Assembly (NCBI GenBank): GCA_035324355.1
Contig: DAOLBU010000002.1
Span: forward strand, 1-51,197
Length of the DNA: 51,197 nucleotides
From: Minisyncoccota bacterium
GTDB lineage: Bacteria > Patescibacteriota > Minisyncoccia > Phycocordibacterales > UBA918
Direction of reading: 5' to 3'
Shown here: positions 1 through 51,197 of the stretch, piece by piece
Position numbering within the stretch: position 1 is the stretch's first letter
Layout of the letters: the number at the start of each line of letters is the position of its first letter
Notes under the pieces: generated by a model
Databases searched by the model: none
Told to the model about the DNA's origin: nothing
What the model saw: the letters and a program-made list of their open reading frames with translations, nothing else
Translations under genes and position numbers: made by a program

Positions 1-79
1 AAATGTTTCATTGTTTTCTATTTTAGAGTGTTCGGTTTCAAAGGTGAACTCGGGATAAATCAATGAGGGGAGAGGGAGG

Positions 80-685
80 ATGAAAAAGCGAAAGATTTTT
101 CAAATCGCCATCCTTGCCAATGATGTTGGCAAGGATGGGAACACATTGGGTGAGGGCACAAAAGCTCGTTGTGATTGTGCTCTAGCGCAAATCCGCACCT
201 GGTTGTGTCAAACGCCTGAAGTTGGTCCTGCTCAAACGGTAGTAATTTATATCGCTACGGGAAAAGGCGGGCGTTGGCGCGGAGCGACGACCTTCGCTGC
301 AGCGATGGCAGAGTACCTTCGAACGAACTTGGGGAATGAAGCTGCTCGGTGTGGATTTGTTATCAATGAGGGAGAGGTTCAAATCTGGAGTACCTGGAGT
401 GAACTGAAGTGGATTTTTTCGGCGAGCGAGGATCAAACCACACCTTTTCCTTGCTTGATGGTTTATGAACCAGTACGGTTCGTGACTAACCAAATTCACT
501 CGAGGCGGGTTCGATGCATCAAAGAACACTTCCTGCCTGAGTACTCTATGGGTGAGTTCGTCTTCAGCAATGAAGCGCCGCCTCATCGTTTGCATGAGAT
601 GTGTGCCTACATTAAGCTGGCGCTCTATTATTTCGGCCTAGGACCACTTCTTGAACCGTTACGGCGCCAATTCTACAATGGATAA
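80..685 (+). CDS. hypothetical protein (weak DUF218/YdcF-like resemblance)
   Basis: 201-aa ORF preceded by purine-rich GGAGAGGGAGG and followed by a hairpin plus T-run. The functional resemblance (GKGG..AAMAEYL..STWSE) is weak. Confidence 0.45.
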   Translation: MKKRKIFQIAILANDVGKDGNTLGEGTKARCDCALAQIRTWLCQTPEVGPAQTVVIYIATGKGGRWRGATTFAAAMAEYLRTNLGNEAARCGFVINEGEVQIWSTWSELKWIFSASEDQTTPFPCLMVYEPVRFVTNQIHSRRVRCIKEHFLPEYSMGEFVFSNEAPPHRLHEMCAYIKLALYYFGLGPLLEPLRRQFYNG

Positions 686-694
686 GCGCTCACG

Positions 695-731
695 ACCGGT
701 CGCCACTCTTACAAAGAGGCGACCGGTTTTT
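695..731 (+). terminator. rho-independent terminator candidate
   Basis: ACCGGTCGCC (695-704) pairs with GGCGACCGGT (718-727) around a 13-nt loop, followed by TTTT(T). Confidence 0.5.
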
Positions 732-775
732 CAAAGGAGCTTTTCAAATTTTGGGGACGTGCTAGGCTAATTAAT

Positions 776-1462
776 ATGGAAAAAATAGAGGGTCTATTAT
801 CAATCGTGGCTACACCAATTGGGAACCTAGAGGACATTACCTTACGGGCACTTAGGGTGCTTGGAGAGGCTGACTATGTGCTTTGTGAAGATACACGAGT
901 GACAGGGAAGTTATTGCATCATCATGGTATCAAAGCAAAAATGAAGCGTTATGATGCCCATGCTTCAGAGAAAACTCACCAGGAGGTGCTTAGTGACCTT
1001 GAATCGGGGACGAAAGTATCTTTAGTCTCTGATGCTGGCACTCCCGGAATTAGTGATCCTGGTGTGTTGCTCGTCACCCAAGCACGCCGGCGAGGTATTA
1101 AGATTGAAACGATACCTGGTGCCTCAGCTGTAGCGGCCGCGTTTTCGATTGCCGGTATCGCCGGTAATCAGTTTTCTTTCTTGGGTTTTGTGCCGCAGAA
1201 AAAGGGACGTGAAACTTTTTTTAAGTCATTAGCCGATTATGAGGCCCCGGTCATTTTTTTTGAATCGGTCCATCGCATCGAAAAGACTCTGGATGCTCTA
1301 GTGAAGTTCTTACCAGAGGGAGCTAAGGTGACGGTGGCTCGTGAATTGACCAAACTGCATGAGGAAATTGTCCAAGGCGAAGCTACGGAAGTGGAGGCTT
1401 ATTTTAGAGAGAATCAAGATCATGTTCGAGGTGAGTTTGTGGTTTTGGTAAGTTTCGGTTAA
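776..1462 (+). CDS. rsmI: 16S rRNA (cytidine1402-2'-O)-methyltransferase RsmI
   Basis: LSIVATPIGNLEDITLRALRVL..ADYVLCEDTR and SDAGTPGISDPG motifs. The length of 228 aa is typical of the tetrapyrrole-methylase-fold RsmI. Confidence 0.9.
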   Translation: MEKIEGLLSIVATPIGNLEDITLRALRVLGEADYVLCEDTRVTGKLLHHHGIKAKMKRYDAHASEKTHQEVLSDLESGTKVSLVSDAGTPGISDPGVLLVTQARRRGIKIETIPGASAVAAAFSIAGIAGNQFSFLGFVPQKKGRETFFKSLADYEAPVIFFESVHRIEKTLDALVKFLPEGAKVTVARELTKLHEEIVQGEATEVEAYFRENQDHVRGEFVVLVSFG

Positions 1463-1653
1463 GTTTATTACAATATACTTCCATATTTGTTTGTATCCTG
1501 GCTCTTCTTGGCAGAGCACTACAGCTAGTTACTCCCTTTGGGGTCGTAACGTAGCTAAGTGCCTGCATAAATTCAAAATAGTCGCTGACGCTCCTTTTTT
1601 CATTTAAATTTGTCGTTTTGGTGAGTTAGTTTTCTCCCCAGTAGTTACTATTT

Positions 1654-1681
1654 TTGATTTCCGACAAACATACGGTATACT
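1654..1681 (+). promoter_or_regulatory. sigma70-like promoter candidate (TTGATT-16-TATACT)
   Basis: -35 at 1654-1659 and -10 at 1676-1681. The -10 ends 7 nt before ATG 1689, and there is no Shine-Dalgarno sequence in between. Confidence 0.35.
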
Positions 1682-1688
1682 GCCAAAT

Positions 1689-1931
1689 ATGTCTAAAGAA
1701 ACGCTAGTCTTCCTCACGGGAATTATTCTCACGCTTGTTCCGTTTCTTGGGGTCCCGGAAAGTTGGAAGCAATACGCAGTTGCTGTTTTTGGGGCTTTTT
1801 TAATAATTGTTGGTTATTTGCTCCGTCGCGCGCTTTATTATACGAAAATTGACCGAGGTAATGGAGAAAGAGGCGACGAATCATTTGTGGAGACAACTCA
1901 ACAACTTTTCACTGAGCGCGAGCTACAATAG
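1689..1931 (+). CDS. small membrane protein (2 predicted TM helices)
   Basis: 80-aa ORF with two hydrophobic stretches (LVFLTGIILTLVPFLGV, YAVAVFGAFLIIVGYLL). It lies directly upstream of the next gene. Confidence 0.5.
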   Translation: MSKETLVFLTGIILTLVPFLGVPESWKQYAVAVFGAFLIIVGYLLRRALYYTKIDRGNGERGDESFVETTQQLFTERELQ

Positions 1932-1942
1932 GGGTATACCCT

Positions 1943-3265
1943 ATGATAAATTACATCGGCATCTCAATCATCAGTCTCCTCACTGTTGTGGCGCTTTTAA
2001 GTCATGCCTCGATTCCGCGTAGTGACTTAGCTTATCAAAAGCCATCAGAAGCAGTTTCAGTTATGGATGCTAATGAAGCGGAAACAAAACCTGAACTTGT
2101 AGTTGCTCCAAAACCAGCTGTGACCCACGTGCCTTTGCCGCCACAGGTTAAAGCAATTTATATGACGTCATGTGTTGCTGGGACACCAAATTTTCGTGAA
2201 CGCTTACTTAAGCTAGTTAGCGAAACTGAAATTAACAGTATTGTTTTAGACATCAAGGATTATTCGGGAACCATTTCTTTTTTGCCAGATAGTGAAGCTT
2301 GGCTGCCAGCTTGGCAAAACGCCCGTTGTGGAGCTAGGGATATGCGGGAGTTAATCAGTCTCATGCATGAACAAAATATTTTTGTCATTGGTCGAATTAC
2401 GGTTTTCCAAGATCCATTTGAGGCGGAGCGCCGTCCTCATCTAGCGGTAAAAAAACTCGACGGACAAACCAATTGGAAAGACGGCAAAGGCTTGTCATTT
2501 ATTGATGTGGCTGCCCGTGAATATTGGGATCATATCGTGGACTTAGCGGTTGATTCTTACAATATTGGTTTTGATGAATTAAATTTTGACTACGTACGTT
2601 ATCCAAGTGACGGCAACATGCGCGATATTTCTTTCCCGCATTCAGCTGGGTCGAATTGGCCAAACGATAAACAAGCAAACCTCGAAGCATTTTTTGCTTA
2701 CTTAAAAGAAAAGATGGATGACGAGAGTCTCTTTGCCGACTTTGATCATCAAAACACCGGACGAGCTTCATCGACTCCTTGGACTTCGGCAGATTTATTT
2801 GGTATGACCACAACTAATTTTGATGACCTTTCTATTGGGCAAGTGCAAGAACGGGCAGCGCCGTATTTTGATTTTATCGCTCCGATGGTTTATCCGTCTC
2901 ATTATCCACCAAACTACTTAGGTTTAGGTAATCCAAACCTGGTTCCATATAAAATTGTGCATCACGCTATGTCTGCTGGAGTAGAGCGGATGAAAGCTAG
3001 TACCACTAGAATGCAAGGCTTTCTCCATGAGCGTATTGGCACCAGTACACCAGCAGTGTATCAAAAGCCAGTTTTTGGTGCGGATCGACTCCGAACTTGG
3101 ATTCAAGATTTTGATTATGGTGGTAATTATGATGTTGCTGAAGTCAGGGCTCAGATTCAGGCGAGCTATGACGCGGGCGTAATGTCTTGGATGATTTGGG
3201 CTCCTTCAAATATTTATACTAAAGGAGCACTACGTCCGCCGCTAACATACGAAGTGCCAGAGTAG
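1943..3265 (+). CDS. putative glycoside hydrolase, GHL/DUF4015 (COG1306) TIM-barrel family, membrane anchored
   Basis: N-terminal TM helix, then IKAIYMTS..INSIVLDIKDYSG..FDELNFDYVRYP, which is characteristic of the family. Confidence 0.65.
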   Translation: MINYIGISIISLLTVVALLSHASIPRSDLAYQKPSEAVSVMDANEAETKPELVVAPKPAVTHVPLPPQVKAIYMTSCVAGTPNFRERLLKLVSETEINSIVLDIKDYSGTISFLPDSEAWLPAWQNARCGARDMRELISLMHEQNIFVIGRITVFQDPFEAERRPHLAVKKLDGQTNWKDGKGLSFIDVAAREYWDHIVDLAVDSYNIGFDELNFDYVRYPSDGNMRDISFPHSAGSNWPNDKQANLEAFFAYLKEKMDDESLFADFDHQNTGRASSTPWTSADLFGMTTTNFDDLSIGQVQERAAPYFDFIAPMVYPSHYPPNYLGLGNPNLVPYKIVHHAMSAGVERMKASTTRMQGFLHERIGTSTPAVYQKPVFGADRLRTWIQDFDYGGNYDVAEVRAQIQASYDAGVMSWMIWAPSNIYTKGALRPPLTYEVPE

Positions 3266-3307
3266 TCATTACATACTTACCTTGAATCGGTTTTATTGAA
3301 AAGTGTT

Positions 3308-3336
3308 TTGGAAGAAAACAAGTGTGGGGGTATAAT
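3308..3336 (+). promoter_or_regulatory. sigma70-like promoter candidate (TTGGAA-17-TATAAT)
   Basis: Perfect TATAAT at 3331-3336, ending 7 nt before ATG 3344. -35-like TTGGAA at 3308-3313. Confidence 0.35.
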
Positions 3337-3343
3337 TTATCTT

Positions 3344-5437
3344 ATGAGTTTTGATCCTGAAAAAATTACTTTCTTTGCTAAGACTGATGCTCGTAGTCAG
3401 CAAGTACCTTTTGGTATTAAGGCTAAAGATCGTCAGCGTCATATGTACATAGTCGGGAAGACGGGAATGGGTAAATCGACTCTGCTCGAGAACATGGCTG
3501 TGCAAGATATTCAAAACGGCGAGGGGATGGCTTTTATTGATCCTCACGGCTCAGCCGCCGAAACTCTCCTTGACTATATACCGGAGCACCGTTTAAATGA
3601 TGTGGTTTATTTTGCGCCTTTTGATACGGGTAATCCAATTTCTTTTAATGTGATGGAAGATGTTGATCCGGATAAACGACACTTAGTGGTCTCCGGGTTA
3701 ATGTCGACCTTTAAGAAAATTTGGGTGGATGCTTGGAGTGCGCGTATGGAATACATTCTGACTAACGCCTTGCTAGCTATTATTGAATATCCTGACACTA
3801 CTTTGCTTTCGGTTAACCGGTTGTTTTCTGATAAAGTATTTCGGAAGCAAGTGGTTGATTATATTAAAGACCCGGCCGTTAAAGCTTTTTGGGTTGATGA
3901 GTTCGCTAACTATACCGATCGTTTTGCCGCTGAAGCTCTGCCAGCAATTCAAAATAAAATTGGTCAATTCACTGGTAACCCACTGATCCGCAACATCATT
4001 GGTCAGCCGCATTCCAGTTTTGATATCAGGAAGATTATGGACGAAAGGAAAATTCTGATTATGAACCTGTCAAAAGGCTTGATTGGGGAGACTAATGCCA
4101 ACTTGCTCGGCTCCATGCTCACTACCCGTATCTATCTAGCCGCGATGAGTCGGGCCGACCTACCGGTAGCGCAGATGAAGAAGATGCCGAACTTTTATTT
4201 TTACGTGGATGAGTTTCAATCGTTTGCTAATGCGACCTTTGCAAATATTCTTTCGGAGGCACGAAAGTACCACCTGAACTTAATTATTGCGCACCAATAT
4301 ATTGCTCAGATGGAAGAAGAGGTTCGTGATGCAGTTTTTGGTAACGTTGGTACAACGGTAGCTTTTCGAGTGGGACCGTTTGATGCGGAAGTCCTTGAGA
4401 CGGTCTTTACGCCACGTTTTTTGGCAGCGGATTTAGTTAATCTTGGCTTTGCGCAAATTTATTTAACTTTGATGATTGATGGTATCGGCTCGCAGCCTTT
4501 TTCAGCGTTGACTTTGCCCCCGATAGCGCCACCAAGTATTTCTTGCAAAGATATGGTGATTGCCGCTAGCCGCCGGAATTATACGAAAAGTCGAGAAGTA
4601 GTTGAGAAAATGGTGATAGACGTTCATCAGGCGGTTAAAGAAGATAAAACCAAAACTGAAAAAAGTAATCAGCAACAAGCGGCTGATCGTATAAAAAGTA
4701 ATGGGAGTAATGGCGATAAGTCTAATTTTGAAGAGCGAAAAGTAGCTTCACCACCAAAGATTACCAAGAAAGTGGAAACTGAGCCGAGAGCGTCTGTTAA
4801 TCGAAATGCAGCGGCCACTCCCACGATGCCATTGGTCTCATCACCAAAACCAATAAGTAAAGAACCGATAGAAATAAAGACAGTGTCTGAGGTAAGACGA
4901 CATACGGTGGAAGCTAAATCACCTTCAGACTTAAAGGCGATTTTGTCTCAGATAAGTGCTGCAGAAAAAAAAGGTCCAGAACCGATGAAAAAAAGTACAA
5001 ACTCAGTCACTTTGAAAAACCAAGCGCCCGCAGAAGATTTACGTAGCGCCTTAGCTGCTATTTTAAAACAAGCTGAGACGATAGCGCCTGACACAAAAAC
5101 CACTATTAAAGAGAGTAGTGTTGATATAAAGACAAAGAGCGTGACGGTCAAGCAAGAGCCGATCAACCAAAATCGAACACCAAGATCCGCTCCAGCACCA
5201 AGTTCATCTCCTGCGCCGCATCACCCGACTACACCTCCAACAACCCAACCCCACAAACCCGAGGAGCGACTTGAATTAGAGCGTTTAGCGGCGGAAGCGG
5301 AAGAAGCGTTTGTCTTGCTCGAGACCAATCATGCAGCAGCGAATTCTTCCTCGGTCGCGGACGACCCGCTGGCGCCCAAAAAATTAGAACGTTTGTTCCG
5401 ACAAGCGAAAGACGAAAGGTCACCTTTTGCCTCATAA
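3344..5437 (+). CDS. type IV coupling protein-like (VirD4/TraD/TraG-D_C family) P-loop ATPase, soluble, with a disordered C-terminal tail
   Basis: Walker A GKTGMGKST, Walker B FYFYVDEFQ, and LIIAHQYIAQM..GNVGTTVAFRVG. There is no N-terminal TM helix. ATG 3344 is preferred over the TTG at 3296. Confidence 0.75.
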   Translation: MSFDPEKITFFAKTDARSQQVPFGIKAKDRQRHMYIVGKTGMGKSTLLENMAVQDIQNGEGMAFIDPHGSAAETLLDYIPEHRLNDVVYFAPFDTGNPISFNVMEDVDPDKRHLVVSGLMSTFKKIWVDAWSARMEYILTNALLAIIEYPDTTLLSVNRLFSDKVFRKQVVDYIKDPAVKAFWVDEFANYTDRFAAEALPAIQNKIGQFTGNPLIRNIIGQPHSSFDIRKIMDERKILIMNLSKGLIGETNANLLGSMLTTRIYLAAMSRADLPVAQMKKMPNFYFYVDEFQSFANATFANILSEARKYHLNLIIAHQYIAQMEEEVRDAVFGNVGTTVAFRVGPFDAEVLETVFTPRFLAADLVNLGFAQIYLTLMIDGIGSQPFSALTLPPIAPPSISCKDMVIAASRRNYTKSREVVEKMVIDVHQAVKEDKTKTEKSNQQQAADRIKSNGSNGDKSNFEERKVASPPKITKKVETEPRASVNRNAAATPTMPLVSSPKPISKEPIEIKTVSEVRRHTVEAKSPSDLKAILSQISAAEKKGPEPMKKSTNSVTLKNQAPAEDLRSALAAILKQAETIAPDTKTTIKESSVDIKTKSVTVKQEPINQNRTPRSAPAPSSSPAPHHPTTPPTTQPHKPEERLELERLAAEAEEAFVLLETNHAAANSSSVADDPLAPKKLERLFRQAKDERSPFAS

Positions 5438-5441
5438 ATAT

Positions 5442-6860
5442 ATGCGATCGTATTGTTTAGGAATTAGTTTAATTTTTCTACTCCATGCGGGTATAGCAGA
5501 TGCGTCTGTCAGTATTAATGAGGTAGCTTGGATGGGAAGTACTGCTTCGGCTAACCATGAATGGATTGAACTTTATAATAGCGGCGAAGCAGTTAGTGTT
5601 GATGGTTGGGTTTTAAGCGATGGGATGAATCTTAATATTAATCTGACTGGAACTATTACTTCAGGTAACTATGCGGTTTTAGAACGTACGAGCGATGATT
5701 CAGCTGCTGGTACCGCTTTCTTAATTTACACTGGAGCTTTAGTTAATACCGGTGCTACATTAACCTTAAAGGATGGTAATGGCGGTATTGTGGACCAAGT
5801 CGCTGGGGGTGAAAATTGGCAAAATATTGGCGGGGATAATGTAACTAAAGAAACAGCGCAGTATACACAAAGCGGCTGGGTGACGGATGCACCAACTCCC
5901 GGAGCGGTTAATGGTACTGGTCGAGTCAGTCCGCCTCCAAGTAGTGGCACGCCACCTGCCTCAGGGGGTAGCAGTAGTAGTGGTCAGGCAGCGGCAGCGC
6001 GTAAAGTTGAGTCAGTTAATCTAAAAAACCCAGAAACGAAATTAACTTTAAAAATTGAAGCCCAAAGTATTGGTTACGTAAATCAACCGGTCCCTTTTTA
6101 TGTGACGGCTAGTGGATTAGATGAAAATTCGCAGCGAACAGTTTTTTATGAATGGAATTTTGGTGATAGTTACCAAGATGATGGTAAGCGGCTGTCGCAT
6201 CAGTATTCTTATCCTGGAGAATATTTAGTAACGGTTTTTGCCCGTAAAGACAAAAATGAACAAACAGCCACCCATAAGATTACGATTTTGCCAGTAAATT
6301 TTTCTTTAAGTCTTAATTCTGCCGGAGATGTTCAAATTCATAATAATTCCGCCTATGATGTCGACCTTTCTGGTTATAGCCTGAAAGGAAGTAGAGAAGT
6401 GGTTTTTCCGCCCCGGTCCGTGGTGTTGGCTAAGGCGACTATTACGGTAGCGGGCAGTCGACTAAAGACGACTTATCAGGATATCGTGATGTTGTATGAC
6501 GGGAATAGGAATGTGATTGCTTCCACTCTTCCTAAGTTAGTAGTAGCTGAGCCGCTTTTAGGGTCGGTGGTGGAGGCGAAGAAAACGACACAGTCGTTTT
6601 CTTCGCCTCCACGCGCCCAAACCACCAATTCAACTTTTAATACTACTCCAAGTGAACCAGAGGCTGAGGCAGCAGTAATTTTAGATCTACCTACAGAAGA
6701 GGAATTATTAGCCGATCAGGATTTTTCCCCTACTCCAGAACCTAATCCTGACTCAGACTCTCGGAATGTACGGTGGCCTTACCTAGCTTTAATCGGATTG
6801 ATTCTGATTGCCTACGGCGCTATCTTTTTTGGACGAAAAGGGAACTCAAGTAACCAATAG
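5442..6860 (+). CDS. surface protein: signal peptide, lamin-tail domain (LTD), PKD domain, second LTD-like domain, C-terminal TM anchor
   Basis: LTD signature: INEVAWMGS..EWIELYNSGEAVSVDGWVLSD. PKD signature: YEWNFGDS..HQYSYPGEYLVTVFA. Second LTD-like stretch: VQIHNNSAYDVDLSGYSLKG. C-terminal hydrophobic anchor: LALIGLILIAYGAIFF. ATG 5442 follows the upstream stop by 4 nt. Confidence 0.75.
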   Translation: MRSYCLGISLIFLLHAGIADASVSINEVAWMGSTASANHEWIELYNSGEAVSVDGWVLSDGMNLNINLTGTITSGNYAVLERTSDDSAAGTAFLIYTGALVNTGATLTLKDGNGGIVDQVAGGENWQNIGGDNVTKETAQYTQSGWVTDAPTPGAVNGTGRVSPPPSSGTPPASGGSSSSGQAAAARKVESVNLKNPETKLTLKIEAQSIGYVNQPVPFYVTASGLDENSQRTVFYEWNFGDSYQDDGKRLSHQYSYPGEYLVTVFARKDKNEQTATHKITILPVNFSLSLNSAGDVQIHNNSAYDVDLSGYSLKGSREVVFPPRSVVLAKATITVAGSRLKTTYQDIVMLYDGNRNVIASTLPKLVVAEPLLGSVVEAKKTTQSFSSPPRAQTTNSTFNTTPSEPEAEAAVILDLPTEEELLADQDFSPTPEPNPDSDSRNVRWPYLALIGLILIAYGAIFFGRKGNSSNQ

Positions 6861-6883
6861 TAGATGACGGTAGTTATAAAAAC

Positions 6884-7885
6884 ATGGTTAAGAAAAAAGT
6901 GGTGGTCGTCGGCGGGGGCACGGGTACACATACGGTTTTGCGTGGTTTACGTCGTTTTGCTAATACTTTAGATATTGCAGCCGTCGTCAGTATGGCTGAT
7001 TCGGGAGGTTCGACCGGACGACTCCGTGATGAGTTTGGTCTGTTACCGATTGGTGATGTCCGTAATGCTCTGACAGCTTTAGCTGCTGAGGGAGATAAGT
7101 ACGACTCGCTCATGCGGCAGTTGTTTTTGTATCGCTTTGACAAGGGACAAGGTTTACAAGGCCATAATTTTGGTAATTTACTTTTAACCGCTTTGACAGA
7201 TATTTTAGGTGACGAAGTCCAGGCTATAGACGCTGCTTCGCATCTACTTAAAGTATCTGGTCGAGTTTTGCCAGTGACCACAAATAATTCTCAACTTGTA
7301 GCACTGTATGAAGATGGTTCTGTTATCGAAGGCGAAAGTCAAATAGAAGACAGTACTGCACATTTGTCTCAGGCCAGAATAAAGGCTTTATCTTTAAATC
7401 CCAAATCGTACATTAGTGGGCCAGCGGCCCAGGCCATTATGGAGGCAGATATGATTGTTTTAGGTCCTGGAGATCTTTACACTAGTGTGTTAGCTAATTG
7501 TATTGTTACTGGTTTTACTGAAGCTTTAAAATCAAGCCAAGCGACAGTGGTATATGTCTGTAATTTAATGACTTGCCGCGGTCAGACTATTGGCATGCAT
7601 GCCTCAGAGCATATAGAAGAAATCAGAAAATATATCGGTCGGTGGCCAGACGTTGCTTTAGTCAACAATTCAATTTTTGATTCCGAACTTCTTGGGCGCT
7701 ACCAGGAGGAGGGCGCCCATCCAGTACTCAATAATTGTGTAGGTGATACCTGTACGATTGCTGCCTTGCCTTTAGTTGGGCAAGAAGAAATAATTTTGAG
7801 TTCAGGCGATGTTGTTAAACGAAGTTTGATTCGACACGATTCAGATTTTTTAGCGCGGACTTTAGTTTCACTTATGCCAAACTAG
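6884..7885 (+). CDS. yvcK: YvcK/CofD-family (UPF0052) gluconeogenesis/cell-shape factor
   Basis: VVVGGGTGTHTVLRGL, MADSGGSTGRLRDEFGLLPIGDVRN and VLGPGDLYTS. Confidence 0.85.
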   Translation: MVKKKVVVVGGGTGTHTVLRGLRRFANTLDIAAVVSMADSGGSTGRLRDEFGLLPIGDVRNALTALAAEGDKYDSLMRQLFLYRFDKGQGLQGHNFGNLLLTALTDILGDEVQAIDAASHLLKVSGRVLPVTTNNSQLVALYEDGSVIEGESQIEDSTAHLSQARIKALSLNPKSYISGPAAQAIMEADMIVLGPGDLYTSVLANCIVTGFTEALKSSQATVVYVCNLMTCRGQTIGMHASEHIEEIRKYIGRWPDVALVNNSIFDSELLGRYQEEGAHPVLNNCVGDTCTIAALPLVGQEEIILSSGDVVKRSLIRHDSDFLARTLVSLMPN

Positions 7886-7936
7886 CGAGGGAAGATATCT
7901 TTTCTAGTGCCCGTGACAAGGTATACTAGTAGTGAT

Positions 7937-9271
7937 ATGTCTCGCAAAGATCTTTCTCGTTTTGATGCTTCTGACTATGAACGTTCGGCTTTAGAGCATG
8001 TGCTTACTAAAGAAGCTCAGGCTAAAGATGATACGGTGTATGTGTCAGTGGAAGAGGCTATTAAGGAAGATCCGGTATATGAACATCAGTCTAGTCGAGA
8101 TGTCACTCGAGTGCTGTTTATTTCCCAGGACGAATCCTTGCTAAACCCGACCGAACAGTCACTCGATGGCTACACAAACTTGGCCGATTTGTTTGATGAG
8201 GTGCATATATTAATTTTAAGACAAGGGATACCAGCTAAAAATCCTGTTCTTCGTTTAGCTAATAACATGTGGCTGTATATTGCTAGTGATAGCAAGTGGT
8301 GGGGAGCGCCTTTGGTGGGTAATACCGTTGTCACGGAGCAACTAGTTTTTGCTGAAGGGTTTCGTCCCGATATTATTGTGGCCCGTGATCCGTTTGAGAG
8401 TGCTGCTTTAGGACTATACCTGAGCGATAAATACGAAAGACCACTACAGATACATGTCCTTGAAGACTACAACACTACTGAATTTAAAAATGCCCACCCA
8501 CATCACTTTTGGCGCAGTCATCTACCAAACTTTACTTTAAAACGTACAGCCAGTATCAGAACTAATACTCGAGCGCTTTACGATTTTCTCTCTCATAAGT
8601 TTGATCCTTTAGACCTCGCCATTTTGCCACGTTTCAATAACTACGAAGCTTTAATGCATGAGCCCGTGACTTTAGATTTACATAATAAGTACAAAGCTTT
8701 TAAATTTGTGGTGCTTTACATTGGAAAATTGGATTACCATAGTCTTTTATACCAGGTGATTGACGCTGCTAGACACGGTCTTAAAAGTCCACACATTGGC
8801 TTGGTTGTTTTAGGTGAAGGACCAATCAAGTCGGAGTTTATTAAACGCAGTCAAATTTTAGGAGTGAGCCAACAAGTCGTCTTTGCACCTAATACCTTAA
8901 GTGAAACTGCTTTTCTCAAAGGTGCTGATGTCTTGGTGGTGCCCGAGACGGATGACGCTAGTGAGGAACTGGTGCTTAGAGCGGCTGCGGCGGGGATCCC
9001 CCCCATCTTGGCTAGAACGGCGAAACGAGAAGAACCCCTTTCTTATGGTGAGTCAGCTCTGCTTTGTACCCCTGGGGCCATTGATGAGTTTAGCCTTAAG
9101 TTAAATATGTTAATGAATGACCCGGTGCTACGTCGTCGTCTGGTAGCTGCTGGGCGAGAAATGATCAAGAGTCGCTTTCATGAGGATCCGGACACTTATC
9201 GTCGGGCATATCGCTCGAGTATCGAAAATGTTCTCTTTCTAAGTAGCGTTGATAATGAGTCATCGGAGTAA
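7937..9271 (+). CDS. GT-B fold glycosyltransferase (GT4-like)
   Basis: C-terminal GADVLVVPETDDASEELVLRAAAAGIPPILART resembles the GT4 donor-binding region. The start is ambiguous: GTG 7907 or ATG 7937. Confidence 0.65.
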   Translation: MSRKDLSRFDASDYERSALEHVLTKEAQAKDDTVYVSVEEAIKEDPVYEHQSSRDVTRVLFISQDESLLNPTEQSLDGYTNLADLFDEVHILILRQGIPAKNPVLRLANNMWLYIASDSKWWGAPLVGNTVVTEQLVFAEGFRPDIIVARDPFESAALGLYLSDKYERPLQIHVLEDYNTTEFKNAHPHHFWRSHLPNFTLKRTASIRTNTRALYDFLSHKFDPLDLAILPRFNNYEALMHEPVTLDLHNKYKAFKFVVLYIGKLDYHSLLYQVIDAARHGLKSPHIGLVVLGEGPIKSEFIKRSQILGVSQQVVFAPNTLSETAFLKGADVLVVPETDDASEELVLRAAAAGIPPILARTAKREEPLSYGESALLCTPGAIDEFSLKLNMLMNDPVLRRRLVAAGREMIKSRFHEDPDTYRRAYRSSIENVLFLSSVDNESSE

Positions 9272-9293
9272 TATTATTTAGTATCATTAGTTT

Positions 9294-10166
9294 ATGCGTG
9301 CTCAGCGAAAATTCGTTTCATTTTTTGGTTTAGGTAGTATTTTTGCTGCGCCACTTTTCTACTCCTATCTTAAAGCGCATCCCCAAATTTGTGTACCTCA
9401 AGAAGAGCTCGACTTTTTTTGCCAACCAAAACTATATGCCCAAGGAATAGAGTGGTATGAGGGCCAGTTTGGTAAGTGTGAGACTGGATTTATTTATGGA
9501 GAGTTATCGGGTTATTATCTACAAAATGCGCAGGCAGCATCTTTAATAGCTAGAACTTACCCTAATGCTAAGTTATTGGCTGTAATAGAAAATCCTTTGG
9601 TTAGCGTCAAGGTCGCTTATATCGAAGCCAAAAGAGCCGGCTTAATTTCCTCTAAAATTTCTCTGGCTTTATTTCTGAAGCAATATCCCGAAGTGTTAAG
9701 TTCAGCCCGTTATGGACAGCAATTAGTTCATTACTTTGGTTATTATTCACCAACTGATTTGTTGGTAGTGACAGCGGGGGACGTGAGAGAGGATCCCCTA
9801 AGTGTCATTAAAACGGCTTACGCTTATCTTGGTGTTAGTGATGATTTTGTCCCTGGCGAACTTAAGCACTTATTTCCCGAAGAAGAGATAGACCCTAAAA
9901 AACGTCCTGGTTTTATCAAGCGGGGTCTTAAGGCCATTAAGCAATCAGTGACCAATAAATACCATGCTATTTTGCAGCACTTCCATCCTAAAATAGTCCC
10001 CATTGAAACAGCTTCCATAGCAGCCAGGGCGATGACTCTCACGCCTGAGCTCGAGTCTTATCTGAAGGATTATTTCCGGTCGGACGTTACCGTTTTGTCT
10101 AGGTTGATGCACCGAGATTTAAATGCCGAGTGGGAGATACCAGCTAAAGATAAAAAGGTCCTTTAA
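9294..10166 (+). CDS. sulfotransferase-fold protein with degenerate PAPS-binding motifs
   Basis: The layout is like Sulfotransfer_1/3 families (EELDFF..GIEWYEGQF..AKLLAVIENP..LLVVTAGDVREDP..YLGV). However, the PKxGTT and RNPxxRxxS positions read GLGSIFAAP and ENPLVSVKVAY. Confidence 0.5.
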   Translation: MRAQRKFVSFFGLGSIFAAPLFYSYLKAHPQICVPQEELDFFCQPKLYAQGIEWYEGQFGKCETGFIYGELSGYYLQNAQAASLIARTYPNAKLLAVIENPLVSVKVAYIEAKRAGLISSKISLALFLKQYPEVLSSARYGQQLVHYFGYYSPTDLLVVTAGDVREDPLSVIKTAYAYLGVSDDFVPGELKHLFPEEEIDPKKRPGFIKRGLKAIKQSVTNKYHAILQHFHPKIVPIETASIAARAMTLTPELESYLKDYFRSDVTVLSRLMHRDLNAEWEIPAKDKKVL

Positions 10167-10286
10167 AGGCTCAAAATGGCCTAAATTACGATAATTAATC
10201 GAGGTTAGTACTTTGGCCTTTTGAACTAAGGTGAAATTTGGCTAAAAATGTCACTTTCACCTGGGTTAAGTGGTAATATTATAAGT

Positions 10287-11237
10287 ATGAAAATATTGGT
10301 AACTGGAGGTGCTGGCTATATCGGTTCAGCTTGCGTAGAGGCACTTTGTCATGAGGGATATCAGGTAGTAGTTTTTGATGATTTATCAACTGGTCAAGCT
10401 GATAAAATAAATTCTAACGTCATTTTGGAACAGGGCAGTATAATTGATTATTCAAATTTAAAAGCCGTTTGCGCTAGATATGATTTTGGTCTCGTCTTGC
10501 ACTTTGCGGCCAAAAAAGCAGTTGGCGAAAGTCAACTTGATCCAGCTTTATATTTTGAAACAAATGTTACGGGTACTTTAAATCTCTTAAAGGTGATGAG
10601 TGAGTATCAAATACCTAAAATTGTCTTTTCATCCACTGCTGTAGTTTATCGTCCACCTAAGGACACTAGGACATTAACTGAATCATCTCCACTCGGACCA
10701 CAAAATGTTTATGGTCAAACCAAGAGAATGGCTGAGGAGATGATTGTGGCTTTCGCTAAAGCAGGACTGATTTCAAACTACTCGATTCTACGCTACTTTA
10801 ATGTTGCCGGCGATGTTGGTTTAAATTATAGGGAGAGTAAAGCAATGAATATTTTTCCGATTATCGGTACTCAATTGCAAGCCAATTTACCGGTACAAAT
10901 TTTTGGTAGTGACTATGAAACAGCAGATGGAACCTGTGTACGCGACTACATACATTTACGGGACTTAGTGAAAGCTCACTTAGCGGCACTGAATCAAAAG
11001 GAAAGTGGTATTTATAATCTGGGGACCGGCAAAGGTTATTCGGTTAAAGAGCTTTTAGATCGATTTAATCAAATAGCCACACAAAAAATTCGAATTGAAG
11101 CTGCAGATCGTCGCTCGGGCGACTCACCTTTTCTGGTAGCTGACGCCACTTTGGCCAAACAAAAACTAGGTTGGCAACCAGAGGCTACTTTGGACGATAT
11201 TATTAAAGATACCCTTAGGGTCTTTAATCTCACTTAG
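10287..11237 (+). CDS. galE: UDP-glucose 4-epimerase
   Basis: MKILVTGGAGYIGS Rossmann start, SSTAVVY and YGQTK (SDR catalytic YxxxK), DGTCVRDYIH. ATG 10287 is preferred over 10248. Confidence 0.85.
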   Translation: MKILVTGGAGYIGSACVEALCHEGYQVVVFDDLSTGQADKINSNVILEQGSIIDYSNLKAVCARYDFGLVLHFAAKKAVGESQLDPALYFETNVTGTLNLLKVMSEYQIPKIVFSSTAVVYRPPKDTRTLTESSPLGPQNVYGQTKRMAEEMIVAFAKAGLISNYSILRYFNVAGDVGLNYRESKAMNIFPIIGTQLQANLPVQIFGSDYETADGTCVRDYIHLRDLVKAHLAALNQKESGIYNLGTGKGYSVKELLDRFNQIATQKIRIEAADRRSGDSPFLVADATLAKQKLGWQPEATLDDIIKDTLRVFNLT

Positions 11238-12009
11238 TTTTTATTAGGCGGTGTTTGAGAAGTCGTAGTTGACCCAAAAGTAGGGCAAAGAGGTAACCCG
11301 GATACCCTAAGTGTCTCTTTTTAATAATCGCTAATACAGCGGTGGACATTTTGCTCCCATGATCGTTTTCACTGGCATCATGGACCCGATGGGCAGTGGC
11401 GATTATGGGTAAATTTTTAAACTCGCCAAAGTGACCGAGTTGGAGAAAAAGATCTAAGTCCTCAGCTAGGGTCGGTTGGTAGCCTTGAGTTTTTTCTAAG
11501 GCAGCAGCGCGCATCAGTACTGCTGAATGCGTGAATTGATTACGGACTAATATTTTACGGCGAATAGCTTTGTCAGTAGTTTCATAAAAGTAATCTTTTA
11601 TTTTTTTTCCGTCTCGGTTTATCAGTCTAGTTTGGGTACCAACGACTGCCAATGAAGCATTTGTCTCAATGGACTCAACTTGCTTAGTGAGCTTCTCTTT
11701 ATCAATCCAGACATCATCACTGTCAATAACAGCGACATATTTACCTGTAACGTAACTAAGACTTTCTTTCCGTCTAGCAAACAATCCAGCATTCTTTTCG
11801 TGTTTAATATAGCGAAGGCGCTTGTCAGCGAAACCCTGAATAACATTTTCTGAGTTGTCAGTTGAACCGTCATCAATTATTACTAACTCAAAATTTTGGT
11901 AGGTCTGCGATAGGACACTAGAAATAGCCTCGGATAGAAAATGACCCCGGTTATAGGTCAACATGAGAACACTCACTAGAGGTTCTTTTACTTGGCTAAT
12001 TGTATCCAT
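11230..12009 (-). CDS. glycosyltransferase family 2
   Basis: VSVLMLTYNRGHFLSEAISSVLSQTYQNFELVIIDDGSTDNS and AVIDSDD (DxD). Its 3' end overlaps the 3' end of galE by 8 nt. Confidence 0.8.
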   Translation of the reverse strand: MDTISQVKEPLVSVLMLTYNRGHFLSEAISSVLSQTYQNFELVIIDDGSTDNSENVIQGFADKRLRYIKHEKNAGLFARRKESLSYVTGKYVAVIDSDDVWIDKEKLTKQVESIETNASLAVVGTQTRLINRDGKKIKDYFYETTDKAIRRKILVRNQFTHSAVLMRAAALEKTQGYQPTLAEDLDLFLQLGHFGEFKNLPIIATAHRVHDASENDHGSKMSTAVLAIIKKRHLGYPGYLFALLLGQLRLLKHRLIKTK

Positions 12010-12854
12010 GATGAGGGAAGTAGGTTGGGGTCATAATCAATGGTATCAAACCAGGGTGTTGGTGCAATGACTAACTTACTCGGATTTTGATTGAGCCAGG
12101 CACCCCACCAGCTGAAGCTACTATTAGCAATAATATTGTGCTGACATTGACTCATTAAGCTTAATTCTTCAGCATCCTTGAGTGATGGGTCAGAGACAAA
12201 AACAGTGTCTTCATCAAGCTCTAGATTATTTTTGACCCAAGCGATATCGTCCGAGAAGACAAAAAATTTCGCGTCTTTAACTTCGGTCTTGAGTTTGTCT
12301 ATTGCTCGTTGATAATAATCTTTAGTACATGGTCCAAATTGTTTTTTGACTATCAGATTACTTAAGTAGTCACCTCTTCGTATATGAAGTGAGACAGAAT
12401 TACTTAACTGCATTTGCTCAAGGATATTGCGACCATATTCCGGCAAGGGAACTTTGAGGGTAAATTCTTTCAGGAGAAGATCTCGGATGTTTTCAAAGTA
12501 AAGGGGTGATTGGAAGTATCCGTCTAGGTAGAGGTTTCCTTTCTGGTTTAAGTACTCTGCTTTGAATAAGTTAGTTTGGTCGCCCCAAAGGGAGTTTTTT
12601 ATTCTGCGCGTTATTTTAGTCAAAAGTCCCTCAGGCTTTTTAGAGGCAGCTATGTCTGCCAGCGAAGCGAGGTCTTGTTGGATATTAAAAAGCGCTAAGC
12701 TAAAGGGGCGATAGATATTTCCTATTCTCTTCGCTTGATCTAGTGAATGGATGTCTAGCTTTAAAATGTCATTATTTTTAATCGACAAAGCCCGACCAAA
12801 AGCATACTGAAACATTTGGTTACCCAGCCCGCCTTTGAGATTGATAATTATCAT
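11988..12854 (-). CDS. alpha-1,2-fucosyltransferase (GT11)
   Basis: N-terminal GGLGNQMFQYAFGRAL, HIRRGDY motif, and C-terminal SSFSWWGAWL. Confidence 0.85.
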   Translation of the reverse strand: MIIINLKGGLGNQMFQYAFGRALSIKNNDILKLDIHSLDQAKRIGNIYRPFSLALFNIQQDLASLADIAASKKPEGLLTKITRRIKNSLWGDQTNLFKAEYLNQKGNLYLDGYFQSPLYFENIRDLLLKEFTLKVPLPEYGRNILEQMQLSNSVSLHIRRGDYLSNLIVKKQFGPCTKDYYQRAIDKLKTEVKDAKFFVFSDDIAWVKNNLELDEDTVFVSDPSLKDAEELSLMSQCQHNIIANSSFSWWGAWLNQNPSKLVIAPTPWFDTIDYDPNLLPSSWIQLAK

Positions 12855-12925
12855 ATCGTGTTTAGTTGATAAATTTTTTATTCATGCTAATATGTAATCA
12901 TAACGACGAAAAGGGGGGCGAACGG

Positions 12926-13105
12926 TTAACTACCTAAGTCGCCCTTTTCTTTTTGTATTTTTCTCCGAATATCAGTTATGACGTTATATTTTCTTGTAAG
13001 ATACTCTCTAAATTTTGGTAAGGATATTGACCAAGGGTTAGTGGGGTGCTTATTAGTAGCAAAATAAAGATTTTGACCATCTATATAAGCAATGTTTTTA
13101 AACAT
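12926..13105 (-). pseudogene. 59-aa N-terminal fragment of a NYN/LabA-like domain protein (below the ORF-track cutoff)
   Basis: My own translation gives MFKNIAYIDGQNLYFATNKH..FREYLTRKYNV, which resembles the start of NYN domains (..IDG.NLY..). It stops after about one third of a normal domain and overlaps the upstream stop by 8 nt. Confidence 0.3.
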
Positions 13106-13862
13106 GATTTAATATTAACATTGCAGGTTTAGTGAAGACAAACAAGCCACAGGCGTAAGTTTCGTTTTTTAGATCTTCTGGTTTGGCATTCTCCTTTACT
13201 CCTTCATTTCCATGCTCTGGGACAAAAGAGAATTCTTTTAAGGTAAGGGTAGGGAATAGTTCTACTACTTGCTCGTAGGTGTAAATTCGGTGAGCATTAA
13301 ATTGAATCATTCCCGTATTTCCAACAGGAGTCACAAAAAGCAAAGAACCGCCTGGGGCTAGAACTCTTGATAGCTCACTACAGGCTTTCTGGTCGCCGCC
13401 TGGATCAATAGGGTCGCCATAGCGCCCCAGACCAATGTGTTCGATAGTATGAAGACAGGACAGGGAAGGAAGGCTGTTGTCTGCAAAGTGTAAGTTAGTC
13501 AGGTCAGCATGCTCAGTCCTTAAGTTGCTGAGATGAAGTGGTGCCGGACGGTAATCATAAAAATCCACTGGAACAAAAGCAGAGACAATTCCGGGAAAGT
13601 AGAGACTTGAGGCAATGTCAGTATGACGTTCCGGATTTATTTCTTTTACCTTACGGGCAGCCCACGCCGTATGATAAACATAATGTCGGTCAAAACCAGT
13701 TAGTTTGGTCTTATCAAAAATTTGCGGGTAGAAAGTTCGCCAACTATAACTGAAGCGTGACTTGCTATCTTTACTTTTAAAATGCCAATAATCTACCAAC
13801 ACAAAAGGGGTAAAGAGAATATTTCGTACCGTTTTAACTAAAAATTTAATTTTACTTAACAT
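13098..13862 (-). CDS. class I SAM-dependent methyltransferase (DUF268-like)
   Basis: HTIEHIGLGRYGDPIDPGGD..LAPGGSLLFVTPVG. ATG at 13862 is preferred, because the 13976 start would overlap the upstream gene by 125 nt. Confidence 0.65.
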   Translation of the reverse strand: MLSKIKFLVKTVRNILFTPFVLVDYWHFKSKDSKSRFSYSWRTFYPQIFDKTKLTGFDRHYVYHTAWAARKVKEINPERHTDIASSLYFPGIVSAFVPVDFYDYRPAPLHLSNLRTEHADLTNLHFADNSLPSLSCLHTIEHIGLGRYGDPIDPGGDQKACSELSRVLAPGGSLLFVTPVGNTGMIQFNAHRIYTYEQVVELFPTLTLKEFSFVPEHGNEGVKENAKPEDLKNETYACGLFVFTKPAMLILNHV

Positions 13863-14763
13863 ACTTAGGCAGTTCGGTGTGATGGATGGCGACCAGATTC
13901 TGGTATTGATAACTAGCTTGTCGCATGTGGGGAATAGGGTCACCAGCTTGGTTAAGGGTAAAAAATTGGTAGCCATGACTAGCTAGAAGGTCTAAGCTGC
14001 CAGTAGTGTTATCTTTCCAAGCTTCGCCACCACCAACTTCGAGTAAAATAATTGGCCGATAATTAGCCAACGTTTTTCCCGCCTGACTTAAAATTTTGAC
14101 TTCAGTCCCTTCAGTATCTAGTTTGATCAAGCTCGGTTTCGTATTAGTTTTTTCACACCAGGCATCTAAGGTGTCTGTTTGTACTTCAATTAAAGAACCA
14201 ACATTCTTTAAAAACGCGTGTGGTTGTGCTTTGCTTGAATTAAAGACACCATGCTGAATGCCATAGTCGTGGAATTGAACGGTGCCCATGCTGTCAGCTA
14301 AGGCAATTTGTTCTAGCTGAACTTGAGGTAGGTGTCTGGTGTTTTGTTTTAGGACAGTAAAGGTGCTGGGTGTGGGTTCAAAGGCAGTAATTTTTGCAGC
14401 GGGAACTTTAATTTGGGTAAAGAGACTAGTGTAGTAACCAATGTTGCTGCCGACATCAAGTAGGTCGCCAGATTCTTTAAAATACTTAAGAAGAAAAAGT
14501 GTGACTTCACTATCATAGAAGCCAAGGAAGTAGACTGAGCCTATAGCGGAAGTTTCGTAAGCTTGTAGCTTGTCGCCCCAAATAGTCTGGGACTTAATTG
14601 GTATAGCAAAAGGGGTGAAGCGATTAAGCGCTACTAGGAGGTAAAAACAAAAGGCTTTGAGAGGATGTTTTTTAAAACGAGCACTGCGGATAATAGTTAG
14701 ATCAGCATCAGTTGCTTTGGCTTCAATTTTCTTAATAATATCCTCTCTTAACATAGTAGGCAT
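13852..14763 (-). CDS. FkbM-family methyltransferase
   Basis: DVGSNIGYYTSLF, FEPTPSTF, and the LDTEGTE-type C-terminal motif (KLDTEGTEVKIL). Confidence 0.8.
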   Translation of the reverse strand: MPTMLREDIIKKIEAKATDADLTIIRSARFKKHPLKAFCFYLLVALNRFTPFAIPIKSQTIWGDKLQAYETSAIGSVYFLGFYDSEVTLFLLKYFKESGDLLDVGSNIGYYTSLFTQIKVPAAKITAFEPTPSTFTVLKQNTRHLPQVQLEQIALADSMGTVQFHDYGIQHGVFNSSKAQPHAFLKNVGSLIEVQTDTLDAWCEKTNTKPSLIKLDTEGTEVKILSQAGKTLANYRPIILLEVGGGEAWKDNTTGSLDLLASHGYQFFTLNQAGDPIPHMRQASYQYQNLVAIHHTELPKYVK

Positions 14764-14767
14764 TATT

Positions 14768-15781
14768 TTAACGCATTATTTGCCGTACCGCATCTTTAGC
14801 TAAGGTTGTCAGTTTAAAAGCTAAGCTAGCATTTTTCCATGACTTTTTTGACTTGAGGTTAGTGTCTTTAATTTGTGACTCATTAGCTCTCAGTTTGGTC
14901 TGGTAAATATTTAAAAAAGCTTGTGCTTGCTTAGCTAAAGATAAGTTATTTTCGATATACACTCGGGGAGCAAAGGTGGGTAATGCTTCTAGAAATCTAG
15001 TTAACGATTTTTCTAAATCTTCGACTCTAGAAAATTTAAGACCACAAGTGTCATCAAAATAAGGGGCGGAGGTCACTGGAGTAAAATTAAGTTGTTCAGT
15101 TGAAAAATTTGCCTGACCACTTCCAGACCAGTCACCAAATTTTTCGATATCCCATATCAGGGCGGGTACATTCATTGCCAAAGCTTCAAGTAAAGCGATA
15201 CCTTGGCTTTCGGAACGTCCCACCCAAATTATTGCTTTGCTCCTATCTAATAGCTCTTGATAATTACTCTCTTGGTATTGACCATAAGTAATAACGGCAA
15301 ACTTCTCGCCATGGTTTTCTAAAGTCTGGCAAACTACATTAGTGTCGGCAGGGGAGCGTTGCTTGTTATAAACTAAAATTAAATCCTTCGCGGTGGTAGT
15401 TGGCGAAAATTTATTGGTATCAATTCCAACTGGCCAGACTGTACTATTCAGCCGCTGGGTACCAAAGGTTTCCCAAAACCTTTGTACCCAAGGAGCGGGA
15501 TGAAGCCAAATTAAAGGCAGGTTGTTCGGAATAGTAGGTAGCTCTTGAGGCAGGGTATGAATATTTGGCCCCGCCAAAATCAATGGTTTTCGGGGTAAAT
15601 CCAAGGCAGCTTTAAGAGCGATGGGATCATCATGGATCCAGATTAAGTCAGTGGCGTCAAGCGCAGCATTAGTGACATAGGGGCAGCCTATTTCATCCAG
15701 GCCTTTCATCAAATTGACAACCACCTTACGTGGCCCACGACTATGTGTGGATATTAACGATTTTGAAATAATGTTAAGCAT
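14768..15781 (-). CDS. GT-B fold glycosyltransferase (GT1/GT4-like)
   Basis: C-terminal IIWVGRSESQGIALLEALAMNVPALIWD matches the E..G..llEA...G.P donor-site pattern. Confidence 0.6.
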   Translation of the reverse strand: MLNIISKSLISTHSRGPRKVVVNLMKGLDEIGCPYVTNAALDATDLIWIHDDPIALKAALDLPRKPLILAGPNIHTLPQELPTIPNNLPLIWLHPAPWVQRFWETFGTQRLNSTVWPVGIDTNKFSPTTTAKDLILVYNKQRSPADTNVVCQTLENHGEKFAVITYGQYQESNYQELLDRSKAIIWVGRSESQGIALLEALAMNVPALIWDIEKFGDWSGSGQANFSTEQLNFTPVTSAPYFDDTCGLKFSRVEDLEKSLTRFLEALPTFAPRVYIENNLSLAKQAQAFLNIYQTKLRANESQIKDTNLKSKKSWKNASLAFKLTTLAKDAVRQIMR

Positions 15782-15792
15782 TGCAGGTTTTG

Positions 15793-16842
15793 CTACTTTA
15801 ATAACTTATACTTTATCTTTTCAATAAAATTAATATGTTTGAATGGACGATATAAATTAGAGCCAATCTTAATCAAGAGACGTCTGTATTTAATGAAGAT
15901 GGCTGATATTTTTTCTCTCAAAATCATTTCACTAAGGCGATTCAGATTGATGGTTGCTTGAGGTGCTTTGCTAAGAGGTATATCAAAAATATGTTGCAAA
16001 AATGTTTCAAGGCCCAATTTAATTTTGGAGAAATCATACTCTGGAATAGAAATAGGTTCATTTACGATACTCAAATATAAGTTATCATCATTATCAATTT
16101 CTTTAACCCGTCTTAAGACATCATCAAAACTGTCATAGTCATGGCAGTTAATAAATCTTTTTTTGTTGAACTGTTTATCAATATCAGTATCTCCCCAATA
16201 AATGGGAATTGTTTGGGCCATAAATGCACCGATGATTTTTTCTGTAGTGTAGCCAGATCGTGAAGAGTTTTCACAAGCAATAGAAAATTTATGTTTTGAC
16301 TCAAAAGCTAATTTGTTAGCCACCGGACCGCCAATATTATTGAGATACTTTCCCCCAGCGTTTACCTTCTTATATGAACTAAGTGAAGTAAAGAGTGCTT
16401 GTCGGGCCTTTTCTCCGCGATAGTTTGAGTATACAAAACTACAAAAATCAGTTTTGTCTTTTAGCTGGTCTGGAGTTAATTGTAGCTGTTTTGTCCAGTC
16501 AGTATTGACGGTCTGTAACAATTCCTCTGGACGATAAAAAATAGAATTTAAATAAATAGGGAAGCGGTAATAACGTTCGCCGAAATCAAGCCAATCAAAA
16601 CCGATGGCATAATCGCATAAATTAAAGTTTGGGGAGACATTTTCACCTGTGTAAAAAATTTTTACACAGTCATATTTTAAGTGTTCATCTGTAGATTCGT
16701 GATAGAAAATATAATCAGGTGTTTCAGAAATTTCAACAGTATAATATTTACTTAAGATTGCATGAAAAAAATACGCATATGTCCCGGGAGTTGTGTGGTC
16801 AGAGTGGCCATACTTTAAAAATTTTACGCGAATTTTTTTCAT
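15793..16842 (-). CDS. alpha-1,3(/4)-fucosyltransferase (GT10)
   Basis: FSIACENSSRSGYTTEKIIGAF matches the conserved GT10 motif (..ENS....Y.TEK). The N-terminal half is also GT10-like (FYTGEN..DYAIGFD). Confidence 0.8.
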   Translation of the reverse strand: MKKIRVKFLKYGHSDHTTPGTYAYFFHAILSKYYTVEISETPDYIFYHESTDEHLKYDCVKIFYTGENVSPNFNLCDYAIGFDWLDFGERYYRFPIYLNSIFYRPEELLQTVNTDWTKQLQLTPDQLKDKTDFCSFVYSNYRGEKARQALFTSLSSYKKVNAGGKYLNNIGGPVANKLAFESKHKFSIACENSSRSGYTTEKIIGAFMAQTIPIYWGDTDIDKQFNKKRFINCHDYDSFDDVLRRVKEIDNDDNLYLSIVNEPISIPEYDFSKIKLGLETFLQHIFDIPLSKAPQATINLNRLSEMILREKISAIFIKYRRLLIKIGSNLYRPFKHINFIEKIKYKLLK

Positions 16843-16850
16843 CGGAAGTA

Positions 16851-17786
16851 TTAGACTACTTTTTTAATAATTTGTGATAAGTATACTTTATCTTTACAGT
16901 CTTCTGGATTTCGAGCATGAATCTCGTTAAAATATTTATAAGGCACTGCTACTTGCTTATATGATTTGCGAAGGTACATTTCATATTCCATATCAATGTG
17001 ACCAATATCAATTACTCTGTAACCTTGCTTAAAAAGATTGTACGCAATCACTTTTGCGGCTGGACCCAGTGAGAGCAGAATCATTTTGTCTTTACTGTGT
17101 TTCTCGACTTCGCGCATAATTTCTTGGCGTCGACTATAAGCATTCTCTGCGGGAGCTAAAATGCGCTCAAGTGAAGTAACATTATCAAATAAATCATTTC
17201 CAACCCCTAATCTACTTTTTTCTCCTTCAATAAGAATTACTTTTTCCTTTTCCCACAGAGTAAATATTTTTGTAAATATTTCACCAGATTTCGATTTGTC
17301 TTTGTAGGATAAATAGTTTCTTGAAAAATAAGCATCTCCGTATACTTTTTTGTTAGTGAGGATTTGGCCCCATACTGATTTATAACGGTAAAGTTGATGT
17401 TTAATAAAACGACTAGCGTAGTCTTCAAATTGATTTAGTTTATTCCATATACCAGGAACGCAAATAAGTAGGTTTGGATCATCAGATTTTATAATCTCTT
17501 CAAGTTGAAGGGCTAGATCTTTATTATAATGTTGAAACATTAAATCTCCTCCGTCAATTATAAAAATTTCTCCATCGCCAAAGCGGATAACCGAAAGTTT
17601 CTCCTTTTTTATTTTTTCTATTGTTTGTTCGAGAGAAAGAATTATAGGTTTTTTCTGGTTTGGTCGGATATAGATTCTGTCTAGGTAGAATAGTTCGGCC
17701 AAAACAGGACCAATTAATTGTCTAAGAAATAAAGGGGTACTCTTCCTGATACTGTCAATTATTTTTTGGTGTATTCTTTTTTTCAT
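16851..17786 (-). CDS. GT-D fold glycosyltransferase (DUF1792 / SP_1767 family)
   Basis: SVIRFGDGE (DxE metal motif) and overall length. ATG 17786 lies 1 nt after the upstream stop and is preferred over TTG 17807. Confidence 0.7.
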   Translation of the reverse strand: MKKRIHQKIIDSIRKSTPLFLRQLIGPVLAELFYLDRIYIRPNQKKPIILSLEQTIEKIKKEKLSVIRFGDGEIFIIDGGDLMFQHYNKDLALQLEEIIKSDDPNLLICVPGIWNKLNQFEDYASRFIKHQLYRYKSVWGQILTNKKVYGDAYFSRNYLSYKDKSKSGEIFTKIFTLWEKEKVILIEGEKSRLGVGNDLFDNVTSLERILAPAENAYSRRQEIMREVEKHSKDKMILLSLGPAAKVIAYNLFKQGYRVIDIGHIDMEYEMYLRKSYKQVAVPYKYFNEIHARNPEDCKDKVYLSQIIKKVV

Positions 17787-17787
17787 A

Positions 17788-18636
17788 TTACTTATCTGAG
17801 GACGCAAATTCTTTTAGGATAATCTCTTTTTTAAGGTCATAGTTTTTTTCAATACTATCTAGTGTAATACCTTGATTTAACTCGTAAAGTTTCGTATAGG
17901 CCATAATTCTAAAAGAGGCATAATTAAGAACAATGAGAAGTCCCAAAATACCATTTTTATATGAGTATCTTCCGTATATCCATACATATCGCATAATAGC
18001 AGCAATCATTTTAATGGCACTAAATTTCAAACCCTTAGTGTGTTTTTCTTCAGCTTCAGCTTCAGCATAACGCAAATGTCCTTGGATAAATTTGTTAACA
18101 TTGTAGGTACTAAAGTGCTTTAGAGCAAAGGTTTCGGTATTTGGTAGAAATAAAATCTGGTCTTTGGTGCCGAGAAACTTTCCTAGCCCATGAATGTAGT
18201 TGTTAGAAAAATCTATATAATCTTTATGAAACAAAAATGGTGCGTAGGATTTATGGGCGTAATTAATAGTGTTACCCCAGAGGTAGGTGTAGAGAGGTAT
18301 ATTTACTTTTTTATAGACATTCTGCTCTGATAGTTCGACTATTTTTTTTACTAGTGAAAGGGGTGCGATGTTGTCAACGTATCCCCAGTAGATCCATTCG
18401 GTAGTAATGTGTGCTTTTATAAAATCAAAGTTTTCCTTGCTTTCAACATTAGCGCTAGTAATGTCTGGTCTTAAAAAAAAGCGTGCACCCATAGACTCGG
18501 CTATTTCTTGGGTTTTGTCTGTACTACCACCGTCCAGAATAATTATATCCCCGAAACCACTAAAATTTTTGAGAGGGAAGATTATTCGACGCTCTTCATT
18601 TTTGGTAAATAGGACAAAAGTAATATTAGATTTCAT
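17788..18636 (-). CDS. glycosyltransferase family 2
   Basis: ITFVLFTKNEERRI..IIILDGGSTDKTQEIA. Confidence 0.7.
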   Translation of the reverse strand: MKSNITFVLFTKNEERRIIFPLKNFSGFGDIIILDGGSTDKTQEIAESMGARFFLRPDITSANVESKENFDFIKAHITTEWIYWGYVDNIAPLSLVKKIVELSEQNVYKKVNIPLYTYLWGNTINYAHKSYAPFLFHKDYIDFSNNYIHGLGKFLGTKDQILFLPNTETFALKHFSTYNVNKFIQGHLRYAEAEAEEKHTKGLKFSAIKMIAAIMRYVWIYGRYSYKNGILGLLIVLNYASFRIMAYTKLYELNQGITLDSIEKNYDLKKEIILKEFASSDK

Positions 18637-19576
18637 GACGATTTTTTAGGGTACCCTTTCGTAAGTTTCGATACCAGGTTACTAAAAAATTTAGACCATA
18701 CCTATTAAAGAGAATCTTAATATTCTCTTTAAACGTAGCCCAATATGCATTACACATAATTCTGAATCGTAACTTTGTTATTGCAATGGGTAAAGAATAA
18801 GTATTACGGATCCAAGTAGCAATTTCCATGGTCGATCGAATACGACCGTGGATTGTTTCTAGGCCAGAAAATACACCCCAACGAATATTTGAAGCACGGG
18901 TTCTTACAATCGGCCGGGTAATTAGTAGAAATGGTGAATTTTTAAAAACCTGCAAATTTATGTACATATGTATAGCTTGCGTGCCCATATATTTTTCTTT
19001 GCCTACAAAAGCTACCCAGTCTTTTCGCCGTATGAGTTGATTAGAGAGACCGACAAAAAAGCCAACTAAATTTTCATATTCTCGATATGAGTAGATATAC
19101 TCTGATAGTTCATTATACCGTTTGTCTGGTGCGGGAGGTAAGTTTGGCTGAAGTAGTACGGGGTTATGTAAGTTTCTGTCATATCCCCAGTTATTCACCC
19201 ACGCTAAACCAACGTCAGTGTGCTTTTCTAGAGAGTTAACAACGTAAGTTAGGCTATCTTCAAACAAGGCATCATCATCACCTAAACAGAGACAGTAGGT
19301 ACTTTGACTTTGCTCCATCAATCGCACAAAACTACGATCAAAGCCTAGGTTAGTTTCGTTCTTAAAATAGTTTATGAGTCCGGGATATGCAGTAATATAT
19401 TCCGCTACAATTTTTTCTGTTTCGTCCGTACTTGCATTATCAGCAATAACTATTTCAACTATATTTTTTAGACCAGCTTTAATAATTTGAGGAGCAATAC
19501 TTTCCAAACATTGCTTCAAAAAAGGCGCTCGGTTATAGGTAGGTATACAAACGCTAAGTAAATATTTTTCAAGCAT
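18626..19576 (-). CDS. glycosyltransferase family 2
   Basis: LSVCIPTYNRAPFLKQCLESI..EIVIADNASTDETEKI..LGDDD. Confidence 0.8.
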   Translation of the reverse strand: MLEKYLLSVCIPTYNRAPFLKQCLESIAPQIIKAGLKNIVEIVIADNASTDETEKIVAEYITAYPGLINYFKNETNLGFDRSFVRLMEQSQSTYCLCLGDDDALFEDSLTYVVNSLEKHTDVGLAWVNNWGYDRNLHNPVLLQPNLPPAPDKRYNELSEYIYSYREYENLVGFFVGLSNQLIRRKDWVAFVGKEKYMGTQAIHMYINLQVFKNSPFLLITRPIVRTRASNIRWGVFSGLETIHGRIRSTMEIATWIRNTYSLPIAITKLRFRIMCNAYWATFKENIKILFNRYGLNFLVTWYRNLRKGTLKNRHEI

Positions 19577-19629
19577 GTCTTTTCAATTGTAACAAGAAAA
19601 ACATGCGAAAAGTTGTAAATATAACTATC

Positions 19630-20853
19630 TTAATTATATTTAGCCAAAAATTCGTTTATTTTACTCTCTAGATATAGTATTTGATCTTCATCAAGTCCAT
19701 GATGGCAGGCAAGAACAAATGCGTTTTTCATAATGAAGTCAGTATTTGGTAAAATGTTACTTATTTTCCTGCTTTCAATCTTTTTGAAACCTGGTTGTTT
19801 AAGAATATTACCCGTAAATACTGGGCGGGTTTGGATGTTGTTTCCTTCTAGGAAAGTGACAATTTCAAGACGAGTGAATGGAGATTTTGGTTTAATAATC
19901 ACCGGGAAGGCAAGCCAGGCAGTTTCTGTATCTGGAGTTTGGGTGGGTAAAATAAAGTACTTATCTTTGGTACTTATAAATTTTGTTAGATTTTCAAAAT
20001 TTTTCTGCCTTTTTGCTAAAAATCCAGGCAAACGCTTCATTTGTGCCAAGGCAAAGGCTGATGATACTTCTAGTGGAAGAAAATTATAGCCTATTTCACT
20101 AAAAGTAAATTTATTATCATATGGAACTCCGCCTAATTTGTAATTAAATCTATTTTTAAGTAGTTCGGAGTTTGCTTTTTCACCATAAAGAGAGGATTGT
20201 CGACCCCAGCCCCGAAGTACCTTTAGCCGATGTTCCCATTTTGAATCATTTACCATAATCATACCTCCTCCACCGGCGCCATTGATTATGTGTGATCCGT
20301 AGAAGCTGGTAATAGAAATATCAGAATAAACGCCAGTTGGCTTACCTTCAAATTTTCCACCCAGTGTGTCACATGAGTCCTCAATGAAAAAAAGCTTATG
20401 TTTTTTCGCTAGGTCAGAATACGCTCTCATATTAGGGATATTACCCATTAGTGACGGAATCATTAAAGCCTTAGTTTTCTTTGTTATGGCCTTTTTTACT
20501 TGTTCAAAATTAGGGAGGTAGGTGGTAGGATCAACATCAACAAACACGGGGATTAATCCCTTTTGGATAATAGGAGCAACAACTGTGGCAAAGGTAAGAG
20601 CGGGTGTTATTACTTCTGATCCTTTCGGGAGGTTGAGTAATTCGAATGCTAAAAGGTTGGCAGAACTACCTGAGTTAACCATTACCCCATATTTTTTCCC
20701 AAACAATTTTGCGATTTTTGCCTCAAATTCTGAAGTTTTATCTCCGATTGCCGTGTTGCCCTTGAGTACTTCGACAACTGCATCAATTTCTTCTTGTCCA
20801 TGAACCGAAAAACCGTACGGCACTCTTAGTTTTGTTTGTTTAGTTTTTGACAT
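19630..20853 (-). CDS. RfbH/DdhC (E1)-like NDP-4-keto-6-deoxyhexose 3-dehydrase of the DegT/DnrJ/EryC1 fold
   Basis: NSGSSANLLA, GLIPVFVDVDPTTY, FIEDSCDTLG, SFYGSHIINGAGGGG (His at the PLP-Lys position), YDNKFTFSEIGYNF and TRPVFTGNILKQPGF. Confidence 0.8.
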   Translation of the reverse strand: MSKTKQTKLRVPYGFSVHGQEEIDAVVEVLKGNTAIGDKTSEFEAKIAKLFGKKYGVMVNSGSSANLLAFELLNLPKGSEVITPALTFATVVAPIIQKGLIPVFVDVDPTTYLPNFEQVKKAITKKTKALMIPSLMGNIPNMRAYSDLAKKHKLFFIEDSCDTLGGKFEGKPTGVYSDISITSFYGSHIINGAGGGGMIMVNDSKWEHRLKVLRGWGRQSSLYGEKANSELLKNRFNYKLGGVPYDNKFTFSEIGYNFLPLEVSSAFALAQMKRLPGFLAKRQKNFENLTKFISTKDKYFILPTQTPDTETAWLAFPVIIKPKSPFTRLEIVTFLEGNNIQTRPVFTGNILKQPGFKKIESRKISNILPNTDFIMKNAFVLACHHGLDEDQILYLESKINEFLAKYN

Positions 20854-21129
20854 GGAATTTTAGAATTCTAATATAAAAGTATTTTGCAGCTTTTCCAAAG
20901 TTTATCAGAAATTTACATATTTACTAGTTCATAGAGAATACCATGTCCGCTCTGCGGTGTGGTTGAGTAAACAATAAATATTTAATGGCGGAGCCATTTC
21001 TTAGCTATAAAAAACACGCTGTTTTCGTCCGCTGAATATCCTGTCGACTTGTCACAGGTAGGCTGGACGGATGTTTTTTCTAAAAACTAACAAATTAGTC
21101 ATAATTGTATTTAAAATAAGTTTGTGAGC

Positions 21130-21795
21130 TTATAAATCAACACCTGCTAACCCTAATTTCTCATAGTCCCTTTCAATTGATTCAATGTATTTTTTTATTT
21201 TTTTACTATAAACAGATCCCAATACTTTTGCCTTTTTTATTCGTAATTGTGGTATGTATTGGGAAATAATAAGTCTCAAGTTATCTAATACGGTTTTTGG
21301 GTTTTCATAGGTAGATAGGGGGTTTTTATCTCCGTTGAGGTATTTTAAATCAAGGGCCGGTATTTTATGCCTAAATTGTCCACCACGAATAATAACGGCT
21401 GACTGCATGTTTGCTAGTCTGTCTGCATCCATCAGTACCACTTGAGTATCGTTTTGGTTATCTTGGTTTAGTTCAGAGTGTCGTAAAGCTGCTTCAATAA
21501 TGTCCTTTATTTCAGTATCGTTAAAAAAGTGCTTCAGATTTTGAGAATACAAAATCATTGTCTCTTTAACTTTCTTTTCTGTAACAACCCTGTCTGTCGA
21601 ATGCAGAAGTGAGGCGCACCAAGCTTTGTGTCCAAGACGGACAGAAGGTGCTATTAAGACAGCCAACATGGCAACAGTAACATCGTGATCAAAGCCATGT
21701 CCAAAGTGATCTTTGTTTTTGGTCTGAATATGACCGTTTTTGATTTGGTTGTAAAAAACCGGAAATAGGTTACGAAAAGTATCTAGAGAGTTCAA
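21130..21795 (-). CDS. hypothetical protein, possible HD-superfamily phosphohydrolase
   Basis: H..HGFDHD followed by downstream His/Asp residues. The assignment is tentative. Confidence 0.4.
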   Translation of the reverse strand: MNSLDTFRNLFPVFYNQIKNGHIQTKNKDHFGHGFDHDVTVAMLAVLIAPSVRLGHKAWCASLLHSTDRVVTEKKVKETMILYSQNLKHFFNDTEIKDIIEAALRHSELNQDNQNDTQVVLMDADRLANMQSAVIIRGGQFRHKIPALDLKYLNGDKNPLSTYENPKTVLDNLRLIISQYIPQLRIKKAKVLGSVYSKKIKKYIESIERDYEKLGLAGVDL

Positions 21796-21946
21796 GGTAA
21801 TAACAATTTATAAGATAGATTATGTTATATATCTTTTAATTTCGCAAATTTAATCCTTGGCCAGTATTAAGTAAGTATTCTTTATATTGGTTATCTCAGG
21901 ATATAAAGCAGGAGATATATAAAACCCCTTATGGTTACAACACACT

Positions 21947-21975
21947 TTGACTGAACGTTTTTTTTTAGTTATTCT
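21947..21975 (+). promoter_or_regulatory. sigma70-like promoter candidate (TTGACT-17-TATTCT)
   Basis: Lies in the divergent gap between the HD-like gene (-) and the C-methyltransferase operon (+). Confidence 0.3.
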
Positions 21976-22010
21976 TCATATGAATATTATCTTAATAACT
22001 AAATTTAAAT

Positions 22011-23294
22011 ATGGATTTGAATTACCCCCCACATCACCTCATAAAAAATGGTCACATCAGTACTTGTCAGGTGTGTAATTCAAGTAAACTTCATACTATT
22101 TTAGATTTGGGTCACCAGCCTCTTTGCGATACATTGCTAACAGAAGCAATGCTAAATGAACCTGAGATAAATTACCCATTACGTATGATTTGGTGCGAAG
22201 ATTGCACTAACTCGCAGATTGATCATTGTGTTGACGGTAGTGAAGTTTATCATCCCAATTATCCTTATAAGAGTGGCGTCACAAAGGAACTTGTTGAATA
22301 TCAAGTAAAAATTGCTGAGTCATTAATAAAAAAATATAATCTACAACCAAATGATTTAGTTGTGGACGTTGGTTCAAATGACGGGACGCTGCTGAGTGGA
22401 TTTAAAGATACGGGCATTAGAGCTCTCGGAGTGGAGCCAACTAACGTTGCAAAAATTGCTAATGAAAATGGAATTGAGACTGTCCAGTCATTTTTCGATA
22501 TAAAAACGTCTGAGGCGATCAAGTTAAGTCATGGACAAGCATCGGTTATTGTCACAACCAATACTTTTGCTCATATGCAAACGCTAGGGGAGGTTATCAT
22601 GGGTGCTTATAATCTACTTAAAGATGACGGCGTTTTTGTTACAGAAACCCACTACTTACTTAATGTTATTGAAGGCGGTCAGTTTGATACCGTTTATCAT
22701 GAACACTTAAGAACGTATTCTCTAAAAGCTTTGGTCACGCTTTTTAATCAATATGATTTTACGGTTACAGATGTAGAGCGTGGCGATAGATATGGTGGCA
22801 ATATTAGGGTGCATGTGACTAAAGGAAAAGGACGAGTAGTTTCTCCTGCGGTCGCAAAATTACTGGAACTTGAAGAAGCTTCTGGTTTAAATAAATTAGA
22901 GACATACACAAAGTTTGCTAAAAGAGTTCAAGCCGCCCGGCTAAAGTTTGTTGACTTTCTTGTTTCTTCAAAGCAGGCAGGTAAGAAAGTTGTCGGTAAC
23001 TCGTGTCCAGGAAGATGTGTGACCCTGCTTAATTACTATGGTGTAGACTCAGAATTGTTACCCTATTTGGCCGAGCAGCCAGCTTCTTTGAAGCTCGGTA
23101 TGTATCTACCCGGAAAGCATATTCCAGTTGTAAATAATCAAATTCTTATTGATGAACAGCCGGATTATGTAGTGCTCCTTGCGTGGCATTACGCTAAGCC
23201 TATAATGGAACAATTAAAAGCACGTGGGTTAAAGTCGGATTTCGTACTGCCTCTTCCTGACTTCGAAATTGTTAAAAATGAGGATGTTAATTAA
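22011..23294 (+). CDS. NDP-hexose C-methyltransferase (TylCIII-like; Zn-ribbon + class I MT + C-methyltransferase C-terminal domain)
   Basis: N-terminal CQVCNSSKL..LGHQPLCDTL zinc ribbon, SAM motif VVDVGSNDGTLL, and HEHLRTYS with a long C-terminal domain. Confidence 0.8.
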   Translation: MDLNYPPHHLIKNGHISTCQVCNSSKLHTILDLGHQPLCDTLLTEAMLNEPEINYPLRMIWCEDCTNSQIDHCVDGSEVYHPNYPYKSGVTKELVEYQVKIAESLIKKYNLQPNDLVVDVGSNDGTLLSGFKDTGIRALGVEPTNVAKIANENGIETVQSFFDIKTSEAIKLSHGQASVIVTTNTFAHMQTLGEVIMGAYNLLKDDGVFVTETHYLLNVIEGGQFDTVYHEHLRTYSLKALVTLFNQYDFTVTDVERGDRYGGNIRVHVTKGKGRVVSPAVAKLLELEEASGLNKLETYTKFAKRVQAARLKFVDFLVSSKQAGKKVVGNSCPGRCVTLLNYYGVDSELLPYLAEQPASLKLGMYLPGKHIPVVNNQILIDEQPDYVVLLAWHYAKPIMEQLKARGLKSDFVLPLPDFEIVKNEDVN

Positions 23295-24314
23295 ATGAGG
23301 ATAGGAATTATTGGTTCAGGCTTTGGTCTTTACGGTTTATTTCCCGCATTTAATTCTGTAGATGGTTGCAAGGTGGTTTCAGTGTGTGGAAAGAAAACAG
23401 ACAGATTACTCAGTTATTGTGCAAGTGTAGGGCCAGTCAGTATATATACTGACTGGCAAGAGATGCTTAAAAAAGAAGAGTTAGACGCTGTTGCTATAGC
23501 GGTTGTACCGAGTGCTCAGTTTGTTATAGCTAAGCAGGCTCTTGCTCAAGGACTCCATGTTTTTGCTGAAAAACCCCTCGCTTCTTCTTATGAAGAAGCG
23601 TCTGAACTTTGTGATTTGGCTTTTAAATACAAACGTATTACGGCGGTCGATTTTATTTTTCCAGAAATTGATGAATGGCAGATGGTTAAACAAATACTTG
23701 AACAAAAAATGTATGGTAATTTAAAAAGTATTTCTGTTGCCTGGGATTTTTTAAGTTATGATATTAAAAACAAGATAGTATCTTGGAAAACTAATGTAAA
23801 AGAAGGCGGTGGGGCACTTTCTTTTTATTTTTCCCATGTACTATACTATCTTGAGTATTTTGGCGGGAAAATAAAAACAATCGGGGGCAGTTTGCATTAT
23901 TTTCCTCAGGAAAGTTTGGGTGGTGGAGATGTCGGGGTAGATGTCGACATGATTTTTGGTAATGGAGTGATTGGTAAGGCGCATCTTTCTTGCAATTCTC
24001 ATGATAATCACCAACATGTAGTTACTTTCGAGTGTGACAATGGATCTCTCACTCTTAAGAGTATGAAAGGCGTTACGGAAAACTTTACCGTCACAGTTTC
24101 TTCTCATGGGAAAGATCAAATTATTCCTATTCGAAAGCTGGGAAAGCGAAATATTGAAGAGGATGAGCGGGTAAGAGTAGTGTCAAAAATTGCTGCCAGG
24201 TTTGTGAAAGCTTGTAATGAAAATACTAAGATGACTCCTTCTTTTGATGATGGTCTACGAGTCGAAGAGTTAATTGATATAGTTCGAAGTAACGCCTCAG
24301 TATATGTCGCTTAA
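23295..24314 (+). CDS. Gfo/Idh/MocA-family oxidoreductase
   Basis: MRIGIIGSGFG Rossmann start and the EKPLA motif. The ATG directly abuts the upstream TAA. Confidence 0.8.
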   Translation: MRIGIIGSGFGLYGLFPAFNSVDGCKVVSVCGKKTDRLLSYCASVGPVSIYTDWQEMLKKEELDAVAIAVVPSAQFVIAKQALAQGLHVFAEKPLASSYEEASELCDLAFKYKRITAVDFIFPEIDEWQMVKQILEQKMYGNLKSISVAWDFLSYDIKNKIVSWKTNVKEGGGALSFYFSHVLYYLEYFGGKIKTIGGSLHYFPQESLGGGDVGVDVDMIFGNGVIGKAHLSCNSHDNHQHVVTFECDNGSLTLKSMKGVTENFTVTVSSHGKDQIIPIRKLGKRNIEEDERVRVVSKIAARFVKACNENTKMTPSFDDGLRVEELIDIVRSNASVYVA

Positions 24315-24341
24315 TTAACAAAAAAAAGACTTAGCCTCTCT

Positions 24342-24761
24342 TTGGAAAAAACTGATGATACTGAAATAAGAGGAGAGATTTGGCATCAACTAGTTAAGAA
24401 GTTCATTACTGTAGCTACAGAACTTTGTATTTTAGACAATAAAAATAGAGTCCTTTTAATCTATAGAAAAGACCGAGAATTTGATGGTTATCATCTACCT
24501 GGCTCTGTTGTTAATAATTGGGAAACTGGCAAGGGGGCACTGTCTCGATTAATTTTTCAAGAAGTCACAGTGGGCGTGGGTAGTGATATGACAGAACCAG
24601 AGCCGCTTGGATGGCTTGGCTCATCTAAGGATGCTGGTCCTGCTGAGCCGTCCTCTCGTCATGGAGTTTTGCTTCTACATGTTGCACGTTTTTCCGACGC
24701 CTTTCTTCCAAGAGAGGTAGTGGCATTTTACGATTTAATAATCTTCCACAAAACCCACTAG
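24342..24761 (+). CDS. Nudix-fold protein with a degenerate Nudix box
   Basis: LILDNKNRVLLIYRK..GYHLPGSVV..E..ALSRLIFQEVTVG. The track start is TTG, so the start is uncertain. Confidence 0.45.
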   Translation: MEKTDDTEIRGEIWHQLVKKFITVATELCILDNKNRVLLIYRKDREFDGYHLPGSVVNNWETGKGALSRLIFQEVTVGVGSDMTEPEPLGWLGSSKDAGPAEPSSRHGVLLLHVARFSDAFLPREVVAFYDLIIFHKTH

Positions 24762-24788
24762 TATGTCATCAGTACATACTACTTTTTT
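24760..24788 (+). terminator. rho-independent terminator candidate
   Basis: AGTATGT / ACATACT 7-bp stem with a 7-nt loop, then ACTTTTTT. Confidence 0.55.
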
Positions 24789-25012
24789 AAGAAATATATT
24801 GAAAAAAGATTAATTTTAGGAAAATAAGGCCTTTTTAAAAGCCCCAGTGTCTTCAGAAGCCGTATTTTGATGAATAATGTAGACTATAAAATTTTTATAC
24901 TCAGATATTAAGAATTCAAAGTAGTGGTTTAAAGAAATAACTAATTTAAGGCTTGTTTACATATACTAACCATATATGTATACTTTTGACTAATGAGGAG
25001 GTTATATATCTT

Positions 25013-26083
25013 ATGAATCATTTTTACTCGGGCAAAAAGGTCCTTATTACTGGACATACGGGTTTTAAAGGCGCATGGCTCACCCAAGTACTTTTGGGCT
25101 GGGGAGCGGAAGTTGTAGGGGTATCTTTGGCTCCATCAACGACACCAAATCTTTTTACTCTTTTAGGTCACCAGCACCAGATTACAAATTATTATTGTGA
25201 TATTAGAGATACAGCCGATGTGCTTAAGATTATAGACAGTAATAAACCAGAGATATTATTTCATTTGGCAGCTCAGCCGCTTGTGCGCCGTAGTTATGAA
25301 GACCCACTTTTAACCATTTCCACCAATGCCACAGGCACGGCCAGTGTACTTGATGCAATCAAGCAAGCAGGAACAGTAAAATCTGTTGTGGTTATTACCA
25401 CTGATAAAGTATATAAGGATCAAGATTGGGTTTATCCATACCGTGAAATAGATATGCTGGGAGGTTATGATCCATATAGTGCAAGTAAAGCAGCCGCTGA
25501 CATTATCACTCAGTCTTATATACAATCGTTTTTTAATCCGAAAGACTACGGAGTCACTCACAATACTCTTGTGGCTATTGCGCGAGCTGGGAACGTTATT
25601 GGGGGTGGAGATTGGGCTAAGGATAGACTTATTCCTGATATCATGCGCGCAGTATACGAAAAGAATATTCCCGTTTTGCTTCGGTATCCGAAAGCGATTA
25701 GACCCTGGGAGCACGTTTTAGAATCTCTTTCCGGCTACCTTATGTTGGCGCAGAGGATTTATCTAGGACAAAAGAATCTCGTGGGTGCCTGGAACTTTGG
25801 GCCATTATCTGAGAGTTTTGTTAGTGTAGAGTCGGTTACAAAGACTATATTGTCAAACCTGAGGCGTGGATCTGTCATTATTGACCCTAATCCTAACGCT
25901 CACGAAACCAATTTGTTAAGATTGGATATCTCTAAAGTCAGTACTCAACTTGGTTGGAGTCCAACTTTAAATTATAAAGAGACTATAGACTATACAGCGT
26001 CATGGTATAAAGAGTATTATGAAAACCGTGACGTTTCTGTAATTACCAAAGAGCAAATTAACACTTTTTTCAAAAACATATGA
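25013..26083 (+). CDS. rfbG: CDP-glucose 4,6-dehydratase
   Basis: KKVLITGHTGFKGAWL, VVITTDKVY and YSASKAA (SDR catalytic motif), PWEHVLE. GAGGAG Shine-Dalgarno sequence at 24995-25000. ATG 25013 is preferred over 24953. Confidence 0.88.
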   Translation: MNHFYSGKKVLITGHTGFKGAWLTQVLLGWGAEVVGVSLAPSTTPNLFTLLGHQHQITNYYCDIRDTADVLKIIDSNKPEILFHLAAQPLVRRSYEDPLLTISTNATGTASVLDAIKQAGTVKSVVVITTDKVYKDQDWVYPYREIDMLGGYDPYSASKAAADIITQSYIQSFFNPKDYGVTHNTLVAIARAGNVIGGGDWAKDRLIPDIMRAVYEKNIPVLLRYPKAIRPWEHVLESLSGYLMLAQRIYLGQKNLVGAWNFGPLSESFVSVESVTKTILSNLRRGSVIIDPNPNAHETNLLRLDISKVSTQLGWSPTLNYKETIDYTASWYKEYYENRDVSVITKEQINTFFKNI

Positions 26084-26850
26084 AAGTAGTCATCTTGGCA
26101 GGAGGATATGGTACTCGTATCAGCGAAGAAACTCATGCACGTCCTAAGCCGATGGTGGAGATTGGCGGTAAACCAATTTTGTGGCATCTAATGAAAATTT
26201 ATTCTCACTACGGTTTTAATGAGTTCATTATTTGTCTTGGTTATAAAGGTTACTATATTAAGGAATGGTTTAATAACTATTACTTGCATACGAATGATGC
26301 CACTTTAGACCTTGAACATAACACTACTACCTTCCATAATAACCTAAGCGAAAAATGGAAAGTAACTTTAGTGGATACTGGAGAGCATACAATGACAGGC
26401 GGGAGAGTAAAAAGAGTGCAAAAATTTGTGGGAAATGAAACTTTCATGCTCACTTATGGAGACGGACTTTCTGATGTCAATATTACTGAGCTGGTGGCTA
26501 CTCATAAAGCCCATAAAAAGCTAGCAACAGTCACAGCGGTAATTCCAGAAGGGAAGTTCGGTGTTTTAGCAATAGATGATAAATCTTCGGTAACATCTTT
26601 TAGTGAAAAAACTGACAATAAAAGCCGTATTAACGGTGGTTTTTTTGTGCTTGAACCAGAAGTTTTTTCGTATCTTAATGACGACGGAACTATTTTTGAG
26701 AAAGCACCACTTGAAGCGTTGGCAACCGATGGTCAGCTTAAAGCTTTTAATCATGATGGATTTTGGAAACCGATGGATACACTAAACGACAAGAATAAAT
26801 TGGAGACACTTTGGACTACCGATAGCGCTCCATGGAAGCTGTGGTCGTAA
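26080..26850 (+). CDS. rfbF: glucose-1-phosphate cytidylyltransferase
   Basis: MKVVILAGGYGTRISEET..PKPMVEIGGKPILWHLMKIYS and FWKPMDTLNDK. ATGA overlap with rfbG. Confidence 0.9.
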   Translation: MKVVILAGGYGTRISEETHARPKPMVEIGGKPILWHLMKIYSHYGFNEFIICLGYKGYYIKEWFNNYYLHTNDATLDLEHNTTTFHNNLSEKWKVTLVDTGEHTMTGGRVKRVQKFVGNETFMLTYGDGLSDVNITELVATHKAHKKLATVTAVIPEGKFGVLAIDDKSSVTSFSEKTDNKSRINGGFFVLEPEVFSYLNDDGTIFEKAPLEALATDGQLKAFNHDGFWKPMDTLNDKNKLETLWTTDSAPWKLWS

Positions 26851-26853
26851 TTT

Positions 26854-28602
26854 ATGCAAAAGACATCGCAAGAAAAAATTTATGCGGATGAGATTGTAGA
26901 TTTCTTAGTGAGCCATAAAATTACTAAAGTTTTTGATTTGACTGGGGGAATGATTGCTTTTATCGAAGATGCTATTGGTCGACATCAAGAAATAGAATGT
27001 ATACCAATGCACCATGAACAAGCTGCTGGATTCGCTGCCGAAGGCTATGCGCGTACAAGTGGTAAATTTGGTGTAGCTATGGCAACTAGCGGTCCTGGGG
27101 CCACTAATCTTATTACAGCTATTGGTAGTTGTTTTTTTGATTCAGTACCAGCTTTGTTTATAACCGGGCAAGTTCACTCCAAAAATTTGAAAAAGAAGGC
27201 AGAGGTAAGACAAGAAGGTTTTCAAGAAACAGATATTGTTTCGATGGTAAAACATATCACTAAGTTTGCTGTTCAAGTCGCTAGTCCAGAAGAGATTGTC
27301 CCAAATTTAGTAAAAGCTTACTCAATAATGAAAGAAGGTAGACCAGGACCAGTACTTATTGATATACCGATAAACTTTCAACGCACTAAAGTAAGTAACA
27401 AAAAAATTAGCCTAAATAAAATAGCTAAAAATAATAACCGTATAGATAATAAAAAGAAAATAAAGGAACTTGAAGATTTGTTAGAAAAATCAACCGCACC
27501 ACTATTGTTAGTAGGGCATGGAGTTCGTATTGCACAAGCTGAGGAGTTATTAGCAAAATTCCAAAAAAATAATAACCTTCCAGTCGTTTCATCTCTAATG
27601 GGACTTGATGTGTTTCCTCATAATAAAAATTTTGTTGGTTATATTGGGACTAATGGTAATCGTGATGCAAATATTATATTTGCTAACGCTGATTTAATTA
27701 TTGTACTAGGTTCCCGGCTTGATCTAAGACAAACCGGAGATCCGGATCTTTTTAACAAGAGTGCAAAAATCGTTCATGTTGATATAGATGAATATTCTAT
27801 TAACTACGGTATTAAATCGACCCTATTTTTTGTTTCTGATTTAAAGGATTTTCTTTTAGATGTAGAACATCTCAAGACCTCGAGTAAAGCTGTGTGGGTA
27901 AAATTCATCTCAAAAATTAAAAAACATTTCTCCAGAGTAGAGTTGCCAGGGAAGAGTGTTAACCCAAATTTATTTTTTAATGAACTTTCGTCAATCGCCC
28001 ATAAGAATACAGTTGCCGTGATTGATGTGGGTCAAAACCAACAATGGTGTGCTCAGTCCTGGAAAGTACAAAAAGGACAACGTTTATTATTTTCGGGGGG
28101 TATGGGAGCTATGGGTTTTTCATTACCTGCGGCCATAGGAGCTTGGTATACTGACATGACTACTCCAGTTGTGGTAATTACTGGCGATGGTGGTTTACAG
28201 ATAAATATCCAAGAACTTGAGACTGTTTCTCGAAATAAAATTCCGCTTAAAATTTTTGTTTTTAACAACAAATCACTAGGAATGGTCCGTGAATTTCAGG
28301 ATTTATATTTAAATAAGAATACTTACACAACCGTAGGTGGGTATGGTAATCCTGACTTTAAAAAGTTGTCTAGTGCATACAATATTTCATACAGTTTGAT
28401 TTCCAAAAATGTCGGGACACAAAGACTAAATGAGATACTTAATTCAAGTGTCGCTGAGTTTGTAGAAGTTTTAGTTGATGCAGAGGCGCCTCTCCATCCC
28501 AGAACTGTTTATGGACATGCATTAGACGACCAAGCTCCATACCTTAGTGTAGAACAAAAAGAGCTACTAGAGTCTTTAAAAGCTGAGTTACATACCCGAT
28601 GA
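26854..28602 (+). CDS. thiamine-diphosphate-dependent, acetolactate-synthase-large-subunit-like enzyme (YerE-like candidate)
   Basis: 582 aa in a three-domain ALS-like layout. N-terminal HEQAAGFAAEGYAR..SGPGATN. ThDP motif GDGGLQINIQEL..(24 aa)..NN. Confidence 0.85.
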   Translation: MQKTSQEKIYADEIVDFLVSHKITKVFDLTGGMIAFIEDAIGRHQEIECIPMHHEQAAGFAAEGYARTSGKFGVAMATSGPGATNLITAIGSCFFDSVPALFITGQVHSKNLKKKAEVRQEGFQETDIVSMVKHITKFAVQVASPEEIVPNLVKAYSIMKEGRPGPVLIDIPINFQRTKVSNKKISLNKIAKNNNRIDNKKKIKELEDLLEKSTAPLLLVGHGVRIAQAEELLAKFQKNNNLPVVSSLMGLDVFPHNKNFVGYIGTNGNRDANIIFANADLIIVLGSRLDLRQTGDPDLFNKSAKIVHVDIDEYSINYGIKSTLFFVSDLKDFLLDVEHLKTSSKAVWVKFISKIKKHFSRVELPGKSVNPNLFFNELSSIAHKNTVAVIDVGQNQQWCAQSWKVQKGQRLLFSGGMGAMGFSLPAAIGAWYTDMTTPVVVITGDGGLQINIQELETVSRNKIPLKIFVFNNKSLGMVREFQDLYLNKNTYTTVGGYGNPDFKKLSSAYNISYSLISKNVGTQRLNEILNSSVAEFVEVLVDAEAPLHPRTVYGHALDDQAPYLSVEQKELLESLKAELHTR

Positions 28603-29528
28603 GAAAAATAAAAAGGATTTCTTTATTAGGAGCGAGTGGGTATATAGGAAGATCATTAGTACCACTCTTCCTGGAACAGCAGACAAAGTATGAGCTACAC
28701 CTCTTTTCCCGTACTCCTGATGTATTGTCAAAAAAGCTTGTAACATTGTATGGCTCTAATTTTCAATCTCAAATTCACCATTTTAAAGATTTTCTTCAAG
28801 TAGATTGTGATGTGGTATTGAATGCTACTGGAATTAGTGATTCTCGTGAAATAGCAAAAAATCCAAGGTATGTTTTGGAGACGACAGCATTAATTGATGA
28901 TGTCATTATTTCCAAACTTAAGAAGAAATCCGAAATTACTTACATTAACTTTAGTAGTGGTGCAGTGCATGAAAGCCGTTCAGATAAAGTAACTCGTGAA
29001 GAGAAAACGGATCGAAATTTAGTAAATAATATGTTAAGCCGTGAATATTACATCATGGCTAAACAGCAGGCAGAAGCTAAGCATAGAACATTAATTGATT
29101 TGTCTATAGTTGATGTGAGAGTGTTCGCATTTTTTAGTCGTTTTGTCGACATAAGAAATACGTTTCTTATGTCTCAAATTGCCAGTAGTCTAAAAGAAAA
29201 AAAAGTTTTTCTTACTAATAGTACTGATATTATCAGAGATTATATTACACCTGATGATTTGTTTCGTTTTATCGAGTGTGTTATTTCCTCACCTAGTAAT
29301 TGTGCTTATGACGTTTATAGTTTGGAACCAGTATCAAAATTTTTATTGTTAACGCATTTGAATAAAAACTTTGGTTTACAATATGAGATATCTGATGTTG
29401 ATTTAAGCACAACCTTAGCGAAAGAAATCTATTTTTCAACTAATTACGCAGCTAAAAATATCGGATATCGTCCTACGCACACCTCTTTGTCAGGTATATG
29501 CAAAGAACTGGACAAGTTTTTAGAATAA
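28599..29528 (+). CDS. NAD(P)-dependent epimerase/dehydratase-family (SDR) protein, probable sugar ketoreductase
   Basis: ISLLGASGYIGRSL Rossmann motif and YxxxK-like YIMAK. ATGA overlap with the ThDP enzyme gene. Confidence 0.65.
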   Translation: MRKIKRISLLGASGYIGRSLVPLFLEQQTKYELHLFSRTPDVLSKKLVTLYGSNFQSQIHHFKDFLQVDCDVVLNATGISDSREIAKNPRYVLETTALIDDVIISKLKKKSEITYINFSSGAVHESRSDKVTREEKTDRNLVNNMLSREYYIMAKQQAEAKHRTLIDLSIVDVRVFAFFSRFVDIRNTFLMSQIASSLKEKKVFLTNSTDIIRDYITPDDLFRFIECVISSPSNCAYDVYSLEPVSKFLLLTHLNKNFGLQYEISDVDLSTTLAKEIYFSTNYAAKNIGYRPTHTSLSGICKELDKFLE

Positions 29529-29550
29529 AAGTGTAGTGCGAGATGTTAAA

Positions 29551-30414
29551 TTATATTCCTTTAAAAATGTGAACAATTCTTCTAAGTGAAATTAATAACA
29601 AGACGACAAGGCGGTTAAAATAAACAATAAAGTTTCGTTTTGAATGTAGTTTTAAAGGGGACATAAAAGGAGGTCTTTTCCAGTTCAGGCGAATGTGCCA
29701 TATTCGCTGTTCTGGCGTATTTAAAAGATTGCCGTGATATATCTTTAAAGACCGAATATGGATATTGTTCCAATATTTTCGAAAAAAAATGTTTACCAAT
29801 GTTAAGTCGTGACGAAACAGACGACAGTCTCTGATAAAAATATTTTTATCCTTTCCCTTATTTCGCCAGCTGTCATTTATTGAAAATCCAAGAGCTAATC
29901 CAGTTAATGCTGCGGCGTAAATTTTATAAAATATTTTGTTTACTTCAGGGGAGTCTAAAAATCCAATAATGCCAGCATGTATAACAGTTTTATTATCATG
30001 GTCATCAGAAAGGCTAAAAATCTCTTTGTAACTTTTAGGAACGATATCGCTGAATAATTGTTCCTGGTCAACTAGGAGGACTTTTTCTTCTTCAATAATT
30101 TTAAAATCTTTGTCTAACGGTTGTAAGACTTGACAGCCAGCATCTAAGTATAAATTTAAGTCTGCGAGTGGATGGGCAAAAATATAAGTTTTCCAAGTGT
30201 AACAACTGCGCCAGTGTGGACAAAATTTGGGCATGGAAATAACAGTTACACCTTCAATTTTTTTAAGTTCTTGGCGGAAAGTATAAAATAATCCTAGGTC
30301 ATAAACATAAATTGGGGGATGCTCCGGATAATTTACTTTAATTGAAGTCAATAAATTAATTATTGACGGAAAAAATTTGTTAGAGCAGGAAGTAATCAGA
30401 GCTTTAGTTTTCAT
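29551..30414 (-). CDS. hypothetical protein, possible GT-A-like nucleotide-diphospho-sugar transferase
   Basis: The only hints are the context and a YLDAG (DxD-like) segment. ATGA overlap with wzx. Confidence 0.35.
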   Translation of the reverse strand: MKTKALITSCSNKFFPSIINLLTSIKVNYPEHPPIYVYDLGLFYTFRQELKKIEGVTVISMPKFCPHWRSCYTWKTYIFAHPLADLNLYLDAGCQVLQPLDKDFKIIEEEKVLLVDQEQLFSDIVPKSYKEIFSLSDDHDNKTVIHAGIIGFLDSPEVNKIFYKIYAAALTGLALGFSINDSWRNKGKDKNIFIRDCRLFRHDLTLVNIFFRKYWNNIHIRSLKIYHGNLLNTPEQRIWHIRLNWKRPPFMSPLKLHSKRNFIVYFNRLVVLLLISLRRIVHIFKGI

Positions 30415-31706
30415 GTATTTTTAACATTATAACGCAATAATTTGCCTAAAAGATACAAACATCCTACAAAAAATAATACTACGCAACTAGAAATTAATGT
30501 GGCAATTGCTGCGCCGTATGCCTGGTATTTAGGTATAAGTAAAAAGTTGCCAACTACATTGAAGATGACACCTGCTAAAGACATCAAAAATAGATACATT
30601 CTTGCATTTTCGGTCAGTAAGTAATGTTGAACTACAATACCTAATGAAATCGGGATCAAGGCCCAAACATATATTTGTAATACTGGAATTGTTAAAATAA
30701 ATCCATTTCCAAAAACTAATTTTACAATTGGTCCAGCCAATATTGATACCGTAAGCGCAATTAAGCCTGAAAGTAGGCCGAGTAAAGCAAAAAGAGCTAA
30801 AATTCTTTTTCGGTATAAAGAATGACCTGTTTTTTTTGCATTAATAATTGCCGGAAAGAGTGTACCAACAATAATACTAGGAATAAAATACCAAAGTTCA
30901 GTAAGTCGAACTGCTGCGTCGTAAATACCAACTTCAGTGGCGTTAATTAAATTTTTCAGCATTACTTGATCTATGCGTGCATATACTACTGCGAAAGCGC
31001 TGGTAAGGATAAATGGCCAAGAATCGAGCAAAAGTCTTTTTGCTACTGTTGTGTCAAATTGCCACTGCCTAAGTGAGCCAAAAGTCCTATGTCTGATGTA
31101 AATATATCCAATAGCATACAATAAAGTTTCAATAACTATTATGATAGCTAGATATAACACGCCCTTATCAAAAAATATGGAACTTACTTTTAATAAATTC
31201 ACTACTACTGTTACAAAGAATGATAAAAATGAGACCGGTTTATTATTTACTACAGCCCCAAATTCATATGAAATAATTCCAAATATATGTAAAACATATG
31301 TGGCCGATAGAATTGAAATTATCAAGAAGGATACATCAGGAGGCGAAAAAACCCACGCTACACCAATAGTAAGTAGCGAGGTAAAAAATGATGCAACGAA
31401 TTTAATACCCAGAGCAGTACCCAAAAGCTTATTTTTTTGTTCTGGATATTTAATAATTTCTCGATAAAGAACAGAATCAATCCCAAGAGAGGCAATAAAT
31501 GAAAATAGCGCGATAAAACTAAGTCCGTAACTTAACTCACCATAATTTGTTGGTCCTAAGGTGCGAGCAATATATAGAGTGGCAATAAAATTGACAAACA
31601 TATTACTAAACTTGCCCAAAAAAACCCAACCTGTATTTTGAGCATAGCGAAGTAGACCCTCCTTGCTGGTACCGTTAGTAATGAAAAATTTTCGCCAATA
31701 ATTCAC
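30411..31706 (-). CDS. wzx: Wzx-type (MOP superfamily) polysaccharide flippase
   Basis: 431 aa with about 12 hydrophobic helices and an N-terminal pattern typical of polysaccharide biosynthesis proteins (..FLGKFSNMFVNFIATLYIARTLGPTNYGELS). Confidence 0.8.
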   Translation of the reverse strand: MNYWRKFFITNGTSKEGLLRYAQNTGWVFLGKFSNMFVNFIATLYIARTLGPTNYGELSYGLSFIALFSFIASLGIDSVLYREIIKYPEQKNKLLGTALGIKFVASFFTSLLTIGVAWVFSPPDVSFLIISILSATYVLHIFGIISYEFGAVVNNKPVSFLSFFVTVVVNLLKVSSIFFDKGVLYLAIIIVIETLLYAIGYIYIRHRTFGSLRQWQFDTTVAKRLLLDSWPFILTSAFAVVYARIDQVMLKNLINATEVGIYDAAVRLTELWYFIPSIIVGTLFPAIINAKKTGHSLYRKRILALFALLGLLSGLIALTVSILAGPIVKLVFGNGFILTIPVLQIYVWALIPISLGIVVQHYLLTENARMYLFLMSLAGVIFNVVGNFLLIPKYQAYGAAIATLISSCVVLFFVGCLYLLGKLLRYNVKNT

Positions 31707-31708
31707 GG

Positions 31709-32368
31709 TTATTTTTGGAAGACAGTGATTGAGTCTTGAGTTTCTATATATTTAAGTCTTGAATCTTTTTTCAGCTCTCGAATTAATTGAACACATCCAG
31801 GCCAGCCATCAAAAATAACTTTACCATCTACTGAAATCGGAGCTGAATCATGAAAAGCTACATATCCATTTTTTGAGAGTAGGGGAAACCATTCTTCAAA
31901 GTCTTGCTGAACTGCCTTATATGTATGATCTCCATCTATAAAAATAAAGTCAAAAGGCGCTGTCCAGTTTCCAGATACATTGAAACTAAAATCCTTTACA
32001 AAGTTAAAGTTAGGATAAAATTCTAGATTCTTTCTAATCTTTTCTTCCGTCCCCATAAGCTTTTTGTTCATGCTGTCTGGTATTAGTGGGTCTATACCAT
32101 AGATGGGTACATTGGCTACTAAAGCTAATTCCTTAGTAGTCTTGCCATCGAGTATACCAATTTCCACAATCCCAACTTTGGCGTGACGCGCATACTTTTG
32201 AAGTAGGTCTTTTTCAATTTCAGTAGTCCATCGTGAGCCTTCTGGCCCAGTATCAATTTTTGATACTAGGGCTGTTTTGAACATGTTTTTTAATATAGCA
32301 ATCAGCTGAATGGGGTCAGTGAAAAGTAGTTTTAATTTAAATTTGGTTTTTAAAATAAAATTTGACAT
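31709..32368 (-). CDS. class I SAM-dependent methyltransferase (Methyltransf_24-like)
   Basis: VGIVEIGILDGKTT and FIFIDGDHTYKAVQQDFEEW. Confidence 0.7.
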   Translation of the reverse strand: MSNFILKTKFKLKLLFTDPIQLIAILKNMFKTALVSKIDTGPEGSRWTTEIEKDLLQKYARHAKVGIVEIGILDGKTTKELALVANVPIYGIDPLIPDSMNKKLMGTEEKIRKNLEFYPNFNFVKDFSFNVSGNWTAPFDFIFIDGDHTYKAVQQDFEEWFPLLSKNGYVAFHDSAPISVDGKVIFDGWPGCVQLIRELKKDSRLKYIETQDSITVFQK

Positions 32369-32379
32369 AAACTAAATAA

Positions 32380-33399
32380 CTAATTATTGATAAGCTTGCG
32401 AAAATAAATTTTTACTGATATCAGTAAGTATATAATAGAACGAAGATTTTTTTTGATCTTATCTATAAAAAATCTTTGATAAGGATTACTCAACATTTGT
32501 TTACGTCGATTTTGATATATATTAAGTGCTAATTTAAGATCTTTTGCTAAAGATAAAGGTAAGTTTTTTAAATAAAATGGTTTAGCAATTCGTAAGGCGT
32601 CAAATTGAATCGTTTGTGAAAATTTTTCAATAAATTCTTTATGCTTAAAATAAAGAATTTCCTTATTTCTTTTCATTACCCTTGCAAGCTCAGGATGTGG
32701 GTTTTTCCTCATACCTCCCCAGTTGACGTCTGAAATAAAAGGAACAGCAAACACAAAATTCCGTAAGCCATTTTTAAGACATCGAATTGATAAATCGTGA
32801 TTGTCCCATGTATAGGGCGCAAGTTCCTCATCAAAATAGCCAACTGTATTTATCACGTGACTTGATATACATTCAGGACTTCGCACACTTACCATTTTTT
32901 CCACTACACTATATGATGGGATTGGTTGGTTTGTCATACCAACACCATACACACTTTCGGTAACATCCGTTTCTTCTATCTGTTTGAGCTTATTATTCAA
33001 TAGTATTGTAGCACCATGGCGAAACGTCACAGTTCCCACATTCTCAAAACCAAATTGGTCGTAGAGAGTAATGATATTTTTTTCAAGGTTGCTGTCTTGC
33101 AAAATCACATCATCTTGAAGAGTGATATTTAATACGTTTTCAGTTTGAGGAATAGAACGTAGAGCAATATTTAGGGATTTTATTTCATGAACATCAGGAG
33201 CGTATATTTTTACAATTTTTATGTTTTTGTATTCTTCTGCTAGGGCATCAATTATTTTTTCAGTATCATCAGTACATCCGTCTAGAACTGGATAAATAAC
33301 ACTATCTTCTCTACAACTTTTTATTACACCCAGCAATACCTCTTTAATAAGATCTTGTTTATTGTGGATGGTAATTATGTAATTAAAGTGGTAATTCAT
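32380..33399 (-). CDS. glycosyltransferase family 2-like
   Basis: YIITIHNKQDLIKEVL..YPVLDGCTDDTEKII and LQDDV (DxD-like). Confidence 0.65.
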   Translation of the reverse strand: MNYHFNYIITIHNKQDLIKEVLLGVIKSCREDSVIYPVLDGCTDDTEKIIDALAEEYKNIKIVKIYAPDVHEIKSLNIALRSIPQTENVLNITLQDDVILQDSNLEKNIITLYDQFGFENVGTVTFRHGATILLNNKLKQIEETDVTESVYGVGMTNQPIPSYSVVEKMVSVRSPECISSHVINTVGYFDEELAPYTWDNHDLSIRCLKNGLRNFVFAVPFISDVNWGGMRKNPHPELARVMKRNKEILYFKHKEFIEKFSQTIQFDALRIAKPFYLKNLPLSLAKDLKLALNIYQNRRKQMLSNPYQRFFIDKIKKNLRSIIYLLISVKIYFRKLINN

Positions 33400-33401
33400 A
33401 A

Positions 33402-34580
33402 CTATGAAGCTAAAAGTGATTTGATCAGGTTAATATCTTCACTTGTTAATTCGGGGTAGTTACCACAATAAAAAGCATTTGCATGTAAATAGTCAGTCTT
33501 GGGGAGTTTATATGATTCCTTTACATATTTGGTGTAAAAGGGCTGTTTTGTTATATTTCCTGCAATCATAGGACGTACTTCAACACCTGCTTCAATAAAA
33601 CGTCTAACATAGAAGTCCTTTTTATCAGAAGTTTTGCATATGAAGGGTATAGCAAATGTTGATAGTTTCTTTATGTGGCTTTTATTCGGAACGATAAAAT
33701 CTCGGTTTTCTTTTAGAGCAGCTTCAACTTCTATGTAGTTTTGGTACCTCTTATCTATGTTTGCATCAAGATACTCAAGCTGTGTGAGGCCTAAAAACCC
33801 CGTAATCTCTGTCGGCCTTAAATTATATGCCAAATCGTAAAATGTATATTTAGATTGAAATTCGCTTTCAACGTTGTATTTTTTGCGTAGTTGCTCTTGT
33901 TTGTTACAAGATAAGTTTCTGTCCCAACCATTTGCTCTGACTATTGTAATCATGTCAGATAGTTCAGTGTCATTTGTACAAATCATGCCACCCTCAATAG
34001 TCGACATGTGATGTGCAACAAAGAAAGAAAAAGTTGATGCAACACCAAAGTTACCAGTTCTACCTTCGACTAATTCTGTGCCCAGGGACTCACAGTTGTC
34101 TTCAATCAATATTATATTTCGTTCTTCGCAGATATCTTTGATTCCGGCCAGGTCATCAGTAAAGCCAAGAGCATTGGTAATAAAGAAAGCATCTAGGTGT
34201 GTTTCTTCAATTCGCACTTGTAGGGTTTGACGAGAACTATTTAGCGTTTCAATTTCACAGTCAATTGGAACAGGAACCATATTGAGCTGTATGATAGGCA
34301 TTACATTTGTTGACCAGGTAAGTGCTGAAAAGCCAATACGGTCACCATTTTTCAGACGTCCCAAATTTTTTAAGGCTTGGAGAAGGGCTAAATTTGCTGA
34401 GCCGCCGCTATTGAATAGTGATGCGTGTTTAGTACGTTGCTTTTCCGCAAAGGCTTTTTCAAAAGAAAGGCATTGCTCACCCATAGATAATTTCTCAGCA
34501 TTAATGATGAATTCAGCCAGAGCCCTTTTTGTTGTTGCTTCTTCTATAAAGGCAAACTTCATGAGTGGAATAGTGTACAT
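33402..34580 (-). CDS. ColD-like NDP-4-keto-6-deoxyhexose 3-dehydratase (DegT fold, His replaces the PLP lysine)
   Basis: NSGGSANLALLQAL, LIEDNCESLG, STFSFFVAHHMSTIEGG and RANGWDRNL. It lies in the same-strand run as gmd and fcl. Confidence 0.72.
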   Translation of the reverse strand: MYTIPLMKFAFIEEATTKRALAEFIINAEKLSMGEQCLSFEKAFAEKQRTKHASLFNSGGSANLALLQALKNLGRLKNGDRIGFSALTWSTNVMPIIQLNMVPVPIDCEIETLNSSRQTLQVRIEETHLDAFFITNALGFTDDLAGIKDICEERNIILIEDNCESLGTELVEGRTGNFGVASTFSFFVAHHMSTIEGGMICTNDTELSDMITIVRANGWDRNLSCNKQEQLRKKYNVESEFQSKYTFYDLAYNLRPTEITGFLGLTQLEYLDANIDKRYQNYIEVEAALKENRDFIVPNKSHIKKLSTFAIPFICKTSDKKDFYVRRFIEAGVEVRPMIAGNITKQPFYTKYVKESYKLPKTDYLHANAFYCGNYPELTSEDINLIKSLLAS

Positions 34581-34611
34581 AATTAATTATCTGTTATTAA
34601 TCAAACGGGTC

Positions 34612-35538
34612 TTATATTTTATTGAGATACCAATCATAGGTTTTTTGTATACCTTCTTTTAATTCAATACTGTGATGCCAGCCAAGATCATGGATTTTTG
34701 AAACATCAAGCAATTTGCGGGGAGTTCCATCTGGTTTACTTTTATCCCACTCCAATGTTCCTTTATAGTCTACAATGTTCGCAATGGTTTCAGCTAGCTC
34801 TTTGATAGTAACATCTTCACCAGTACCAATATTTACAATCTCGGACTCATCATAAGTTTCCATCAAATGTAAACAAGCAGTAGCGAGGTCGTCAACATAA
34901 AGAAATTCACGCATAGGAGTGCCTGTGCCCCATGTCGTTACGCTTGGCGCATTGTTAATTTTTGCTTCATGAAAGCGTCTTATGAAAGCCGGTAATACGT
35001 GTGCTGTTTCGAGATTGAAATTATCATTTGGACCATACAGGTTAGTTGGCATCACAGAAATAAAATTTGTGTCATATTGTTTATTGTAAGCTTGGCACAT
35101 TTTTAGTCCTGCTATTTTTGCCAGTGCGTATGCTTCATTACTTGTCTCCAAAAGGCTAGTTAAAAGGGACTCTTCCTTAATGGGTTGAGGGCAGAGTTTT
35201 GGATAGATGCAAGAACTGCCTAAAAATAATAATTTGGTAACCTGATTTAAATATGAATTGTGAATAATATTATTTTGGATTTGGAGATTATGGTAGATGA
35301 AGTTAGCCGGAGAGGTCTTGTTGGCCATGATTCCACCGACTTTGGCAGCGGCCAAGAAAACATACTCGGGTTTTTCTTGAGCGAAAAAATACGCAACAGC
35401 TTTTTGGTTAAGAAGATCTAGTTCGTCACGAGTGCGGGTGATGATGTTCTCAAAACCACTCTTCTCAAGTGTTCTTACTAAAGCTGAACCTACTAGCCCT
35501 CGATGTCCCGCAACGTATATTTTAGCTGTTTTTTCCAT
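34612..35538 (-). CDS. fcl: GDP-L-fucose synthase / GDP-4-keto-6-deoxymannose epimerase-reductase (Fcl, or the ColC homologue)
   Basis: [31 protein letters not shown] and [12 protein letters not shown]. Confidence 0.85.
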
Positions 35539-35543
35539 TGTAA

Positions 35544-36602
35544 TTAAAAATAAAAGTGGCCGTTATTCTTTTTCATCAACTCAAAGTCTGCTCTGGTCAT
35601 CTGTTTGGCCAGATCGGCAAATTTTATTTTAGCTTCCCAGCCAAGTTTAGCTTTTGCTTTACTAGGGTCACCGAGTAAAAGGTCTACTTCAGTGGGACGA
35701 AAGTATTGCGGGTTGATTTTAATAATTGTTTTTTTAGTTTTTTTGTCGACACCTATTTCATCGACTCCCTTACCGGTCCACTCCAATTCAATATCTAGTT
35801 CTGCACAGGCAGCTTCGATAAATTCTCGGACACTATGTGTCTCCCCGGTAGCTATAACAAAATCATCCGGCTTCTCTTGTTGGAGCATTAGCCACATTGC
35901 TTCGACATACTCTTTGGCGTAACCCCAATCACGCTTGGCGTCGAGGTTGCCTAGTTCAAGTACTTCTTGTTGTCCCAATTTAATTTTGGAGAGACCAATG
36001 GTGATTTTTCGCGTTACAAAATTATAACCTCGGCGTTCACTTTCGTGGTTGAAGAGGATGCCATTGCAAGCAAACATGTCGTAAGCTTCACGATAATTTT
36101 TAATGATCCAAAAACTATAAAGTTTGGCGACACCATAAGGGCTACGGGGATAGAAAGGGGTTGTTTCAGTTTGTGGAGTTTCTTGAACCAAGCCGTAGAG
36201 TTCGGAGGTCGAGGCTTGGTAGAACTTAGTCCTTCCTCCAAGGCCTTGTTTGCGAATAGCTTCGAGGATAGTAAGTGAACCAAGAGCATCTGTTTCGGCG
36301 GTCAGCTCAGGTAGGTCAAAAGAAATGCGCACATGGCTCTGGGCCGCAAGGTTATAGACCTCGTCAGGTTCAATGTCTTTTATTAGAGCTGAGATGTTAG
36401 TAGTATCTGTTAGGTCGCCGTGGTGGAGAAAGAGCGTTTTATTATATATTTCTGGGTTGTTGAATAGGTGTTCAATGCGAGCGGTGCGGATGGAACTAGA
36501 TGGTCTAACAACTCCATGCACCTCATAGCCTTTTTCCAGCAGTAGTTCTGCTAAGTATGATCCGTCTTGTCCGGTGATTCCTGTAATTAAAGCTTTTTTC
36601 AT
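35544..36602 (-). CDS. gmd: GDP-mannose 4,6-dehydratase
   Basis: [44 protein letters not shown] and [11 protein letters not shown] 36602 is preferred over 36611. Confidence 0.92.
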
Positions 36603-36737
36603 AAAAGGCATTCTACCATTTAAATTTCACTAACAATAATTTTATATAACTGAAGCTTTGAGTAATTTGTTACATCTCCTTTGAGGACTTGTGACTAAAT
36701 GCAACTTTTTTTACTGCAGTTAAGTATTATTCTATAT

Positions 36738-37454
36738 ATGAATAAAAAAACCATTGTGATCTCTGGGGGGTTTGATCCCATCCATCCTGGGCATATTGCT
36801 ATGATTGAATCTGCCCGAGAATACGGAGACGTACATATTGTAGTTAATAGTGATGATTGGTTGGTGAGGAAAAAAGGATTTTTCTTTCAACCTTGGACCG
36901 ATAGAAAAAAGATCCTAGAAGCCTACACACCCCATGTTCATGCGGTCGATGATACTGACGGTACTGTCTGCGAGGCTCTGAGGCGTATTAAGCCGGATTA
37001 TTTTGGTAATGGGGGAGATAGAACTAATAAAAATACCCCAGAGCTTGACGTGTGTGCTGATTTAGGTATTACTCCGGTCTTTGAGCTTGGGGGCGGTAAG
37101 TACAGTTCGAGTTCAACAATTAATGGGCGACAAAGAGTGCCCACTAGATGGGGTTCTTATGATGTGCTTTTAGATATGCCACAGTTGAAGGTAAAAATAC
37201 TTAATATTGAAGCTGGAAAAAAGTTGTCGCTACAACGACATGAAAAGCGAAGTGAGTTCTTTTTTACACCCCATGGGGAAGTGAGAGTGAATTTGCCGGG
37301 AGTGTGGCATGCGCCACATGCACCGGAAAATGAAGCACTGACTATCCTGGAGGTACAGGTAGGGGCTTCTGAAGAGGGTGATATTGATCGAATTTCTGAA
37401 GATTCGGAGGATTTTGAGGAAGAGCTAGGAAAGAAGATCCACTTGAATAAATAG
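36738..37454 (+). CDS. fusion protein: HIGH-motif cytidylyltransferase-fold nucleotidyltransferase + ManC-type (mannose-6-P isomerase type II) cupin
   Basis: N-terminal part: VISGGFDPIHPGHIAMIE (HxGH). C-terminal part: RWGSYDVLLD..VKILNIEAGKKLSLQRHEKRSEFFF..ILEVQVG..GDIDRISE, which resembles the C-terminus of ManC/CpsB. ATG 36738 is preferred. Confidence 0.65.
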   Translation: MNKKTIVISGGFDPIHPGHIAMIESAREYGDVHIVVNSDDWLVRKKGFFFQPWTDRKKILEAYTPHVHAVDDTDGTVCEALRRIKPDYFGNGGDRTNKNTPELDVCADLGITPVFELGGGKYSSSSTINGRQRVPTRWGSYDVLLDMPQLKVKILNIEAGKKLSLQRHEKRSEFFFTPHGEVRVNLPGVWHAPHAPENEALTILEVQVGASEEGDIDRISEDSEDFEEELGKKIHLNK

Positions 37455-37559
37455 GCTACGTCTACCGGATCTCGTCTGCTTAATGCCGTGTTGACTTCTC
37501 GCTGTGATAGCAAGACGGATGTTTTTACCCTTCGTCTAGAGTATGGTCACTTTTGAAAT

Positions 37560-39767
37560 ATGGTATATTGGCGCCATATGCAAGATTTTTTAAAAGTGGT
37601 GGTGTATGGAGGATTGTTTGCGGTGCCGTTTTTAACATTATATGTAGCTAATGATTATTTCTTTCCCTTTATTACCGGAAAGAATTTTGCTTTTAGAATA
37701 ATTGTCGAAGTTGTGTTTGCTGCTTGGGCGGTCCTGTGTCTTCTTGACGTTAAGTATCGCCCTAAATTTTCTTGGATCTTATCAAGCTTCAGTGCTCTGC
37801 TTATTGTGATGTTCTTTGCCAATCTCTTTGGTCAGCATCCTGAGTCTAGTTTCTGGAGCAATTTTGAGCGAATGGATGGCTATGTCACGCTCGTGCACAT
37901 TTTCCTTTACGGTGTTGTCTTGGGTAGCGTGATGACTACGAAACAGTCTTGGAGCTGGTATCTACACGCTACTTTATTAGCTGCTTTTATCACTGCCCTG
38001 TATGGGGTGGCGCAGTACTCGGGTATGGTAGAAGGGTTTGAAAATAGACGAATGGAAAGTTTCCTCGGTAATGCCGCCTACCTATCTATCTACATGCTCT
38101 TCCATATCTTCATTGCTTTTTGGATGTTTGTGGAGAGTAAGGTGACACTTCATCGTGTGGTATATATTTTGTTAGCCGTACTTTTCACATACGCTTTAAT
38201 GTACTCTGGAACTCGTGGTACGGTATTAGGTTTTGGAGTGGGACTAGGTGCGATGGTCACGTACATTATGTTTTTTGGAGCAAAGTATCGTGAGTTTCGT
38301 AAGTATGCTATTGGCGCCTTTATCTTTTTGGCTTTAGGAGCTGGGACTTTAATCTTAGGCAAAGAAGCAGATTTTATCCAAAAAAACGGCAGTTTGTCTA
38401 GAATTGCCAACATTAACCTCTCAGAAGACTTAAAGGTGCGGGGGACCATTTGGGGGATGGCCTGGGAAGGTGTCAAAGAGCGACCAGTCTTAGGCTGGGG
38501 TCAGGGTAACTTTAATTACGTCTTTAACGAACAGTATGACCCGTTCTTGTTCAATCAAGAGCAGTGGTTTGACCGAGCACACAGTATTGTCTTTGATTGG
38601 TTGATTGCTGGCGGTTTCTTGGGCTTGATAGCGTATCTCGGGATATTTGTGGCTTGTGGTTATTATCTTTTCCTCCAGCCCTTACTAAAGAAAGACGATG
38701 CGACCTTTACTGTTTTAGAGCGGGGAGTGCTGTTGGGTATTTTAGTGGGGTACTTCACCCACAACCTAGTGGTGTTTGACAACATCGTAAGTTACATCTT
38801 CTTTGGTCTAATATTGGCTCTAATCCATAGTCGTGTAGCTCAGGTGATGCCGGCAGTGCAAAAATTTAAAGTAGACCAGAATCTAGTAAATCAATTCATC
38901 GCCCCGGTAGCTGCTGTTTTGGTGATAGCTATTATCTACACTACTCAAGTACCTGGCATGTTGGCTGCTGGCGATCTCATTGATGGTTACCAAGCTCAAG
39001 ATCCAAAAGTACGCCTTGAGGCCTTTAAGCGGGCAATAAATCGGGACTCTTTTGCTAGGCAGGAAGTAGTAGAGCAAATTGCTCAGCAGGCGATGAATAT
39101 TGCTCGTGATACGCGGGTAGAAGAAAGTGTGAGGCAAGAGTATGTTGAATTAGCTATTAAACAACTTGATGAACTGGCTGTATATAAGCCAGGAGATGCT
39201 CGTATCCATGTTTTTATGGGGACATTTTACCGAGCGGTCGGTGACTTAAATAAAGCTGCTGAGCAAATGCAAATTGCCCATGAACTTTCACCTTTGAAAC
39301 AATCAATTATTTCACAGCAAGCCATCATTGCTTACAGTCAAGGTAATATCGAACAAGCCCGAGATATGTTTGCTGAAGCTTTGGCTCTCGACGATCGAAA
39401 TACCGAGGCGAGAGAATATTATGCGGCCATGCTCTTCCTAAATAACCAAGTTGAGGAAGCAAAAGCTTTGGTGGTAGATGAAGCAACTCTTAAAGGTTTT
39501 GCCGCTAATGACTTCTTGCTTAGTGCGGTCAATCAAGTAAAGGAATATCCTTTTATGATTGAACTTTATAAAATAAAAATTGAACAAAATCCAGAAAATG
39601 AACAAAGTTGGGCATCACTAGCGTTCCTCTACAGCGCGGTCGGAAATAAGGAAGCGGCGGTCGCTACTTTACGCGAGGCGGCTATCAAGCGACCCACATT
39701 TGCTAAGAAAGCTAATTGTATCGCTAATAACATTGAGGCTGACAGGAATCCAGAAGAAGGTTGCTAA
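37560..39767 (+). CDS. O-antigen ligase/polymerase-like (Wzy_C domain) polytopic membrane protein with a C-terminal TPR domain
   Basis: About 10 or more TM helices, YSGTRGTVLGFGVG and RAHSIVFDWLIAGGFLGLIAYL (conserved His region). The C-terminal ~280 aa is TPR-like. An alternative start exists at ATG 37578. Confidence 0.7.
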   Translation: MVYWRHMQDFLKVVVYGGLFAVPFLTLYVANDYFFPFITGKNFAFRIIVEVVFAAWAVLCLLDVKYRPKFSWILSSFSALLIVMFFANLFGQHPESSFWSNFERMDGYVTLVHIFLYGVVLGSVMTTKQSWSWYLHATLLAAFITALYGVAQYSGMVEGFENRRMESFLGNAAYLSIYMLFHIFIAFWMFVESKVTLHRVVYILLAVLFTYALMYSGTRGTVLGFGVGLGAMVTYIMFFGAKYREFRKYAIGAFIFLALGAGTLILGKEADFIQKNGSLSRIANINLSEDLKVRGTIWGMAWEGVKERPVLGWGQGNFNYVFNEQYDPFLFNQEQWFDRAHSIVFDWLIAGGFLGLIAYLGIFVACGYYLFLQPLLKKDDATFTVLERGVLLGILVGYFTHNLVVFDNIVSYIFFGLILALIHSRVAQVMPAVQKFKVDQNLVNQFIAPVAAVLVIAIIYTTQVPGMLAAGDLIDGYQAQDPKVRLEAFKRAINRDSFARQEVVEQIAQQAMNIARDTRVEESVRQEYVELAIKQLDELAVYKPGDARIHVFMGTFYRAVGDLNKAAEQMQIAHELSPLKQSIISQQAIIAYSQGNIEQARDMFAEALALDDRNTEAREYYAAMLFLNNQVEEAKALVVDEATLKGFAANDFLLSAVNQVKEYPFMIELYKIKIEQNPENEQSWASLAFLYSAVGNKEAAVATLREAAIKRPTFAKKANCIANNIEADRNPEEGC

Positions 39768-39785
39768 TTTTATGGCTTCCGTCTT

Positions 39786-40811
39786 ATGGCTCTTGTAATC
39801 GAAGAAAATGTTAATTTAGCAAAATATAGTACCTTACAGACAGGAGGGGCGGCGCGGTATTTTGTAAGGGTGAGTAGTGAGGAAGAGGTTAAACAGGCAG
39901 CGAGTTTTGCGCAGCAAAACTCGCTGCTTGTTTTGTGTTTGGGCGGCGGATCTAATGTATTGATTGCTGATGAGGGTTTTGCTGGGCTGGTTATTCTCAA
40001 TGAACTTAAAGGTAGAGAATACCAACATAACAATGATGAAGTAACTTTAGTGTGTGGCGCGGGCGAAGTCTTAGATGAAGTGGTGGCAGAAACTGTCGCT
40101 CGGGGTTACTGGGGACTAGAAAATCTTTCAGCTATTCCAGGGACTGTGGGAGCGACTCCTATCCAAAATGTGGGGGCGTATGGAGTGGAGGTGGCGCAAT
40201 TGATTACTAAAGTGGAAACGATGAATCTTGTTAGTGGAGAGAAAAAAATATTTTCAAAGGTTGAATGTAATTTTGGTTATCGTGATTCTTTTTTCAAAAC
40301 TAGTGAAGGAAAAAAATATTTTATTACCCACGTTCACTTTACTTTGAAAAAAAATTCAACAGCAAAGATAAATTATCTTGATCTCCAAAAATATTTTGTC
40401 GATACTACTCCAACCTTAGCCGACATTCGAAAAGCCATAACATTAATTCGATCACAAAAGTTTCCTGATTGGAAAGTAGTGGGCACTGCTGGATCATTTT
40501 TTAAAAATCCCTTTGTGACGGCCAAGGAGGCAGAACGTCTGCTGGCCTTATATCCTGATTTACCGACCTACGAAGCTGAACCAGGATTAGTGAAAATACC
40601 CTTAGGATACGTGTTAGATAAGCTTTGTGGGCTTAAAGGTTATCGGTCGGGTGCGGTCGGTCTTTTTCAAGCGCAGGCTTTGGTTTTGGTTAACTACGGT
40701 GGAGCAACTACTAGTGAAATAAAAAACTTTGCAGCGGAGATTGCGGAAAAAGTTTTTGCTAAAACTAAAATTATAATTTCACCAGAAGTAACTTACGTCA
40801 GTGTTGAATAA
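39786..40811 (+). CDS. murB: UDP-N-acetylmuramate dehydrogenase
   Basis: LAKYSTLQTGGAARYF, LGGGSNVL, IPGTVGATPIQNVGAYG, FGYRDSFFK and AGSFFKNP. Confidence 0.88.
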   Translation: MALVIEENVNLAKYSTLQTGGAARYFVRVSSEEEVKQAASFAQQNSLLVLCLGGGSNVLIADEGFAGLVILNELKGREYQHNNDEVTLVCGAGEVLDEVVAETVARGYWGLENLSAIPGTVGATPIQNVGAYGVEVAQLITKVETMNLVSGEKKIFSKVECNFGYRDSFFKTSEGKKYFITHVHFTLKKNSTAKINYLDLQKYFVDTTPTLADIRKAITLIRSQKFPDWKVVGTAGSFFKNPFVTAKEAERLLALYPDLPTYEAEPGLVKIPLGYVLDKLCGLKGYRSGAVGLFQAQALVLVNYGGATTSEIKNFAAEIAEKVFAKTKIIISPEVTYVSVE

Positions 40812-40991
40812 GAAATAAAATATAAATAATAATTTTTTTCATTTTCTTATCCACATATTTTTTTTCTAAAAGCGATTGTATAAATTTTTTTCTCGAGTGA
40901 TAATAGAGTTAAGCAAAAATCTTCTCTCATTTTTGTTCTTTCCTTCGAGAAGATATTGCGGTCGAATTTATTCACCAAACTCTCATCACAT

Positions 40992-41129
40992 ATGGCAACA
41001 AAGAAAAAGGCTGCTAAGAAAGTAGCAAAGAAGACCGCAAAAAAAGCAGCGCCAAAGAAGACAGTAAAAAAGACTGTAAAGAAGGCTGCAAAGAAGGCAG
41101 CGCCAAAGCGAAAAGGATCAAAAAAGTAA
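40992..41129 (+). CDS. 45-aa Lys/Ala-rich basic protein (histone H1-like/Hc-like nucleoid protein candidate)
   Basis: My own translation: MATKKKAAKKVAKKTAKKAAPKKTVKKTVKKAAKKAAPKRKGSKK*. It is followed by a strong terminator. It is too short for the ORF track, which instead lists its antisense shadow (40847..41152). Confidence 0.5.
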   Translation: MATKKKAAKKVAKKTAKKAAPKKTVKKTVKKAAKKAAPKRKGSKK

Positions 41130-41174
41130 TACCACGAGATGGAACTTTCCATCTCAAGGTAAGACTGATTGCTT

Positions 41175-41204
41175 AATCACCCTTCGGGGTGATTTTGCTT
41201 TTTT
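41175..41204 (+). terminator. rho-independent terminator
   Basis: AATCACCC-TTCG-GGGTGATT (8-bp stem, UUCG tetraloop) followed by TTGCTTTTTT. Confidence 0.65.
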
Positions 41205-41240
41205 GTAATTCTGGCAGAGAGTGTATATACTAGGCCTATT

Positions 41241-43772
41241 ATGTCATTTTTAGATAGATTTTTTGGTCCTACTTACGAGAAAGCCCTCAAAAGCGTAACA
41301 CCACTGGTGACGGCAATAAACAAGCTGGAGCCTACTTATAGTGCTTTAGACGAGGCGCAAATTAAGGATGAGGTAAACAATTTGAAAAGCCGATTAGCTA
41401 AGGGTGAGACTCTCGATGATGTTTTGGTTGAGGCTTTTGCTTTGACTAGAGAAGCTTCTAAACGGACACTAGGTCTGCGTCACTATGATGTGCAGCTGAT
41501 CGGAGGAGTGATGCTCCATCGGGGCAAGATTACCGAGATGCGTACGGGTGAAGGTAAGACATTGGTAGGAACGCTTCCAGCTAGTCTAAATGCCTTGTCG
41601 GGTAAGGGAGTGCATGTAGTGACAGTAAACGATTACCTATCGCGCCGCGATGCTGTGTGGATGGGGCAAGTGTACTCAGCGTTAGGTTTGACCGTGGGTG
41701 TGATTAACCATGACGCATCGTTTCTCTATGATCCAAATCATCAAGAAGTTGATGAGCTGCGCGACGAGGTTGGGTCTTATAAAGTCATATATGAATTCCT
41801 CCGTCCTTGCACTCGTAAAGAAGCTTACGAAGCTGATATTACTTATGGAACTAACAGTGAGTTTGGTTTTGACTTTTTGCGCGACAATATTGAGTATGAA
41901 AAAGAACATCTACGACAACGCGGACATCAGTACGCCATTATTGACGAGATCGACTCTATTTTAATTGATGAAGCTCGAACCCCGTTGATTATTTCTGCTC
42001 CAGCGAATGATTCTGAAAACCTGTATGGCACCTTTGCACAAATCGCCCGGACGCTAAAAATTGAAGAGCACTTCACTGTTGATGAAAAATTAAAGAGTGC
42101 AACTCTGACAGATGCCGGTATTGAGGTCGCCGAAAAAATGTTAGGGGTAGATAATATTTATACTGAGAAGGGAATTAAATTTGTACATCACTTAGAGACA
42201 GCAGTGAAAGCGAAGGCGCTTTACACTAAGGATAAAGAATACGTAGTGCGTGAAGGAGAGGTGGTGATTGTCGATGAGTTTACCGGAAGATTACAACCGG
42301 GACGACGTTGGTCTGATGGACTACATCAAGCGGTGGAAGCTAAAGAAAATGTGGCTATTCAACGGGAATCTAAGACTTTTGCGTCTATCACTTACCAAAA
42401 CTATTTCCGAATGTACGGCAAGCTTTCAGGTATGACCGGTACGGCCTTAACTTCACAAGAAGAGTTTTTTACTGTCTACAACCTAGAAGTTATCCCAGTG
42501 CCGACTAATCGGCAGATTGCTCGTACTGACCACACTGATTTAATTTACCAAAACGAGCAGGGAAAGTTTAAAGCCATTATTGCTCGAGTAAAAGAAATTA
42601 GTGAAAAGGGGCAACCAATTTTGATTGGTACCGCTTCTATCGAAGCTAATGAACGCCTCTCAATAGCTCTTAACGAAGCTGGGGTTAAACATGAGATGTT
42701 GAACGCTAAAAACCATGAGCGGGAAGGAGAGATTATTGCTGCAGCGGGGCGAATAAAGGCAGTAACGTTAGCTACTAACATGGCTGGTCGCGGGGTCGAC
42801 ATTAAACTTGGCGGACCTGAGGCGAGCGAGGCCGAAGCTCAAGCGGTCAAAGACCTAGGTGGTTTATTCGTCTTGGGTACCGAAAGACATGAAGCGAGAC
42901 GTATCGATAATCAGCTACGAGGACGGGCGGGGAGACAAGGTGACCCAGGCGAAACCCAGTTTTTTGTCTCGATGGAGGATAACCTCATGCGGGTCTTTGG
43001 TGGGGATCGAGTACGAAACCTGATGGGAACTTTTGGGATTCCTGAGGATCAACCAATTGAAATGAAAATGCTGGCTAAAACATTGGAGAGTGCTCAGACA
43101 CGAATTGAAGGCTTTCACTTTGATGCTCGAAAGCAAATTTTGGCTTACGATGATGTGCTCAATCAGCAGCGAATGGTCGTCTATAAACGACGCAATAGTC
43201 TCTTGGTCAATGATGAGGCAGAAATTGATAATGTCTTAGCTGAGGTGAAGGAAGTTAGTGACGATGGAGGAGCCGTTATTGAAGCGAAGATTAATGAATT
43301 GGGCCAAGAAACTTTCAGAAATCTCTTTCGACGGTTGGCTTTGCAGATGATTGATACCTTGTGGGTGGAACACCTAGAAGTGATGTCTTACACTCGTTCT
43401 AGCGTCAATTTAAGGGCCTACGGACAACGTGATCCGCTGATTGAGTACCGTAAAGAGGGCATTAGACTATTTAAGGAAATGCAGGCAGTTATTCTACACC
43501 GTATAGCTGAAGTTCTACCTCGTGTTCAGCCGGTAATGGTTGAGCGTGAAGAAGCAACAATGAAGAAACAAGCAGAAGCAGCGCAGGCCGCAGCTGGTAG
43601 CATAGGCGGCAAGAGTGCTAGATCATCTGGCCCAGCTGTCAGTGATAAGAGTGCTTATGGTCGAAATGATCAAGTTACTATTACTGATGGTCAAAGTACC
43701 CAGACTCTAAAATATAAAAAAGCGGAAGACCTGCTTGCTTCCGGGTCTTGGAAGATAGTTTCTAAAGTATAA
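41241..43772 (+). CDS. secA: preprotein translocase ATPase SecA
   Basis: Unmistakable SecA motifs (MRTGEGKTLV, VTVNDYLSRRD, IIDEIDSILIDEARTPLIIS, TNMAGRGVDIKLGG, RIDNQLRGRAGRQGDPG). Confidence 0.97.
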   Translation: MSFLDRFFGPTYEKALKSVTPLVTAINKLEPTYSALDEAQIKDEVNNLKSRLAKGETLDDVLVEAFALTREASKRTLGLRHYDVQLIGGVMLHRGKITEMRTGEGKTLVGTLPASLNALSGKGVHVVTVNDYLSRRDAVWMGQVYSALGLTVGVINHDASFLYDPNHQEVDELRDEVGSYKVIYEFLRPCTRKEAYEADITYGTNSEFGFDFLRDNIEYEKEHLRQRGHQYAIIDEIDSILIDEARTPLIISAPANDSENLYGTFAQIARTLKIEEHFTVDEKLKSATLTDAGIEVAEKMLGVDNIYTEKGIKFVHHLETAVKAKALYTKDKEYVVREGEVVIVDEFTGRLQPGRRWSDGLHQAVEAKENVAIQRESKTFASITYQNYFRMYGKLSGMTGTALTSQEEFFTVYNLEVIPVPTNRQIARTDHTDLIYQNEQGKFKAIIARVKEISEKGQPILIGTASIEANERLSIALNEAGVKHEMLNAKNHEREGEIIAAAGRIKAVTLATNMAGRGVDIKLGGPEASEAEAQAVKDLGGLFVLGTERHEARRIDNQLRGRAGRQGDPGETQFFVSMEDNLMRVFGGDRVRNLMGTFGIPEDQPIEMKMLAKTLESAQTRIEGFHFDARKQILAYDDVLNQQRMVVYKRRNSLLVNDEAEIDNVLAEVKEVSDDGGAVIEAKINELGQETFRNLFRRLALQMIDTLWVEHLEVMSYTRSSVNLRAYGQRDPLIEYRKEGIRLFKEMQAVILHRIAEVLPRVQPVMVEREEATMKKQAEAAQAAAGSIGGKSARSSGPAVSDKSAYGRNDQVTITDGQSTQTLKYKKAEDLLASGSWKIVSKV

Positions 43773-43778
43773 TTATAT

Positions 43779-44111
43779 ATGAAAATAATCACTAAAATTT
43801 TACTCGTCGCTTTGGTGCTTTTGATAGTGGCAGAGTATGTTCCAGGTATTGTTGTTGAGGGTGTTTATCCAGCTATTATTGCCGCGATTGTCCTCGGGAT
43901 TTTGAATGTCATTGTTAAGCCAATTTTGTTTATCTTAACTTTGCCTATTAATATTCTGACGCTCGGACTTTTTACCTTCATTATCAATGCTAGCTTATTT
44001 TGGTTTGCCGCTACGTTTGTTGAGGGCTTCGCTGTTAGTAATTTTTGGTACGCTTTGTTCGGCTCCATCATAGTTACGGCTGTTAGCTCTTTTGCAAACC
44101 GTTACCTCTAA
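43779..44111 (+). CDS. PF04020 (DUF360 / phage holin 4_2 family) small membrane protein
   Basis: 110 aa with 3-4 TM helices and the family-typical VKPILFILTLPINILTLGLFTFIINA. Confidence 0.7.
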   Translation: MKIITKILLVALVLLIVAEYVPGIVVEGVYPAIIAAIVLGILNVIVKPILFILTLPINILTLGLFTFIINASLFWFAATFVEGFAVSNFWYALFGSIIVTAVSSFANRYL

Positions 44112-44125
44112 AACTAAACTTAAAT

Positions 44126-44171
44126 CGCGAACACAAAAAATCTCCCACAAGGGAGATTTTTTGTGTTCGCG
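44126..44171 (+). terminator. extended, bidirectional-type intrinsic terminator hairpin
   Basis: Perfect 21-bp stem: CGCGAACACAAAAAATCTCCC / loop ACAA / GGGAGATTTTTTGTGTTCGCG. The core is TCTCCC-ACAA-GGGAGA plus T6. Confidence 0.7.
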
Positions 44172-44211
44172 ATTCTGTACATGAGTGTCTAAATATGATA
44201 TCACTATGACC

Positions 44212-45180
44212 ATGTTTGTAGATCAACTAACAATTTACGCTAAAGCTGGAGATGGCGGTAACGGGGTAACTCGTTGGCGACATGAGAAATTTCGACCTTT
44301 GGCTGGCCCAGCTGGTGGTGATGGTGGGCGTGGTGGTAGCGTTATTTTACGCGCTGTTCGTGACGTTAACCTCCTAGCTAAATATACTGGTGCTAAAGAG
44401 TTTGCGGCTCAAAATGGTGGTCATGGTGAGTCAGGTAGTAAACACGGACGGAATGGAGACGACTTAATTATTGATGTTCCAGTAGGAGCAATTGTGACTG
44501 ATAAGGCTCGAAGCCGAGTTTATGAATTTTTGACGGAAGGCCATGAAGAAAGAGTATTCAAAGGTGGTGGAGGGGGTCTGGGAAATGAGCACTGTAAGTC
44601 TGCCACAAACCGTTCTCCTGAAGAAGCGACCTTAGGCCGAGTTGGAGAGGAGGGAGAGTTAGAGATTGTCCTCTCGCTCGTTGTTGATGTCGGGCTAGTT
44701 GGGATGCCAAACGCCGGGAAGTCGACACTCTTAAACAAACTCACTAATGCCCGATCAAAAGTTGGAGCCTTTCCGTTCACTACTATCGAACCTAATCTAG
44801 GTGACTTTTACGGTTTTATATTAGCGGATATTCCAGGGCTGATTGCCGGGGCTTCAACTGGCAAGGGACTTGGACACACTTTTTTGCGCCATGTATCTCG
44901 GACAAAAATGCTCTTACACTTAGTCTCACTGGAAGGGGAAGAGGCTGAAACTAGTTACAAAATCGTTCGACATGAGTTACTTGCATCCAACAAAGACTTA
45001 GCAGACAAGGAGGAGTGGATTATTTTAAGTAAAAAAGACCTTGTAAATCAAGACTACATTGACAGTGTCATAAAAACATTTGACAAATCTGAGAATCGTG
45101 TGTTTGTAATCTCTGCAGAAACAGGGGATGGCATCAAAGAGCTTAGTGATGCTCTTGTGCTTCACCTTAGACAGTCGTAA
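44212..45180 (+). CDS. obg: GTPase Obg/CgtA
   Basis: MFVDQLTIYAKAGDGGNG, GGDGGRGGSV, G1 motif GMPNAGKSTLL, and DIPGLI. ATG 44212 is preferred over GTG 44185. There is no extended C-terminal domain. Confidence 0.92.
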   Translation: MFVDQLTIYAKAGDGGNGVTRWRHEKFRPLAGPAGGDGGRGGSVILRAVRDVNLLAKYTGAKEFAAQNGGHGESGSKHGRNGDDLIIDVPVGAIVTDKARSRVYEFLTEGHEERVFKGGGGGLGNEHCKSATNRSPEEATLGRVGEEGELEIVLSLVVDVGLVGMPNAGKSTLLNKLTNARSKVGAFPFTTIEPNLGDFYGFILADIPGLIAGASTGKGLGHTFLRHVSRTKMLLHLVSLEGEEAETSYKIVRHELLASNKDLADKEEWIILSKKDLVNQDYIDSVIKTFDKSENRVFVISAETGDGIKELSDALVLHLRQS

Positions 45181-45191
45181 AATATTAGTTC

Positions 45192-46622
45192 ATGAGTAAA
45201 AAATATATAACAACGATTGGGCTAGAGGTCCACGTTGAGTTAAACACGAAGAGTAAAATGTTTTGTGGTTGCCAAAACGACCCACATGCCGCAGTAGCCA
45301 ACTCACTGACTTGTCCAATTTGTTTAGCGCACCCGGGAACCTTACCTGTACCCAACACAGAAGCTGTCGCTAAAGTGATGATGTTTGGGGAAGCGGTGGG
45401 AGCGACTAGAGCTACTTACTCAGAATTTGATCGGAAGAATTATTTTTATCCGGACATCCCTAAGGCCTACCAGATTAGTCAGTATGCTTTTCCATTTCTC
45501 AAAGGCGGGTCCATTAATAATGTAGAACTAACTCGAGTACATTTAGAAGAGGATACAGCCCGAAGTCAGCACGACCATTCGGGTAAAAGTTTAGTGGACT
45601 TTAACCGAGCCGGAGTACCTCTGATGGAGCTGGTGACAGAACCGGTAATTCACGACTCGAAGACCGCGGTTGATTTTGCCAGAGAACTACAATTACTCTT
45701 ACGAACTATTGGCATCTCTTGTGCTCAAATGGAAAAAGGGGAGATGCGGGTTGAAGCCAATATTTCTGTCAGTGACACCGACGAATTAGGAGTTAAGGTT
45801 GAGGTCAAAAATCTCAATTCATTCCGGTCCGTCGAAAGTGCGATCGCTTTTGAAGTTGAACGACAAATTAAAGTGCTTGAGAGCGGGGGGCAGCTTATCC
45901 AAGAAACCAGAGGCTGGGATGAAGTGAAGCAAAGAACCTTCTCTCAAAGAAGCAAGGAAACAGCAAAAGACTACCGATACTTCCCTGATCCAGACTTAAC
46001 GAAGATGGATATGACTAAGAGTGAGTATCATAGTCAATCTCGGATGAACGAGATTTTGCCTAAACTACCTAATAAAAAAAGGCTAGAATATGAAAATATC
46101 GGCATAACGAGTAATCAGATAGAAGTAATAATTAGCAATGAAAAAATTGATAGCTACTTCTCCTCACTCTTAGGAATACTAAATGATGACAGACCTTCAA
46201 TAAAATTAGCAGCTAACTATCTTACATCTGATGTCTTGGCAGAACTAGGAGAGTCTGAAGACAAGCAAATAGTATTAGCTGCAGTCAACTTTGCTGAGCT
46301 GATGAAAATGACCTCTACATCCTTAATTAACTCAAGAATCGCCAAGGATTTGCTTAAAGAATTGTTATTTACGGACGGAAATCCTAAGCTAATAGCTAGT
46401 GAAAGAGGTCTCCTGCAGTCCTCTGATCCAACCGAGTTGCAAGCTTTTGTAGACGAAGTGATCGGAGAGAACCAGTCAGTAGTTAATGAGTACTACGCCG
46501 GAAAGGAATCATCGGTGCAGTATCTAATTGGTCAGGCAATGAAAAAGTCGAAAGGTTCAGCCAATCCAGGTACTTTGGCTAGTTTGTTTAAAACTACTCT
46601 TGAGAGATCTCGGCCGAGTTAA
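45192..46622 (+). CDS. gatB: Asp-tRNA(Asn)/Glu-tRNA(Gln) amidotransferase subunit B
   Basis: IGLEVHVELNTKSKMFCGC, YFYPDIPKAYQISQY, NRAGVPLMELVTEP, MRVEANISV and DYRYFPDPDL. Confidence 0.95.
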   Translation: MSKKYITTIGLEVHVELNTKSKMFCGCQNDPHAAVANSLTCPICLAHPGTLPVPNTEAVAKVMMFGEAVGATRATYSEFDRKNYFYPDIPKAYQISQYAFPFLKGGSINNVELTRVHLEEDTARSQHDHSGKSLVDFNRAGVPLMELVTEPVIHDSKTAVDFARELQLLLRTIGISCAQMEKGEMRVEANISVSDTDELGVKVEVKNLNSFRSVESAIAFEVERQIKVLESGGQLIQETRGWDEVKQRTFSQRSKETAKDYRYFPDPDLTKMDMTKSEYHSQSRMNEILPKLPNKKRLEYENIGITSNQIEVIISNEKIDSYFSSLLGILNDDRPSIKLAANYLTSDVLAELGESEDKQIVLAAVNFAELMKMTSTSLINSRIAKDLLKELLFTDGNPKLIASERGLLQSSDPTELQAFVDEVIGENQSVVNEYYAGKESSVQYLIGQAMKKSKGSANPGTLASLFKTTLERSRPS

Positions 46623-46652
46623 GTTGATTTTAATATACACACCTAAGTAATT

Positions 46653-46676
46653 AGCCAGTGAACAAACTGGCTTTTT
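46653..46676 (+). terminator. rho-independent terminator
   Basis: AGCCAGT / ACTGGCT 7-bp stem with a 6-nt loop, followed by a T-run (CTTTTT). Confidence 0.7.
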
Positions 46677-46687
46677 GCTGTTATACT
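46659..46687 (+). promoter_or_regulatory. sigma70-like promoter candidate (TGAACA-17-TATACT)
   Basis: The -10 at 46682-46687 ends 7 nt before ATG 46695, with no Shine-Dalgarno sequence in between. Confidence 0.35.
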
Positions 46688-46694
46688 TACGTGC

Positions 46695-47621
46695 ATGAAA
46701 GGAGTCACTATTGACGGAGTAGAATACTTGCCTGCAACTAGTCTGGCTAAGCAGTTTCGATATACAACAGATTATATCGGTCAGCTCTGTCGAGCAAAGA
46801 AAGTCGATGCCAAATTAGTAGGGCGTACTTGGTACGTTAACCCGTTATCATTAACGAAGCATAAAACCGCTCGATACAAGAAGGTAGAGCCAGCCGAGAA
46901 AACTACTGAAATAGCTAAAGAAATAACATTATCTCGGACAGAAGTGAATCCGGAAATATTTGTCAGTAAGCATCAAAAACTACAACCAACGCAACAGCCA
47001 CATTTTTCTCGCCGCATTGATTGGAAGCCTTTAAAATACGAAGCAGATGAAGTTGAGCTTTTACCTAAAATGACTCGCCCGGATGCTATTCCTCATAAAA
47101 TAAAGCTTAATCTAGCAGAAGCTACATCTATTTCAGTAAAAAACAGCTCTAAAGATGAGAAAATGGTCGCGGATGAACTACCAGCCGTTTCGCTAAGAGG
47201 CAAGCTGACTATTGAGTCTCTCAATGATAGTTTTGCCGAAACTGCAGAGACAGCTGTTCCGGAAACACCACTTTCAGAAGCAAATAATATCGCAGAAAAT
47301 ATAGTCAGTTTGTTAAATATTCCGCCCTCTGCACCCAAGCGCTACATTCATTACCCTGCAAAATTAAATTCCAGTGTGTCACTGATACCTACAAGACAAA
47401 CCCGTGCTAAAACTACCACCGCTACTGTTCCTGTAGTTGAGGCGAAATCAGGGAGAGGTCTCGAGGTACTACTTCTGACGAGTACAACAGTTTTGGCTGG
47501 TTGCTTGTTTTTACTTTTATTTGGTGAACTTAACTTAAACGCCCGACCAGGATCTTATGAGTGGGAATTTATTTTTTCTACTCAGTCACTGCCGGCGCTT
47601 GTCTCCCTTTTTTCACAGTAA
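46695..47621 (+). CDS. membrane-anchored protein with an N-terminal excisionase/MerR-type HTH (HTH_17-like) domain
   Basis: N-terminus YLPATSLAKQFRYTTDYIGQLCRAKKVDAKLVGRTWYV matches the HTH_17 pattern (..GR.W.I/V). A single TM helix lies near the C-terminus (VLLLTSTTVLAGCLFLLLFG). Confidence 0.55.
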   Translation: MKGVTIDGVEYLPATSLAKQFRYTTDYIGQLCRAKKVDAKLVGRTWYVNPLSLTKHKTARYKKVEPAEKTTEIAKEITLSRTEVNPEIFVSKHQKLQPTQQPHFSRRIDWKPLKYEADEVELLPKMTRPDAIPHKIKLNLAEATSISVKNSSKDEKMVADELPAVSLRGKLTIESLNDSFAETAETAVPETPLSEANNIAENIVSLLNIPPSAPKRYIHYPAKLNSSVSLIPTRQTRAKTTTATVPVVEAKSGRGLEVLLLTSTTVLAGCLFLLLFGELNLNARPGSYEWEFIFSTQSLPALVSLFSQ

Positions 47622-47696
47622 ATTTTCATCTTAGTTATCAACATAAAATAACTAAGTTAAAACCAGTTATAGCTTTATAATTAAAGTTATAACAGC

Positions 47697-48509
47697 ATGT
47701 CTGAGTCATTTGAAATTAACGGTATTTCTTTTCTTCCTATCAAGGATGCGGCTAAGCTCGTCTCTTACTCTCGAGACTACGTAGCTCGGCTGGCACGTGA
47801 GAAAAAAATCGTAGCTTCACAAATTGGTCGCCAGTGGTTTATTGATGTCGTCTCACTCAAGAGTTTTGCTGAAGCAGCAATTTTGGAGCAATCAGTCCGT
47901 CAGCAGTATTTGAGTTCGCAGCGGAAACGTGAGCAGTCGCTCCGGGAGGAAATGAACGCTATCAAAAAATCTTTCAAGGGTAGAAGTCGTACGATTCACC
48001 GTCAGGCGCAACTTGTCTCTTGTTTGGCTCTGGTGTTTGGTTTGCTTGCTGGTACCGGTCTTTTTACATTTTCATCATTATCTTTTTATTCAGGACAAAC
48101 CTTCGAACCTTTAGCCGTGGCTGAGCAGGGTCCAGCATCAGGAAGTTCAGATTCACGCGAATCCGAGTCTTACCTAGTCAGCCATGAAAATTTGACTTTA
48201 GCGCAGGCTGAGCCGCAAGTCATGACGGTGTTAAATAGTGTTTCCGACAAGCCGGTCTTTGCAGATGAGACTGAAGTTAGAGAGTTGTCTGAGGTTGATA
48301 CTAAAGGCATTTTCTTGCTACCGCGAAATGGACAGATACAAGATATCGAAAAAGTACGAGCGATGTTTTCTGACGATTTAAATATTAAATTTATTGATGA
48401 TAGTACTGGAGTCATAGTTTATTTTAAAGAAAACGGGGAACGGATTGAATTTCCTTTTGTGTCTGTGCCTCTTCATGACGAGACTACAGTTAAGGCTGAG
48501 AACCAATAA
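47697..48509 (+). CDS. membrane-anchored protein with an N-terminal excisionase/MerR-type HTH (HTH_17-like) domain (paralogue of 46695..47621)
   Basis: N-terminus FLPIKDAAKLVSYSRDYVARLAREKKIVASQIGRQWFI. TM helix LVSCLALVFGLLAGTGLFTF at about aa 105-125, followed by a ~140-aa C-terminal domain. Confidence 0.55.
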   Translation: MSESFEINGISFLPIKDAAKLVSYSRDYVARLAREKKIVASQIGRQWFIDVVSLKSFAEAAILEQSVRQQYLSSQRKREQSLREEMNAIKKSFKGRSRTIHRQAQLVSCLALVFGLLAGTGLFTFSSLSFYSGQTFEPLAVAEQGPASGSSDSRESESYLVSHENLTLAQAEPQVMTVLNSVSDKPVFADETEVRELSEVDTKGIFLLPRNGQIQDIEKVRAMFSDDLNIKFIDDSTGVIVYFKENGERIEFPFVSVPLHDETTVKAENQ

Positions 48510-48517
48510 TCACCAGT

Positions 48518-51197
48518 ATGTTAGGTTCTTTTTACAAAACAAAAACCCTCCTCCTCTGCCTTTTCTCTATCAGTTTATTATTAAACCCACTTTTTGCTTT
48601 TTCCCAAATAAATCCCCAAATTAATTATCAAGGTAAGTTAACCAATCCTTCTGGCGTGGCTGTACCAGACGGTTTGTACAACATGAATTTTTGGTTGGTG
48701 CCCACTGAAGTTGGGGCCACCTCAACTGCCATTTGGAGTGAGACACGCATTGGTGGAGACAGGGTCCAGGTCACTAATGGTTTGTTTTCGGTCATGCTCG
48801 GAGAGGTAAGCACCCTTACGGGAGTAGACTTTAACCAAACACTTTATCTTGGTGTCGAAATCGGTGGCACTGGTACACCGACCTGGGATGGTGAGATGAG
48901 TCCTCGAAAAATATTAGGAGCTGTTCCGGCCGCTTTTGAGGCCAAGAATGCTCAGACCTTGGGCGGTATTGCTACTTCATCTTTCCTCCGTTCCGATGAG
49001 GTAGACGTAATGTCGGCCACTTCAAGTTCGCCAATACTTTCTATAATTCAAAATGGTGCTGGTAAGATTTTTAGTTTATTTAGTGGCGTGACAGAATTTT
49101 TTACCGTTTTAGGAAACGGCAACGTTGGTATAGGTACCACTACCCCCCTAGCAAAACTTGATGTCCAAGGTATAGCGGGAGCCGACCCGGCTTTCCGAGT
49201 GTCTTCATCAACAAACTCCACGATGTTCACGATTAATGCAAACGGCAACGTTGGTATCGGCACCACTACTCCTGTTGCAAGAATTCATGCCCAGTCCGGT
49301 ACGTCAACTCAAGTAGCAATAATAGCTCAGATGGCGGCGGGTCAGACAGCCTCTCCGTTTGAGGTGCGTGATAGTTCGGGTAACACTCTTATTGGTGTGA
49401 TACCAACTGTAAATGTTGGAGTTCTTAGGGTTCATCGTCCAGGAATACCGAGTCAATATATTGAACTCCAGGGAGGAGGTGGTTCGTTTGGTTCGCTTAT
49501 CTCTTTTGAAGGACTGTCAAGAATTCAAGGTCGTTCTGGTGGTATGCTCATAGGTCCAGAGACCTCGTCTGATTATCGTTGGCACTTCGGAGACTCAATG
49601 TTAAGTCGTCAGACATTGACCGTAACTTCTGGTGACCCAACATCTAACCGTGCAGTTGACGGACACCATCTTATTGTTAGAGGTGGTAATGCAAACACTG
49701 CAATGGGAACCGATAGAGACGGTGGAAATTTGTATTTACGAGGTGGACTGAAGAAAGGTGGCGGGACAGATGGTTTTGTTATTTTTGACCAGGGTAATGT
49801 CGGTATTGGTACCACCACTCCAGGTTCACTATTCTCGGTTACAGGTACTTCAACGCTGCAAAACATTCTCCCACAAGGTCCTTACACTGAAAACATGTCT
49901 AACTATAGTATCGGTGCTTCAAACGCACGATGGAGTCAAATGTGGGCAGAGACATACAATGTCGGTACTTCTACCTGGTCTATCGCTGCTACTGGTAGTG
50001 ATAGATTTGCGATCTTTAGTGGAGCCAGTAAGTCAGGAACAGAAGCACTTTCGATTTTATCTAGTAACCGTTATGTCGGTATCGGTACTTCCAATCCCGG
50101 CGTTAAGCTTGAAGTAGTTGGAGATATTATTTCTAAGGGCACAGAGTGGACAGCTCGGAGTGCACCTACATATGTAATGTACAGCGTAGCATATGGTAAT
50201 GGTTTGTTCGTGGCGGGTGGTGCTTCTATGATCTTAACTTCTCCGGATGGATTAAATTGGTCGACCACTACTGTAGACCACTCTGCCAATTGGTTTGGGG
50301 TTGCATATGGTAATGGTTTGTTTGTGTTGGTAGATATAAACAATGGACACGTCGCCACATCCCCAAATGGGGCTGACTGGGCGACTTCAACTCCTGTTGC
50401 TGGTAAGTACTGGTTTGGTACCGCTTACGGTCAAGGTAAGTTTGTGGTGGTCGGTGAAGACGATGATTTAATTGATAATGTCATGACTTCATATGATGGT
50501 ATTAATTGGAAGGAGGACACAAGTGCAAATCCGGGTACTAACTGGAACTCTGTCACCTATGGAAATGGTGTATTTGTCGCAGTCAATTCAGGGAATACAA
50601 TGACTTCATTAGATGGCACAAATTGGATATCACGGAGTGGAGGTGCTGGTAATTTTGTCACCTACGGCAACGGTCTGTTTGTCTCCGTTGGCTCTAATTC
50701 AATCAGGACATCCCCCGATGGTATTAATTGGACAACGCGCACGTCCCCCGCTAATAATAATTGGCGTTCAGTTACCTACGGCAACGGCCTCTTTGTGGCA
50801 GTATCTAATAGCGGTACCGGCAACCGTGTCATGACCTCTCCTGATGGTATTAATTGGACCACTCGCGCTAGTGCGGAAGATAACTCCTGGCGGGGTGTCA
50901 CCTACGGCAACGGTTTGTTTGTGGCTGTTGCTTCTGATGGTACAAATCGTGTTATGACTTCGGGTAAAACTGAGTTGAATGTACTAGCGCATAATAATAT
51001 TTATCAAGGCGGTATGAGTATCTTTGGTAATGTTGGGATTGGTCTCGTAACACCAGAGTCTGAGTTTCATGTAGAGGGTACTATTCGTGCTTCTAATCTC
51101 GGTGGCGGGGCGACTACACTCAGTACTGATGCTAACGGTAACATTATTCGTACTCCTTCTGACGCTAATTTAAAAATAGCGGTGGTAGAATTGAATG
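48518..51197 (+). CDS. secreted tail-fibre-like surface protein (partial, 3' end outside the window) with an embedded 7-bladed beta-propeller
   Basis: My own translation shows the frame open from ATG 48518 to the window end (893 codons, no stop). It is absent from the ORF track. Signal peptide: MLGSFYKTKTLLLCLFSISLLLNPLFAFS. INYQGKLTN..GLFSVMLG module. Five GNVGIGTTTP-type motifs. The last codons (TPSDANLKIAVVELN) resemble the start of a peptidase S74 intramolecular chaperone domain. Confidence 0.78.
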   Translation, partial: MLGSFYKTKTLLLCLFSISLLLNPLFAFSQINPQINYQGKLTNPSGVAVPDGLYNMNFWLVPTEVGATSTAIWSETRIGGDRVQVTNGLFSVMLGEVSTLTGVDFNQTLYLGVEIGGTGTPTWDGEMSPRKILGAVPAAFEAKNAQTLGGIATSSFLRSDEVDVMSATSSSPILSIIQNGAGKIFSLFSGVTEFFTVLGNGNVGIGTTTPLAKLDVQGIAGADPAFRVSSSTNSTMFTINANGNVGIGTTTPVARIHAQSGTSTQVAIIAQMAAGQTASPFEVRDSSGNTLIGVIPTVNVGVLRVHRPGIPSQYIELQGGGGSFGSLISFEGLSRIQGRSGGMLIGPETSSDYRWHFGDSMLSRQTLTVTSGDPTSNRAVDGHHLIVRGGNANTAMGTDRDGGNLYLRGGLKKGGGTDGFVIFDQGNVGIGTTTPGSLFSVTGTSTLQNILPQGPYTENMSNYSIGASNARWSQMWAETYNVGTSTWSIAATGSDRFAIFSGASKSGTEALSILSSNRYVGIGTSNPGVKLEVVGDIISKGTEWTARSAPTYVMYSVAYGNGLFVAGGASMILTSPDGLNWSTTTVDHSANWFGVAYGNGLFVLVDINNGHVATSPNGADWATSTPVAGKYWFGTAYGQGKFVVVGEDDDLIDNVMTSYDGINWKEDTSANPGTNWNSVTYGNGVFVAVNSGNTMTSLDGTNWISRSGGAGNFVTYGNGLFVSVGSNSIRTSPDGINWTTRTSPANNNWRSVTYGNGLFVAVSNSGTGNRVMTSPDGINWTTRASAEDNSWRGVTYGNGLFVAVASDGTNRVMTSGKTELNVLAHNNIYQGGMSIFGNVGIGLVTPESEFHVEGTIRASNLGGGATTLSTDANGNIIRTPSDANLKIAVVELN
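50138..50965 (+). repeat. seven tandem ~40-aa coding repeats (propeller blades; Asp-box-like SPDGINW + YGNGLFVAV)
   Basis: Seven YGNG(L/V/K)FV cores, six of them followed by S(P/L/Y)(D/N)G..W. The DNA-level repeat ACCTACGGCAACGG(T/C)(C/T)T(G/C)TTTGT occurs at about 50660, 50777 and 50900, and GATGGTATTAATTGGAC at about 50718, 50843 and (shorter) 50494. Confidence 0.7.

Follow-up and report, generated by a model that had tools for sequence, protein, structure and literature searches.

A replacement-type, hypervariable surface-glycan island between conserved cell-envelope genes of a Patescibacteria bacterium

The window, by which we mean the whole 51,197-nucleotide stretch of DNA analyzed here, holds 30 consecutive ORFs between yvcK (6884–7885) and murB (39786–40811), an interval that takes up 62% of its length. 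Clear glycan-related matches in Pfam or NCBIfam were obtained for 24 of the 30, and four (g09, g15, g18, and g24) matched below threshold only. The initial annotation, which described about 30 consecutive glycan-related genes filling more than 60% of the window, is borne out in this respect, and HMM searches supported nearly every glycosyltransferase and sugar-nucleotide assignment made in it. The genes form four transcription blocks that switch strand from one to the next, and at least four compositional modules; in the GC analysis that it had suggested, GC content was 32–37% in g16–g21 and g27–g33 (33% in g16) versus 42–45% in the flanks.

SecA, Obg, and GatB, together with gene order, assign the window to a Patescibacteria (CPR) bacterium in the class Paceibacteria, in agreement with the earlier suspicion of a CPR-like host with core genes on either side of the island. 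The best matches of SecA are Patescibacteria MAGs with identities up to 83–91%, and 79 of its 80 best relatives are such MAGs (Kaiserbacteria, Nomurabacteria, and Paceibacterota). The downstream order murB-secA-holin-obg-gatB is common to ~40 of these 80 relatives, and the order g37-murB-secA-holin-obg-gatB was found in ~40 loci. From its taxonomy, the host genome presumably lacks LPS and an outer membrane. This bears on the possibility that the interval is a standard O-antigen cluster from an LPS-bearing diderm, or that CPR and foreign O-antigen DNA were joined by mis-assembly or mis-binning. Gmd/Fcl, RfbF/RfbG/RfbH-like and YerE-like enzymes, Wzx, and an 'O-antigen ligase' belong to families typical of O-antigen loci in Gram-negative bacteria, and the GC content of the island is below that of the flanks. 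However, both flanks are those of Patescibacteria by identity and synteny, islands of like kind occupy the same site in relatives, the nearest named homologs of g27, g36, and g37 come from Patescibacteria, and no lipid A or core gene was found in the window. Moreover, positions 1–20166, which cover the left flank and part of the island, match an independent assembly from another sample at 99.96%, and positions 39683–50811 match another independent assembly at 99.99%; because of these matches the contiguity of the contig is real and a chimera is ruled out. We regard an origin of this kind as highly improbable.

Sequence conservation and gene order indicate that the island sits within a conserved cell-envelope backbone, formed on the left by yvcK, a GT4 gene, g09, and galE and on the right by the Wzy_C/TPR gene g37, murB, and secA. 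The yvcK/CofD-family gene g07 (plus strand; Pfam CofD 287.9 bits) is 72% identical in the sister contig L091 and 52–53% in L011 and L021. The GT4 glycosyltransferase g08 (7907–9271, plus; Glycos_transf_1 51.2 bits), which lies outside the variable island, is 85% identical in L091 and adjoins g09 and g37 in L011, L013, and L021, abutting g37 in the last of these. The conserved, weakly sulfotransferase-like protein g09 (9294–10166, plus; Sulfotransfer_3 19.6 bits, sub-threshold) is 80% identical in L091, and its gene directly abuts the g37 homolog in L011 and L013. GalE, the UDP-glucose 4-epimerase (g10; 10248–11237, plus; TIGR01179 323.6 bits, cut-off 262.3), is conserved at the genus level, with 76% identity in L091. 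Toward the right end, g36 (36699–37454, plus) encodes an HxGH nucleotidyltransferase fused to a PMI-type cupin (CTP_transf_like 36.8 and MannoseP_isomer 37 bits), with the motif present as HPGH; it has at least 3080 homologs, the best 120 of which are 75–93% identical, and by these matches it is a highly conserved Paceibacteria core gene. MurB (g38, plus) was identified by FAD_binding_4 and MurB_C and by its synteny with g37 and secA.

Between the left and right parts of this backbone, positions 11238–37533 (~26 kb) are a replacement-type, hypervariable surface-glycan island. In a blastn comparison with a sister contig that has both flanks, homology ends at 11238, at the galE stop codon, and resumes at 37534. 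The sister contig Ga0163147_10002818 shares g06-yvcK-g08-g09-galE at 67–85% and g37-murB at 77–82% identity, and carries between them a different 15-kb glycan gene set (Gly_transf_sug, two GT2, GT4, four FkbM, two GT-D, GT25, Wzx, and an epimerase). The synteny comparison with sister genomes that had been suggested does show hypervariability, within narrower limits than the whole yvcK–murB interval that had been taken as the island, as g08, g09, galE, and g37 belong to the conserved backbone. Across 13 close relatives, ORFs upstream of g37 were common to a mean of only 1.15 of the 12 other loci, versus 10.8 for g37-secA and 7.5 for the downstream genes; the upstream ORFs encode methyltransferases, Wzx, GT4, epimerases, PAPS-synthesis enzymes, and sulfotransferases. 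Over RhuM/Fic-g37-murB, L083 and L084 share 95.7% identity, but upstream they are unrelated. Since the window's own island appears not to differ between two samples, strain-level replacement is seen only in this sister lineage. No integrase, transposase, tRNA, or flanking repeat was found, and we propose that recombination between conserved flanking genes swaps the content of the island from one CPR lineage to another.

The three nucleotide carriers named in the initial annotation (UDP, GDP, and CDP) are all represented by HMM or PDB matches. Their sugar products, as predicted from homology and gene context, would begin with UDP-Gal/Glc from GalE and GDP-L-fucose made in the cytoplasm by Gmd and Fcl. 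Gmd, the GDP-mannose 4,6-dehydratase (g35; 35544–36611, minus; TIGR01472 559 bits, cut-off 415), belongs to a right-hand module in which gmd and fcl are semi-conserved across relatives, and is 83–91% identical in L016, L083, L085, L086, and L087. The GDP-L-fucose synthase Fcl (g34; 34612–35538, minus; NF047922 500.5 bits, cut-off 500), 75–77% identical in L016, L085, and L087, could also act as a ColC-type enzyme. The product of g33 (33402–34580, minus) resembles ColD, a GDP-4-keto-6-deoxymannose 3-dehydratase (PDB 2gms/3gr9, 178 bits); its 'AHH' aligns with the 'SHH' of ColD, and therefore the catalytic His188 is kept, not an aminotransferase lysine. It would lead to a colitose-type GDP-3,6-dideoxyhexose. 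Genes supplying GDP-mannose and glucose-1-phosphate were not found in the window.

A CDP-deoxyhexose branch is likewise present, as claimed earlier, but it is a YerE/YerF-like branched-sugar cassette rather than a plain dideoxyhexose route. Glucose-1-phosphate cytidylyltransferase (g26, RfbF/DdhA; 26080–26850, plus; TIGR02623 405.7 bits, cut-off 300.25) and CDP-glucose 4,6-dehydratase (g25, RfbG/DdhB; 24953–26083, plus; TIGR02622 440.3 bits, cut-off 278.45) would provide CDP-4-keto-6-deoxyglucose for one or two CDP-sugars. The ThDP-dependent, acetolactate-synthase-like carboligase g27 (26854–28602, plus; TPP_enzyme N, M, and C domains) falls under every ALS equivalog cut-off (best 444.5 versus 538), and its top PDB match is 5ahk at 382.6 bits, with the next ALS at 286.8; we infer that it is a YerE-like sugar-branching enzyme. 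The SDR protein g28 (28599–29528, plus; Epimerase 57.4 bits) is a candidate YerF-like side-chain/4-keto reductase. The reading of both relies on published YerE/YerF chemistry (PMC9306805, PMC12247030). The operon g25-g26-g27-g28 is kept in L087 and L088, where the g28 counterpart always follows the ThDP enzyme gene (42% and 39% identity). The E1/RfbH-like NDP-4-keto-6-deoxyhexose 3-dehydratase g20 (19630–20853, minus; E1, PDB 3bcx, 256 bits) has a catalytic His aligned with E1 H220, but three of the four Fe-S cysteines of E1 are missing, there is no Cys opposite the E1 motif CYCAPGCDNTC, the score against the RfbH model (357 bits) is under the cut-off of 423, and no E3 gene accompanies the branch in the window. 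A yersiniose-type 3,6-dideoxy-4-C-branched hexose would be formed by a Fe-S-less, E3-independent g20 with g27 and g28. The second CDP-sugar is possibly a 3-C-methyl sugar made through g22, an NDP-sugar 3-C-methyltransferase of the TylC3/TcaB9 type (22011–23294, plus; Methyltransf_14 141.2 and Methyltransf_13 67.7 bits; D-mycarose 3-C-methyltransferase, PDB 4rv9, 254.6 bits; TcaB9 193 bits), and g23, a GFO/IDH/MocA oxidoreductase and candidate sugar ketoreductase/dehydrogenase (23295–24314, plus; GFO_IDH_MocA 76.9 bits). The HD-domain protein g21 (21130–21795, minus; HD 23.6 bits) travels with the cassette, a 54% identical homolog lying beside it in L087, and Nudix genes occupy the same position as the tentative small Nudix-like g24 (24342–24761, plus; NUDIX 19.1 bits, sub-threshold) in L085, L087, and L088.

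Seven glycosyltransferases are firm, and therefore the earlier figure of about ten becomes seven and up to ten. Besides g08 they are the GT2 enzymes g11 (11230–12009, minus; Glycos_transf_2 115.7 bits) and g19 (18626–19576, minus; 87.4 bits), g12 of the GT11 (alpha-1,2-fucosyltransferase) family (11988–12854, minus; Glyco_transf_11 131.5 bits), g16 of the GT10 (alpha-1,3/4-fucosyltransferase) family (15793–16842, minus; FucT_N 96.9 and Glyco_transf_10 68.1 bits), g17 with the GT-D fold of the SP_1767 family (16851–17807, minus; GT-D 279.7 bits; TIGR03728 302.7, cut-off 290.75), and, marginally, the GT2-like g32 (32380–33399, minus; Glycos_transf_2 24.4 bits over the N-terminal part only, cut-off 23.3). 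The tentative ones are the possibly GT4-like g15 (14768–15781, minus; Glycos_transf_1 22.8 bits, cut-off 26.4), the possibly GT2-like g18 (17788–18636, minus; Glycos_transf_2 19.5 bits, sub-threshold; AglJ 27.9 bits, N-terminus only), and g29 (29551–30414, minus), which has a C-terminal hydrophobic helix; g29 has no Pfam or NCBIfam match, and its single-sequence AF2 model (pLDDT 41) is unusable. All four methyltransferases described earlier were confirmed by HMM, the other three besides the C-methyltransferase g22 being the DUF268-type g13 (13098–13976, minus; 49.1 bits), the FkbM-family g14 (13852–14763, minus; Methyltransf_21 67.8 and TIGR01444 95 bits), and the class I SAM enzyme g31 (31709–32368, minus; Methyltransf_24 58.1 bits). 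For g13 a start at 13862 is probable, which leaves 254 aa, the length called in L089; g13 is 53% identical to its L088 homolog, and in L088 a GT11 + DUF268 pair, comparable to g12/g13, adjoins the Wzy_C gene. The Wzx-type MOP flippase g30 (30411–31706, minus; Polysacc_synt 98.2 bits; ~12 hydrophobic segments) and the Wzy_C/TPR protein also stand as first described, and Wzx genes occur in the islands of L043, L084, L085, and L088.

The Wzy_C membrane enzyme with C-terminal TPR, g37 (37560–39767, plus; Wzy_C 66.1 bits), is a conserved anchor gene and a candidate terminal glycan transferase. It has at least 4794 homologs of ~730 aa, which in Nomurabacteria and Paceibacterota bear the name 'O-antigen ligase family protein', and a homolog adjoins murB in ~40 relatives. 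In its AF2 model (pLDDT 83) the membrane domain matches WaaL (7tpg_B) best, with a TM of 0.65; the invariant R219, R294, and H341 sit in a large loop, the invariant C720 and C735 are C-terminal, and 13 helices place the TPR domain outside the cytoplasm. As g37 is conserved even where the island differs, its glycan specificity is probably relaxed, like that of WaaL or PglL. It could instead be a Wzy-type polymerase producing a heteropolysaccharide of repeat units (a capsule, EPS, or a secondary cell-wall polymer) that is released or attached by an LCP-type enzyme encoded in another part of the genome, as some O-antigen polymerases share the Pfam Wzy_C domain, Wzx is present, and the two tandem g37 paralogs of L085 could be a ligase and a polymerase. 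However, a Wzy polymerase is normally specific for its repeat unit and highly divergent, and its gene lies within the variable cluster, whereas g37 is 59–87% identical across its 120 best-scoring homologs even though the loci examined hold unrelated islands; its best structural match is a ligase, and no Wzz/PCP or LCP gene is found in the window. We consider a polymerase rather unlikely.

It is likely, in our view, that this replacement-type island directs a lipid-linked oligosaccharide that is flipped by Wzx and moved by g37 to a non-LPS acceptor. A large oligosaccharide would be assembled by seven to ten glycosyltransferases, the GT10- and GT11-family fucosyltransferases among them, and O-methylated by g13, g14, and g31; its polyprenyl-phosphate carrier would be primed by an enzyme whose gene lies beyond the window. 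Wzx would then flip the lipid-linked product, and g37 would transfer it en bloc; the acceptor could be, for example, the cell wall, a lipid, or a surface protein such as a pilin or S-layer protein. As noted at the outset for lipid A/core, Wzz, ABC exporters, and initiating transferases, HMM searches of the window ORFs matched no initiating phosphoglycosyl transferase (Bac_transf, Glycos_transf_4) and no Wzz, ABC-transporter/exporter, LCP, or lipid A/LPS core gene. Wzx and g37 are the only genes that point to the lipid-linked en bloc route, as no initiating transferase, no polymerase or regulator of chain length, and neither an LCP ligase nor an acceptor could be identified in the window.

Enzymes of the GT-D family are known chiefly for glycosylating proteins (serine-rich adhesins) in the cytoplasm without a carrier, a role that counts against a lipid-linked product. 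In origin, the island appears to be a mosaic, as suggested by its GC blocks, by g20, which is 86% identical in L088 where g37 is only 34% identical, and by the recurrence of g25-g28. It might even be a recombination hot spot at which at least two glycosylation systems that work independently have accumulated, such as a GT-D/GT4 set acting on proteins in the cytoplasm and a system for a Wzx-dependent lipid-linked glycan. The alternating transcription blocks, the compositional modules, the known role of GT-D, and the independent recurrence of g25-g28, GT11 + DUF268, and gmd-fcl-g36 in other loci would fit such a composite. However, the interval has a single flippase and a single Wzy_C enzyme, neither a serine-rich substrate nor an accessory secretion gene of the SecA2/Asp type is present in the window, and GT-D genes are also found in the comparable Wzx-containing islands of L084 and L088. 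Separate systems therefore seem improbable, and we favor the single Wzx- and g37-dependent pathway.

In summary, the overall type is a familiar one, a swappable surface-coat island, here in a group without LPS. Phage evasion is the usual explanation for replacement islands of this kind, and it is at least as likely to be the role of this island as partner or host recognition.

The comparison that decides the nature of this locus is with Ga0163147_10002818, a 24.1-kb contig of a sister lineage (its two parts are L091 and L084) that carries both flanks. On the left, the sister proteins match those of the window at 67% identity for g06, 72% for YvcK, 85% for the GT4 glycosyltransferase g08, 80% for g09 and 76% for GalE; on the right, they match at 82% for g37, a Wzy_C/WaaL-fold membrane enzyme with C-terminal TPR repeats (37560-39767, + strand), and at 77% for MurB. 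DNA homology ends at 11238, the stop codon of galE, and restarts at 37534, and the segment in between measures ~15 kb in the sister as against 26.3 kb in the window. The sister insert encodes Gly_transf_sug, two GT2, GT4, two GT-D and GT25 proteins, four FkbM methyltransferases and another methyltransferase, Wzx, an epimerase and a RhuM/Fic protein; neither a CDP nor a GDP branch was found in it. Moreover, within this sister lineage the contigs L083 and L084 agree at 95.7% over the 4 kb from RhuM/Fic through g37 to murB and are unrelated upstream, which is replacement at about the species level. Two samples of the window's own population carry the same island, and strain variation was seen only in the sister lineage. 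The RhuM/Fic-domain gene of that lineage, directly upstream of the g37 homologue (1558-2463 in L083, where it is split; 8903-9901 in L084, where it is intact), falls exactly at the island boundary.

Mapping the window proteins onto relatives distinguished three layers of conservation. The class-wide backbone, g37-murB-secA, is present at 44 to 52 loci; the far left backbone gene g05, which encodes a VirD4-like ATPase, lies ~1.6 kb from g37 in one relative (L041). At the level of the family or genus, the left backbone consists of yvcK, g08 and g09, with galE, and the right one of fcl, gmd and g36 (75-93% identity in L016, L083 and L085-L087). In some relatives g09 (L011, L013) or g08 (L021) directly abuts g37, an 'empty site' arrangement. 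When each ORF of 13 close relatives was scored against the same region of the 12 other loci, the mean number of loci sharing an ORF was 1.15 of 12 upstream of g37, 10.8 in the g37-to-secA block and 7.5 downstream. The initial annotation had proposed a ~32-kb glycan island spanning yvcK to murB and suggested a test for hypervariability by synteny. The glycan island is real and the interval does contain a hypervariable segment, as the sharing of 1.15 of 12 indicates, but the variable part runs from 11238 to 37533 rather than across the whole interval.

The 71 ORFs upstream of g37 in the 13 relatives include, according to Pfam, 13 methyltransferases, six Wzx, five GT4, four FkbM and four Gmd/epimerase proteins, and two each for PAPS synthesis, sulfotransferases, acyltransferases and UDP-glucose dehydrogenase. 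The function of the islands at this site is constant and their genes are different. No window ORF has a Pfam match to an integrase or transposase, and a repeat search recovered no direct or att-like repeats flanking the island; the repeats that it did recover lie within the 3'-terminal surface-protein gene and within a Lys/Ala-rich ORF. Exchange would presumably proceed through homology in the flanks. GC is 32-37% in g16-g21 and g27-g33 vs 42-45% in the core, so the composition of the island is a mosaic. Because the locus combines a fixed position, different genes of the same class, the lack of integrase and att hallmarks, and mosaic composition, it matches the definition of a replacement flexible genomic island, and we hold with high confidence that it is a replacement surface-glycan island. 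It shares with the O-chain, exopolysaccharide and glycosylation islands of aquatic prokaryotes (Lopez-Perez et al. 2014, PMC4033161) a fixed position between conserved flanks, which are 95.7% identical in the sister lineage, different gene sets of the same functional class, atypical composition and no integrase/att hallmarks. It differs from them in its CPR host, which has a genome of probably ~1 Mb and presumably no LPS, and in its right anchor, a WaaL-fold/TPR gene beside murB. Some of the 13 relatives carry ATP-sulfurylase, APS kinase and sulfotransferases in their islands upstream of g37, which implies sulfated glycans in some Paceibacteria; the conserved g09 of the window (9294-10166) has a weak Sulfotransfer_3 match, and PAPS genes are absent nearby.

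A different reading would be that the region is a classical O-antigen locus of an ordinary diderm bacterium. In a SecA scan of one genome per species, all but one of the best 80 loci belong to Patescibacteria MAGs (Kaiserbacteria, Nomurabacteria, Paceibacterota, Parcubacteria and similar), with identity up to 83% in that collection and of 90-91% in metagenome contigs. About 40 of these 80 loci share the gene order g37-murB-secA-holin-like-obg-gatB. Obg and GatB are 86% and 83% identical, respectively, to those of L083 and 75% and 69% identical to those of L016, so that the three markers singled out in the initial annotation agree on Patescibacteria; nor is there any LPS gene within the window. 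On the SecA matches and the shared gene order of the flank, the diderm O-antigen locus was rejected. CPR bacteria are known to lack both LPS and an outer membrane. The largest contig of a relative measures 997 kb, and the host genome is probably ~1 Mb. A chimeric assembly was also rejected, since an independent assembly from a second sample matches positions 1-20166 at 99.96% and another independently assembled contig matches 39683-50811 at 99.99%.

The window holds 45 main ORFs (g01-g45), 30 of which (g08-g37) lie consecutively between yvcK (g07, CofD family, 287.9 bits) and murB (g38). Scans of every ORF with Pfam and NCBIfam back nearly all of the gene calls of the initial annotation, including sugar-nucleotide enzymes for all three carriers, UDP, GDP and CDP, and the four methyltransferases (DUF268, FkbM, a C-methyltransferase and Methyltransf_24). 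Wzx stands as called (g30, Polysacc_synt 98.2 bits, ~12 hydrophobic segments), as does the Wzy_C/TPR protein (g37, Wzy_C 66.1 bits plus TPR repeats). The estimate of about 10 glycosyltransferases holds in part. Seven are firm: g08 (GT4), g11 and g19 (GT2), g12 (GT11, 131.5 bits), g16 (GT10; FucT_N 96.9 and GT10 68.1 bits), g17 (GT-D 279.7; SP_1767 family 302.7, cut-off 290.75) and g32, a GT2 listed as firm and yet marginal at 24.4 bits. Three tentative ones would bring the number up to 10, namely g15 and g18, whose glycosyltransferase matches are all below threshold, and g29, which has no match in these scans and whose single-sequence AF2 model (pLDDT 41) is unusable. Relaxed Pfam searches of g09, g15, g18, g24 and g29 gave sub-threshold hints only.

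The absences listed in the initial annotation are likewise borne out: in the Pfam and NCBIfam scans no window ORF matches Bac_transf, Glycos_transf_4, Wzz, ABC exporter or lipid A/core families, and none matches LCP either. Hence no WbaP/WecA-type initiating phosphoglycosyl transferase (Bac_transf, Glycos_transf_4) occurs among the window ORFs, and it may be encoded outside the window. Within the island there is no polytopic membrane protein other than those already named, and the conserved g37 is its sole Wzy_C protein. Scans for tRNA and Rfam families returned nothing in the window, and a promoter and terminator scan of 20.5-38 kb was uninformative, with a site count not above that of shuffled sequence.

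The UDP branch is represented by GalE (g10; TIGR01179, 323.6 bits, cut-off 262.3). For the GDP branch, Gmd (g35; 559, cut-off 415) and the GDP-L-fucose synthase Fcl (g34; 500.5, cut-off 500) would together yield GDP-L-fucose, a supply that matches the two fucosyltransferase families of the island, GT11 and GT10. The DegT-family protein g33 has ColD (2gms, 178 bits) as its closest PDB relative and retains a His (His188 of ColD) in place of the Schiff-base Lys ('AHH' vs 'SHH' in ColD). As in ColD, this substitution led us to reject an aminotransferase and to read g33 as a 3-dehydratase; its product is likely a colitose-type GDP-3,6-dideoxyhexose. Gmd and Fcl fit a fucose branch, and the ColD-like g33 together with Gmd, and possibly with g34 in the role of ColC, would fit colitose. 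ManB and ManC are absent from the window, and the supply of GDP-mannose and glucose-1-phosphate must be encoded outside it. Adjacent to this branch, g36 (36699-37454, + strand) combines an HxGH (HPGH) nucleotidyltransferase and a PMI-type cupin in one fused protein. Its homologues number at least 3080; the best 120 show 75-93% identity across Paceibacteria, a higher conservation than that of SecA, and its usual neighbors are gmd and the WaaL-TPR gene. In these reduced genomes, g36 might supply the activation step for GDP-mannose, or another sugar-1-phosphate, that is otherwise missing.

The CDP branch comprises a glucose-1-phosphate cytidylyltransferase (g26; TIGR02623 405.7, cut-off 300.25), a CDP-glucose 4,6-dehydratase (g25; TIGR02622 440.3, cut-off 278.45), a second DegT-family protein (g20), a three-domain ThDP enzyme (g27), an SDR (g28), a Methyltransf_13/14 C-methyltransferase (g22) and a GFO/IDH/MocA oxidoreductase (g23). 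Together, g26 and g25 would produce CDP-4-keto-6-deoxyglucose. The closest relative of g20 is E1 (3bcx, 256 bits), the dehydratase of the CDP-3,6-dideoxyhexose pathway; g20 keeps the catalytic His in place of the Schiff-base Lys, as in E1, on which ground an aminotransferase was rejected, and it scores below the RfbH cut-off (357 vs 423). In E1, the cysteines C251, C253 and C261 together with C193 bind a [2Fe-2S] cluster that takes electrons from E3. Opposite the E1 motif 'CYCAPGCDNTC' (C251, C253, C261) g20 has no Cys, and a scan of all ORFs found no E3 or ferredoxin-reductase-type gene in the window. Because the Fe-S cysteines are missing and no E3-like gene is present, we infer that g20 probably works by a ColD-like, E3-independent mechanism. 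Compared with the ddh/asc pathway, therefore, the cytidylyltransferase and the 4,6-dehydratase are present in the window, and the Fe-S E1 (DdhC) and E3 (DdhD) are not.

For g27, the first candidate to consider is a biosynthetic acetolactate synthase, which it resembles. Yet it falls under every ALS equivalog cut-off, neither a small subunit nor ilv genes lie nearby, and it sits in a conserved CDP-sugar operon, so this function was rejected. Its best PDB match is 5ahk (382.6 bits), which we take to be the YerE homologue of Pseudomonas protegens (PpYerE); the next, an ALS, scores 286.8. The gene context is stronger evidence than the PDB match for a YerE-like enzyme, as the string of dehydratase, cytidylyltransferase, ThDP enzyme and SDR (g25-g28), with g20 nearby, recurs in two relatives (L087 and L088), and there too a Wzy_C gene lies downstream. 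An HD-domain phosphohydrolase (g21, 21130-21795, - strand) accompanies the cassette, with a 54% identical copy at 5225-5896 of L087; we know of no role for such a protein in YerE-type pathways.

In the YerE/YerF route, CDP-4-keto-3,6-dideoxyglucose receives at C-4 a 2-keto acid such as pyruvate, after which the product is reduced (PMC9306805, PMC12247030). The g25-g28 string corresponds to this arrangement, with g27 as the predicted carboligase. As in the pathways for yersiniose A, erwiniose and caryophyllose, the gene of an ALS-like ThDP enzyme immediately follows the CDP-glucose genes and precedes that of an NAD(P)H reductase, and a 3-dehydratase would provide the CDP-4-keto-3,6-dideoxy acceptor. 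The window differs in its CPR host, in the 3-C-methyltransferase and GFO-family oxidoreductase inserted in the block, and in having no E3 partner. The SDR g28 has no PDB relative by sequence. By its match to 4rv9 (254.6 bits), g22 is a TylC3/TcaB9-type sugar 3-C-methyltransferase, and it might be speculated that g22 and g23 make a second product, a 3-C-methyl sugar.

Several observations bear on the origin of these cassettes. Most of the named homologues of g27 come from Pacebacteria, Parcubacteria or the 'Patescibacteria group'. In addition, g20 (19630-20853) is 86% identical to its copy in L088 (5446-6672), even though the g37 proteins are only 34% identical, a contrast that points clearly to recent gene transfer between distant CPR lineages. 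From both lines of evidence we conclude that CDP-branch cassettes circulate horizontally within CPR.

At least 4794 proteins of ~730 residues share the architecture of g37, the right anchor, and form one family with it; in Nomurabacteria and Paceibacterota, their records carry the name 'O-antigen ligase family protein'. The Wzy_C score of g37 is well above the cut-off of 31.7, and an AlphaFold model built on 31 homologues (mean pLDDT 83) places the membrane domain on the WaaL ligase 7tpg_B (TM 0.65, 455 columns) and likens the C-terminal third to TPR superhelices, e.g. those of OGT and SPINDLY. Thirteen helices and the charge distribution indicate that both the large loop (267-342) and the TPR domain face the exterior, and two invariant C-terminal Cys are consistent with an extracytoplasmic TPR domain. 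R219, R281, R294, R308 and H341 are invariant across the 31 sequences, and R219, R294 and H341 presumably resemble R215, R288 and H337, which are essential in E. coli WaaL. Among its 120 best-scoring homologues, g37 is 59-87% identical, and the adjacent islands that we examined are unrelated. Since g37 is conserved while the neighboring islands differ, we read it as a candidate terminal transferase with relaxed specificity, of the kind of WaaL, PglL and WsaB, and not as a Wzy polymerase specific for one repeat unit. With WaaL and the PglL/WsaB-type O-oligosaccharyltransferases it shares Wzy_C, the 7tpg fold and, as expected of such a transferase, conservation while the glycan genes vary; the invariant Arg/His residues in or near the large extracytoplasmic loop may be a further likeness. 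It differs from them in a 13th helix, in a ~255-residue extracytoplasmic TPR domain with two invariant Cys and in its phylum, which lacks a lipid A-core; its function is predicted from sequence and model.

Because the island has seven to 10 glycosyltransferases and neither a polymerase nor a chain-length regulator, the product is more likely to be a single large oligosaccharide with methyl caps than a polymer. The specific route of export and attachment, by Wzx and then by g37, is one that we favor by a small margin. One relative (L085, 10001-14450) has a tandem pair of WaaL-fold/TPR paralogues with 80% and 74% identity to g37, which suggests two acceptors or a division of labor.

Similar gene sets are familiar from elsewhere. 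Like the Wzx/Wzy O-antigen clusters of Yersinia pseudotuberculosis, Salmonella and E. coli O55/O111, the island brings together Gmd, Fcl, a ColD-like enzyme, RfbF, RfbG, an RfbH/E1-like enzyme, Wzx and multiple glycosyltransferases. Unlike them, it has no cluster Wzy or Wzz; the window also lacks WecA/WbaP and E3 (DdhD/AscD), a lipid A-core acceptor is presumably missing, and the E1-like enzyme is without the Fe-S cysteines. The species-specific general protein O-glycosylation cluster of Tannerella forsythia (PMC6120980) also combines Wzx, many glycosyltransferases and methyltransferases, and makes one large, complex oligosaccharide for S-layer and other surface proteins; T. forsythia is a diderm of another phylum, and for the island described here proteins are only a possible acceptor. 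The component families of the island are all known, and replacement glycan islands are well described in free-living bacteria and archaea. In the literature searched, no description was found of CPR glycan islands, O-antigen-like loci, fucosylation or anchoring beside a WaaL-fold/TPR gene next to murB: one study (PMC13622651) concerns surface genes of the host and not of the epibiont, and a paper on the pili of Saccharibacteria calls glycosylation processes in that group 'unexplored'. Two features could be real variants, namely a WaaL-TPR transferase in a phylum without LPS and an E1-like dehydratase that does without both Fe-S cluster and E3.

Some features around the island deserve mention. 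Upstream, 3296-6860 (+ strand) holds g05, the VirD4/TrwB-like coupling ATPase, 55-68% conserved in distant relatives, and g06, which has Lamin-tail and PKD domains and hydrophobic N- and C-termini and is a possible surface protein and glycan acceptor. Between murB and secA, a 57-aa, very basic Lys/Ala-rich ORF (40956-41129, + strand; KKAAKKVAKKTAKK...) has a histone-H1-like look; opposite it, a 101-aa ORF on the minus strand (40847-41152, FFAAFF repeats) is probably no more than its antisense shadow. A perfect 24-bp inverted repeat with a 4-nt loop (44123-44174), between the holin-like gene and obg, is likely a transcription terminator or regulatory hairpin. Running off the window end, 48518-51197 (+ strand) is the start of a secreted repeat protein with a signal-peptide-like N-terminus and 'VTYGNGLFVAV' and 'TSPDGINWT' units; on the full-length source contig it reaches 1036 aa with a C-terminal Peptidase_S74 (tail-spike chaperone) domain, and it also occurs in L083. 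It is a candidate surface fiber.

CPR/Patescibacteria are ultra-small and mostly episymbiotic, and their surface chemistry is almost unknown. Here, a genome of probably ~1 Mb spends ~26 kb on a complex, exchangeable glycan, at an exchange site anchored by a conserved WaaL-like/TPR enzyme. The locus offers concrete candidates, namely g37 as terminal transferase and fucose, 3,6-dideoxyhexoses, a yersiniose-like branched sugar and O-methyl sugars as components, as well as a marker by which strains of Paceibacteria could be typed. For biochemistry, g20 and the g25-g28 cassette may yield new ThDP carboligases along with a CDP-sugar 3-dehydratase that works without E3. A role of the island glycan in partner or host recognition, as put forward in the initial annotation, is possible, and phage evasion is the standard alternative explanation for replacement islands. 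It would be tempting to go further, to a class-wide equivalent of the O-antigen without LPS in Paceibacteria, and perhaps in CPR generally, although we consider this reading rather doubtful. A conserved WaaL-fold/TPR enzyme beside murB in thousands of genomes would, with relaxed donor specificity, attach rapidly exchanged, strain-specific oligosaccharides to pili, S-layer or cell wall, and the Fe-S-free, E3-independent CDP-hexose 3-dehydratase would be one not previously characterized. If this is true, the glycan here would be fucosylated and O-methylated, with dideoxy and C-branched sugars, and which host cells these epibionts recognize and/or which phages they are susceptible to would depend on the glycan coat and not on proteins alone.

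Follow-up and report, generated by a model that had tools for sequence, protein, structure and literature searches.

The region 19630-29528 of the window (the whole stretch of 51,197 nucleotides analysed) is best explained as the portion of a large chromosomal surface-glycan locus that makes sugar nucleotides. On balance, we lean towards two separable modules that would supply two sugars, one yersiniose-like (branch A) and one C-methylated (branch B), the former by way of a ColD-type step of an E1-like protein. The locus would be a variation on the known YerE/YerF type of pathway with an added methyl-branching module and an Fe-S-free deoxygenase. The sequence-only reading had placed two different C-branching modules here, and both were confirmed: a sugar C-methyltransferase (C-MT) with a Gfo/Idh/MocA oxidoreductase (Gfo), and YerE/YerF-like genes.

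Both modules would draw on CDP-4-keto-6-deoxy-D-glucose from RfbF and RfbG. In branch A, the E1-clade PMP enzyme would take off the 3-OH, with ColD-like hydrolysis of the sugar-ene intermediate and regeneration of PMP from an amino donor; the YerE-like enzyme would decarboxylate a 2-oxoacid (pyruvate is assumed) and add the resulting acyl anion to the ketone at C-4, and the translationally coupled YerF-like SDR would reduce the branch carbonyl, giving a CDP-yersiniose-like 4-C-(1-hydroxyethyl)-3,6-dideoxyhexose. In branch B, the TylCIII/MtmC-type C-MT would methylate a ring carbon adjoining the 4-ketone and its obligate Gfo partner would reduce the ketone, yielding a second, C-methyl-branched 6-deoxyhexose. 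The glycosyltransferase block, the flippase and a Wzy_C-TPR protein would use both sugars and also the fucose or colitose supplied by the neighbouring gmd, fcl and ColD-like genes.

All eight previously described open reading frames were recovered in place and with the same domains. Four of them, rfbG-rfbF-ThDP-SDR, are joined by a 3-nt spacer between rfbF and the ThDP gene and by ATGA overlaps at 26080 (rfbG/rfbF) and 28599 (ThDP gene/SDR), both of which had been noticed before and are present in the sequence; further upstream, C-MT ends directly before the start codon of Gfo (TAAATG). The source of the window is a Candidatus Paceibacterota (CPR/Patescibacteria) MAG with a tiny genome.

Features of the sugar-nucleotide region and neighbouring glycan genes, with positions in the window.
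Feature	Position	Strand	Size and domains
Glycosyltransferase block GT10 - GT-D - GT2 (weak) - GT2	15793..19576	-	Pfam
DegT/RfbH-like, E1/RfbH-clade PMP-type sugar 3-dehydratase homologue	19630..20853	-	407 aa
Sugar C-methyltransferase (C-MT), TylCIII/MtmC/TcaB9 type, SAM-dependent	22011..23294	+	427 aa; Pfam Methyltransf_13/23/14
Gfo/Idh/MocA NAD(P) oxidoreductase	23295..24314	+	339 aa; Pfam GFO_IDH_MocA + C-terminal domains
Nudix-like ORF	24342..24761, homology to 24824	+	Pfam NUDIX, weak
Promoter-like site before rfbG	24956..24984	+	TTTACA-17-TATACT
CDP-glucose 4,6-dehydratase rfbG/ddhB	25013..26083 (ORF open from 24953)	+	356 aa; TIGR02622
Glucose-1-phosphate cytidylyltransferase rfbF/ddhA	26080..26850	+	256 aa; TIGR02623
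YerE-like three-domain ThDP enzyme	26854..28602	+	582 aa; Pfam TPP_enzyme_N/M/C
YerF-like extended SDR	28599..29528	+	309 aa; Pfam Epimerase
Wzx-type polysaccharide flippase	30411..31706	-	Pfam Polysacc_synt / Polysacc_synt_3
ColD-like dehydratase	33402-34580		392 aa; beside gmd/fcl

The assignment of rfbF and rfbG as bona fide CDP-glucose enzymes held, as both products score above equivalog cut-offs (RfbG 440.3 bits against 278 for TIGR02622, RfbF 405.7 bits against 300 for TIGR02623). These curated models show RfbF as the predicted source of CDP-glucose and RfbG as the predicted enzyme converting it to CDP-4-keto-6-deoxy-D-glucose. The start of rfbG is most likely ATG 25013 rather than TTG 24953, because a GAGGAGG Shine-Dalgarno sequence lies 5' of this ATG, a promoter-like site occupies 24956-24984 and the counterpart in locus L002 is called at 356 aa. 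The site itself is a weak promoter candidate, with a 10/12 consensus match in a scan that as a whole was not enriched over shuffles.

The C-MT matched the PDB entries of MtmC (4rv9, 255 bits, over the full length), a “Sugar 3-C-methyl transferase” (5t64, 215 bits) and TcaB9 (193 bits). It shares with the C-3 methyltransferases TylCIII, MtmC, KijD1 and TcaB9 the three-domain architecture and the N-terminal Cys4 zinc module, visible in its translation as a CxxC...CxxC motif, but differs from them in its presumed CDP-sugar rather than dTDP-sugar context and in its constant pairing with Gfo, which directly follows C-MT in 8/8 contexts inspected (window, L004, L087-L092). It is 75-87% identical to its 120 closest homologues, and those with an organism name are all from Patescibacteria. 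The PDB matches of Gfo are weak and include the sugar 3-ketoreductase 3rbv (E 2.5e-7); from gene content only, we infer that it is the ketoreductase finishing the C-methyl sugar, since L090, where C-MT/Gfo is accompanied by just an NTP-transferase and a 4,6-dehydratase, holds a complete pathway and Gfo would therefore have to fill this role. The Nudix-like gene is apparently truncated by an in-frame stop and degenerate: it reaches 19.1 bits with Pfam NUDIX (E 0.0014; cut-off 21.1), tblastn with the 177-aa L004 orthologue gave 51% identity across the stop and in frame to 24824, and its Nudix box reads RLIFQE (RLIREE in the orthologue).

The C-MT/Gfo pair is probably a separable module making a second sugar. 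Alternatively, both modules could work on the same CDP-4-ketosugar, with C-MT methylating C-3 or C-5 before the YerE-like enzyme acylates C-4 and with Gfo and the YerF-like SDR performing the remaining redox steps, so that one sugar would carry methyl and hydroxyethyl branches. C-methyltransferases and YerE-type enzymes, judged from family knowledge and PDB homologues, both need a 4-keto substrate, the C-MT module lies on one strand directly 5' of rfbG-rfbF-ThDP-SDR in every window-type locus (window, L004, L087, L088, L091), and the unusual conservation of both C-MT and the E1-like protein (75-88% identity) fits a joint function. We nevertheless regard a doubly branched sugar as rather unlikely, as the modules also occur apart: YerE/YerF-like genes without C-MT/Gfo in L003, L005 and L011, and C-MT/Gfo without a ThDP enzyme or DegT in L090 and, with the same two accompanying genes, L092. 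Furthermore, the pathway of L090 is already closed, so Gfo would remove the very ketone that YerE would need, and a 250-nt gap with a likely separate promoter precedes rfbG in the window.

In the two-sugar reading, the 407-aa protein would be an unusual deoxygenase. The proposed RfbH-like removal of the 3-OH needed correcting. The protein is of the E1 clade, with E1 as its best PDB match (3bcx, 256 bits; ColD 184 bits), and retains Cys193 and the catalytic His220, the latter invariant in 120/120 closest homologues (70-88% identical, every organism-named one from Patescibacteria). It is not a canonical E1, as its NCBIfam RfbH score (357 bits) is under the cut-off of 423 and three of the four cysteines of the [2Fe-2S] site of E1 are lost in it and in 120/120 closest homologues (C251S, C253G, C261L/I/M). 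Neither the window nor the CPR loci contain an E3 reductase gene. Because both the [2Fe-2S] site and E3 are missing, the protein, if it removes the 3-OH, would plausibly have to act in the reductant-free manner of ColD, whose mechanism is distinguished from that of E1 (PMC8987622). As in ColD and E1, the PLP lysine is replaced by His; the protein resembles ColD in having neither an Fe-S site nor a dedicated reductase, and E1 in its CDP-sugar context and nearer sequence, while the ColD orthologue of the locus is the 392-aa protein. Judged from its sequence, it is a member of an uncharacterised subfamily, neither E1 nor ColD, and it could have another activity or a GDP-sugar substrate. To our knowledge, no Fe-S-free E1-clade enzyme has been characterised. 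Its gene heads the minus-strand glycosyltransferase operon and adjoins the CDP cassette in L003, L004, L087, L088 and L091, whereas a canonical E1 fills the matching slot in L005, L007, L008, L010 and L011.

Were this E1 homologue inactive or otherwise employed, the YerE-like enzyme would branch CDP-4-keto-6-deoxyglucose directly, to a 3-hydroxy 6-deoxy 4-C-branched hexose. The absence of three cluster ligands and of E3 and the low RfbH score would agree with this, as would L006 and L009, which have rfbF/rfbG and the ThDP enzyme and no DegT in the examined stretch (just 7.4 kb in L009). However, the invariance of His220 and the strong conservation of the family make such a product improbable, and ColD is itself a His-type, Fe-S-free and competent 3-dehydratase (PMC8987622). 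Moreover, E1-type and YerE-like genes stand together in L003, L004, L005, L007, L008, L010, L011, L087 and L088.

The ThDP enzyme was proposed to be YerE-like and not IlvB/ALS, and model scores, a neighbour-joining tree and an indel agree on this. The 582-aa protein is under every ALS model cut-off (TIGR00118, 444.5 against 538.35 bits), and its best PDB match is 5ahk (382.6 bits; best ALS 286.8 bits). The phylogeny that had been suggested for it placed it outside ALS, apart from 75 ALS sequences and in one YerE-type clade with 5AHK and a Yersinia yerE-position protein (each 100/100 bootstraps); a 6-residue insertion occurs in 19/19 members of the clade and in 0/75 ALS sequences. We take 5AHK to be PpYerE, reportedly described by Hampel et al. 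in 2018; it is 68% identical to the ThDP protein of Yersinia vastinensis, whose gene sits in a ddhD-ddhA-ddhB-ddhC-ThDP-SDR cluster (L011). At 36-37%, the protein is scarcely more identical to the YerE group than to ALS (mean 34%, maximum 37%), and its placement in the clade therefore depends on the tree, the indel and synteny. The GDG-X24-NN motif was found at residues 444-472, along with the HHEQ catalytic Glu. The protein is predicted to be a YerE-like carboligase adding a 2-oxoacid acyl branch to C-4 of a CDP-4-ketosugar. It shares the three-domain decarboxylase-superfamily fold, both motifs, the 5AHK clade, the deoxysugar context and a downstream reductase gene with the reviewed YerE-like lyases YpYerE, PpYerE, ErwE, JanthE and MMAR_2332 (PMC12247030), but forms a deep separate CPR sub-clade at ~37% identity. 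Characterised YerE-like enzymes accept C2-C8 donors (PMC12247030); pyruvate is taken as the default donor because the window has no donor-making genes, such as the aldolase/dehydrogenase genes that flank ErwE (PMC9306805). A conventional acetolactate/acetohydroxyacid synthase of branched-chain amino acid biosynthesis, or another pyruvate-using ThDP enzyme, would fit the ALS models as best NCBIfam matches, the label “acetolactate synthase large subunit” given to homologues by their sources and the equal identity to both groups, but is very improbable, and acetolactate synthase was rejected, given the missed cut-offs, the tree and the indel, the tight spacing to rfbF and overlap with the SDR start, and a four-gene order common to L003, L004 and L087, with a Yersinia variant (rfbF before rfbG, E1 before the ThDP gene). 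No ilvN, ilvC or ilvD was found within the window.

The YerF-like role given to the SDR was borne out by its homology to the 310-aa gene that follows the ThDP gene in the canonical ddhDABC-yerEF-type cluster of Yersinia L011 (33% identity over the full length, E 6e-51). It carries the motifs GASGYIG (GxxGxxG) and YIMAK (YxxxK) and is predicted to reduce the branch carbonyl; homologues of 36-42% identity follow a ThDP gene or a split transketolase in L003, L004, L087, L088 and L091. The yersiniose A pathway of Yersinia pseudotuberculosis comprises DdhA/B/C/D, YerE and YerF, and the comparator used here is the syntenic Y. vastinensis cluster. Both loci encode activation as CDP-glucose and 4,6-dehydration, a PMP enzyme of the E1 family that has the catalytic His, a ThDP enzyme of the YerE clade and, immediately 3' and overlapping the stop of the ThDP gene, a homologous SDR (identities: rfbF 58%, rfbG 46%, ThDP 37%, SDR 33%). 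Unlike Yersinia, the window has no E3/DdhD, the order is rfbG-rfbF instead of ddhA-ddhB, the host is a Patescibacteria member without LPS and the C-MT/Gfo module is added. The window E1 homologue is only 36% identical to that of Yersinia; Cys251/253/261 are missing from it, as are the N-terminal extension and an 8-residue loop, and its gene is on the opposite strand.

The combination had been thought unusual for this kind of organism, which did not hold, because the same block, an E1-like gene diverging from C-MT-Gfo-Nudix-rfbG-rfbF-ThDP-SDR, recurs in other Patescibacteria contigs; the suggested search of other genomes found the set in many related ones. Judged by a shared length of the longest contig, at least 17 ThDP homologues pair with an E1-like homologue and 14 with a C-MT homologue, and no window-type locus has one module without the other. 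A split transketolase pair takes the YerE-like slot in L089 and L091, two syntenic CPR loci, and is followed in L091 by a homologue of the window SDR; this swap would mark the slot as a “ThDP brancher + reductase” position. Sugar branching enzymes of the transketolase and alpha-ketoacid-dehydrogenase types are known from antibiotic pathways (PMC12247030) and are absent from the window.

The glycosyltransferase block downstream of the E1-like gene likely uses the sugars made at the locus. All four of its genes recur in matching order in L087, L088 and L091 (44-66% identity), and the flippase is kept beside the E1-like gene in these three loci and in L003 and L004. A second, ColD-like dehydratase, absent from the sequence-only reading, lies beside gmd/fcl and belongs to a GDP route.

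The open reading frames named in the sequence-only reading were all present at the coordinates it had assigned to them, and both the ATGA overlaps it claimed at 26080 and 28599 and the GDG-X24-NN motif of the 582-aa ThDP enzyme (residues 444-472) were confirmed in the sequence. The spacer between rfbF and the ThDP gene measures 3 nt, and the sugar C-methyltransferase (C-MT) and Gfo/Idh/MocA (Gfo) genes meet at a TAAATG junction. Assignment of rfbF and rfbG as CDP-glucose enzymes was borne out, both passing the curated equivalog cut-offs. The rfbG gene is present, but its start had to be revised: the longest ORF begins at TTG 24953, and the true start is probably ATG 25013, given the GAGGAGG Shine-Dalgarno sequence ahead of this codon, a promoter-like site at 24956-24984 (from a promoter and terminator scan with no enrichment over shuffles) and the call of rfbG as a 356-aa protein in an independent assembly. 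The Nudix-like ORF appears truncated, since an in-frame stop lies at 24762 and similarity to a 177-aa orthologue runs on beyond it. Its Nudix box (GX5EX7REUXEEXGU) is degenerate, reading RLIFQE with one catalytic Glu replaced, and the gene may be decaying, shortened or affected by an assembly error.

Coordinates of the features described in the window and in the comparison loci.
Sequence	Feature	Coordinates	Strand	Domain or model match
Window	Coupling ATPase and Lamin-tail + PKD protein	3296-6860	+	
Window	GT10 (FucT-like)-GT-D-GT2-GT2 block	15793-19576	-	
Window	E1-like DegT protein, 407 aa	19630-20853	-	
Window	Sugar C-methyltransferase	22011-23294	+	PF08421 Zn-binding N-domain, PF13489 SAM domain, PF08484 C-terminal sugar-binding domain
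Window	Gfo/Idh/MocA protein	23295-24314	+	Pfam domain
Window	Nudix-like ORF	24342-24824 by homology	+	Pfam NUDIX 19.1 bits vs 21.1
Window	CDP-glucose 4,6-dehydratase (rfbG)	ATG 25013 (probable start) to overlap at 26080	+	TIGR02622 440.3 bits, cut-off 278.45
Window	Glucose-1-phosphate cytidylyltransferase (rfbF)	26080-26850	+	TIGR02623 405.7 bits, cut-off 300.25
Window	ThDP enzyme, 582 aa	26854-28602	+	
Window	SDR, 309 aa	28599-29528	+	
Window	Wzx flippase	30411-31706	-	
Window	gmd, fcl/ColC-like and 392-aa DegT trio	33402-36611	-	gmd TIGR01472 559 bits; fcl-like NF047922 500.5 bits, cut-off 500
Window	392-aa DegT protein of the trio	33402-34580	-	
L011	SDR, 310 aa	11704-12636		
L088	Extra genes between rfbF and SDR	14860-19439		
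L089	C-methyltransferase-SDR fusion	178-2487		
L089	Split transketolase pair	6041-8650		
L090	Four-gene C-MT/Gfo set	10001-14062		
L091	Split transketolase pair	13203-15828		
L092	Four-gene C-MT/Gfo set	8282-12285		

The 582-aa protein carries the three ThDP-enzyme domains (Pfam TPP_enzyme_N/M/C), and H54 and the catalytic Glu, E55, are invariant in the alignment of ThDP enzymes. Its best NCBIfam matches are acetolactate synthase (ALS) models, all of them below cut-off (TIGR00118, 444.5 vs 538.35 bits; the other ALS models far under theirs). The closest solved structure is 5AHK (382.6 bits; 286.8 bits for the best ALS, E. coli ALS I), which we take to be PpYerE of Pseudomonas protegens (Hampel et al. 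2018). This structure shares 68% identity with the protein at the yerE position of Yersinia vastinensis (L011), whose cluster encodes an E3-type reductase, a cytidylyltransferase, a CDP-glucose dehydratase, RfbH (744.5 bits), a ThDP enzyme and an SDR, the published architecture of the yersiniose cluster (PMC9306805, PMC12247030). A neighbour-joining tree was built from 96 sequences, namely the window protein and 8 of its metagenomic homologues, 5AHK, 84 genome loci and 2 contigs of Patescibacteria, or CPR. In it a single clade, separate from about 75 ALS, brought the window protein and its CPR homologues together with 5AHK, the Yersinia protein and four further genome loci, and the split was recovered in 100 of 100 bootstraps (neighbour joining, with 38 ALS sampled from the 75 in the full tree). 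The tree was made by neighbour joining only and is without YpYerE, ErwE, JanthE and MMAR_2332, because the genome-scan matches listed did not include them; among those matches there was one Yersinia locus and no YerE-like locus of Pseudomonas protegens, Pectobacterium or Mycobacterium. All 19 clade members, but none of the 75 ALS, carry an insertion of 6 residues behind the TGQV motif (..K....RQ.GFQE). Raw identity of the 582-aa protein to the YerE group (36-37%) is similar to that to ALS (mean 34%, maximum 37%), so that the YerE-like assignment rests on the tree, the insertion and the gene context. The gene sits with CDP-hexose genes and is followed by a YerF-type reductase, with a like layout in Yersinia and in the CPR loci, and among the window's ORFs we found no ALS small regulatory subunit and no ilv pathway neighbours. 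An ordinary biosynthetic ALS (IlvB/G/I), the family to which the best models belong, is ruled out by the HMM cut-offs, the bootstrapped tree, the insertion and the gene context, and the YerE-like identity proposed from sequence, against which a grouping with IlvB/ALS would have told, stood up in the tree, the insertion, the 5AHK score and the synteny.

The downstream 309-aa protein is an extended SDR with GASGYIG (GxxGxxG) at residue 11 and YIMAK (YxxxK) at residue 151, and it matches the Yersinia SDR over its full length (33% identity, E 6e-51), the gene of which likewise follows and overlaps a ThDP gene. No solved or curated relative of the window SDR was found in the PDB or NCBIfam. The proposed succession of ThDP enzyme and SDR, after the logic of YerE/YerF, is matched by homology to the Yersinia gene downstream of the yerE position. 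The 582-aa protein is predicted to carboligate an acyl anion derived from a 2-oxoacid to the ketone of CDP-4-keto-3,6-dideoxyglucose, and we consider YerE/YerF-type branching of a CDP-sugar at this locus to be likely, with good confidence.

The 407-aa DegT-family protein, read from sequence as RfbH-like, belongs to the E1 clade and has the catalytic His, but it is not a canonical E1 (DdhC/RfbH 3-dehydrase). Its closest solved relative is E1 (256 bits), followed by ColD (184 bits), and the PLP-Lys position is occupied by His, 'SFYGSH' being aligned with 'SFYPAH220' of E1. It keeps His220 of E1/RfbH/DdhC but lacks the four-Cys motif, an E3 (DdhD/AscD) partner reductase and an RfbH cut-off score: it scores 357.3 bits with the RfbH model NF011936 (cut-off 423; Yersinia DdhC 744.5), and of the [2Fe-2S] set Cys193/251/253/261, complete in six of six canonical sequences (E1 and five homologues), it has Cys193 only. 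All of its 120 closest homologues (70-88% identity; those with a named organism all from Patescibacteria) have H220, C251S, C253G and L, I or M for C261, and a tblastn search with the Yersinia E3 found no E3, either in the loci compared from CPR or in the window, where the best hit had E 3.6. For E1 and SpnQ both cluster and reductase are required, and the His-type dehydratases without a cluster (ColD) finish by hydrolysis, with PMP regenerated from glutamate (PMC8987622). The window protein resembles ColD in its His-type active site, without Fe-S cluster or reductase, but differs from it in being nearer E1 in sequence and in adjoining the CDP cassette and not GDP-mannose genes. With the His kept, the Cys ligands lost, no E3 found and the ColD mechanism as described, our best reading is that of an E1-clade enzyme which would act in the ColD way on a CDP sugar.

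A role of the 407-aa protein in the GDP-mannose (colitose) route was also considered. Such a route, of GDP-colitose type or leading to both fucose and colitose, is predicted for the gmd, fcl/ColC-like and 392-aa DegT genes of the window, which have 'fucosyl'transferases of GT10/GT11 nearby. The best solved relative of the 392-aa protein is ColD/WbdK and it too has His at the Lys position, so that the locus has two different His-type 3-dehydratases, and the 407-aa type adjoins the CDP cassette at five further loci (L003, L004, L087, L088 and L091, all CPR contigs). The separate ColD-like gene and this linkage make a GDP-route role of the 407-aa protein unlikely, and they support its link to the CDP route. 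The gmd, fcl/ColC-like and ColD-like trio also occurs in L088.

The C-MT is, judged by its domain make-up, a TylCIII/TcaB9-type NDP-hexose C-methyltransferase (and may, like that type, methylate C-3 of an NDP-4-ketohexose), with full-length PDB matches to MtmC, the sugar 3-C-methyltransferase 5t64 and TcaB9, and its gene was adjacent to Gfo in eight of eight contexts inspected. PDB matches of the Gfo protein were too weak for assignment of a reaction. The presence of two different C-branching modules in one locus, YerE-like ThDP/SDR and C-MT/Gfo, was thus corroborated, and a single doubly branched sugar might be made by the C-MT and the YerE-like enzyme together. At two loci, L090 and L092, C-MT and Gfo make up a self-contained group of four genes whose other two members encode an NTP-transferase and a 4,6-dehydratase; the latter two proteins have only 31-46% identity to those of window rfbF and rfbG, and no DegT or ThDP enzyme was found within 10 kb. 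The L090 pathway would close only with Gfo reducing the 4-ketone left after methylation. By this logic Gfo would consume the ketone that a YerE-type enzyme needs, so we prefer two products from one precursor to the doubly branched sugar. The full mechanism, with 3-deoxygenation and a YerE/YerF-type acyl branch on one side and C-MT with Gfo on the other, is one towards which we lean only slightly. In the CPR contig L089 a single 769-aa protein joins a sugar C-methyltransferase to an SDR (epimerase/reductase) domain, and its gene lies beside a dTDP-sugar isomerase-like gene.

The combination had been expected to be unusual for this kind of organism, which the recurrence across Patescibacteria loci does not bear out. 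When the same gene set was sought in other genomes, the window layout (E1-like gene divergent from C-MT-Gfo-(Nudix)-rfbG-rfbF-ThDP-SDR) was recovered in L004, L087 and also L088, the ThDP enzyme of which has diverged further (31% identity); L003 has the E1-like gene and rfbG-rfbF-ThDP-SDR but no C-MT/Gfo. Moreover, in an indirect census that paired proteins by identical length of their longest contig, at least 17 of the ThDP homologues had an E1-like partner and 14 a C-MT partner. The YerE/YerF and C-MT/Gfo modules are separable. A split transketolase pair, Transketolase_N (~270 aa) and Transket_pyr/C (~305 aa), stands in place of the YerE-like gene in L089 and L091, two Patescibacteria loci that are otherwise syntenic with the window, and is followed in L091 by an SDR with 37% identity to the window YerF-like protein; L091 also has the Wzy_C-TPR and secA genes that neighbour the window cassette. 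Apart from YerE-like enzymes, the known ThDP sugar branchers are of transketolase type (PMC12247030). The swap is an apparent non-orthologous replacement of the branching enzyme, and a transketolase pair and SDR in the same place support the reading of this slot as ThDP brancher plus branch reductase. In L088 a second NTP-transferase-like gene and genes for a 254-aa protein, the 31%-identical ThDP enzyme, a DJ-1/PfpI protein and a HAD protein lie between rfbF and the YerF-like SDR, an arrangement which may reflect a different branch chemistry. Furthermore, L087, L088 and L091 share with the window, in order and sequence (42-66% identity), the GT10-GT-D-GT2-GT2 block and the Wzx flippase, which together have the appearance of a glycan assembly unit common to the lineage.

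Overall, the pathway reading stands largely for YerE/YerF and the two branching modules, needs correction for the dehydratase assignment and falls for the rarity; at the window locus, all beyond gene identity is prediction. YerE/YerF chemistry is known to contribute to LPS in a few Gram-negative bacteria and to glycolipids in mycobacteria, and to our knowledge the surface chemistry of the ultra-small, host-dependent CPR bacteria is essentially undescribed. A wider proposal, to which we give somewhat less than even credence, is a conserved, lineage-wide Patescibacteria cassette in which an E1-clade PMP enzyme free of Fe-S and E3 would carry out ColD-style CDP-sugar 3-deoxygenation, and a swappable ThDP brancher (YerE-like or split transketolase)/YerF-like slot with C-MT/Gfo would yield a family of CPR-specific branched deoxysugars on the surface of these episymbionts. 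If true, the Fe-S-free E1-clade enzyme would add a fourth type, in mechanism or in evolution, to the nucleotide-sugar 3-dehydratases, and it offers a directly testable case of how reductase-dependent (E1) and hydrolytic (ColD) C-3 deoxygenation relate. The cassette suggests that CPR bacteria devote resources to elaborate branched deoxysugars, which might help them to attach to host cells or to recognise them. Both the YerE-like clade of CPR and the exchange of YerE for transketolase enlarge the pool of ketone-accepting ThDP enzymes that are sought after in biocatalysis. The pathway type is known, since YerE-like lyases are a recognised subclass of which an in silico survey lists more than 200 by gene-cluster similarity (PMC12247030). 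What appears new is the host lineage, the Fe-S-free E1 subfamily without E3, the fixed C-MT/Gfo association and the YerE/transketolase interchange. We found no literature linking Patescibacteria to CDP-sugar, dideoxyhexose or C-methyltransferase pathways, which, with incomplete coverage, is a weak sign of novelty.

The window as a whole is a large glycan locus set between the housekeeping genes murB, secA, obg and gatB, with glycosyltransferases of GT2, GT4, GT10, GT11 and GT-D, methyltransferases, a Wzx-type flippase, a Wzy_C-TPR protein, galE, gmd and fcl. It corresponds to a metagenome contig in ENA (NODE_282, 51,197 bp), and proteins identical to its ThDP enzyme, DegT protein and methyltransferase are listed at NCBI under a Candidatus Paceibacterota MAG. 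When the full window was scanned against Rfam at gathering thresholds, 0 matches were returned. Over the glycan locus (15000-35000) G+C is 33-39%, versus 40-46% in the housekeeping flanks, as is usual for surface-polysaccharide loci that are exchanged horizontally. Immediately before the glycan genes, on their upstream side, lies a gene for a TrwB/TraG-like coupling ATPase (713 aa), followed by one for a Lamin-tail and PKD protein (477 aa).

Follow-up and report, generated by a model that had tools for sequence, protein, structure and literature searches.

A probable stand-alone, iron-sulfur-free CDP-4-keto-6-deoxy-D-glucose 3-dehydratase encoded by a CPR-type bacterial genome

The locus and its genes

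The E1-like gene considered here lies in a 51,197-nucleotide stretch of DNA (the window) belonging to a CPR/Patescibacteria-type genome, a 965-kb assembly of 53 contigs that is 97.8% complete; the nearest homologues of the window are found in Paceibacteria, Taylorbacteria, Microgenomates and similar groups. Its product is a full-length DegT_DnrJ_EryC1 domain protein (Pfam, 6.8e-77). The closest solved structure by sequence (HMMER) is that of E1 (the AscC/DdhC/RfbH enzyme of Yersinia and Salmonella; Yersinia E1, PDB 3bcx, 5e-75), followed by that of ColD (GDP-4-keto-6-deoxy-D-mannose 3-dehydratase, 2GMS; 4e-53). An earlier note on this DNA, made from the letters alone, had the protein tracking RfbH/DdhC closely. 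RfbH (NF011936) is indeed the best NCBIfam model and E1 the best match, but the identity is only about 45% and the score of 357.3 bits falls below the curated equivalog cut-off of 423 bits; canonical gammaproteobacterial RfbH genes score 680-750 bits against the same model. An AlphaFold2 model built from 53 sequences of the clade described below (pLDDT 91.6, pTM 0.89) is weakest at residues 211-250 (pLDDT 57-78), the region of the replacement loop, and a Foldseek search with it returns E1 3bcx first (TM 0.88) and ColD next (TM 0.84).

The gene is co-directional with glycosyltransferase genes. A divergent operon, separate from it and on the opposite strand, begins about 1.1 kb away, past an HD-domain gene, and carries the genes of CDP-sugar metabolism (Table 1): rfbG lies at a distance of about 4 kb, and rfbG, rfbF and the YerE-like gene all fall within 4-6 kb. 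The CDP-sugar setting proposed in the earlier note is borne out by these RfbG and RfbF proteins, both above their equivalog cut-offs. The first two genes of Table 1 on the plus strand, for a C-methyltransferase and a GFO/IDH/MocA oxidoreductase, recur beside the E1-like gene in two close CPR loci (L003 and L004); a 139-aa ORF separates the oxidoreductase gene from rfbG. The ThDP enzyme scores below every acetolactate-synthase equivalog cut-off, and its best PDB match is 5ahk (3e-113), which we take to be a Pseudomonas protegens YerE homologue, far ahead of true acetolactate synthases (3e-84).

Table 1. Coordinates of the E1-like gene, of residues discussed in the text and of neighbouring sugar-nucleotide genes in the window
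Feature	Position	Strand	Basis or remark
E1/RfbH-like PMP-type (His-for-Lys) NDP-hexose 3-dehydratase, Cys-less clade, 407 aa	19630..20853	-	Pfam, NCBIfam and PDB matches, AlphaFold model
Loop W216-F236 (WGRQSSLYGEKANSELLKNRF) replacing the E1 Cys-rich [2Fe-2S] loop (C251, C253, C257, C261)	20146..20208	-	3bcx alignment
Codons of Ser187-His188; His188 is the predicted catalytic His at the PLP-lysine position	20290..20295	-	Alignment to 3bcx and 3bb8
Cys161, at the one E1 cluster-ligand position (C193) still occupied by Cys	20371..20373	-	Ala in many clade members
NDP-hexose C-methyltransferase	22011-23294	+	Pfam
GFO/IDH/MocA oxidoreductase	23295-24314	+	Pfam
CDP-glucose 4,6-dehydratase (RfbG/DdhB), maker of the presumed substrate	24953..26083	+	TIGR02622, 440 bits (cut-off 278 bits)
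Glucose-1-phosphate cytidylyltransferase (RfbF/DdhA)	26080..26850	+	TIGR02623, 406 bits (cut-off 300 bits)
YerE-like ThDP enzyme, which presumably consumes the 4-keto-3,6-dideoxy product	26854..28602	+	TPP_enzyme_N, _M and _C domains
SDR epimerase/reductase, YerF-like candidate	28599..29528	+	Pfam Epimerase; overlaps the stop codon of the ThDP gene
GDP-sugar module, entire	33402..36611	-
ColD-like 3-dehydratase (second DegT)	33402-34580	-	GDP-sugar module
GDP-fucose-synthase/ColC-like	34612-35538	-	GDP-sugar module
gmd	35544-36611	-	GDP-sugar module

The acceptor of YerE is CDP-4-keto-3,6-dideoxyglucose (PMC9306805, PMC12247030). For the locus to work, a 3-deoxygenation step is thus required, and no gene there other than the E1-like one is a candidate. 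Compared with the yersiniose A pathway (ddhD-ddhA-ddhB-ddhC-yerE-yerF), the window has equivalents of ddhA, ddhB and yerE, an SDR gene and the E1-like gene, the latter free of iron-sulfur ligation and on the opposite strand; ddhD is missing, whereas the C-methyltransferase and the GFO-family oxidoreductase are extra. The window also holds a separate GDP-sugar module, in which the gene adjoining gmd and the fcl-like gene is the second DegT gene and not the E1-like one; the same locus thus offers a precedent, a true ColD-like gene beside gmd.

Cluster ligands and reductases

E1 and its reductase E3 are the textbook case of PMP-dependent, iron-sulfur-mediated radical deoxygenation. The [2Fe-2S] motif of E1, which Agnihotri et al. 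are said to have described in 2004, reportedly reads C-X57-C-X1-C-X7-C, and its ligands are presumably C193, C251, C253 and C261 (the spacing 193/251/253/261 agrees with the 3bcx sequence). Counting of residues along the HMMER alignment of the query with 3bcx places Leu, Gly and Leu at the positions of C251, C253 and C261, and Asn at that of a further loop cysteine, C257; C193 is matched by C161 (IEDSCDTLG), so that one ligand of the four is kept and the E1 motif is broken. The protein contains exactly two cysteines in its 407 residues, C161 and C383 (LACHHG), and this count, like the short motifs quoted in the earlier note, holds up, as does its reading of a His in place of the PLP lysine (SFYGSHIING): H188 aligns with E1 H220, which replaces the lysine in E1, with identical Y+3 spacing (SFYGSH). 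The alignment with E1 and ColD that was proposed there as a check finds the cluster ligands lost, and as to the possibility, raised in the same place, that ligands persist in some non-Cys form, none of the substitutes Leu, Gly and Leu is known to bind a cluster.

The genome was searched for electron-transfer partners, and the positive controls gave matches in the majority of the control genomes named. FAD_binding_6 (PF00970), NAD_binding_1 (PF00175), Fer2 (PF00111) and the flavodoxin domain have zero matches in the whole 97.8%-complete genome; the SufBD core and NifU_N likewise have zero matches genome-wide, while a class-V aminotransferase and a radical SAM protein are matched once each. The Fer2-FNR reductase E3 (DdhD/AscD) is accordingly absent both from the window, as had been noted earlier, and from the genome, the place where a ddhD/ascD-like gene was still to be sought, and the missing domains also remove the general reductases of the kind on which SpnQ draws.

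Adjacency of an E3 gene was also considered as a discriminator between iron-sulfur and Cys-less forms, and rejected. A Fer2-FNR ORF adjoins the Cys-less gene in none of about 90 Cys-less loci. All eight canonical gammaproteobacterial loci possess EDCCD, SFYPAH and the full Cys loop, yet in just one of them (L113, with the gene order ddhD-ddhA-ddhB-ddhC) is there an E3-like Fer2-FNR gene at a distance of up to about 9 kb, an ORF that matches general BenC- and Fre-type NCBIfam models only; the lack of a nearby E3 is therefore uninformative. The case rests instead on ligand loss and on the genome-wide absence of reductases. That seven of the eight canonical loci manage without an adjoining E3 does mean that partners can be encoded elsewhere, and this, with the retention of the Cys161 ligand equivalent and of a nearly invariant Cys383-His384 pair, is what could be said for a reaction that is reductive after all, as in E1 and SpnQ, with electrons arriving by an unrecognised route such as a partial or cross-dimer cluster or a new type of partner. 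Such a route is very unlikely: Cys161 is Ala in many clade members, Fer2, FNR and flavodoxin domains and the SufBD and NifU scaffolds go undetected in the genome, and fusions to redox domains number zero.

The Cys-less clade

The E1-like protein is one of many. Among the 150 closest 50%-identity cluster representatives, 142 are long enough to classify: the CxC...C loop is present in 61 and absent from 74, and 7 are ColD-like. The earlier suggestion of an undescribed variant thus stands in so far as no described CDP-type enzyme free of an iron-sulfur cluster has been found, but the variant is not peculiar to this protein, being shared by about half of the 150 representatives. Eighty genome loci were fetched with a profile of the Cys-less form, a set that consequently holds Cys-less relatives only, and the Cys-free loop is accompanied by the His motif SF[YF]xxH in all 80. 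In many of them the C193 position is Ala, which leaves none of the four ligands. Their hosts include CPR bacteria, Micrarchaeota, Methanosarcinales, Nitrosopelagicus, Gemmatimonadales and Flavobacteriales, as well as Tatlockia, Sphingomonas, Ruegeria faecimaris DSM 28009 and Stappia sp. BW2, and homologues at 48-50% identity are found on plasmids or chromids of Roseibium, Labrenzia, Leisingera, Ensifer and Sinorhizobium. The Cys-less clade is large and conserved, and spans CPR bacteria, archaea and the culturable Ruegeria, Stappia, Roseibium and Sinorhizobium.

Across the clade loci the reading frames are uninterrupted and the operon context is maintained. His188 is invariant in 53 members, at 51-100% identity, and is one of 65 positions that are invariant across the clade. 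Canonical E1 chemistry would not survive the loss of three ligands, and on that ground the protein might be taken for a defunct remnant of E1 whose cofactor site is gone, a proposition that is hardly credible for a gene maintained from CPR bacteria to Alphaproteobacteria and archaea, with its frame, its operon context and its catalytic His preserved.

Homologues of CDP-glucose 4,6-dehydratase lie within 10 kb of the gene in 61 of the 80 loci and homologues of glucose-1-phosphate cytidylyltransferase in 48; a YerE-like ThDP gene is found in 20 and a C-methyltransferase gene in 14. Fusion partners of the Cys-less representatives are a 4,6-dehydratase, SDR reductases, or RmlC-type 3,5-epimerase together with RmlD-type 4-reductase domains; redox partners are not among them. 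In Roseibium aggregatum the operon reads rfbF-rfbG-X-methyltransferase-oxidoreductase, X being the E1-like homologue, which PGAP names a DegT-family aminotransferase and nothing more specific. These associations bear on the nucleotide carried by the substrate. The query gene runs with glycosyltransferase genes and not with rfbG and rfbF, and a GDP-mannose module shares the window, so that a 3-dehydratase for some other nucleotide sugar, for example a GDP- or dTDP-sugar destined for the same-strand glycosyltransferases, may be imagined. It is an improbable assignment, given that the GDP module has its own ColD-like gene, that the clade accompanies CDP-glucose genes across the 80 loci, that the Roseibium homologue follows directly upon rfbF-rfbG, and that the closest structure is that of the CDP-specific E1.

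Two trees place the protein. In the first, from which the loop columns had been removed before building, the query lies within a clade of 42 representatives, all of them Cys-less (SH-aLRT 99%). The second, rooted with four Lys-type DegT aminotransferases under a site-heterogeneous model, was a quick search that deserves moderate trust. It unites the His-type dehydratases in one group (support 99), sets the ColD-like sequences, including the second DegT of the window, apart in a clade of their own (support 94), and puts the query's 37-row Cys-less clade (support 99) inside an 81-row group (support 99) with E1 and other iron-sulfur forms; its backbone is unresolved, with long outgroup branches, and gain and loss of the cluster are both compatible with it. 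What the rooted tree does show is a protein that is neither a member of the ColD family nor a canonical E1. Because the clade stands outside that of ColD, any ColD-like chemistry in it would have arisen in parallel or be an ancestral trait, and would not come with belonging to that clade.

Asp162 and Tyr185 sit at the positions of E1 D194 and Y217, the dehydratase signature, and His188 occupies the position of the lysine that forms the internal aldimine in sugar aminotransferases. Outside the loop, only two alignment columns separate the iron-sulfur forms from the clade at a consensus of at least 80%: E1 A219, which becomes Ser187, immediately preceding the catalytic His, and E1 Y280, which becomes Phe249. 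At both, the clade agrees with ColD-like sequences and differs from the iron-sulfur forms, although a phylogenetically independent-pairs test of the association of Ser187 and Phe249 with cluster loss gives a median p of about 0.6 over 8 pairs. The S187-H188 pair of ColD is that mutated by Holden's group in PDB 3gr9, according to the title of the entry.

Proposed chemistry and its implications

The gene probably encodes a stand-alone CDP-4-keto-6-deoxy-D-glucose 3-dehydratase that functions free of an iron-sulfur cluster. A ColD-like, reductase-independent mechanism is the most economical one because the ligands are absent, the genome has no reductase and the context is that of a CDP-sugar, and we infer by analogy an amino-acid-driven turnover to CDP-4-keto-3,6-dideoxyglucose, with hydrolytic release and an amino donor. 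PMP would form a Schiff base with C4 of the sugar; His188 would take the C4' proton and the 3-OH would leave, generating a delta-3,4-glucoseen adduct. At this point the adduct would be hydrolysed, as in ColD, to PLP and an enamine, instead of undergoing one-electron reduction via a [2Fe-2S] cluster. The enamine would then tautomerise and lose ammonia to give CDP-4-keto-3,6-dideoxy-D-glucose, and an amino acid, which to judge from ColD would be glutamate, would convert PLP back to PMP. The YerE-like ThDP enzyme and the SDR reductase, and perhaps also the C-methyltransferase, may then take over the 4-keto product, and the pathway would presumably end in a branched 3,6-dideoxy sugar destined for a surface glycan. 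E1 is not known to use glutamate, which counts against the ColD-like mechanism, and the position of the gene outside the rfbG operon also weighs against the assignment. The fused epimerase and reductase domains of the clade and the YerE-like genes, on the other hand, act on 4-keto sugars, which implies a 4-keto product.

The comparison with known enzymes can be put briefly. The protein shares with E1 its fold and best sequence match, the His for lysine, the Asp/Tyr signature and the CDP-glucose context, and falls on the E1 side of the rooted tree, not with ColD; it differs in lacking three of the four [2Fe-2S] ligands, in a genome that lacks E3, in its RfbH score, and in Ser for Ala before the catalytic His and Phe for Tyr280. 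What it has in common with ColD is the absence of a cluster and of a reductase partner, the Ser-His dyad and, by analogy, the putative mechanism of enamine-adduct hydrolysis and amino-acid-driven PMP regeneration; it is set apart by its separate clade, by the weaker match, by a CDP-sugar instead of a GDP-mannose context, and by the presence in the window of a distinct ColD-like gene beside gmd. SpnQ (dTDP-4-keto-2,6-dideoxyglucose 3-dehydrase of spinosyn biosynthesis) is likewise a PMP-dependent, His-type 3-dehydratase with no dedicated E3, but it retains the [2Fe-2S] motif and uses cellular ferredoxin/flavodoxin reductases, and the query and its genome have neither.

When deprived of reductase, SpnQ displays 4-aminotransferase activity with PLP and glutamate (PMC8987622), and loss of the reduction could by the same token mean another product here: the enzyme might in practice be a PMP/PLP 4-aminotransferase that yields CDP-4-amino-4,6-dideoxyglucose. 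This, the main rival reading, is unlikely, the precedent of SpnQ and the name that PGAP gives the Roseibium homologue notwithstanding, inasmuch as the catalytic lysine of true sugar aminotransferases is invariantly His in the clade, Asp162 and Tyr185 retain the dehydratase pattern, and a 4-keto sugar is required by the YerE-like gene and by the fused 3,5-epimerase/4-reductase domains; moreover, this side activity is shown by neither ColD nor E1 (PMC8987622).

A 2022 review of nucleotide-sugar dehydratases covers E1, ColD and SpnQ only (PMC8987622), and a full-text literature search of incomplete coverage found no description of a CDP-type, iron-sulfur-free 3-dehydratase. If the 3-dehydratase assignment is right, a large sister lineage would make the same class of sugars with neither metal nor reductase, which would shift the notion of which mechanism is typical and would bear on the evolutionary gain or loss of the cluster. 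There would be a practical side as well: E1/E3 is hard to reconstitute, coupled activity not having been obtained (PMC7851689), and a single oxygen-tolerant enzyme would ease the enzymatic synthesis of CDP-3,6-dideoxyhexoses and of YerE-type branched sugars. Public annotation as generic aminotransferases means that genome-based predictions of glycans miss the 3-deoxygenation step.

It is about an even call whether the Cys-less clade represents a self-sufficient, metal-free, amino-acid-driven CDP-hexose 3-deoxygenase, maybe at least as common as E1/E3; CDP-3,6-dideoxyhexoses would then not in general be made through the PMP/[2Fe-2S] mechanism, which would count as a specialised side branch. In a sample of 400 Gammaproteobacteria, canonical RfbH is found above cut-off in 10 genomes and the Cys-less form (about 300-333 bits) in at least 10.

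The surrounding glycan locus

What appears to be a module for GDP-colitose or GDP-fucose shares the glycan locus with the target; in it, a gmd gene and a GDP-fucose-synthase/ColC-like gene adjoin a second DegT gene of the His type (see table); the top PDB match of the latter's product is ColD (2gms, 2.4e-51). Downstream of the target, the fucosyltransferase-like genes are accompanied by a GT-D gene and several methyltransferase genes, and this ensemble is consistent with a CPR bacterium whose surface glycan bears fucose or colitose. The small ORF beside rfbG matched nothing in Pfam or NCBIfam; its product may be a small epimerase or isomerase acting on sugars.

Features of the glycan locus and the Roseibium homologue
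Feature	Position	Strand	Remarks
GT11 fucosyltransferase-like gene	window 11988-12854	-	downstream of target
GT10 fucosyltransferase-like gene	window 15793-16842	-	downstream of target
139-aa ORF	window 24342-24761	+	between GFO oxidoreductase gene and rfbG
Second His-type DegT gene, ColD-like	window 33402-34580	-	motifs SFFVAHHM, RANGWDRNL
Putative GDP-sugar module	window 33402-36611	-	
Cys-less clade member (L140)	Roseibium aggregatum plasmid NZ_CP045632.1, 345314-346546		directly after rfbF-rfbG

Canonical and Cys-less homologues

Of the eight canonical gammaproteobacterial rfbH loci (L111-L118), all with the E1 Cys motif intact, seven lack a Fer2-FNR (E3) gene within ~9 kb. By analogy with SpnQ, reductases encoded elsewhere may serve many canonical E1 enzymes. 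Several canonical E1 homologues (cluster representatives P0169, P0191, P0197, P0211, P0248 and P0261) carry an intein within the Fe-S loop, immediately past RDWGR[DES]; placed there, it would make the cluster ligand Cys251 the +1 extein nucleophile. The only public annotation of the Roseibium Cys-less protein is 'DegT/DnrJ/EryC1/StrS family aminotransferase', which overlooks its likely dehydratase function.

The source genome and its genus

A DegT-family gene is present in just one of 24 same-genus genomes; the glycan locus thus differs from strain to strain. Genome-wide searches of the target's own assembly detected neither SufBD nor a NifU scaffold; it nevertheless encodes one radical SAM gene.

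What the first reader, a model, noticed from the sequence alone, without database searches (positions are those of the whole stretch)
48518..51197. Secreted tail-fibre-like protein of more than 890 aa, missing from the ORF track, combining phage-fibre modules with a 7-bladed propeller
The frame is open from ATG 48518 to the end of the window. The track lists only out-of-frame and antisense shadows here. The features are: a Sec signal peptide; an N-terminal INYQGKLTN..NGLFSVMLG module; five copies of the GNVGIGTTTP motif that punctuates phage tail-fibre/endosialidase-chaperone proteins (49115, 49241, 49793, 50069, 51026); a 7-blade propeller; and, at the very end, TPSDANLKIAVVELN, which looks like the beginning of a peptidase S74 intramolecular chaperone domain. 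No phage structural, terminase or integrase genes are nearby. This looks like a cellular adhesin built from phage-fibre parts, a plausible host- or partner-attachment organelle for an episymbiotic lifestyle.
Basis: partly seen in the sequence, partly recalled or inferred. Interest (0 to 1): 0.62.

Follow-up and report, generated by a model that had tools for sequence, protein, structure and literature searches.

The report
Self-cleaving surface fibre of CPR bacterium
This is a real chromosomal gene of an ultra-small (Paceibacteria/CPR) bacterium for a secreted fibre of about 1,036 residues, built like the prey-gripping "MAT" fibres of Bdellovibrio, with a seven-bladed propeller near its tip and a phage-type self-cleaving end cap; it is a typical member of a very large but unstudied family and a good candidate for how these bacteria hold on to other cells.

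Summary
The frame is open from 48518 to the window end. All five GNVGIG-type motifs, seven propeller blades and an SDANLK Ser/Lys motif are present.

The window stops at a 10-N scaffold gap, not at the contig end. Beyond the gap the contig encodes the rest of a Peptidase_S74 chaperone (Pfam 36 bits, cutoff 22), a coiled coil and a Pro/Glu-rich tail. A close homologue shows that about 7 codons are hidden and the frame is single, giving about 1,036 aa.

The base domain after the signal peptide is a conserved Ig-like sandwich that is distantly homologous to the Bdellovibrio MAT base (NF053851 matches 29 of 56 relatives). It defines more than 17,000 protein clusters. The shaft resembles only Bdellovibrio MAT fibres in the PDB. 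The propeller is a widespread, sporadically inserted module.

The gene sits in a locus conserved across about 70 Patescibacteria species (Obg–GatB–two HTH membrane proteins–fibre). It is tightly linked to a four-gene cassette that is distantly related to the CPR Pam pilus. There is no phage context.

Verdict: a new member of a known kind (S74-capped MAT-like fibre). Adhesion itself remains inferred.

The parts
46695..47621 (+). u308: conserved upstream gene. Its N-terminal HTH is paralogous to that of the next gene, and the rest of the protein is unknown.
   Evidence: 37% identity to HTH270 over aa 6-59. Present upstream of the fibre gene in 51 of 80 named loci. No Pfam hit.
47697..48509 (+). 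HTH270: excisionase/MerR-type HTH followed by a hydrophobic segment and a C-terminal domain. Its stop codon lies 8 nt before the fibre start. Candidate membrane-bound regulator (inference).
   Evidence: Pfam HTH_17 at 30 bits. NCBIfam excisionase domain at E 6e-5. Conserved directly upstream of the fibre in 47 of 80 loci.
48518..48604 (+). Sec-type signal peptide (aa 1-29, MLGSFYKTKTLLLCLFSISLLLNPLFAFS|Q).
   Evidence: Read from the sequence. Helix at aa 7-26 in the model. The base domain starts at residue ~30-60 in nearly all of the 150 best family members.
48605..49012 (+). Conserved base domain (aa 30-165): an Ig-like beta-sandwich with invariant INYQGxL, W, GLFSxxLG, YLG, EMxPRK and VPAAF motifs. 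MAT_N-like.
   Evidence: pLDDT about 90. Invariant columns. NF053851 Bdello_MAT_N scores 25.9 bits here and matches 29 of 56 relatives, best E 2e-11. 37,588 clusters at E<=1e-3. No PDB neighbour.
49013..50137 (+). Shaft (aa 166-540) with four GNVGIGTTTP-type capping-loop motifs (aa 201, 243, 426, 519). Predicted to be trimeric fibre.
   Evidence: Motifs. The only PDB sequence matches are Bdellovibrio MAT fibres: Bd2133 8ond at E 0.003 and 8ojn at E 0.024. PHROG tail-fibre families at 2e-8 and 1e-7. Low pLDDT as a monomer.
50138..50977 (+). Seven-bladed beta-propeller (aa 541-820) with YGNGxFV...TSxDGxxW repeats.
   Evidence: pLDDT 85-96, with 7 blades of 4 strands closed by strand 544-547. Foldseek: Vgb lyase TM 0.79, Ycf48 TM 0.69. 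Pfam DUF6242 and EPTP hits are weak. The module is widespread, occurs in 11 phage records and lies within reach in only 8 of 80 orthologous loci.
50978..51157 (+). Terminal stalk (aa 821-880) with the fifth capping-loop motif, GNVGIGLVTPESEFHVEGTI. This would be the mature C-terminus after cleavage.
   Evidence: 69% identity to P0210 residues 1111-1161. The motif matches Bd2133 loops.
51158..51197 (+). Start of the Peptidase_S74 intramolecular chaperone: S881-D-A-N-L-K886, the Ser/Lys dyad motif SDxxxK. The gene continues beyond the window (contig C2 numbering equals window numbering). A 10-N scaffold gap lies at 51198-51207 and hides about 18 nt. The S74 body, a coiled coil, a 43-aa Pro/Glu tail and the stop codon lie at 51208-51620. 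The linked cassette follows: d232 at 51920-52618, d360 at 52638-53720, d255 at 53727-54494 and d534 at 54503-56107.
   Evidence: Pfam PF13884 matches profile positions 1-58 across the join at 36.1 bits, cutoff 22, and scores 34.7 bits on the post-gap piece alone. Gap sequence. Spacing and frame from homologue P0210. Cassette ORFs. d255 matches NF058579 PamT at E 1e-9. Linkage to the fibre gene.

Best explanation
The gene encodes a Sec-exported surface fibre of about 1,036 aa in a Paceibacteria (CPR) bacterium, of the same kind as the Bdellovibrio MAT (mosaic adhesive trimer) fibres.

Proposed mechanism:
1. After signal-peptide removal, the conserved Ig-like base domain (aa 30-165) holds the fibre at the cell envelope. 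It probably does so through the products of the tightly linked Pam-pilus-like cassette.
2. The shaft (aa 166-540) and terminal stalk (aa 821-880), punctuated by GNVGIGxxxP...L capping loops, fold as an intertwined trimer.
3. The C-terminal S74 intramolecular chaperone nucleates that trimerisation. It then cuts itself off at Ser881 (Ser881/Lys886 dyad), and leaves with its coiled coil and acidic Pro/Glu tail.
4. The mature tip then displays three seven-bladed propellers around a short stalk. The propeller is the variable, exchangeable ligand-binding module that contacts another cell's surface.

Shown here: the domain identities, the homology, the single continuous gene, the cellular conserved locus, and the mosaic base-conserved/tip-variable pattern.

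Inferred: trimerisation, autocleavage, anchoring route, ligand and host-attachment role.
For: Gene and motifs.

The S74 domain scores above the Pfam cutoff and has the SDxxxK motif. A single frame across the gap is supported by homologue P0210.

The base domain is homologous to the Bdellovibrio MAT_N model in 29 of 56 relatives (best E 2e-11). It folds as a confident beta-sandwich with no PDB neighbour, as reported for the MAT base (PMC10769870).

The shaft matches only Bd2133 and 8ojn in the PDB, and shares their capping-loop motif.

The propeller is confident, seven-bladed and closest to Vgb lyase and Ycf48.

Mosaic pattern: the base is 47-80% identical in same-genus orthologues of 900-3,100 aa, and the rest is unrelated. 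The propeller is present in 1 of those 8 orthologues and in 8 of 80 orthologous loci.

Fixed chromosomal locus: Obg-GatB-u308-HTH270-fibre in about 40 species, and cassette-fibre in about 32.

The fibre and the cassette co-occur (18/4/3/16, Fisher p 3e-5, not corrected for phylogeny). They lie on the same strand within 1-14 kb in 10 of 10 genomes.

d255 is related to the CPR pilus protein PamT.

There is no phage match to the base or shaft and there are no phage genes nearby.
Against: The trimer could not be modelled. The shaft and stalk have pLDDT below 50 as a monomer.

NF053851 scores are all far below its 60-bit cutoff, so this protein is not in the curated Bdellovibrio subfamily.

The gap sequence is unknown, so an in-frame stop inside about 18 nt cannot be formally excluded.

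The propeller gives no clue to its ligand, and one of its closest structural neighbours (Vgb lyase) is an enzyme.

This genome has a single copy, against 21 MATs in Bdellovibrio. About half of the relatives lack the base domain, so the fibre is accessory rather than essential.

The acidic Pro/Glu tail after the chaperone is also found in relatives without S74, and it has no explained role.
Confidence: 0.7

Rival explanations
1. Same fibre, different anchoring. The fibre is the distal, host-recognising arm of a minimal Pam-type pilus. Its Ig-like base domain is joined by donor-strand exchange to the PamT-like proteins d232/d255. The membrane-anchored d360 acts as chaperone, and the FN3/TM protein d534 tethers the assembly. 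In this reading the fibre does not bind the wall or S-layer directly.
For: There is tight, rearrangement-resistant linkage between the cassette and the fibre gene across families. d255 matches PamT at E 1e-9. The cassette's parts list matches the Pam operon as described in PMC13278184. The base domain is an Ig-like sandwich.
Against: No complex prediction was possible. The PamT hit is far below the family cutoff (38 against 240 bits). Four genomes have the fibre without a detectable d360, and three have the cassette without the fibre. Bdellovibrio MATs share the base domain but have no reported Pam system.
Confidence: 0.3
2. The propeller is catalytic, so the protein is a fibre-mounted depolymerase or lyase. 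It would be analogous to phage endosialidase tailspikes (propeller enzyme, stalk, S74 cap) and would degrade a host surface polymer rather than merely bind it.
For: The order propeller-stalk-S74 is that of endosialidase tailspikes (established knowledge; cited in PMC10769870). The best structural superposition is to the enzyme virginiamycin B lyase (TM 0.79).
Against: No glycosidase, lyase or sialidase family hit was found in Pfam or NCBIfam. Sequence identity to Vgb lyase is 11%. Ycf48-type non-enzymatic propellers match about as well. The repeat is a very common module attached to many non-enzymatic architectures. Catalytic residues were not examined.
Confidence: 0.12
3. The gene is a receptor-binding protein left over from a prophage or tailocin.
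For: There are PHROG tail-fibre hits, an S74 cap, and propeller homologues in 11 phage genomes.
Against: The protein has a Sec signal peptide. The flanks are housekeeping genes (SecA, Obg, GatB, GAPDH). The same locus is conserved in about 70 species. The base and shaft have no phage match. No capsid, terminase, integrase or baseplate genes lie within 56 kb.
Confidence: 0.03
4. The gene is broken or chimeric. The scaffold gap joins two unrelated contigs, or hides a frameshift, so the S74 body does not belong to this ORF.
For: The reading frame differs on the two sides of the 10-N gap. Reads could not be consulted.
Against: The Pfam S74 profile runs continuously across the join, covering positions 1-58. 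Homologue P0210 matches both sides colinearly (69% and 54% identity), with spacing that implies 7 codons and a restored frame. A 10-N run is a conventional placeholder for a gap of unknown length.
Confidence: 0.05

Closest known systems
Bdellovibrio bacteriovorus MAT (mosaic adhesive trimer) fibres, S74 subgroup, e.g. Bd3182; also Bd2133 (PDB 8OND). Caulton et al. 2024, PMC10769870
   Same: Both have a signal peptide followed by a conserved beta-rich base domain of about 130 aa with no PDB homologue. Both have a long fibre punctuated by V-G-x-G...P...L capping loops, a swappable distal module and an optional C-terminal S74 chaperone with SDxxxK. Both are chromosomal and non-phage. The base domain matches NCBIfam Bdello_MAT_N, and the shaft matches Bd2133 and 8ojn.
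   Different: The host is a monoderm-like CPR bacterium, not a diderm predator. There is one copy per genome, not 21. The base-domain scores are below the curated subfamily cutoff. The capping loop is one residue longer (VGIGTTTP...L). The propeller sits before the last stalk segment. The gene is linked to a Pam-like cassette and two HTH membrane proteins. A Pro/Glu acidic tail follows the chaperone.
Phage endosialidase tailspikes (K1F endoNF, PDB 3GW6/3GVK) and the phage T5 L-shaped fibre with a C-terminal intramolecular chaperone (Peptidase_S74)
   Same: The C-terminal S74 domain has a Ser/Lys dyad (SDxxxK). The order is propeller, then short trimeric stalk, then self-cleaving chaperone.
   Different: The propeller here has seven blades and no sialidase signature (endoNF has six). 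There is no virion-attachment N-terminus; a Sec signal and a cellular base domain take its place. No significant direct sequence hit to these PDB entries was found.
Ycf48/HCF136 (PDB 5OJR, 2XBG) and virginiamycin B lyase (PDB 2Z2P), both seven-bladed propellers
   Same: The fold matches: a seven-bladed beta-propeller with TM 0.69-0.79. The Asp-box-like SxDGxxW turns are as in Ycf48-type propellers.
   Different: Sequence identity is 11-15%. The context is unrelated (photosystem assembly, antibiotic lyase). Here the propeller is a module inside a fibre.
Pam pilus of Candidatus Mycosynbacter amalyticus (Troman et al. 2026, PMC13278184)
   Same: This comparison concerns the linked cassette, not the fibre. 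It contains small secreted Ig-like pilin-type proteins (d255 matches PamT at E 1e-9), a C-terminally membrane-anchored putative chaperone, and an FN3 protein with a C-terminal TM helix like PamR.
   Different: No PamA/PamB-type major pilins were recognised. Scores are far below the family cutoffs. The reported Pam distribution is Saccharimonadia and Microgenomatia, not Paceibacteria. No fibre gene is described in the pam operon.

Membership tests
Peptidase_S74 / intramolecular chaperone of tail fibres (PF13884) | Match to the family HMM above the curated cutoff | tested here: met
   36.1 bits against a cutoff of 22, covering profile positions 1-58 across the gap join. 34.7 bits for the post-gap piece alone.
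Peptidase_S74 / intramolecular chaperone of tail fibres (PF13884) | Catalytic Ser-Lys dyad in an SDxxxK motif at the cleavage site | tested here: met
   S881-D-A-N-L-K886. The same motif is present in homologue P0210 and in 10 other relatives.
Peptidase_S74 / intramolecular chaperone of tail fibres (PF13884) | Trimerisation-dependent autoproteolytic release of the chaperone | not testable with these tools
   This needs expression of the stalk+S74 construct, wild type against S881A.
MAT (mosaic adhesive trimer) fibre family (Caulton 2024; NCBIfam NF053851 Bdello_MAT_N) | Conserved beta-rich domain of about 130 aa directly after the signal peptide, homologous to MAT_N | tested here: inconclusive
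   NF053851 hits at E 7e-6 (25.9 bits, cutoff 60), and matches 29 of 56 relatives with best E 2e-11. Homology is supported, but membership of the curated Bdellovibrio subfamily is not met. The fold is a beta-sandwich without a PDB neighbour, as described for MATs.
MAT (mosaic adhesive trimer) fibre family (Caulton 2024; NCBIfam NF053851 Bdello_MAT_N) | Fibre with V-G-G/N-pi-x-x-P-x-x-x-L capping loops | tested here: met
   Five loops of the form (N)VGIG(T/L)xxPxxx(L/V/F), one residue longer than the published consensus. They align with Bd2133 loops in PDB 8ond.
MAT (mosaic adhesive trimer) fibre family (Caulton 2024; NCBIfam NF053851 Bdello_MAT_N) | Conserved base with exchangeable distal modules | tested here: met
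   The base is 47-80% identical while the rest is unrelated in 8 orthologues of 900-3,100 aa. Distal domains in relatives include LamG, beta-helix, FISUMP and LVIVD.
MAT (mosaic adhesive trimer) fibre family (Caulton 2024; NCBIfam NF053851 Bdello_MAT_N) | Trimeric fibre on the cell surface that binds another cell | not testable with these tools
   No multimer prediction, proteomics or imaging was available.
BNR/Asp-box sialidase-type propeller | Canonical SxDxGxTW Asp-boxes and a BNR or sialidase HMM match | tested here: not met
   The repeat is TSxDGxxW, one residue shorter than the canonical box. There is no BNR or sialidase hit in Pfam or NCBIfam; only DUF6242 at 25.5 bits (below its cutoff of 29) and a repeat-level EPTP hit.
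Prophage or tailocin tail fibre | Location among phage structural genes, and no Sec signal | tested here: not met
   The neighbours are housekeeping and envelope genes. The chromosomal locus is conserved. A signal peptide is present.

The most novel reading that the evidence does not exclude
The fibre and the adjacent four-gene cassette form one hybrid appendage that is widespread in Paceibacteria. A minimal, usher-less Pam-type donor-strand-exchange stalk (PamT-like d232/d255, membrane-anchored chaperone d360, FN3 anchor d534) would carry a phage-style, S74-matured trimeric fibre through the fibre's conserved Ig-like base domain. The distal modules (here a propeller) would be swapped between strains to change host range, and the two upstream HTH membrane proteins would control expression.
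Probability: 0.25. Interest if true: 0.75.

Novelty: new member of a known kind. Interest (0 to 1): 0.5.

Why it matters
How Paceibacteria and other CPR bacteria recognise and hold their hosts is largely unknown. Microscopy shows unidentified extracellular material at attachment sites (PMC10936435).

This gene is a clean and relatively short example of a huge family: more than 17,000 clusters at E<=1e-10 share its base domain. The family combines a conserved base with exchangeable tips, which is the logic of phage receptor-binding proteins and of Bdellovibrio prey-recognition fibres.

I found no paper in the searchable library that describes this family in CPR. At about 1,036 aa, with two confidently folded globular domains and an S74 cap, it is a tractable construct for three tests:
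- autocleavage,
- trimer structure,
- ligand screening.

Its strict linkage to a Pam-like cassette gives a testable anchoring hypothesis.

Tried and rejected
I used spacing against a homologue instead.
2. The whole-protein homologue search was swamped by the propeller repeat. It said little about the family, so I repeated it on residues 1-540.
3. Foldseek of the whole model returned only generic propellers, so I modelled the base domain separately.
4. The base domain gave nothing significant against PDB by profile, PDB by fold or viral folds. It therefore remains a fold without a characterised neighbour.
5. A single-sequence PDB search with the S74 region gave only weak hits (8jov at E 0.013, MyRF at E 0.41).
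6. Only one of six scored at all, at 16.9 bits and below cutoff, so the claim is not established here.
7. The prophage reading was rejected on context and on the phage-database search.
8. The canonical Asp-box/sialidase reading of the propeller was rejected.
9. Promoter and terminator scans around the gene were no better than shuffles. No clear Shine-Dalgarno sequence lies in the 8-nt spacer.
10. Literature searches for CPR/Patescibacteria combined with S74, tail fibre or MAT found nothing relevant.
Full report
**Observation.** The frame from ATG 48518 is open to the last base of the window and gives 893 residues.
- GNVGIGTTTP occurs at residues 201, 243 and 426.
- Two variant copies occur: YVGIGTSNP at 519 and GNVGIGLVTP at 837.
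- Seven YG[NQ]GxFV repeats lie at residues 559-803 with a 35-44 residue period. Six of them carry TSxDGxxW.
- SDANLK lies at residue 881.

In 20,000 shuffles of the protein, none of these patterns occurred more than once. Otherwise the description is accurate.

**The missing C-terminus.** The window is positions 1-51197 of a 56,846-bp contig in a 0.96-Mb, 53-contig genome that is 97.8% complete. The window ends exactly at a run of ten N, at contig positions 51198-51207. Beyond the gap, in a different frame, the contig reads …QLRGVSYAWLDTERFGVDREIGFLAQEVDLVFPEVVRKGGEYWSLNIGNLVAVVVEAIKEI…. A heptad-like helix follows, then a 43-residue tail that is 72% Pro+Glu, then a stop at contig 51618-51620.

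Joined across the gap, the sequence matches Pfam Peptidase_S74 over the whole profile at 36.1 bits (cutoff 22). The post-gap piece alone scores 34.7 bits. Homologue P0210 matches both sides colinearly, at 69% identity before the gap and 54% after. Its spacing implies that about seven codons (18 nt plus the two split codons) are hidden, which restores one frame. The gene therefore encodes about 1,036 residues.

**Anatomy.** The AlphaFold model, built from 56 aligned relatives, is confident for two globular parts.
- Residues ~30-135 form a beta domain with pLDDT 81-95.
- Residues 541-820 form a propeller of seven four-stranded blades, closed by the first strand, with pLDDT 85-96.

The shaft (residues 258-538) and the last stalk score low. 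That is expected for an intertwined trimer modelled as a monomer, so it is neither support nor refutation.

The propeller superposes best on seven-bladed propellers: virginiamycin B lyase (TM 0.79) and Ycf48 (TM 0.69). It has no sialidase or BNR family hit, and its turn motif is one residue shorter than the canonical Asp-box.

Modelled alone, the base domain is a beta-sandwich with pLDDT about 90. It has no significant neighbour in the PDB by profile or by fold. It shows only generic likeness to small uncharacterised phage proteins.

**Family.** Searching with the whole protein mostly finds the propeller, a very common module attached to many architectures. Searching with residues 1-540 finds more than 2,000 proteins. 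Where named, these come almost entirely from Patescibacteria. About a third of the best hits end in PF13884, and others carry LamG, beta-helix, FISUMP or LVIVD modules. NCBI calls some of them "tail fiber domain-containing protein".

The base domain has invariant INYQGxL, GLFSxxLG, YLG and EMxPRK motifs. Its profile finds 37,588 representative clusters at E<=1e-3 and 17,368 at E<=1e-10, nearly always directly after the signal peptide, in proteins of 200 to about 5,000 residues.

NCBIfam's Bdellovibrio model NF053851 (mosaic adhesive trimer, N-terminal domain) hits this protein at E 7e-6 and hits 29 of 56 relatives (best E 2e-11). All scores are below the 60-bit subfamily cutoff. The only solved structures that resemble the shaft by sequence are the Bdellovibrio MAT fibres Bd2133 (E 0.003) and 8ojn (E 0.024). 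The match runs through the same capping-loop motif.

Caulton et al. (PMC10769870) define MATs by five features:
- a signal peptide;
- a conserved beta-rich base of about 130 residues without PDB homologues;
- a meandering trimeric fibre with such loops;
- swappable tips;
- in 13 of 21 cases, an S74 cap with SDxxxK.

All of these that can be tested in silico are seen here. Their list of non-Bdellovibrio examples does not include Patescibacteria.

**Cellular, not phage.** Upstream lie Wzy-like ligase, MurB, SecA, a small membrane protein, Obg and GatB. Downstream lies GAPDH. In 50,697 phage records only the propeller has matches (11 records, at most 41% identity). The base and shaft have none. 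S74 occurs once in this genome, and the protein has no paralogue there.

**Conserved locus and mosaicism.** The base domain is present in 22 of 41 related genomes, usually once. It is 60-85% identical, and it heads open frames of about 440 to 3,400 residues. Eight full orthologues share only the first ~165-220 residues (47-80% identity). One carries the propeller mid-protein, none has SDxxxK, and most end in an acidic Pro/Glu tail.

A pattern scan of one genome per species found 461 loci. The best 80 are nearly all Patescibacteria, and the closest is a Candidatus Parcubacteria MAG. Among these 80:
- about 40 show Obg-GatB-u308-HTH270-fibre, as in the window;
- about 32 show (d232)-d360-d255-d534-fibre;
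- several combine both arrangements.

The propeller is within reach in only 8 of the 80. S74 caps occur in 21 of 41 relatives, always on large ORFs, and several of them sit at this same locus.

**The linked cassette.** Directly downstream, at contig 51920-56107, are four genes:
- two paralogous small secreted proteins, d232 and d255;
- d360, a protein with a C-terminal TM helix and a weak WxLIP hit;
- d534, an FN3 protein with a C-terminal TM helix.

d255 matches NCBIfam "CPR-type pilus protein PamT" at E 1e-9, far below the equivalog cutoff. The parts list parallels the Pam operon of Troman et al. (PMC13278184).

In all 10 genomes where both genes lie on one contig, the d360 orthologue is on the same strand within 1-14 kb of the fibre gene. 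It is downstream in this genus and upstream in other families. Presence and absence are associated: 18 genomes have both, 4 the fibre only, 3 the cassette only and 16 neither (Fisher p 3e-5, not corrected for phylogeny).

Earlier notes of this scan had suggested this link in other genomes. I treated those notes as leads and tested the link independently here.

**Interpretation.** The best-supported reading is a Sec-exported, S74-matured, trimeric MAT-like surface fibre. Its conserved base holds it at the envelope, and its exchangeable propeller-bearing tip binds a ligand on another cell.

Shown: the domains, the homology, gene continuity, the chromosomal conservation and the mosaic pattern.

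Inferred: trimerisation, cleavage at Ser881, the anchoring route and the adhesive role.

The rivals are:
- anchoring through a Pam-like stalk, which elaborates the same reading (about 0.3);
- a catalytic propeller (about 0.12);
- a gap chimera or pseudogene (about 0.05);
- a prophage remnant (about 0.03).

**Novelty.** The kind of system is known from Bdellovibrio MAT fibres and phage S74 fibres, and this gene is a typical, compact member. What is not in the literature I could search is that the family is widespread in Paceibacteria, sits at a fixed locus, and is coupled to a Pam-like cassette. I rate it a new member of a known kind, of moderate interest.

Noticed in passing
contig C2 51198-51207 (just past the window end; L001 7199-7208): A 10-N scaffold gap lies inside the S74 domain. 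It truncates the called protein to 893 aa and creates a spurious 141-aa ORF for the remainder. Gene callers and the public protein record therefore split one gene in two.
   Followed up: yes
contig C2 51920-56107 (L001 7921-12108): A four-gene cassette (d232, d360, d255, d534) is linked to the fibre gene across Paceibacteria. d255 is distantly related to the CPR pilus protein PamT. d360 has two distant paralogues elsewhere in this genome (C26:7947-8756 and C22:7631-8425).
   Followed up: partly
window 46695-47621 and 47697-48509: Two paralogous proteins have an N-terminal excisionase/MerR-type HTH, a hydrophobic segment and a C-terminal domain. They are conserved immediately upstream of the fibre gene in about 50 of 80 species. 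They may be membrane-bound regulators of the locus.
   Followed up: partly
contig C2 about 51490-51617 (L001 about 7491-7618); also the C-termini of L009-L011, L014, L016 and P0210: Pro/Glu-rich acidic tails end the fibre proteins whether or not they carry S74. In this protein the tail would leave with the cleaved chaperone. Its role is unexplained.
   Followed up: no
L009 (G010:C2), L010, L011, L013, L014: At the orthologous position, same-genus genomes carry giants of 2,400-3,100 aa. Their C-terminal regions (…GNSDLAEMYFS…GRVPV…) differ from S74. Only one gave a weak Peptidase_G2 hit (16.9 bits), so the cap type is unresolved.
   Followed up: partly
L035 (labelled Candidatus Azotimanducaceae) and L090 (labelled Hyphomicrobiales): L035 comes from a MAG labelled as non-CPR, yet it carries the full Paceibacteria synteny Obg-GatB-u308-HTH270-fibre at about 60% identity, so it is probably mis-binned. 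L090 shows only the base domain within the fetched flanks.
   Followed up: no
window 43779-44111: A 110-aa protein of the Pfam 'Phage_holin_4_2' family lies between SecA and Obg. The family name suggests phage, but the context is purely housekeeping.
   Followed up: no
G021:C1 about 407400-420950 and G010:C2 about 66700-74000: In relatives, 6-13 kb separate the base-domain fibre from the cassette. In G021 this interval holds a second giant ORF (2,232 aa) with an S74 cap but no detected base domain. Such loci may therefore encode several fibres.
   Followed up: no
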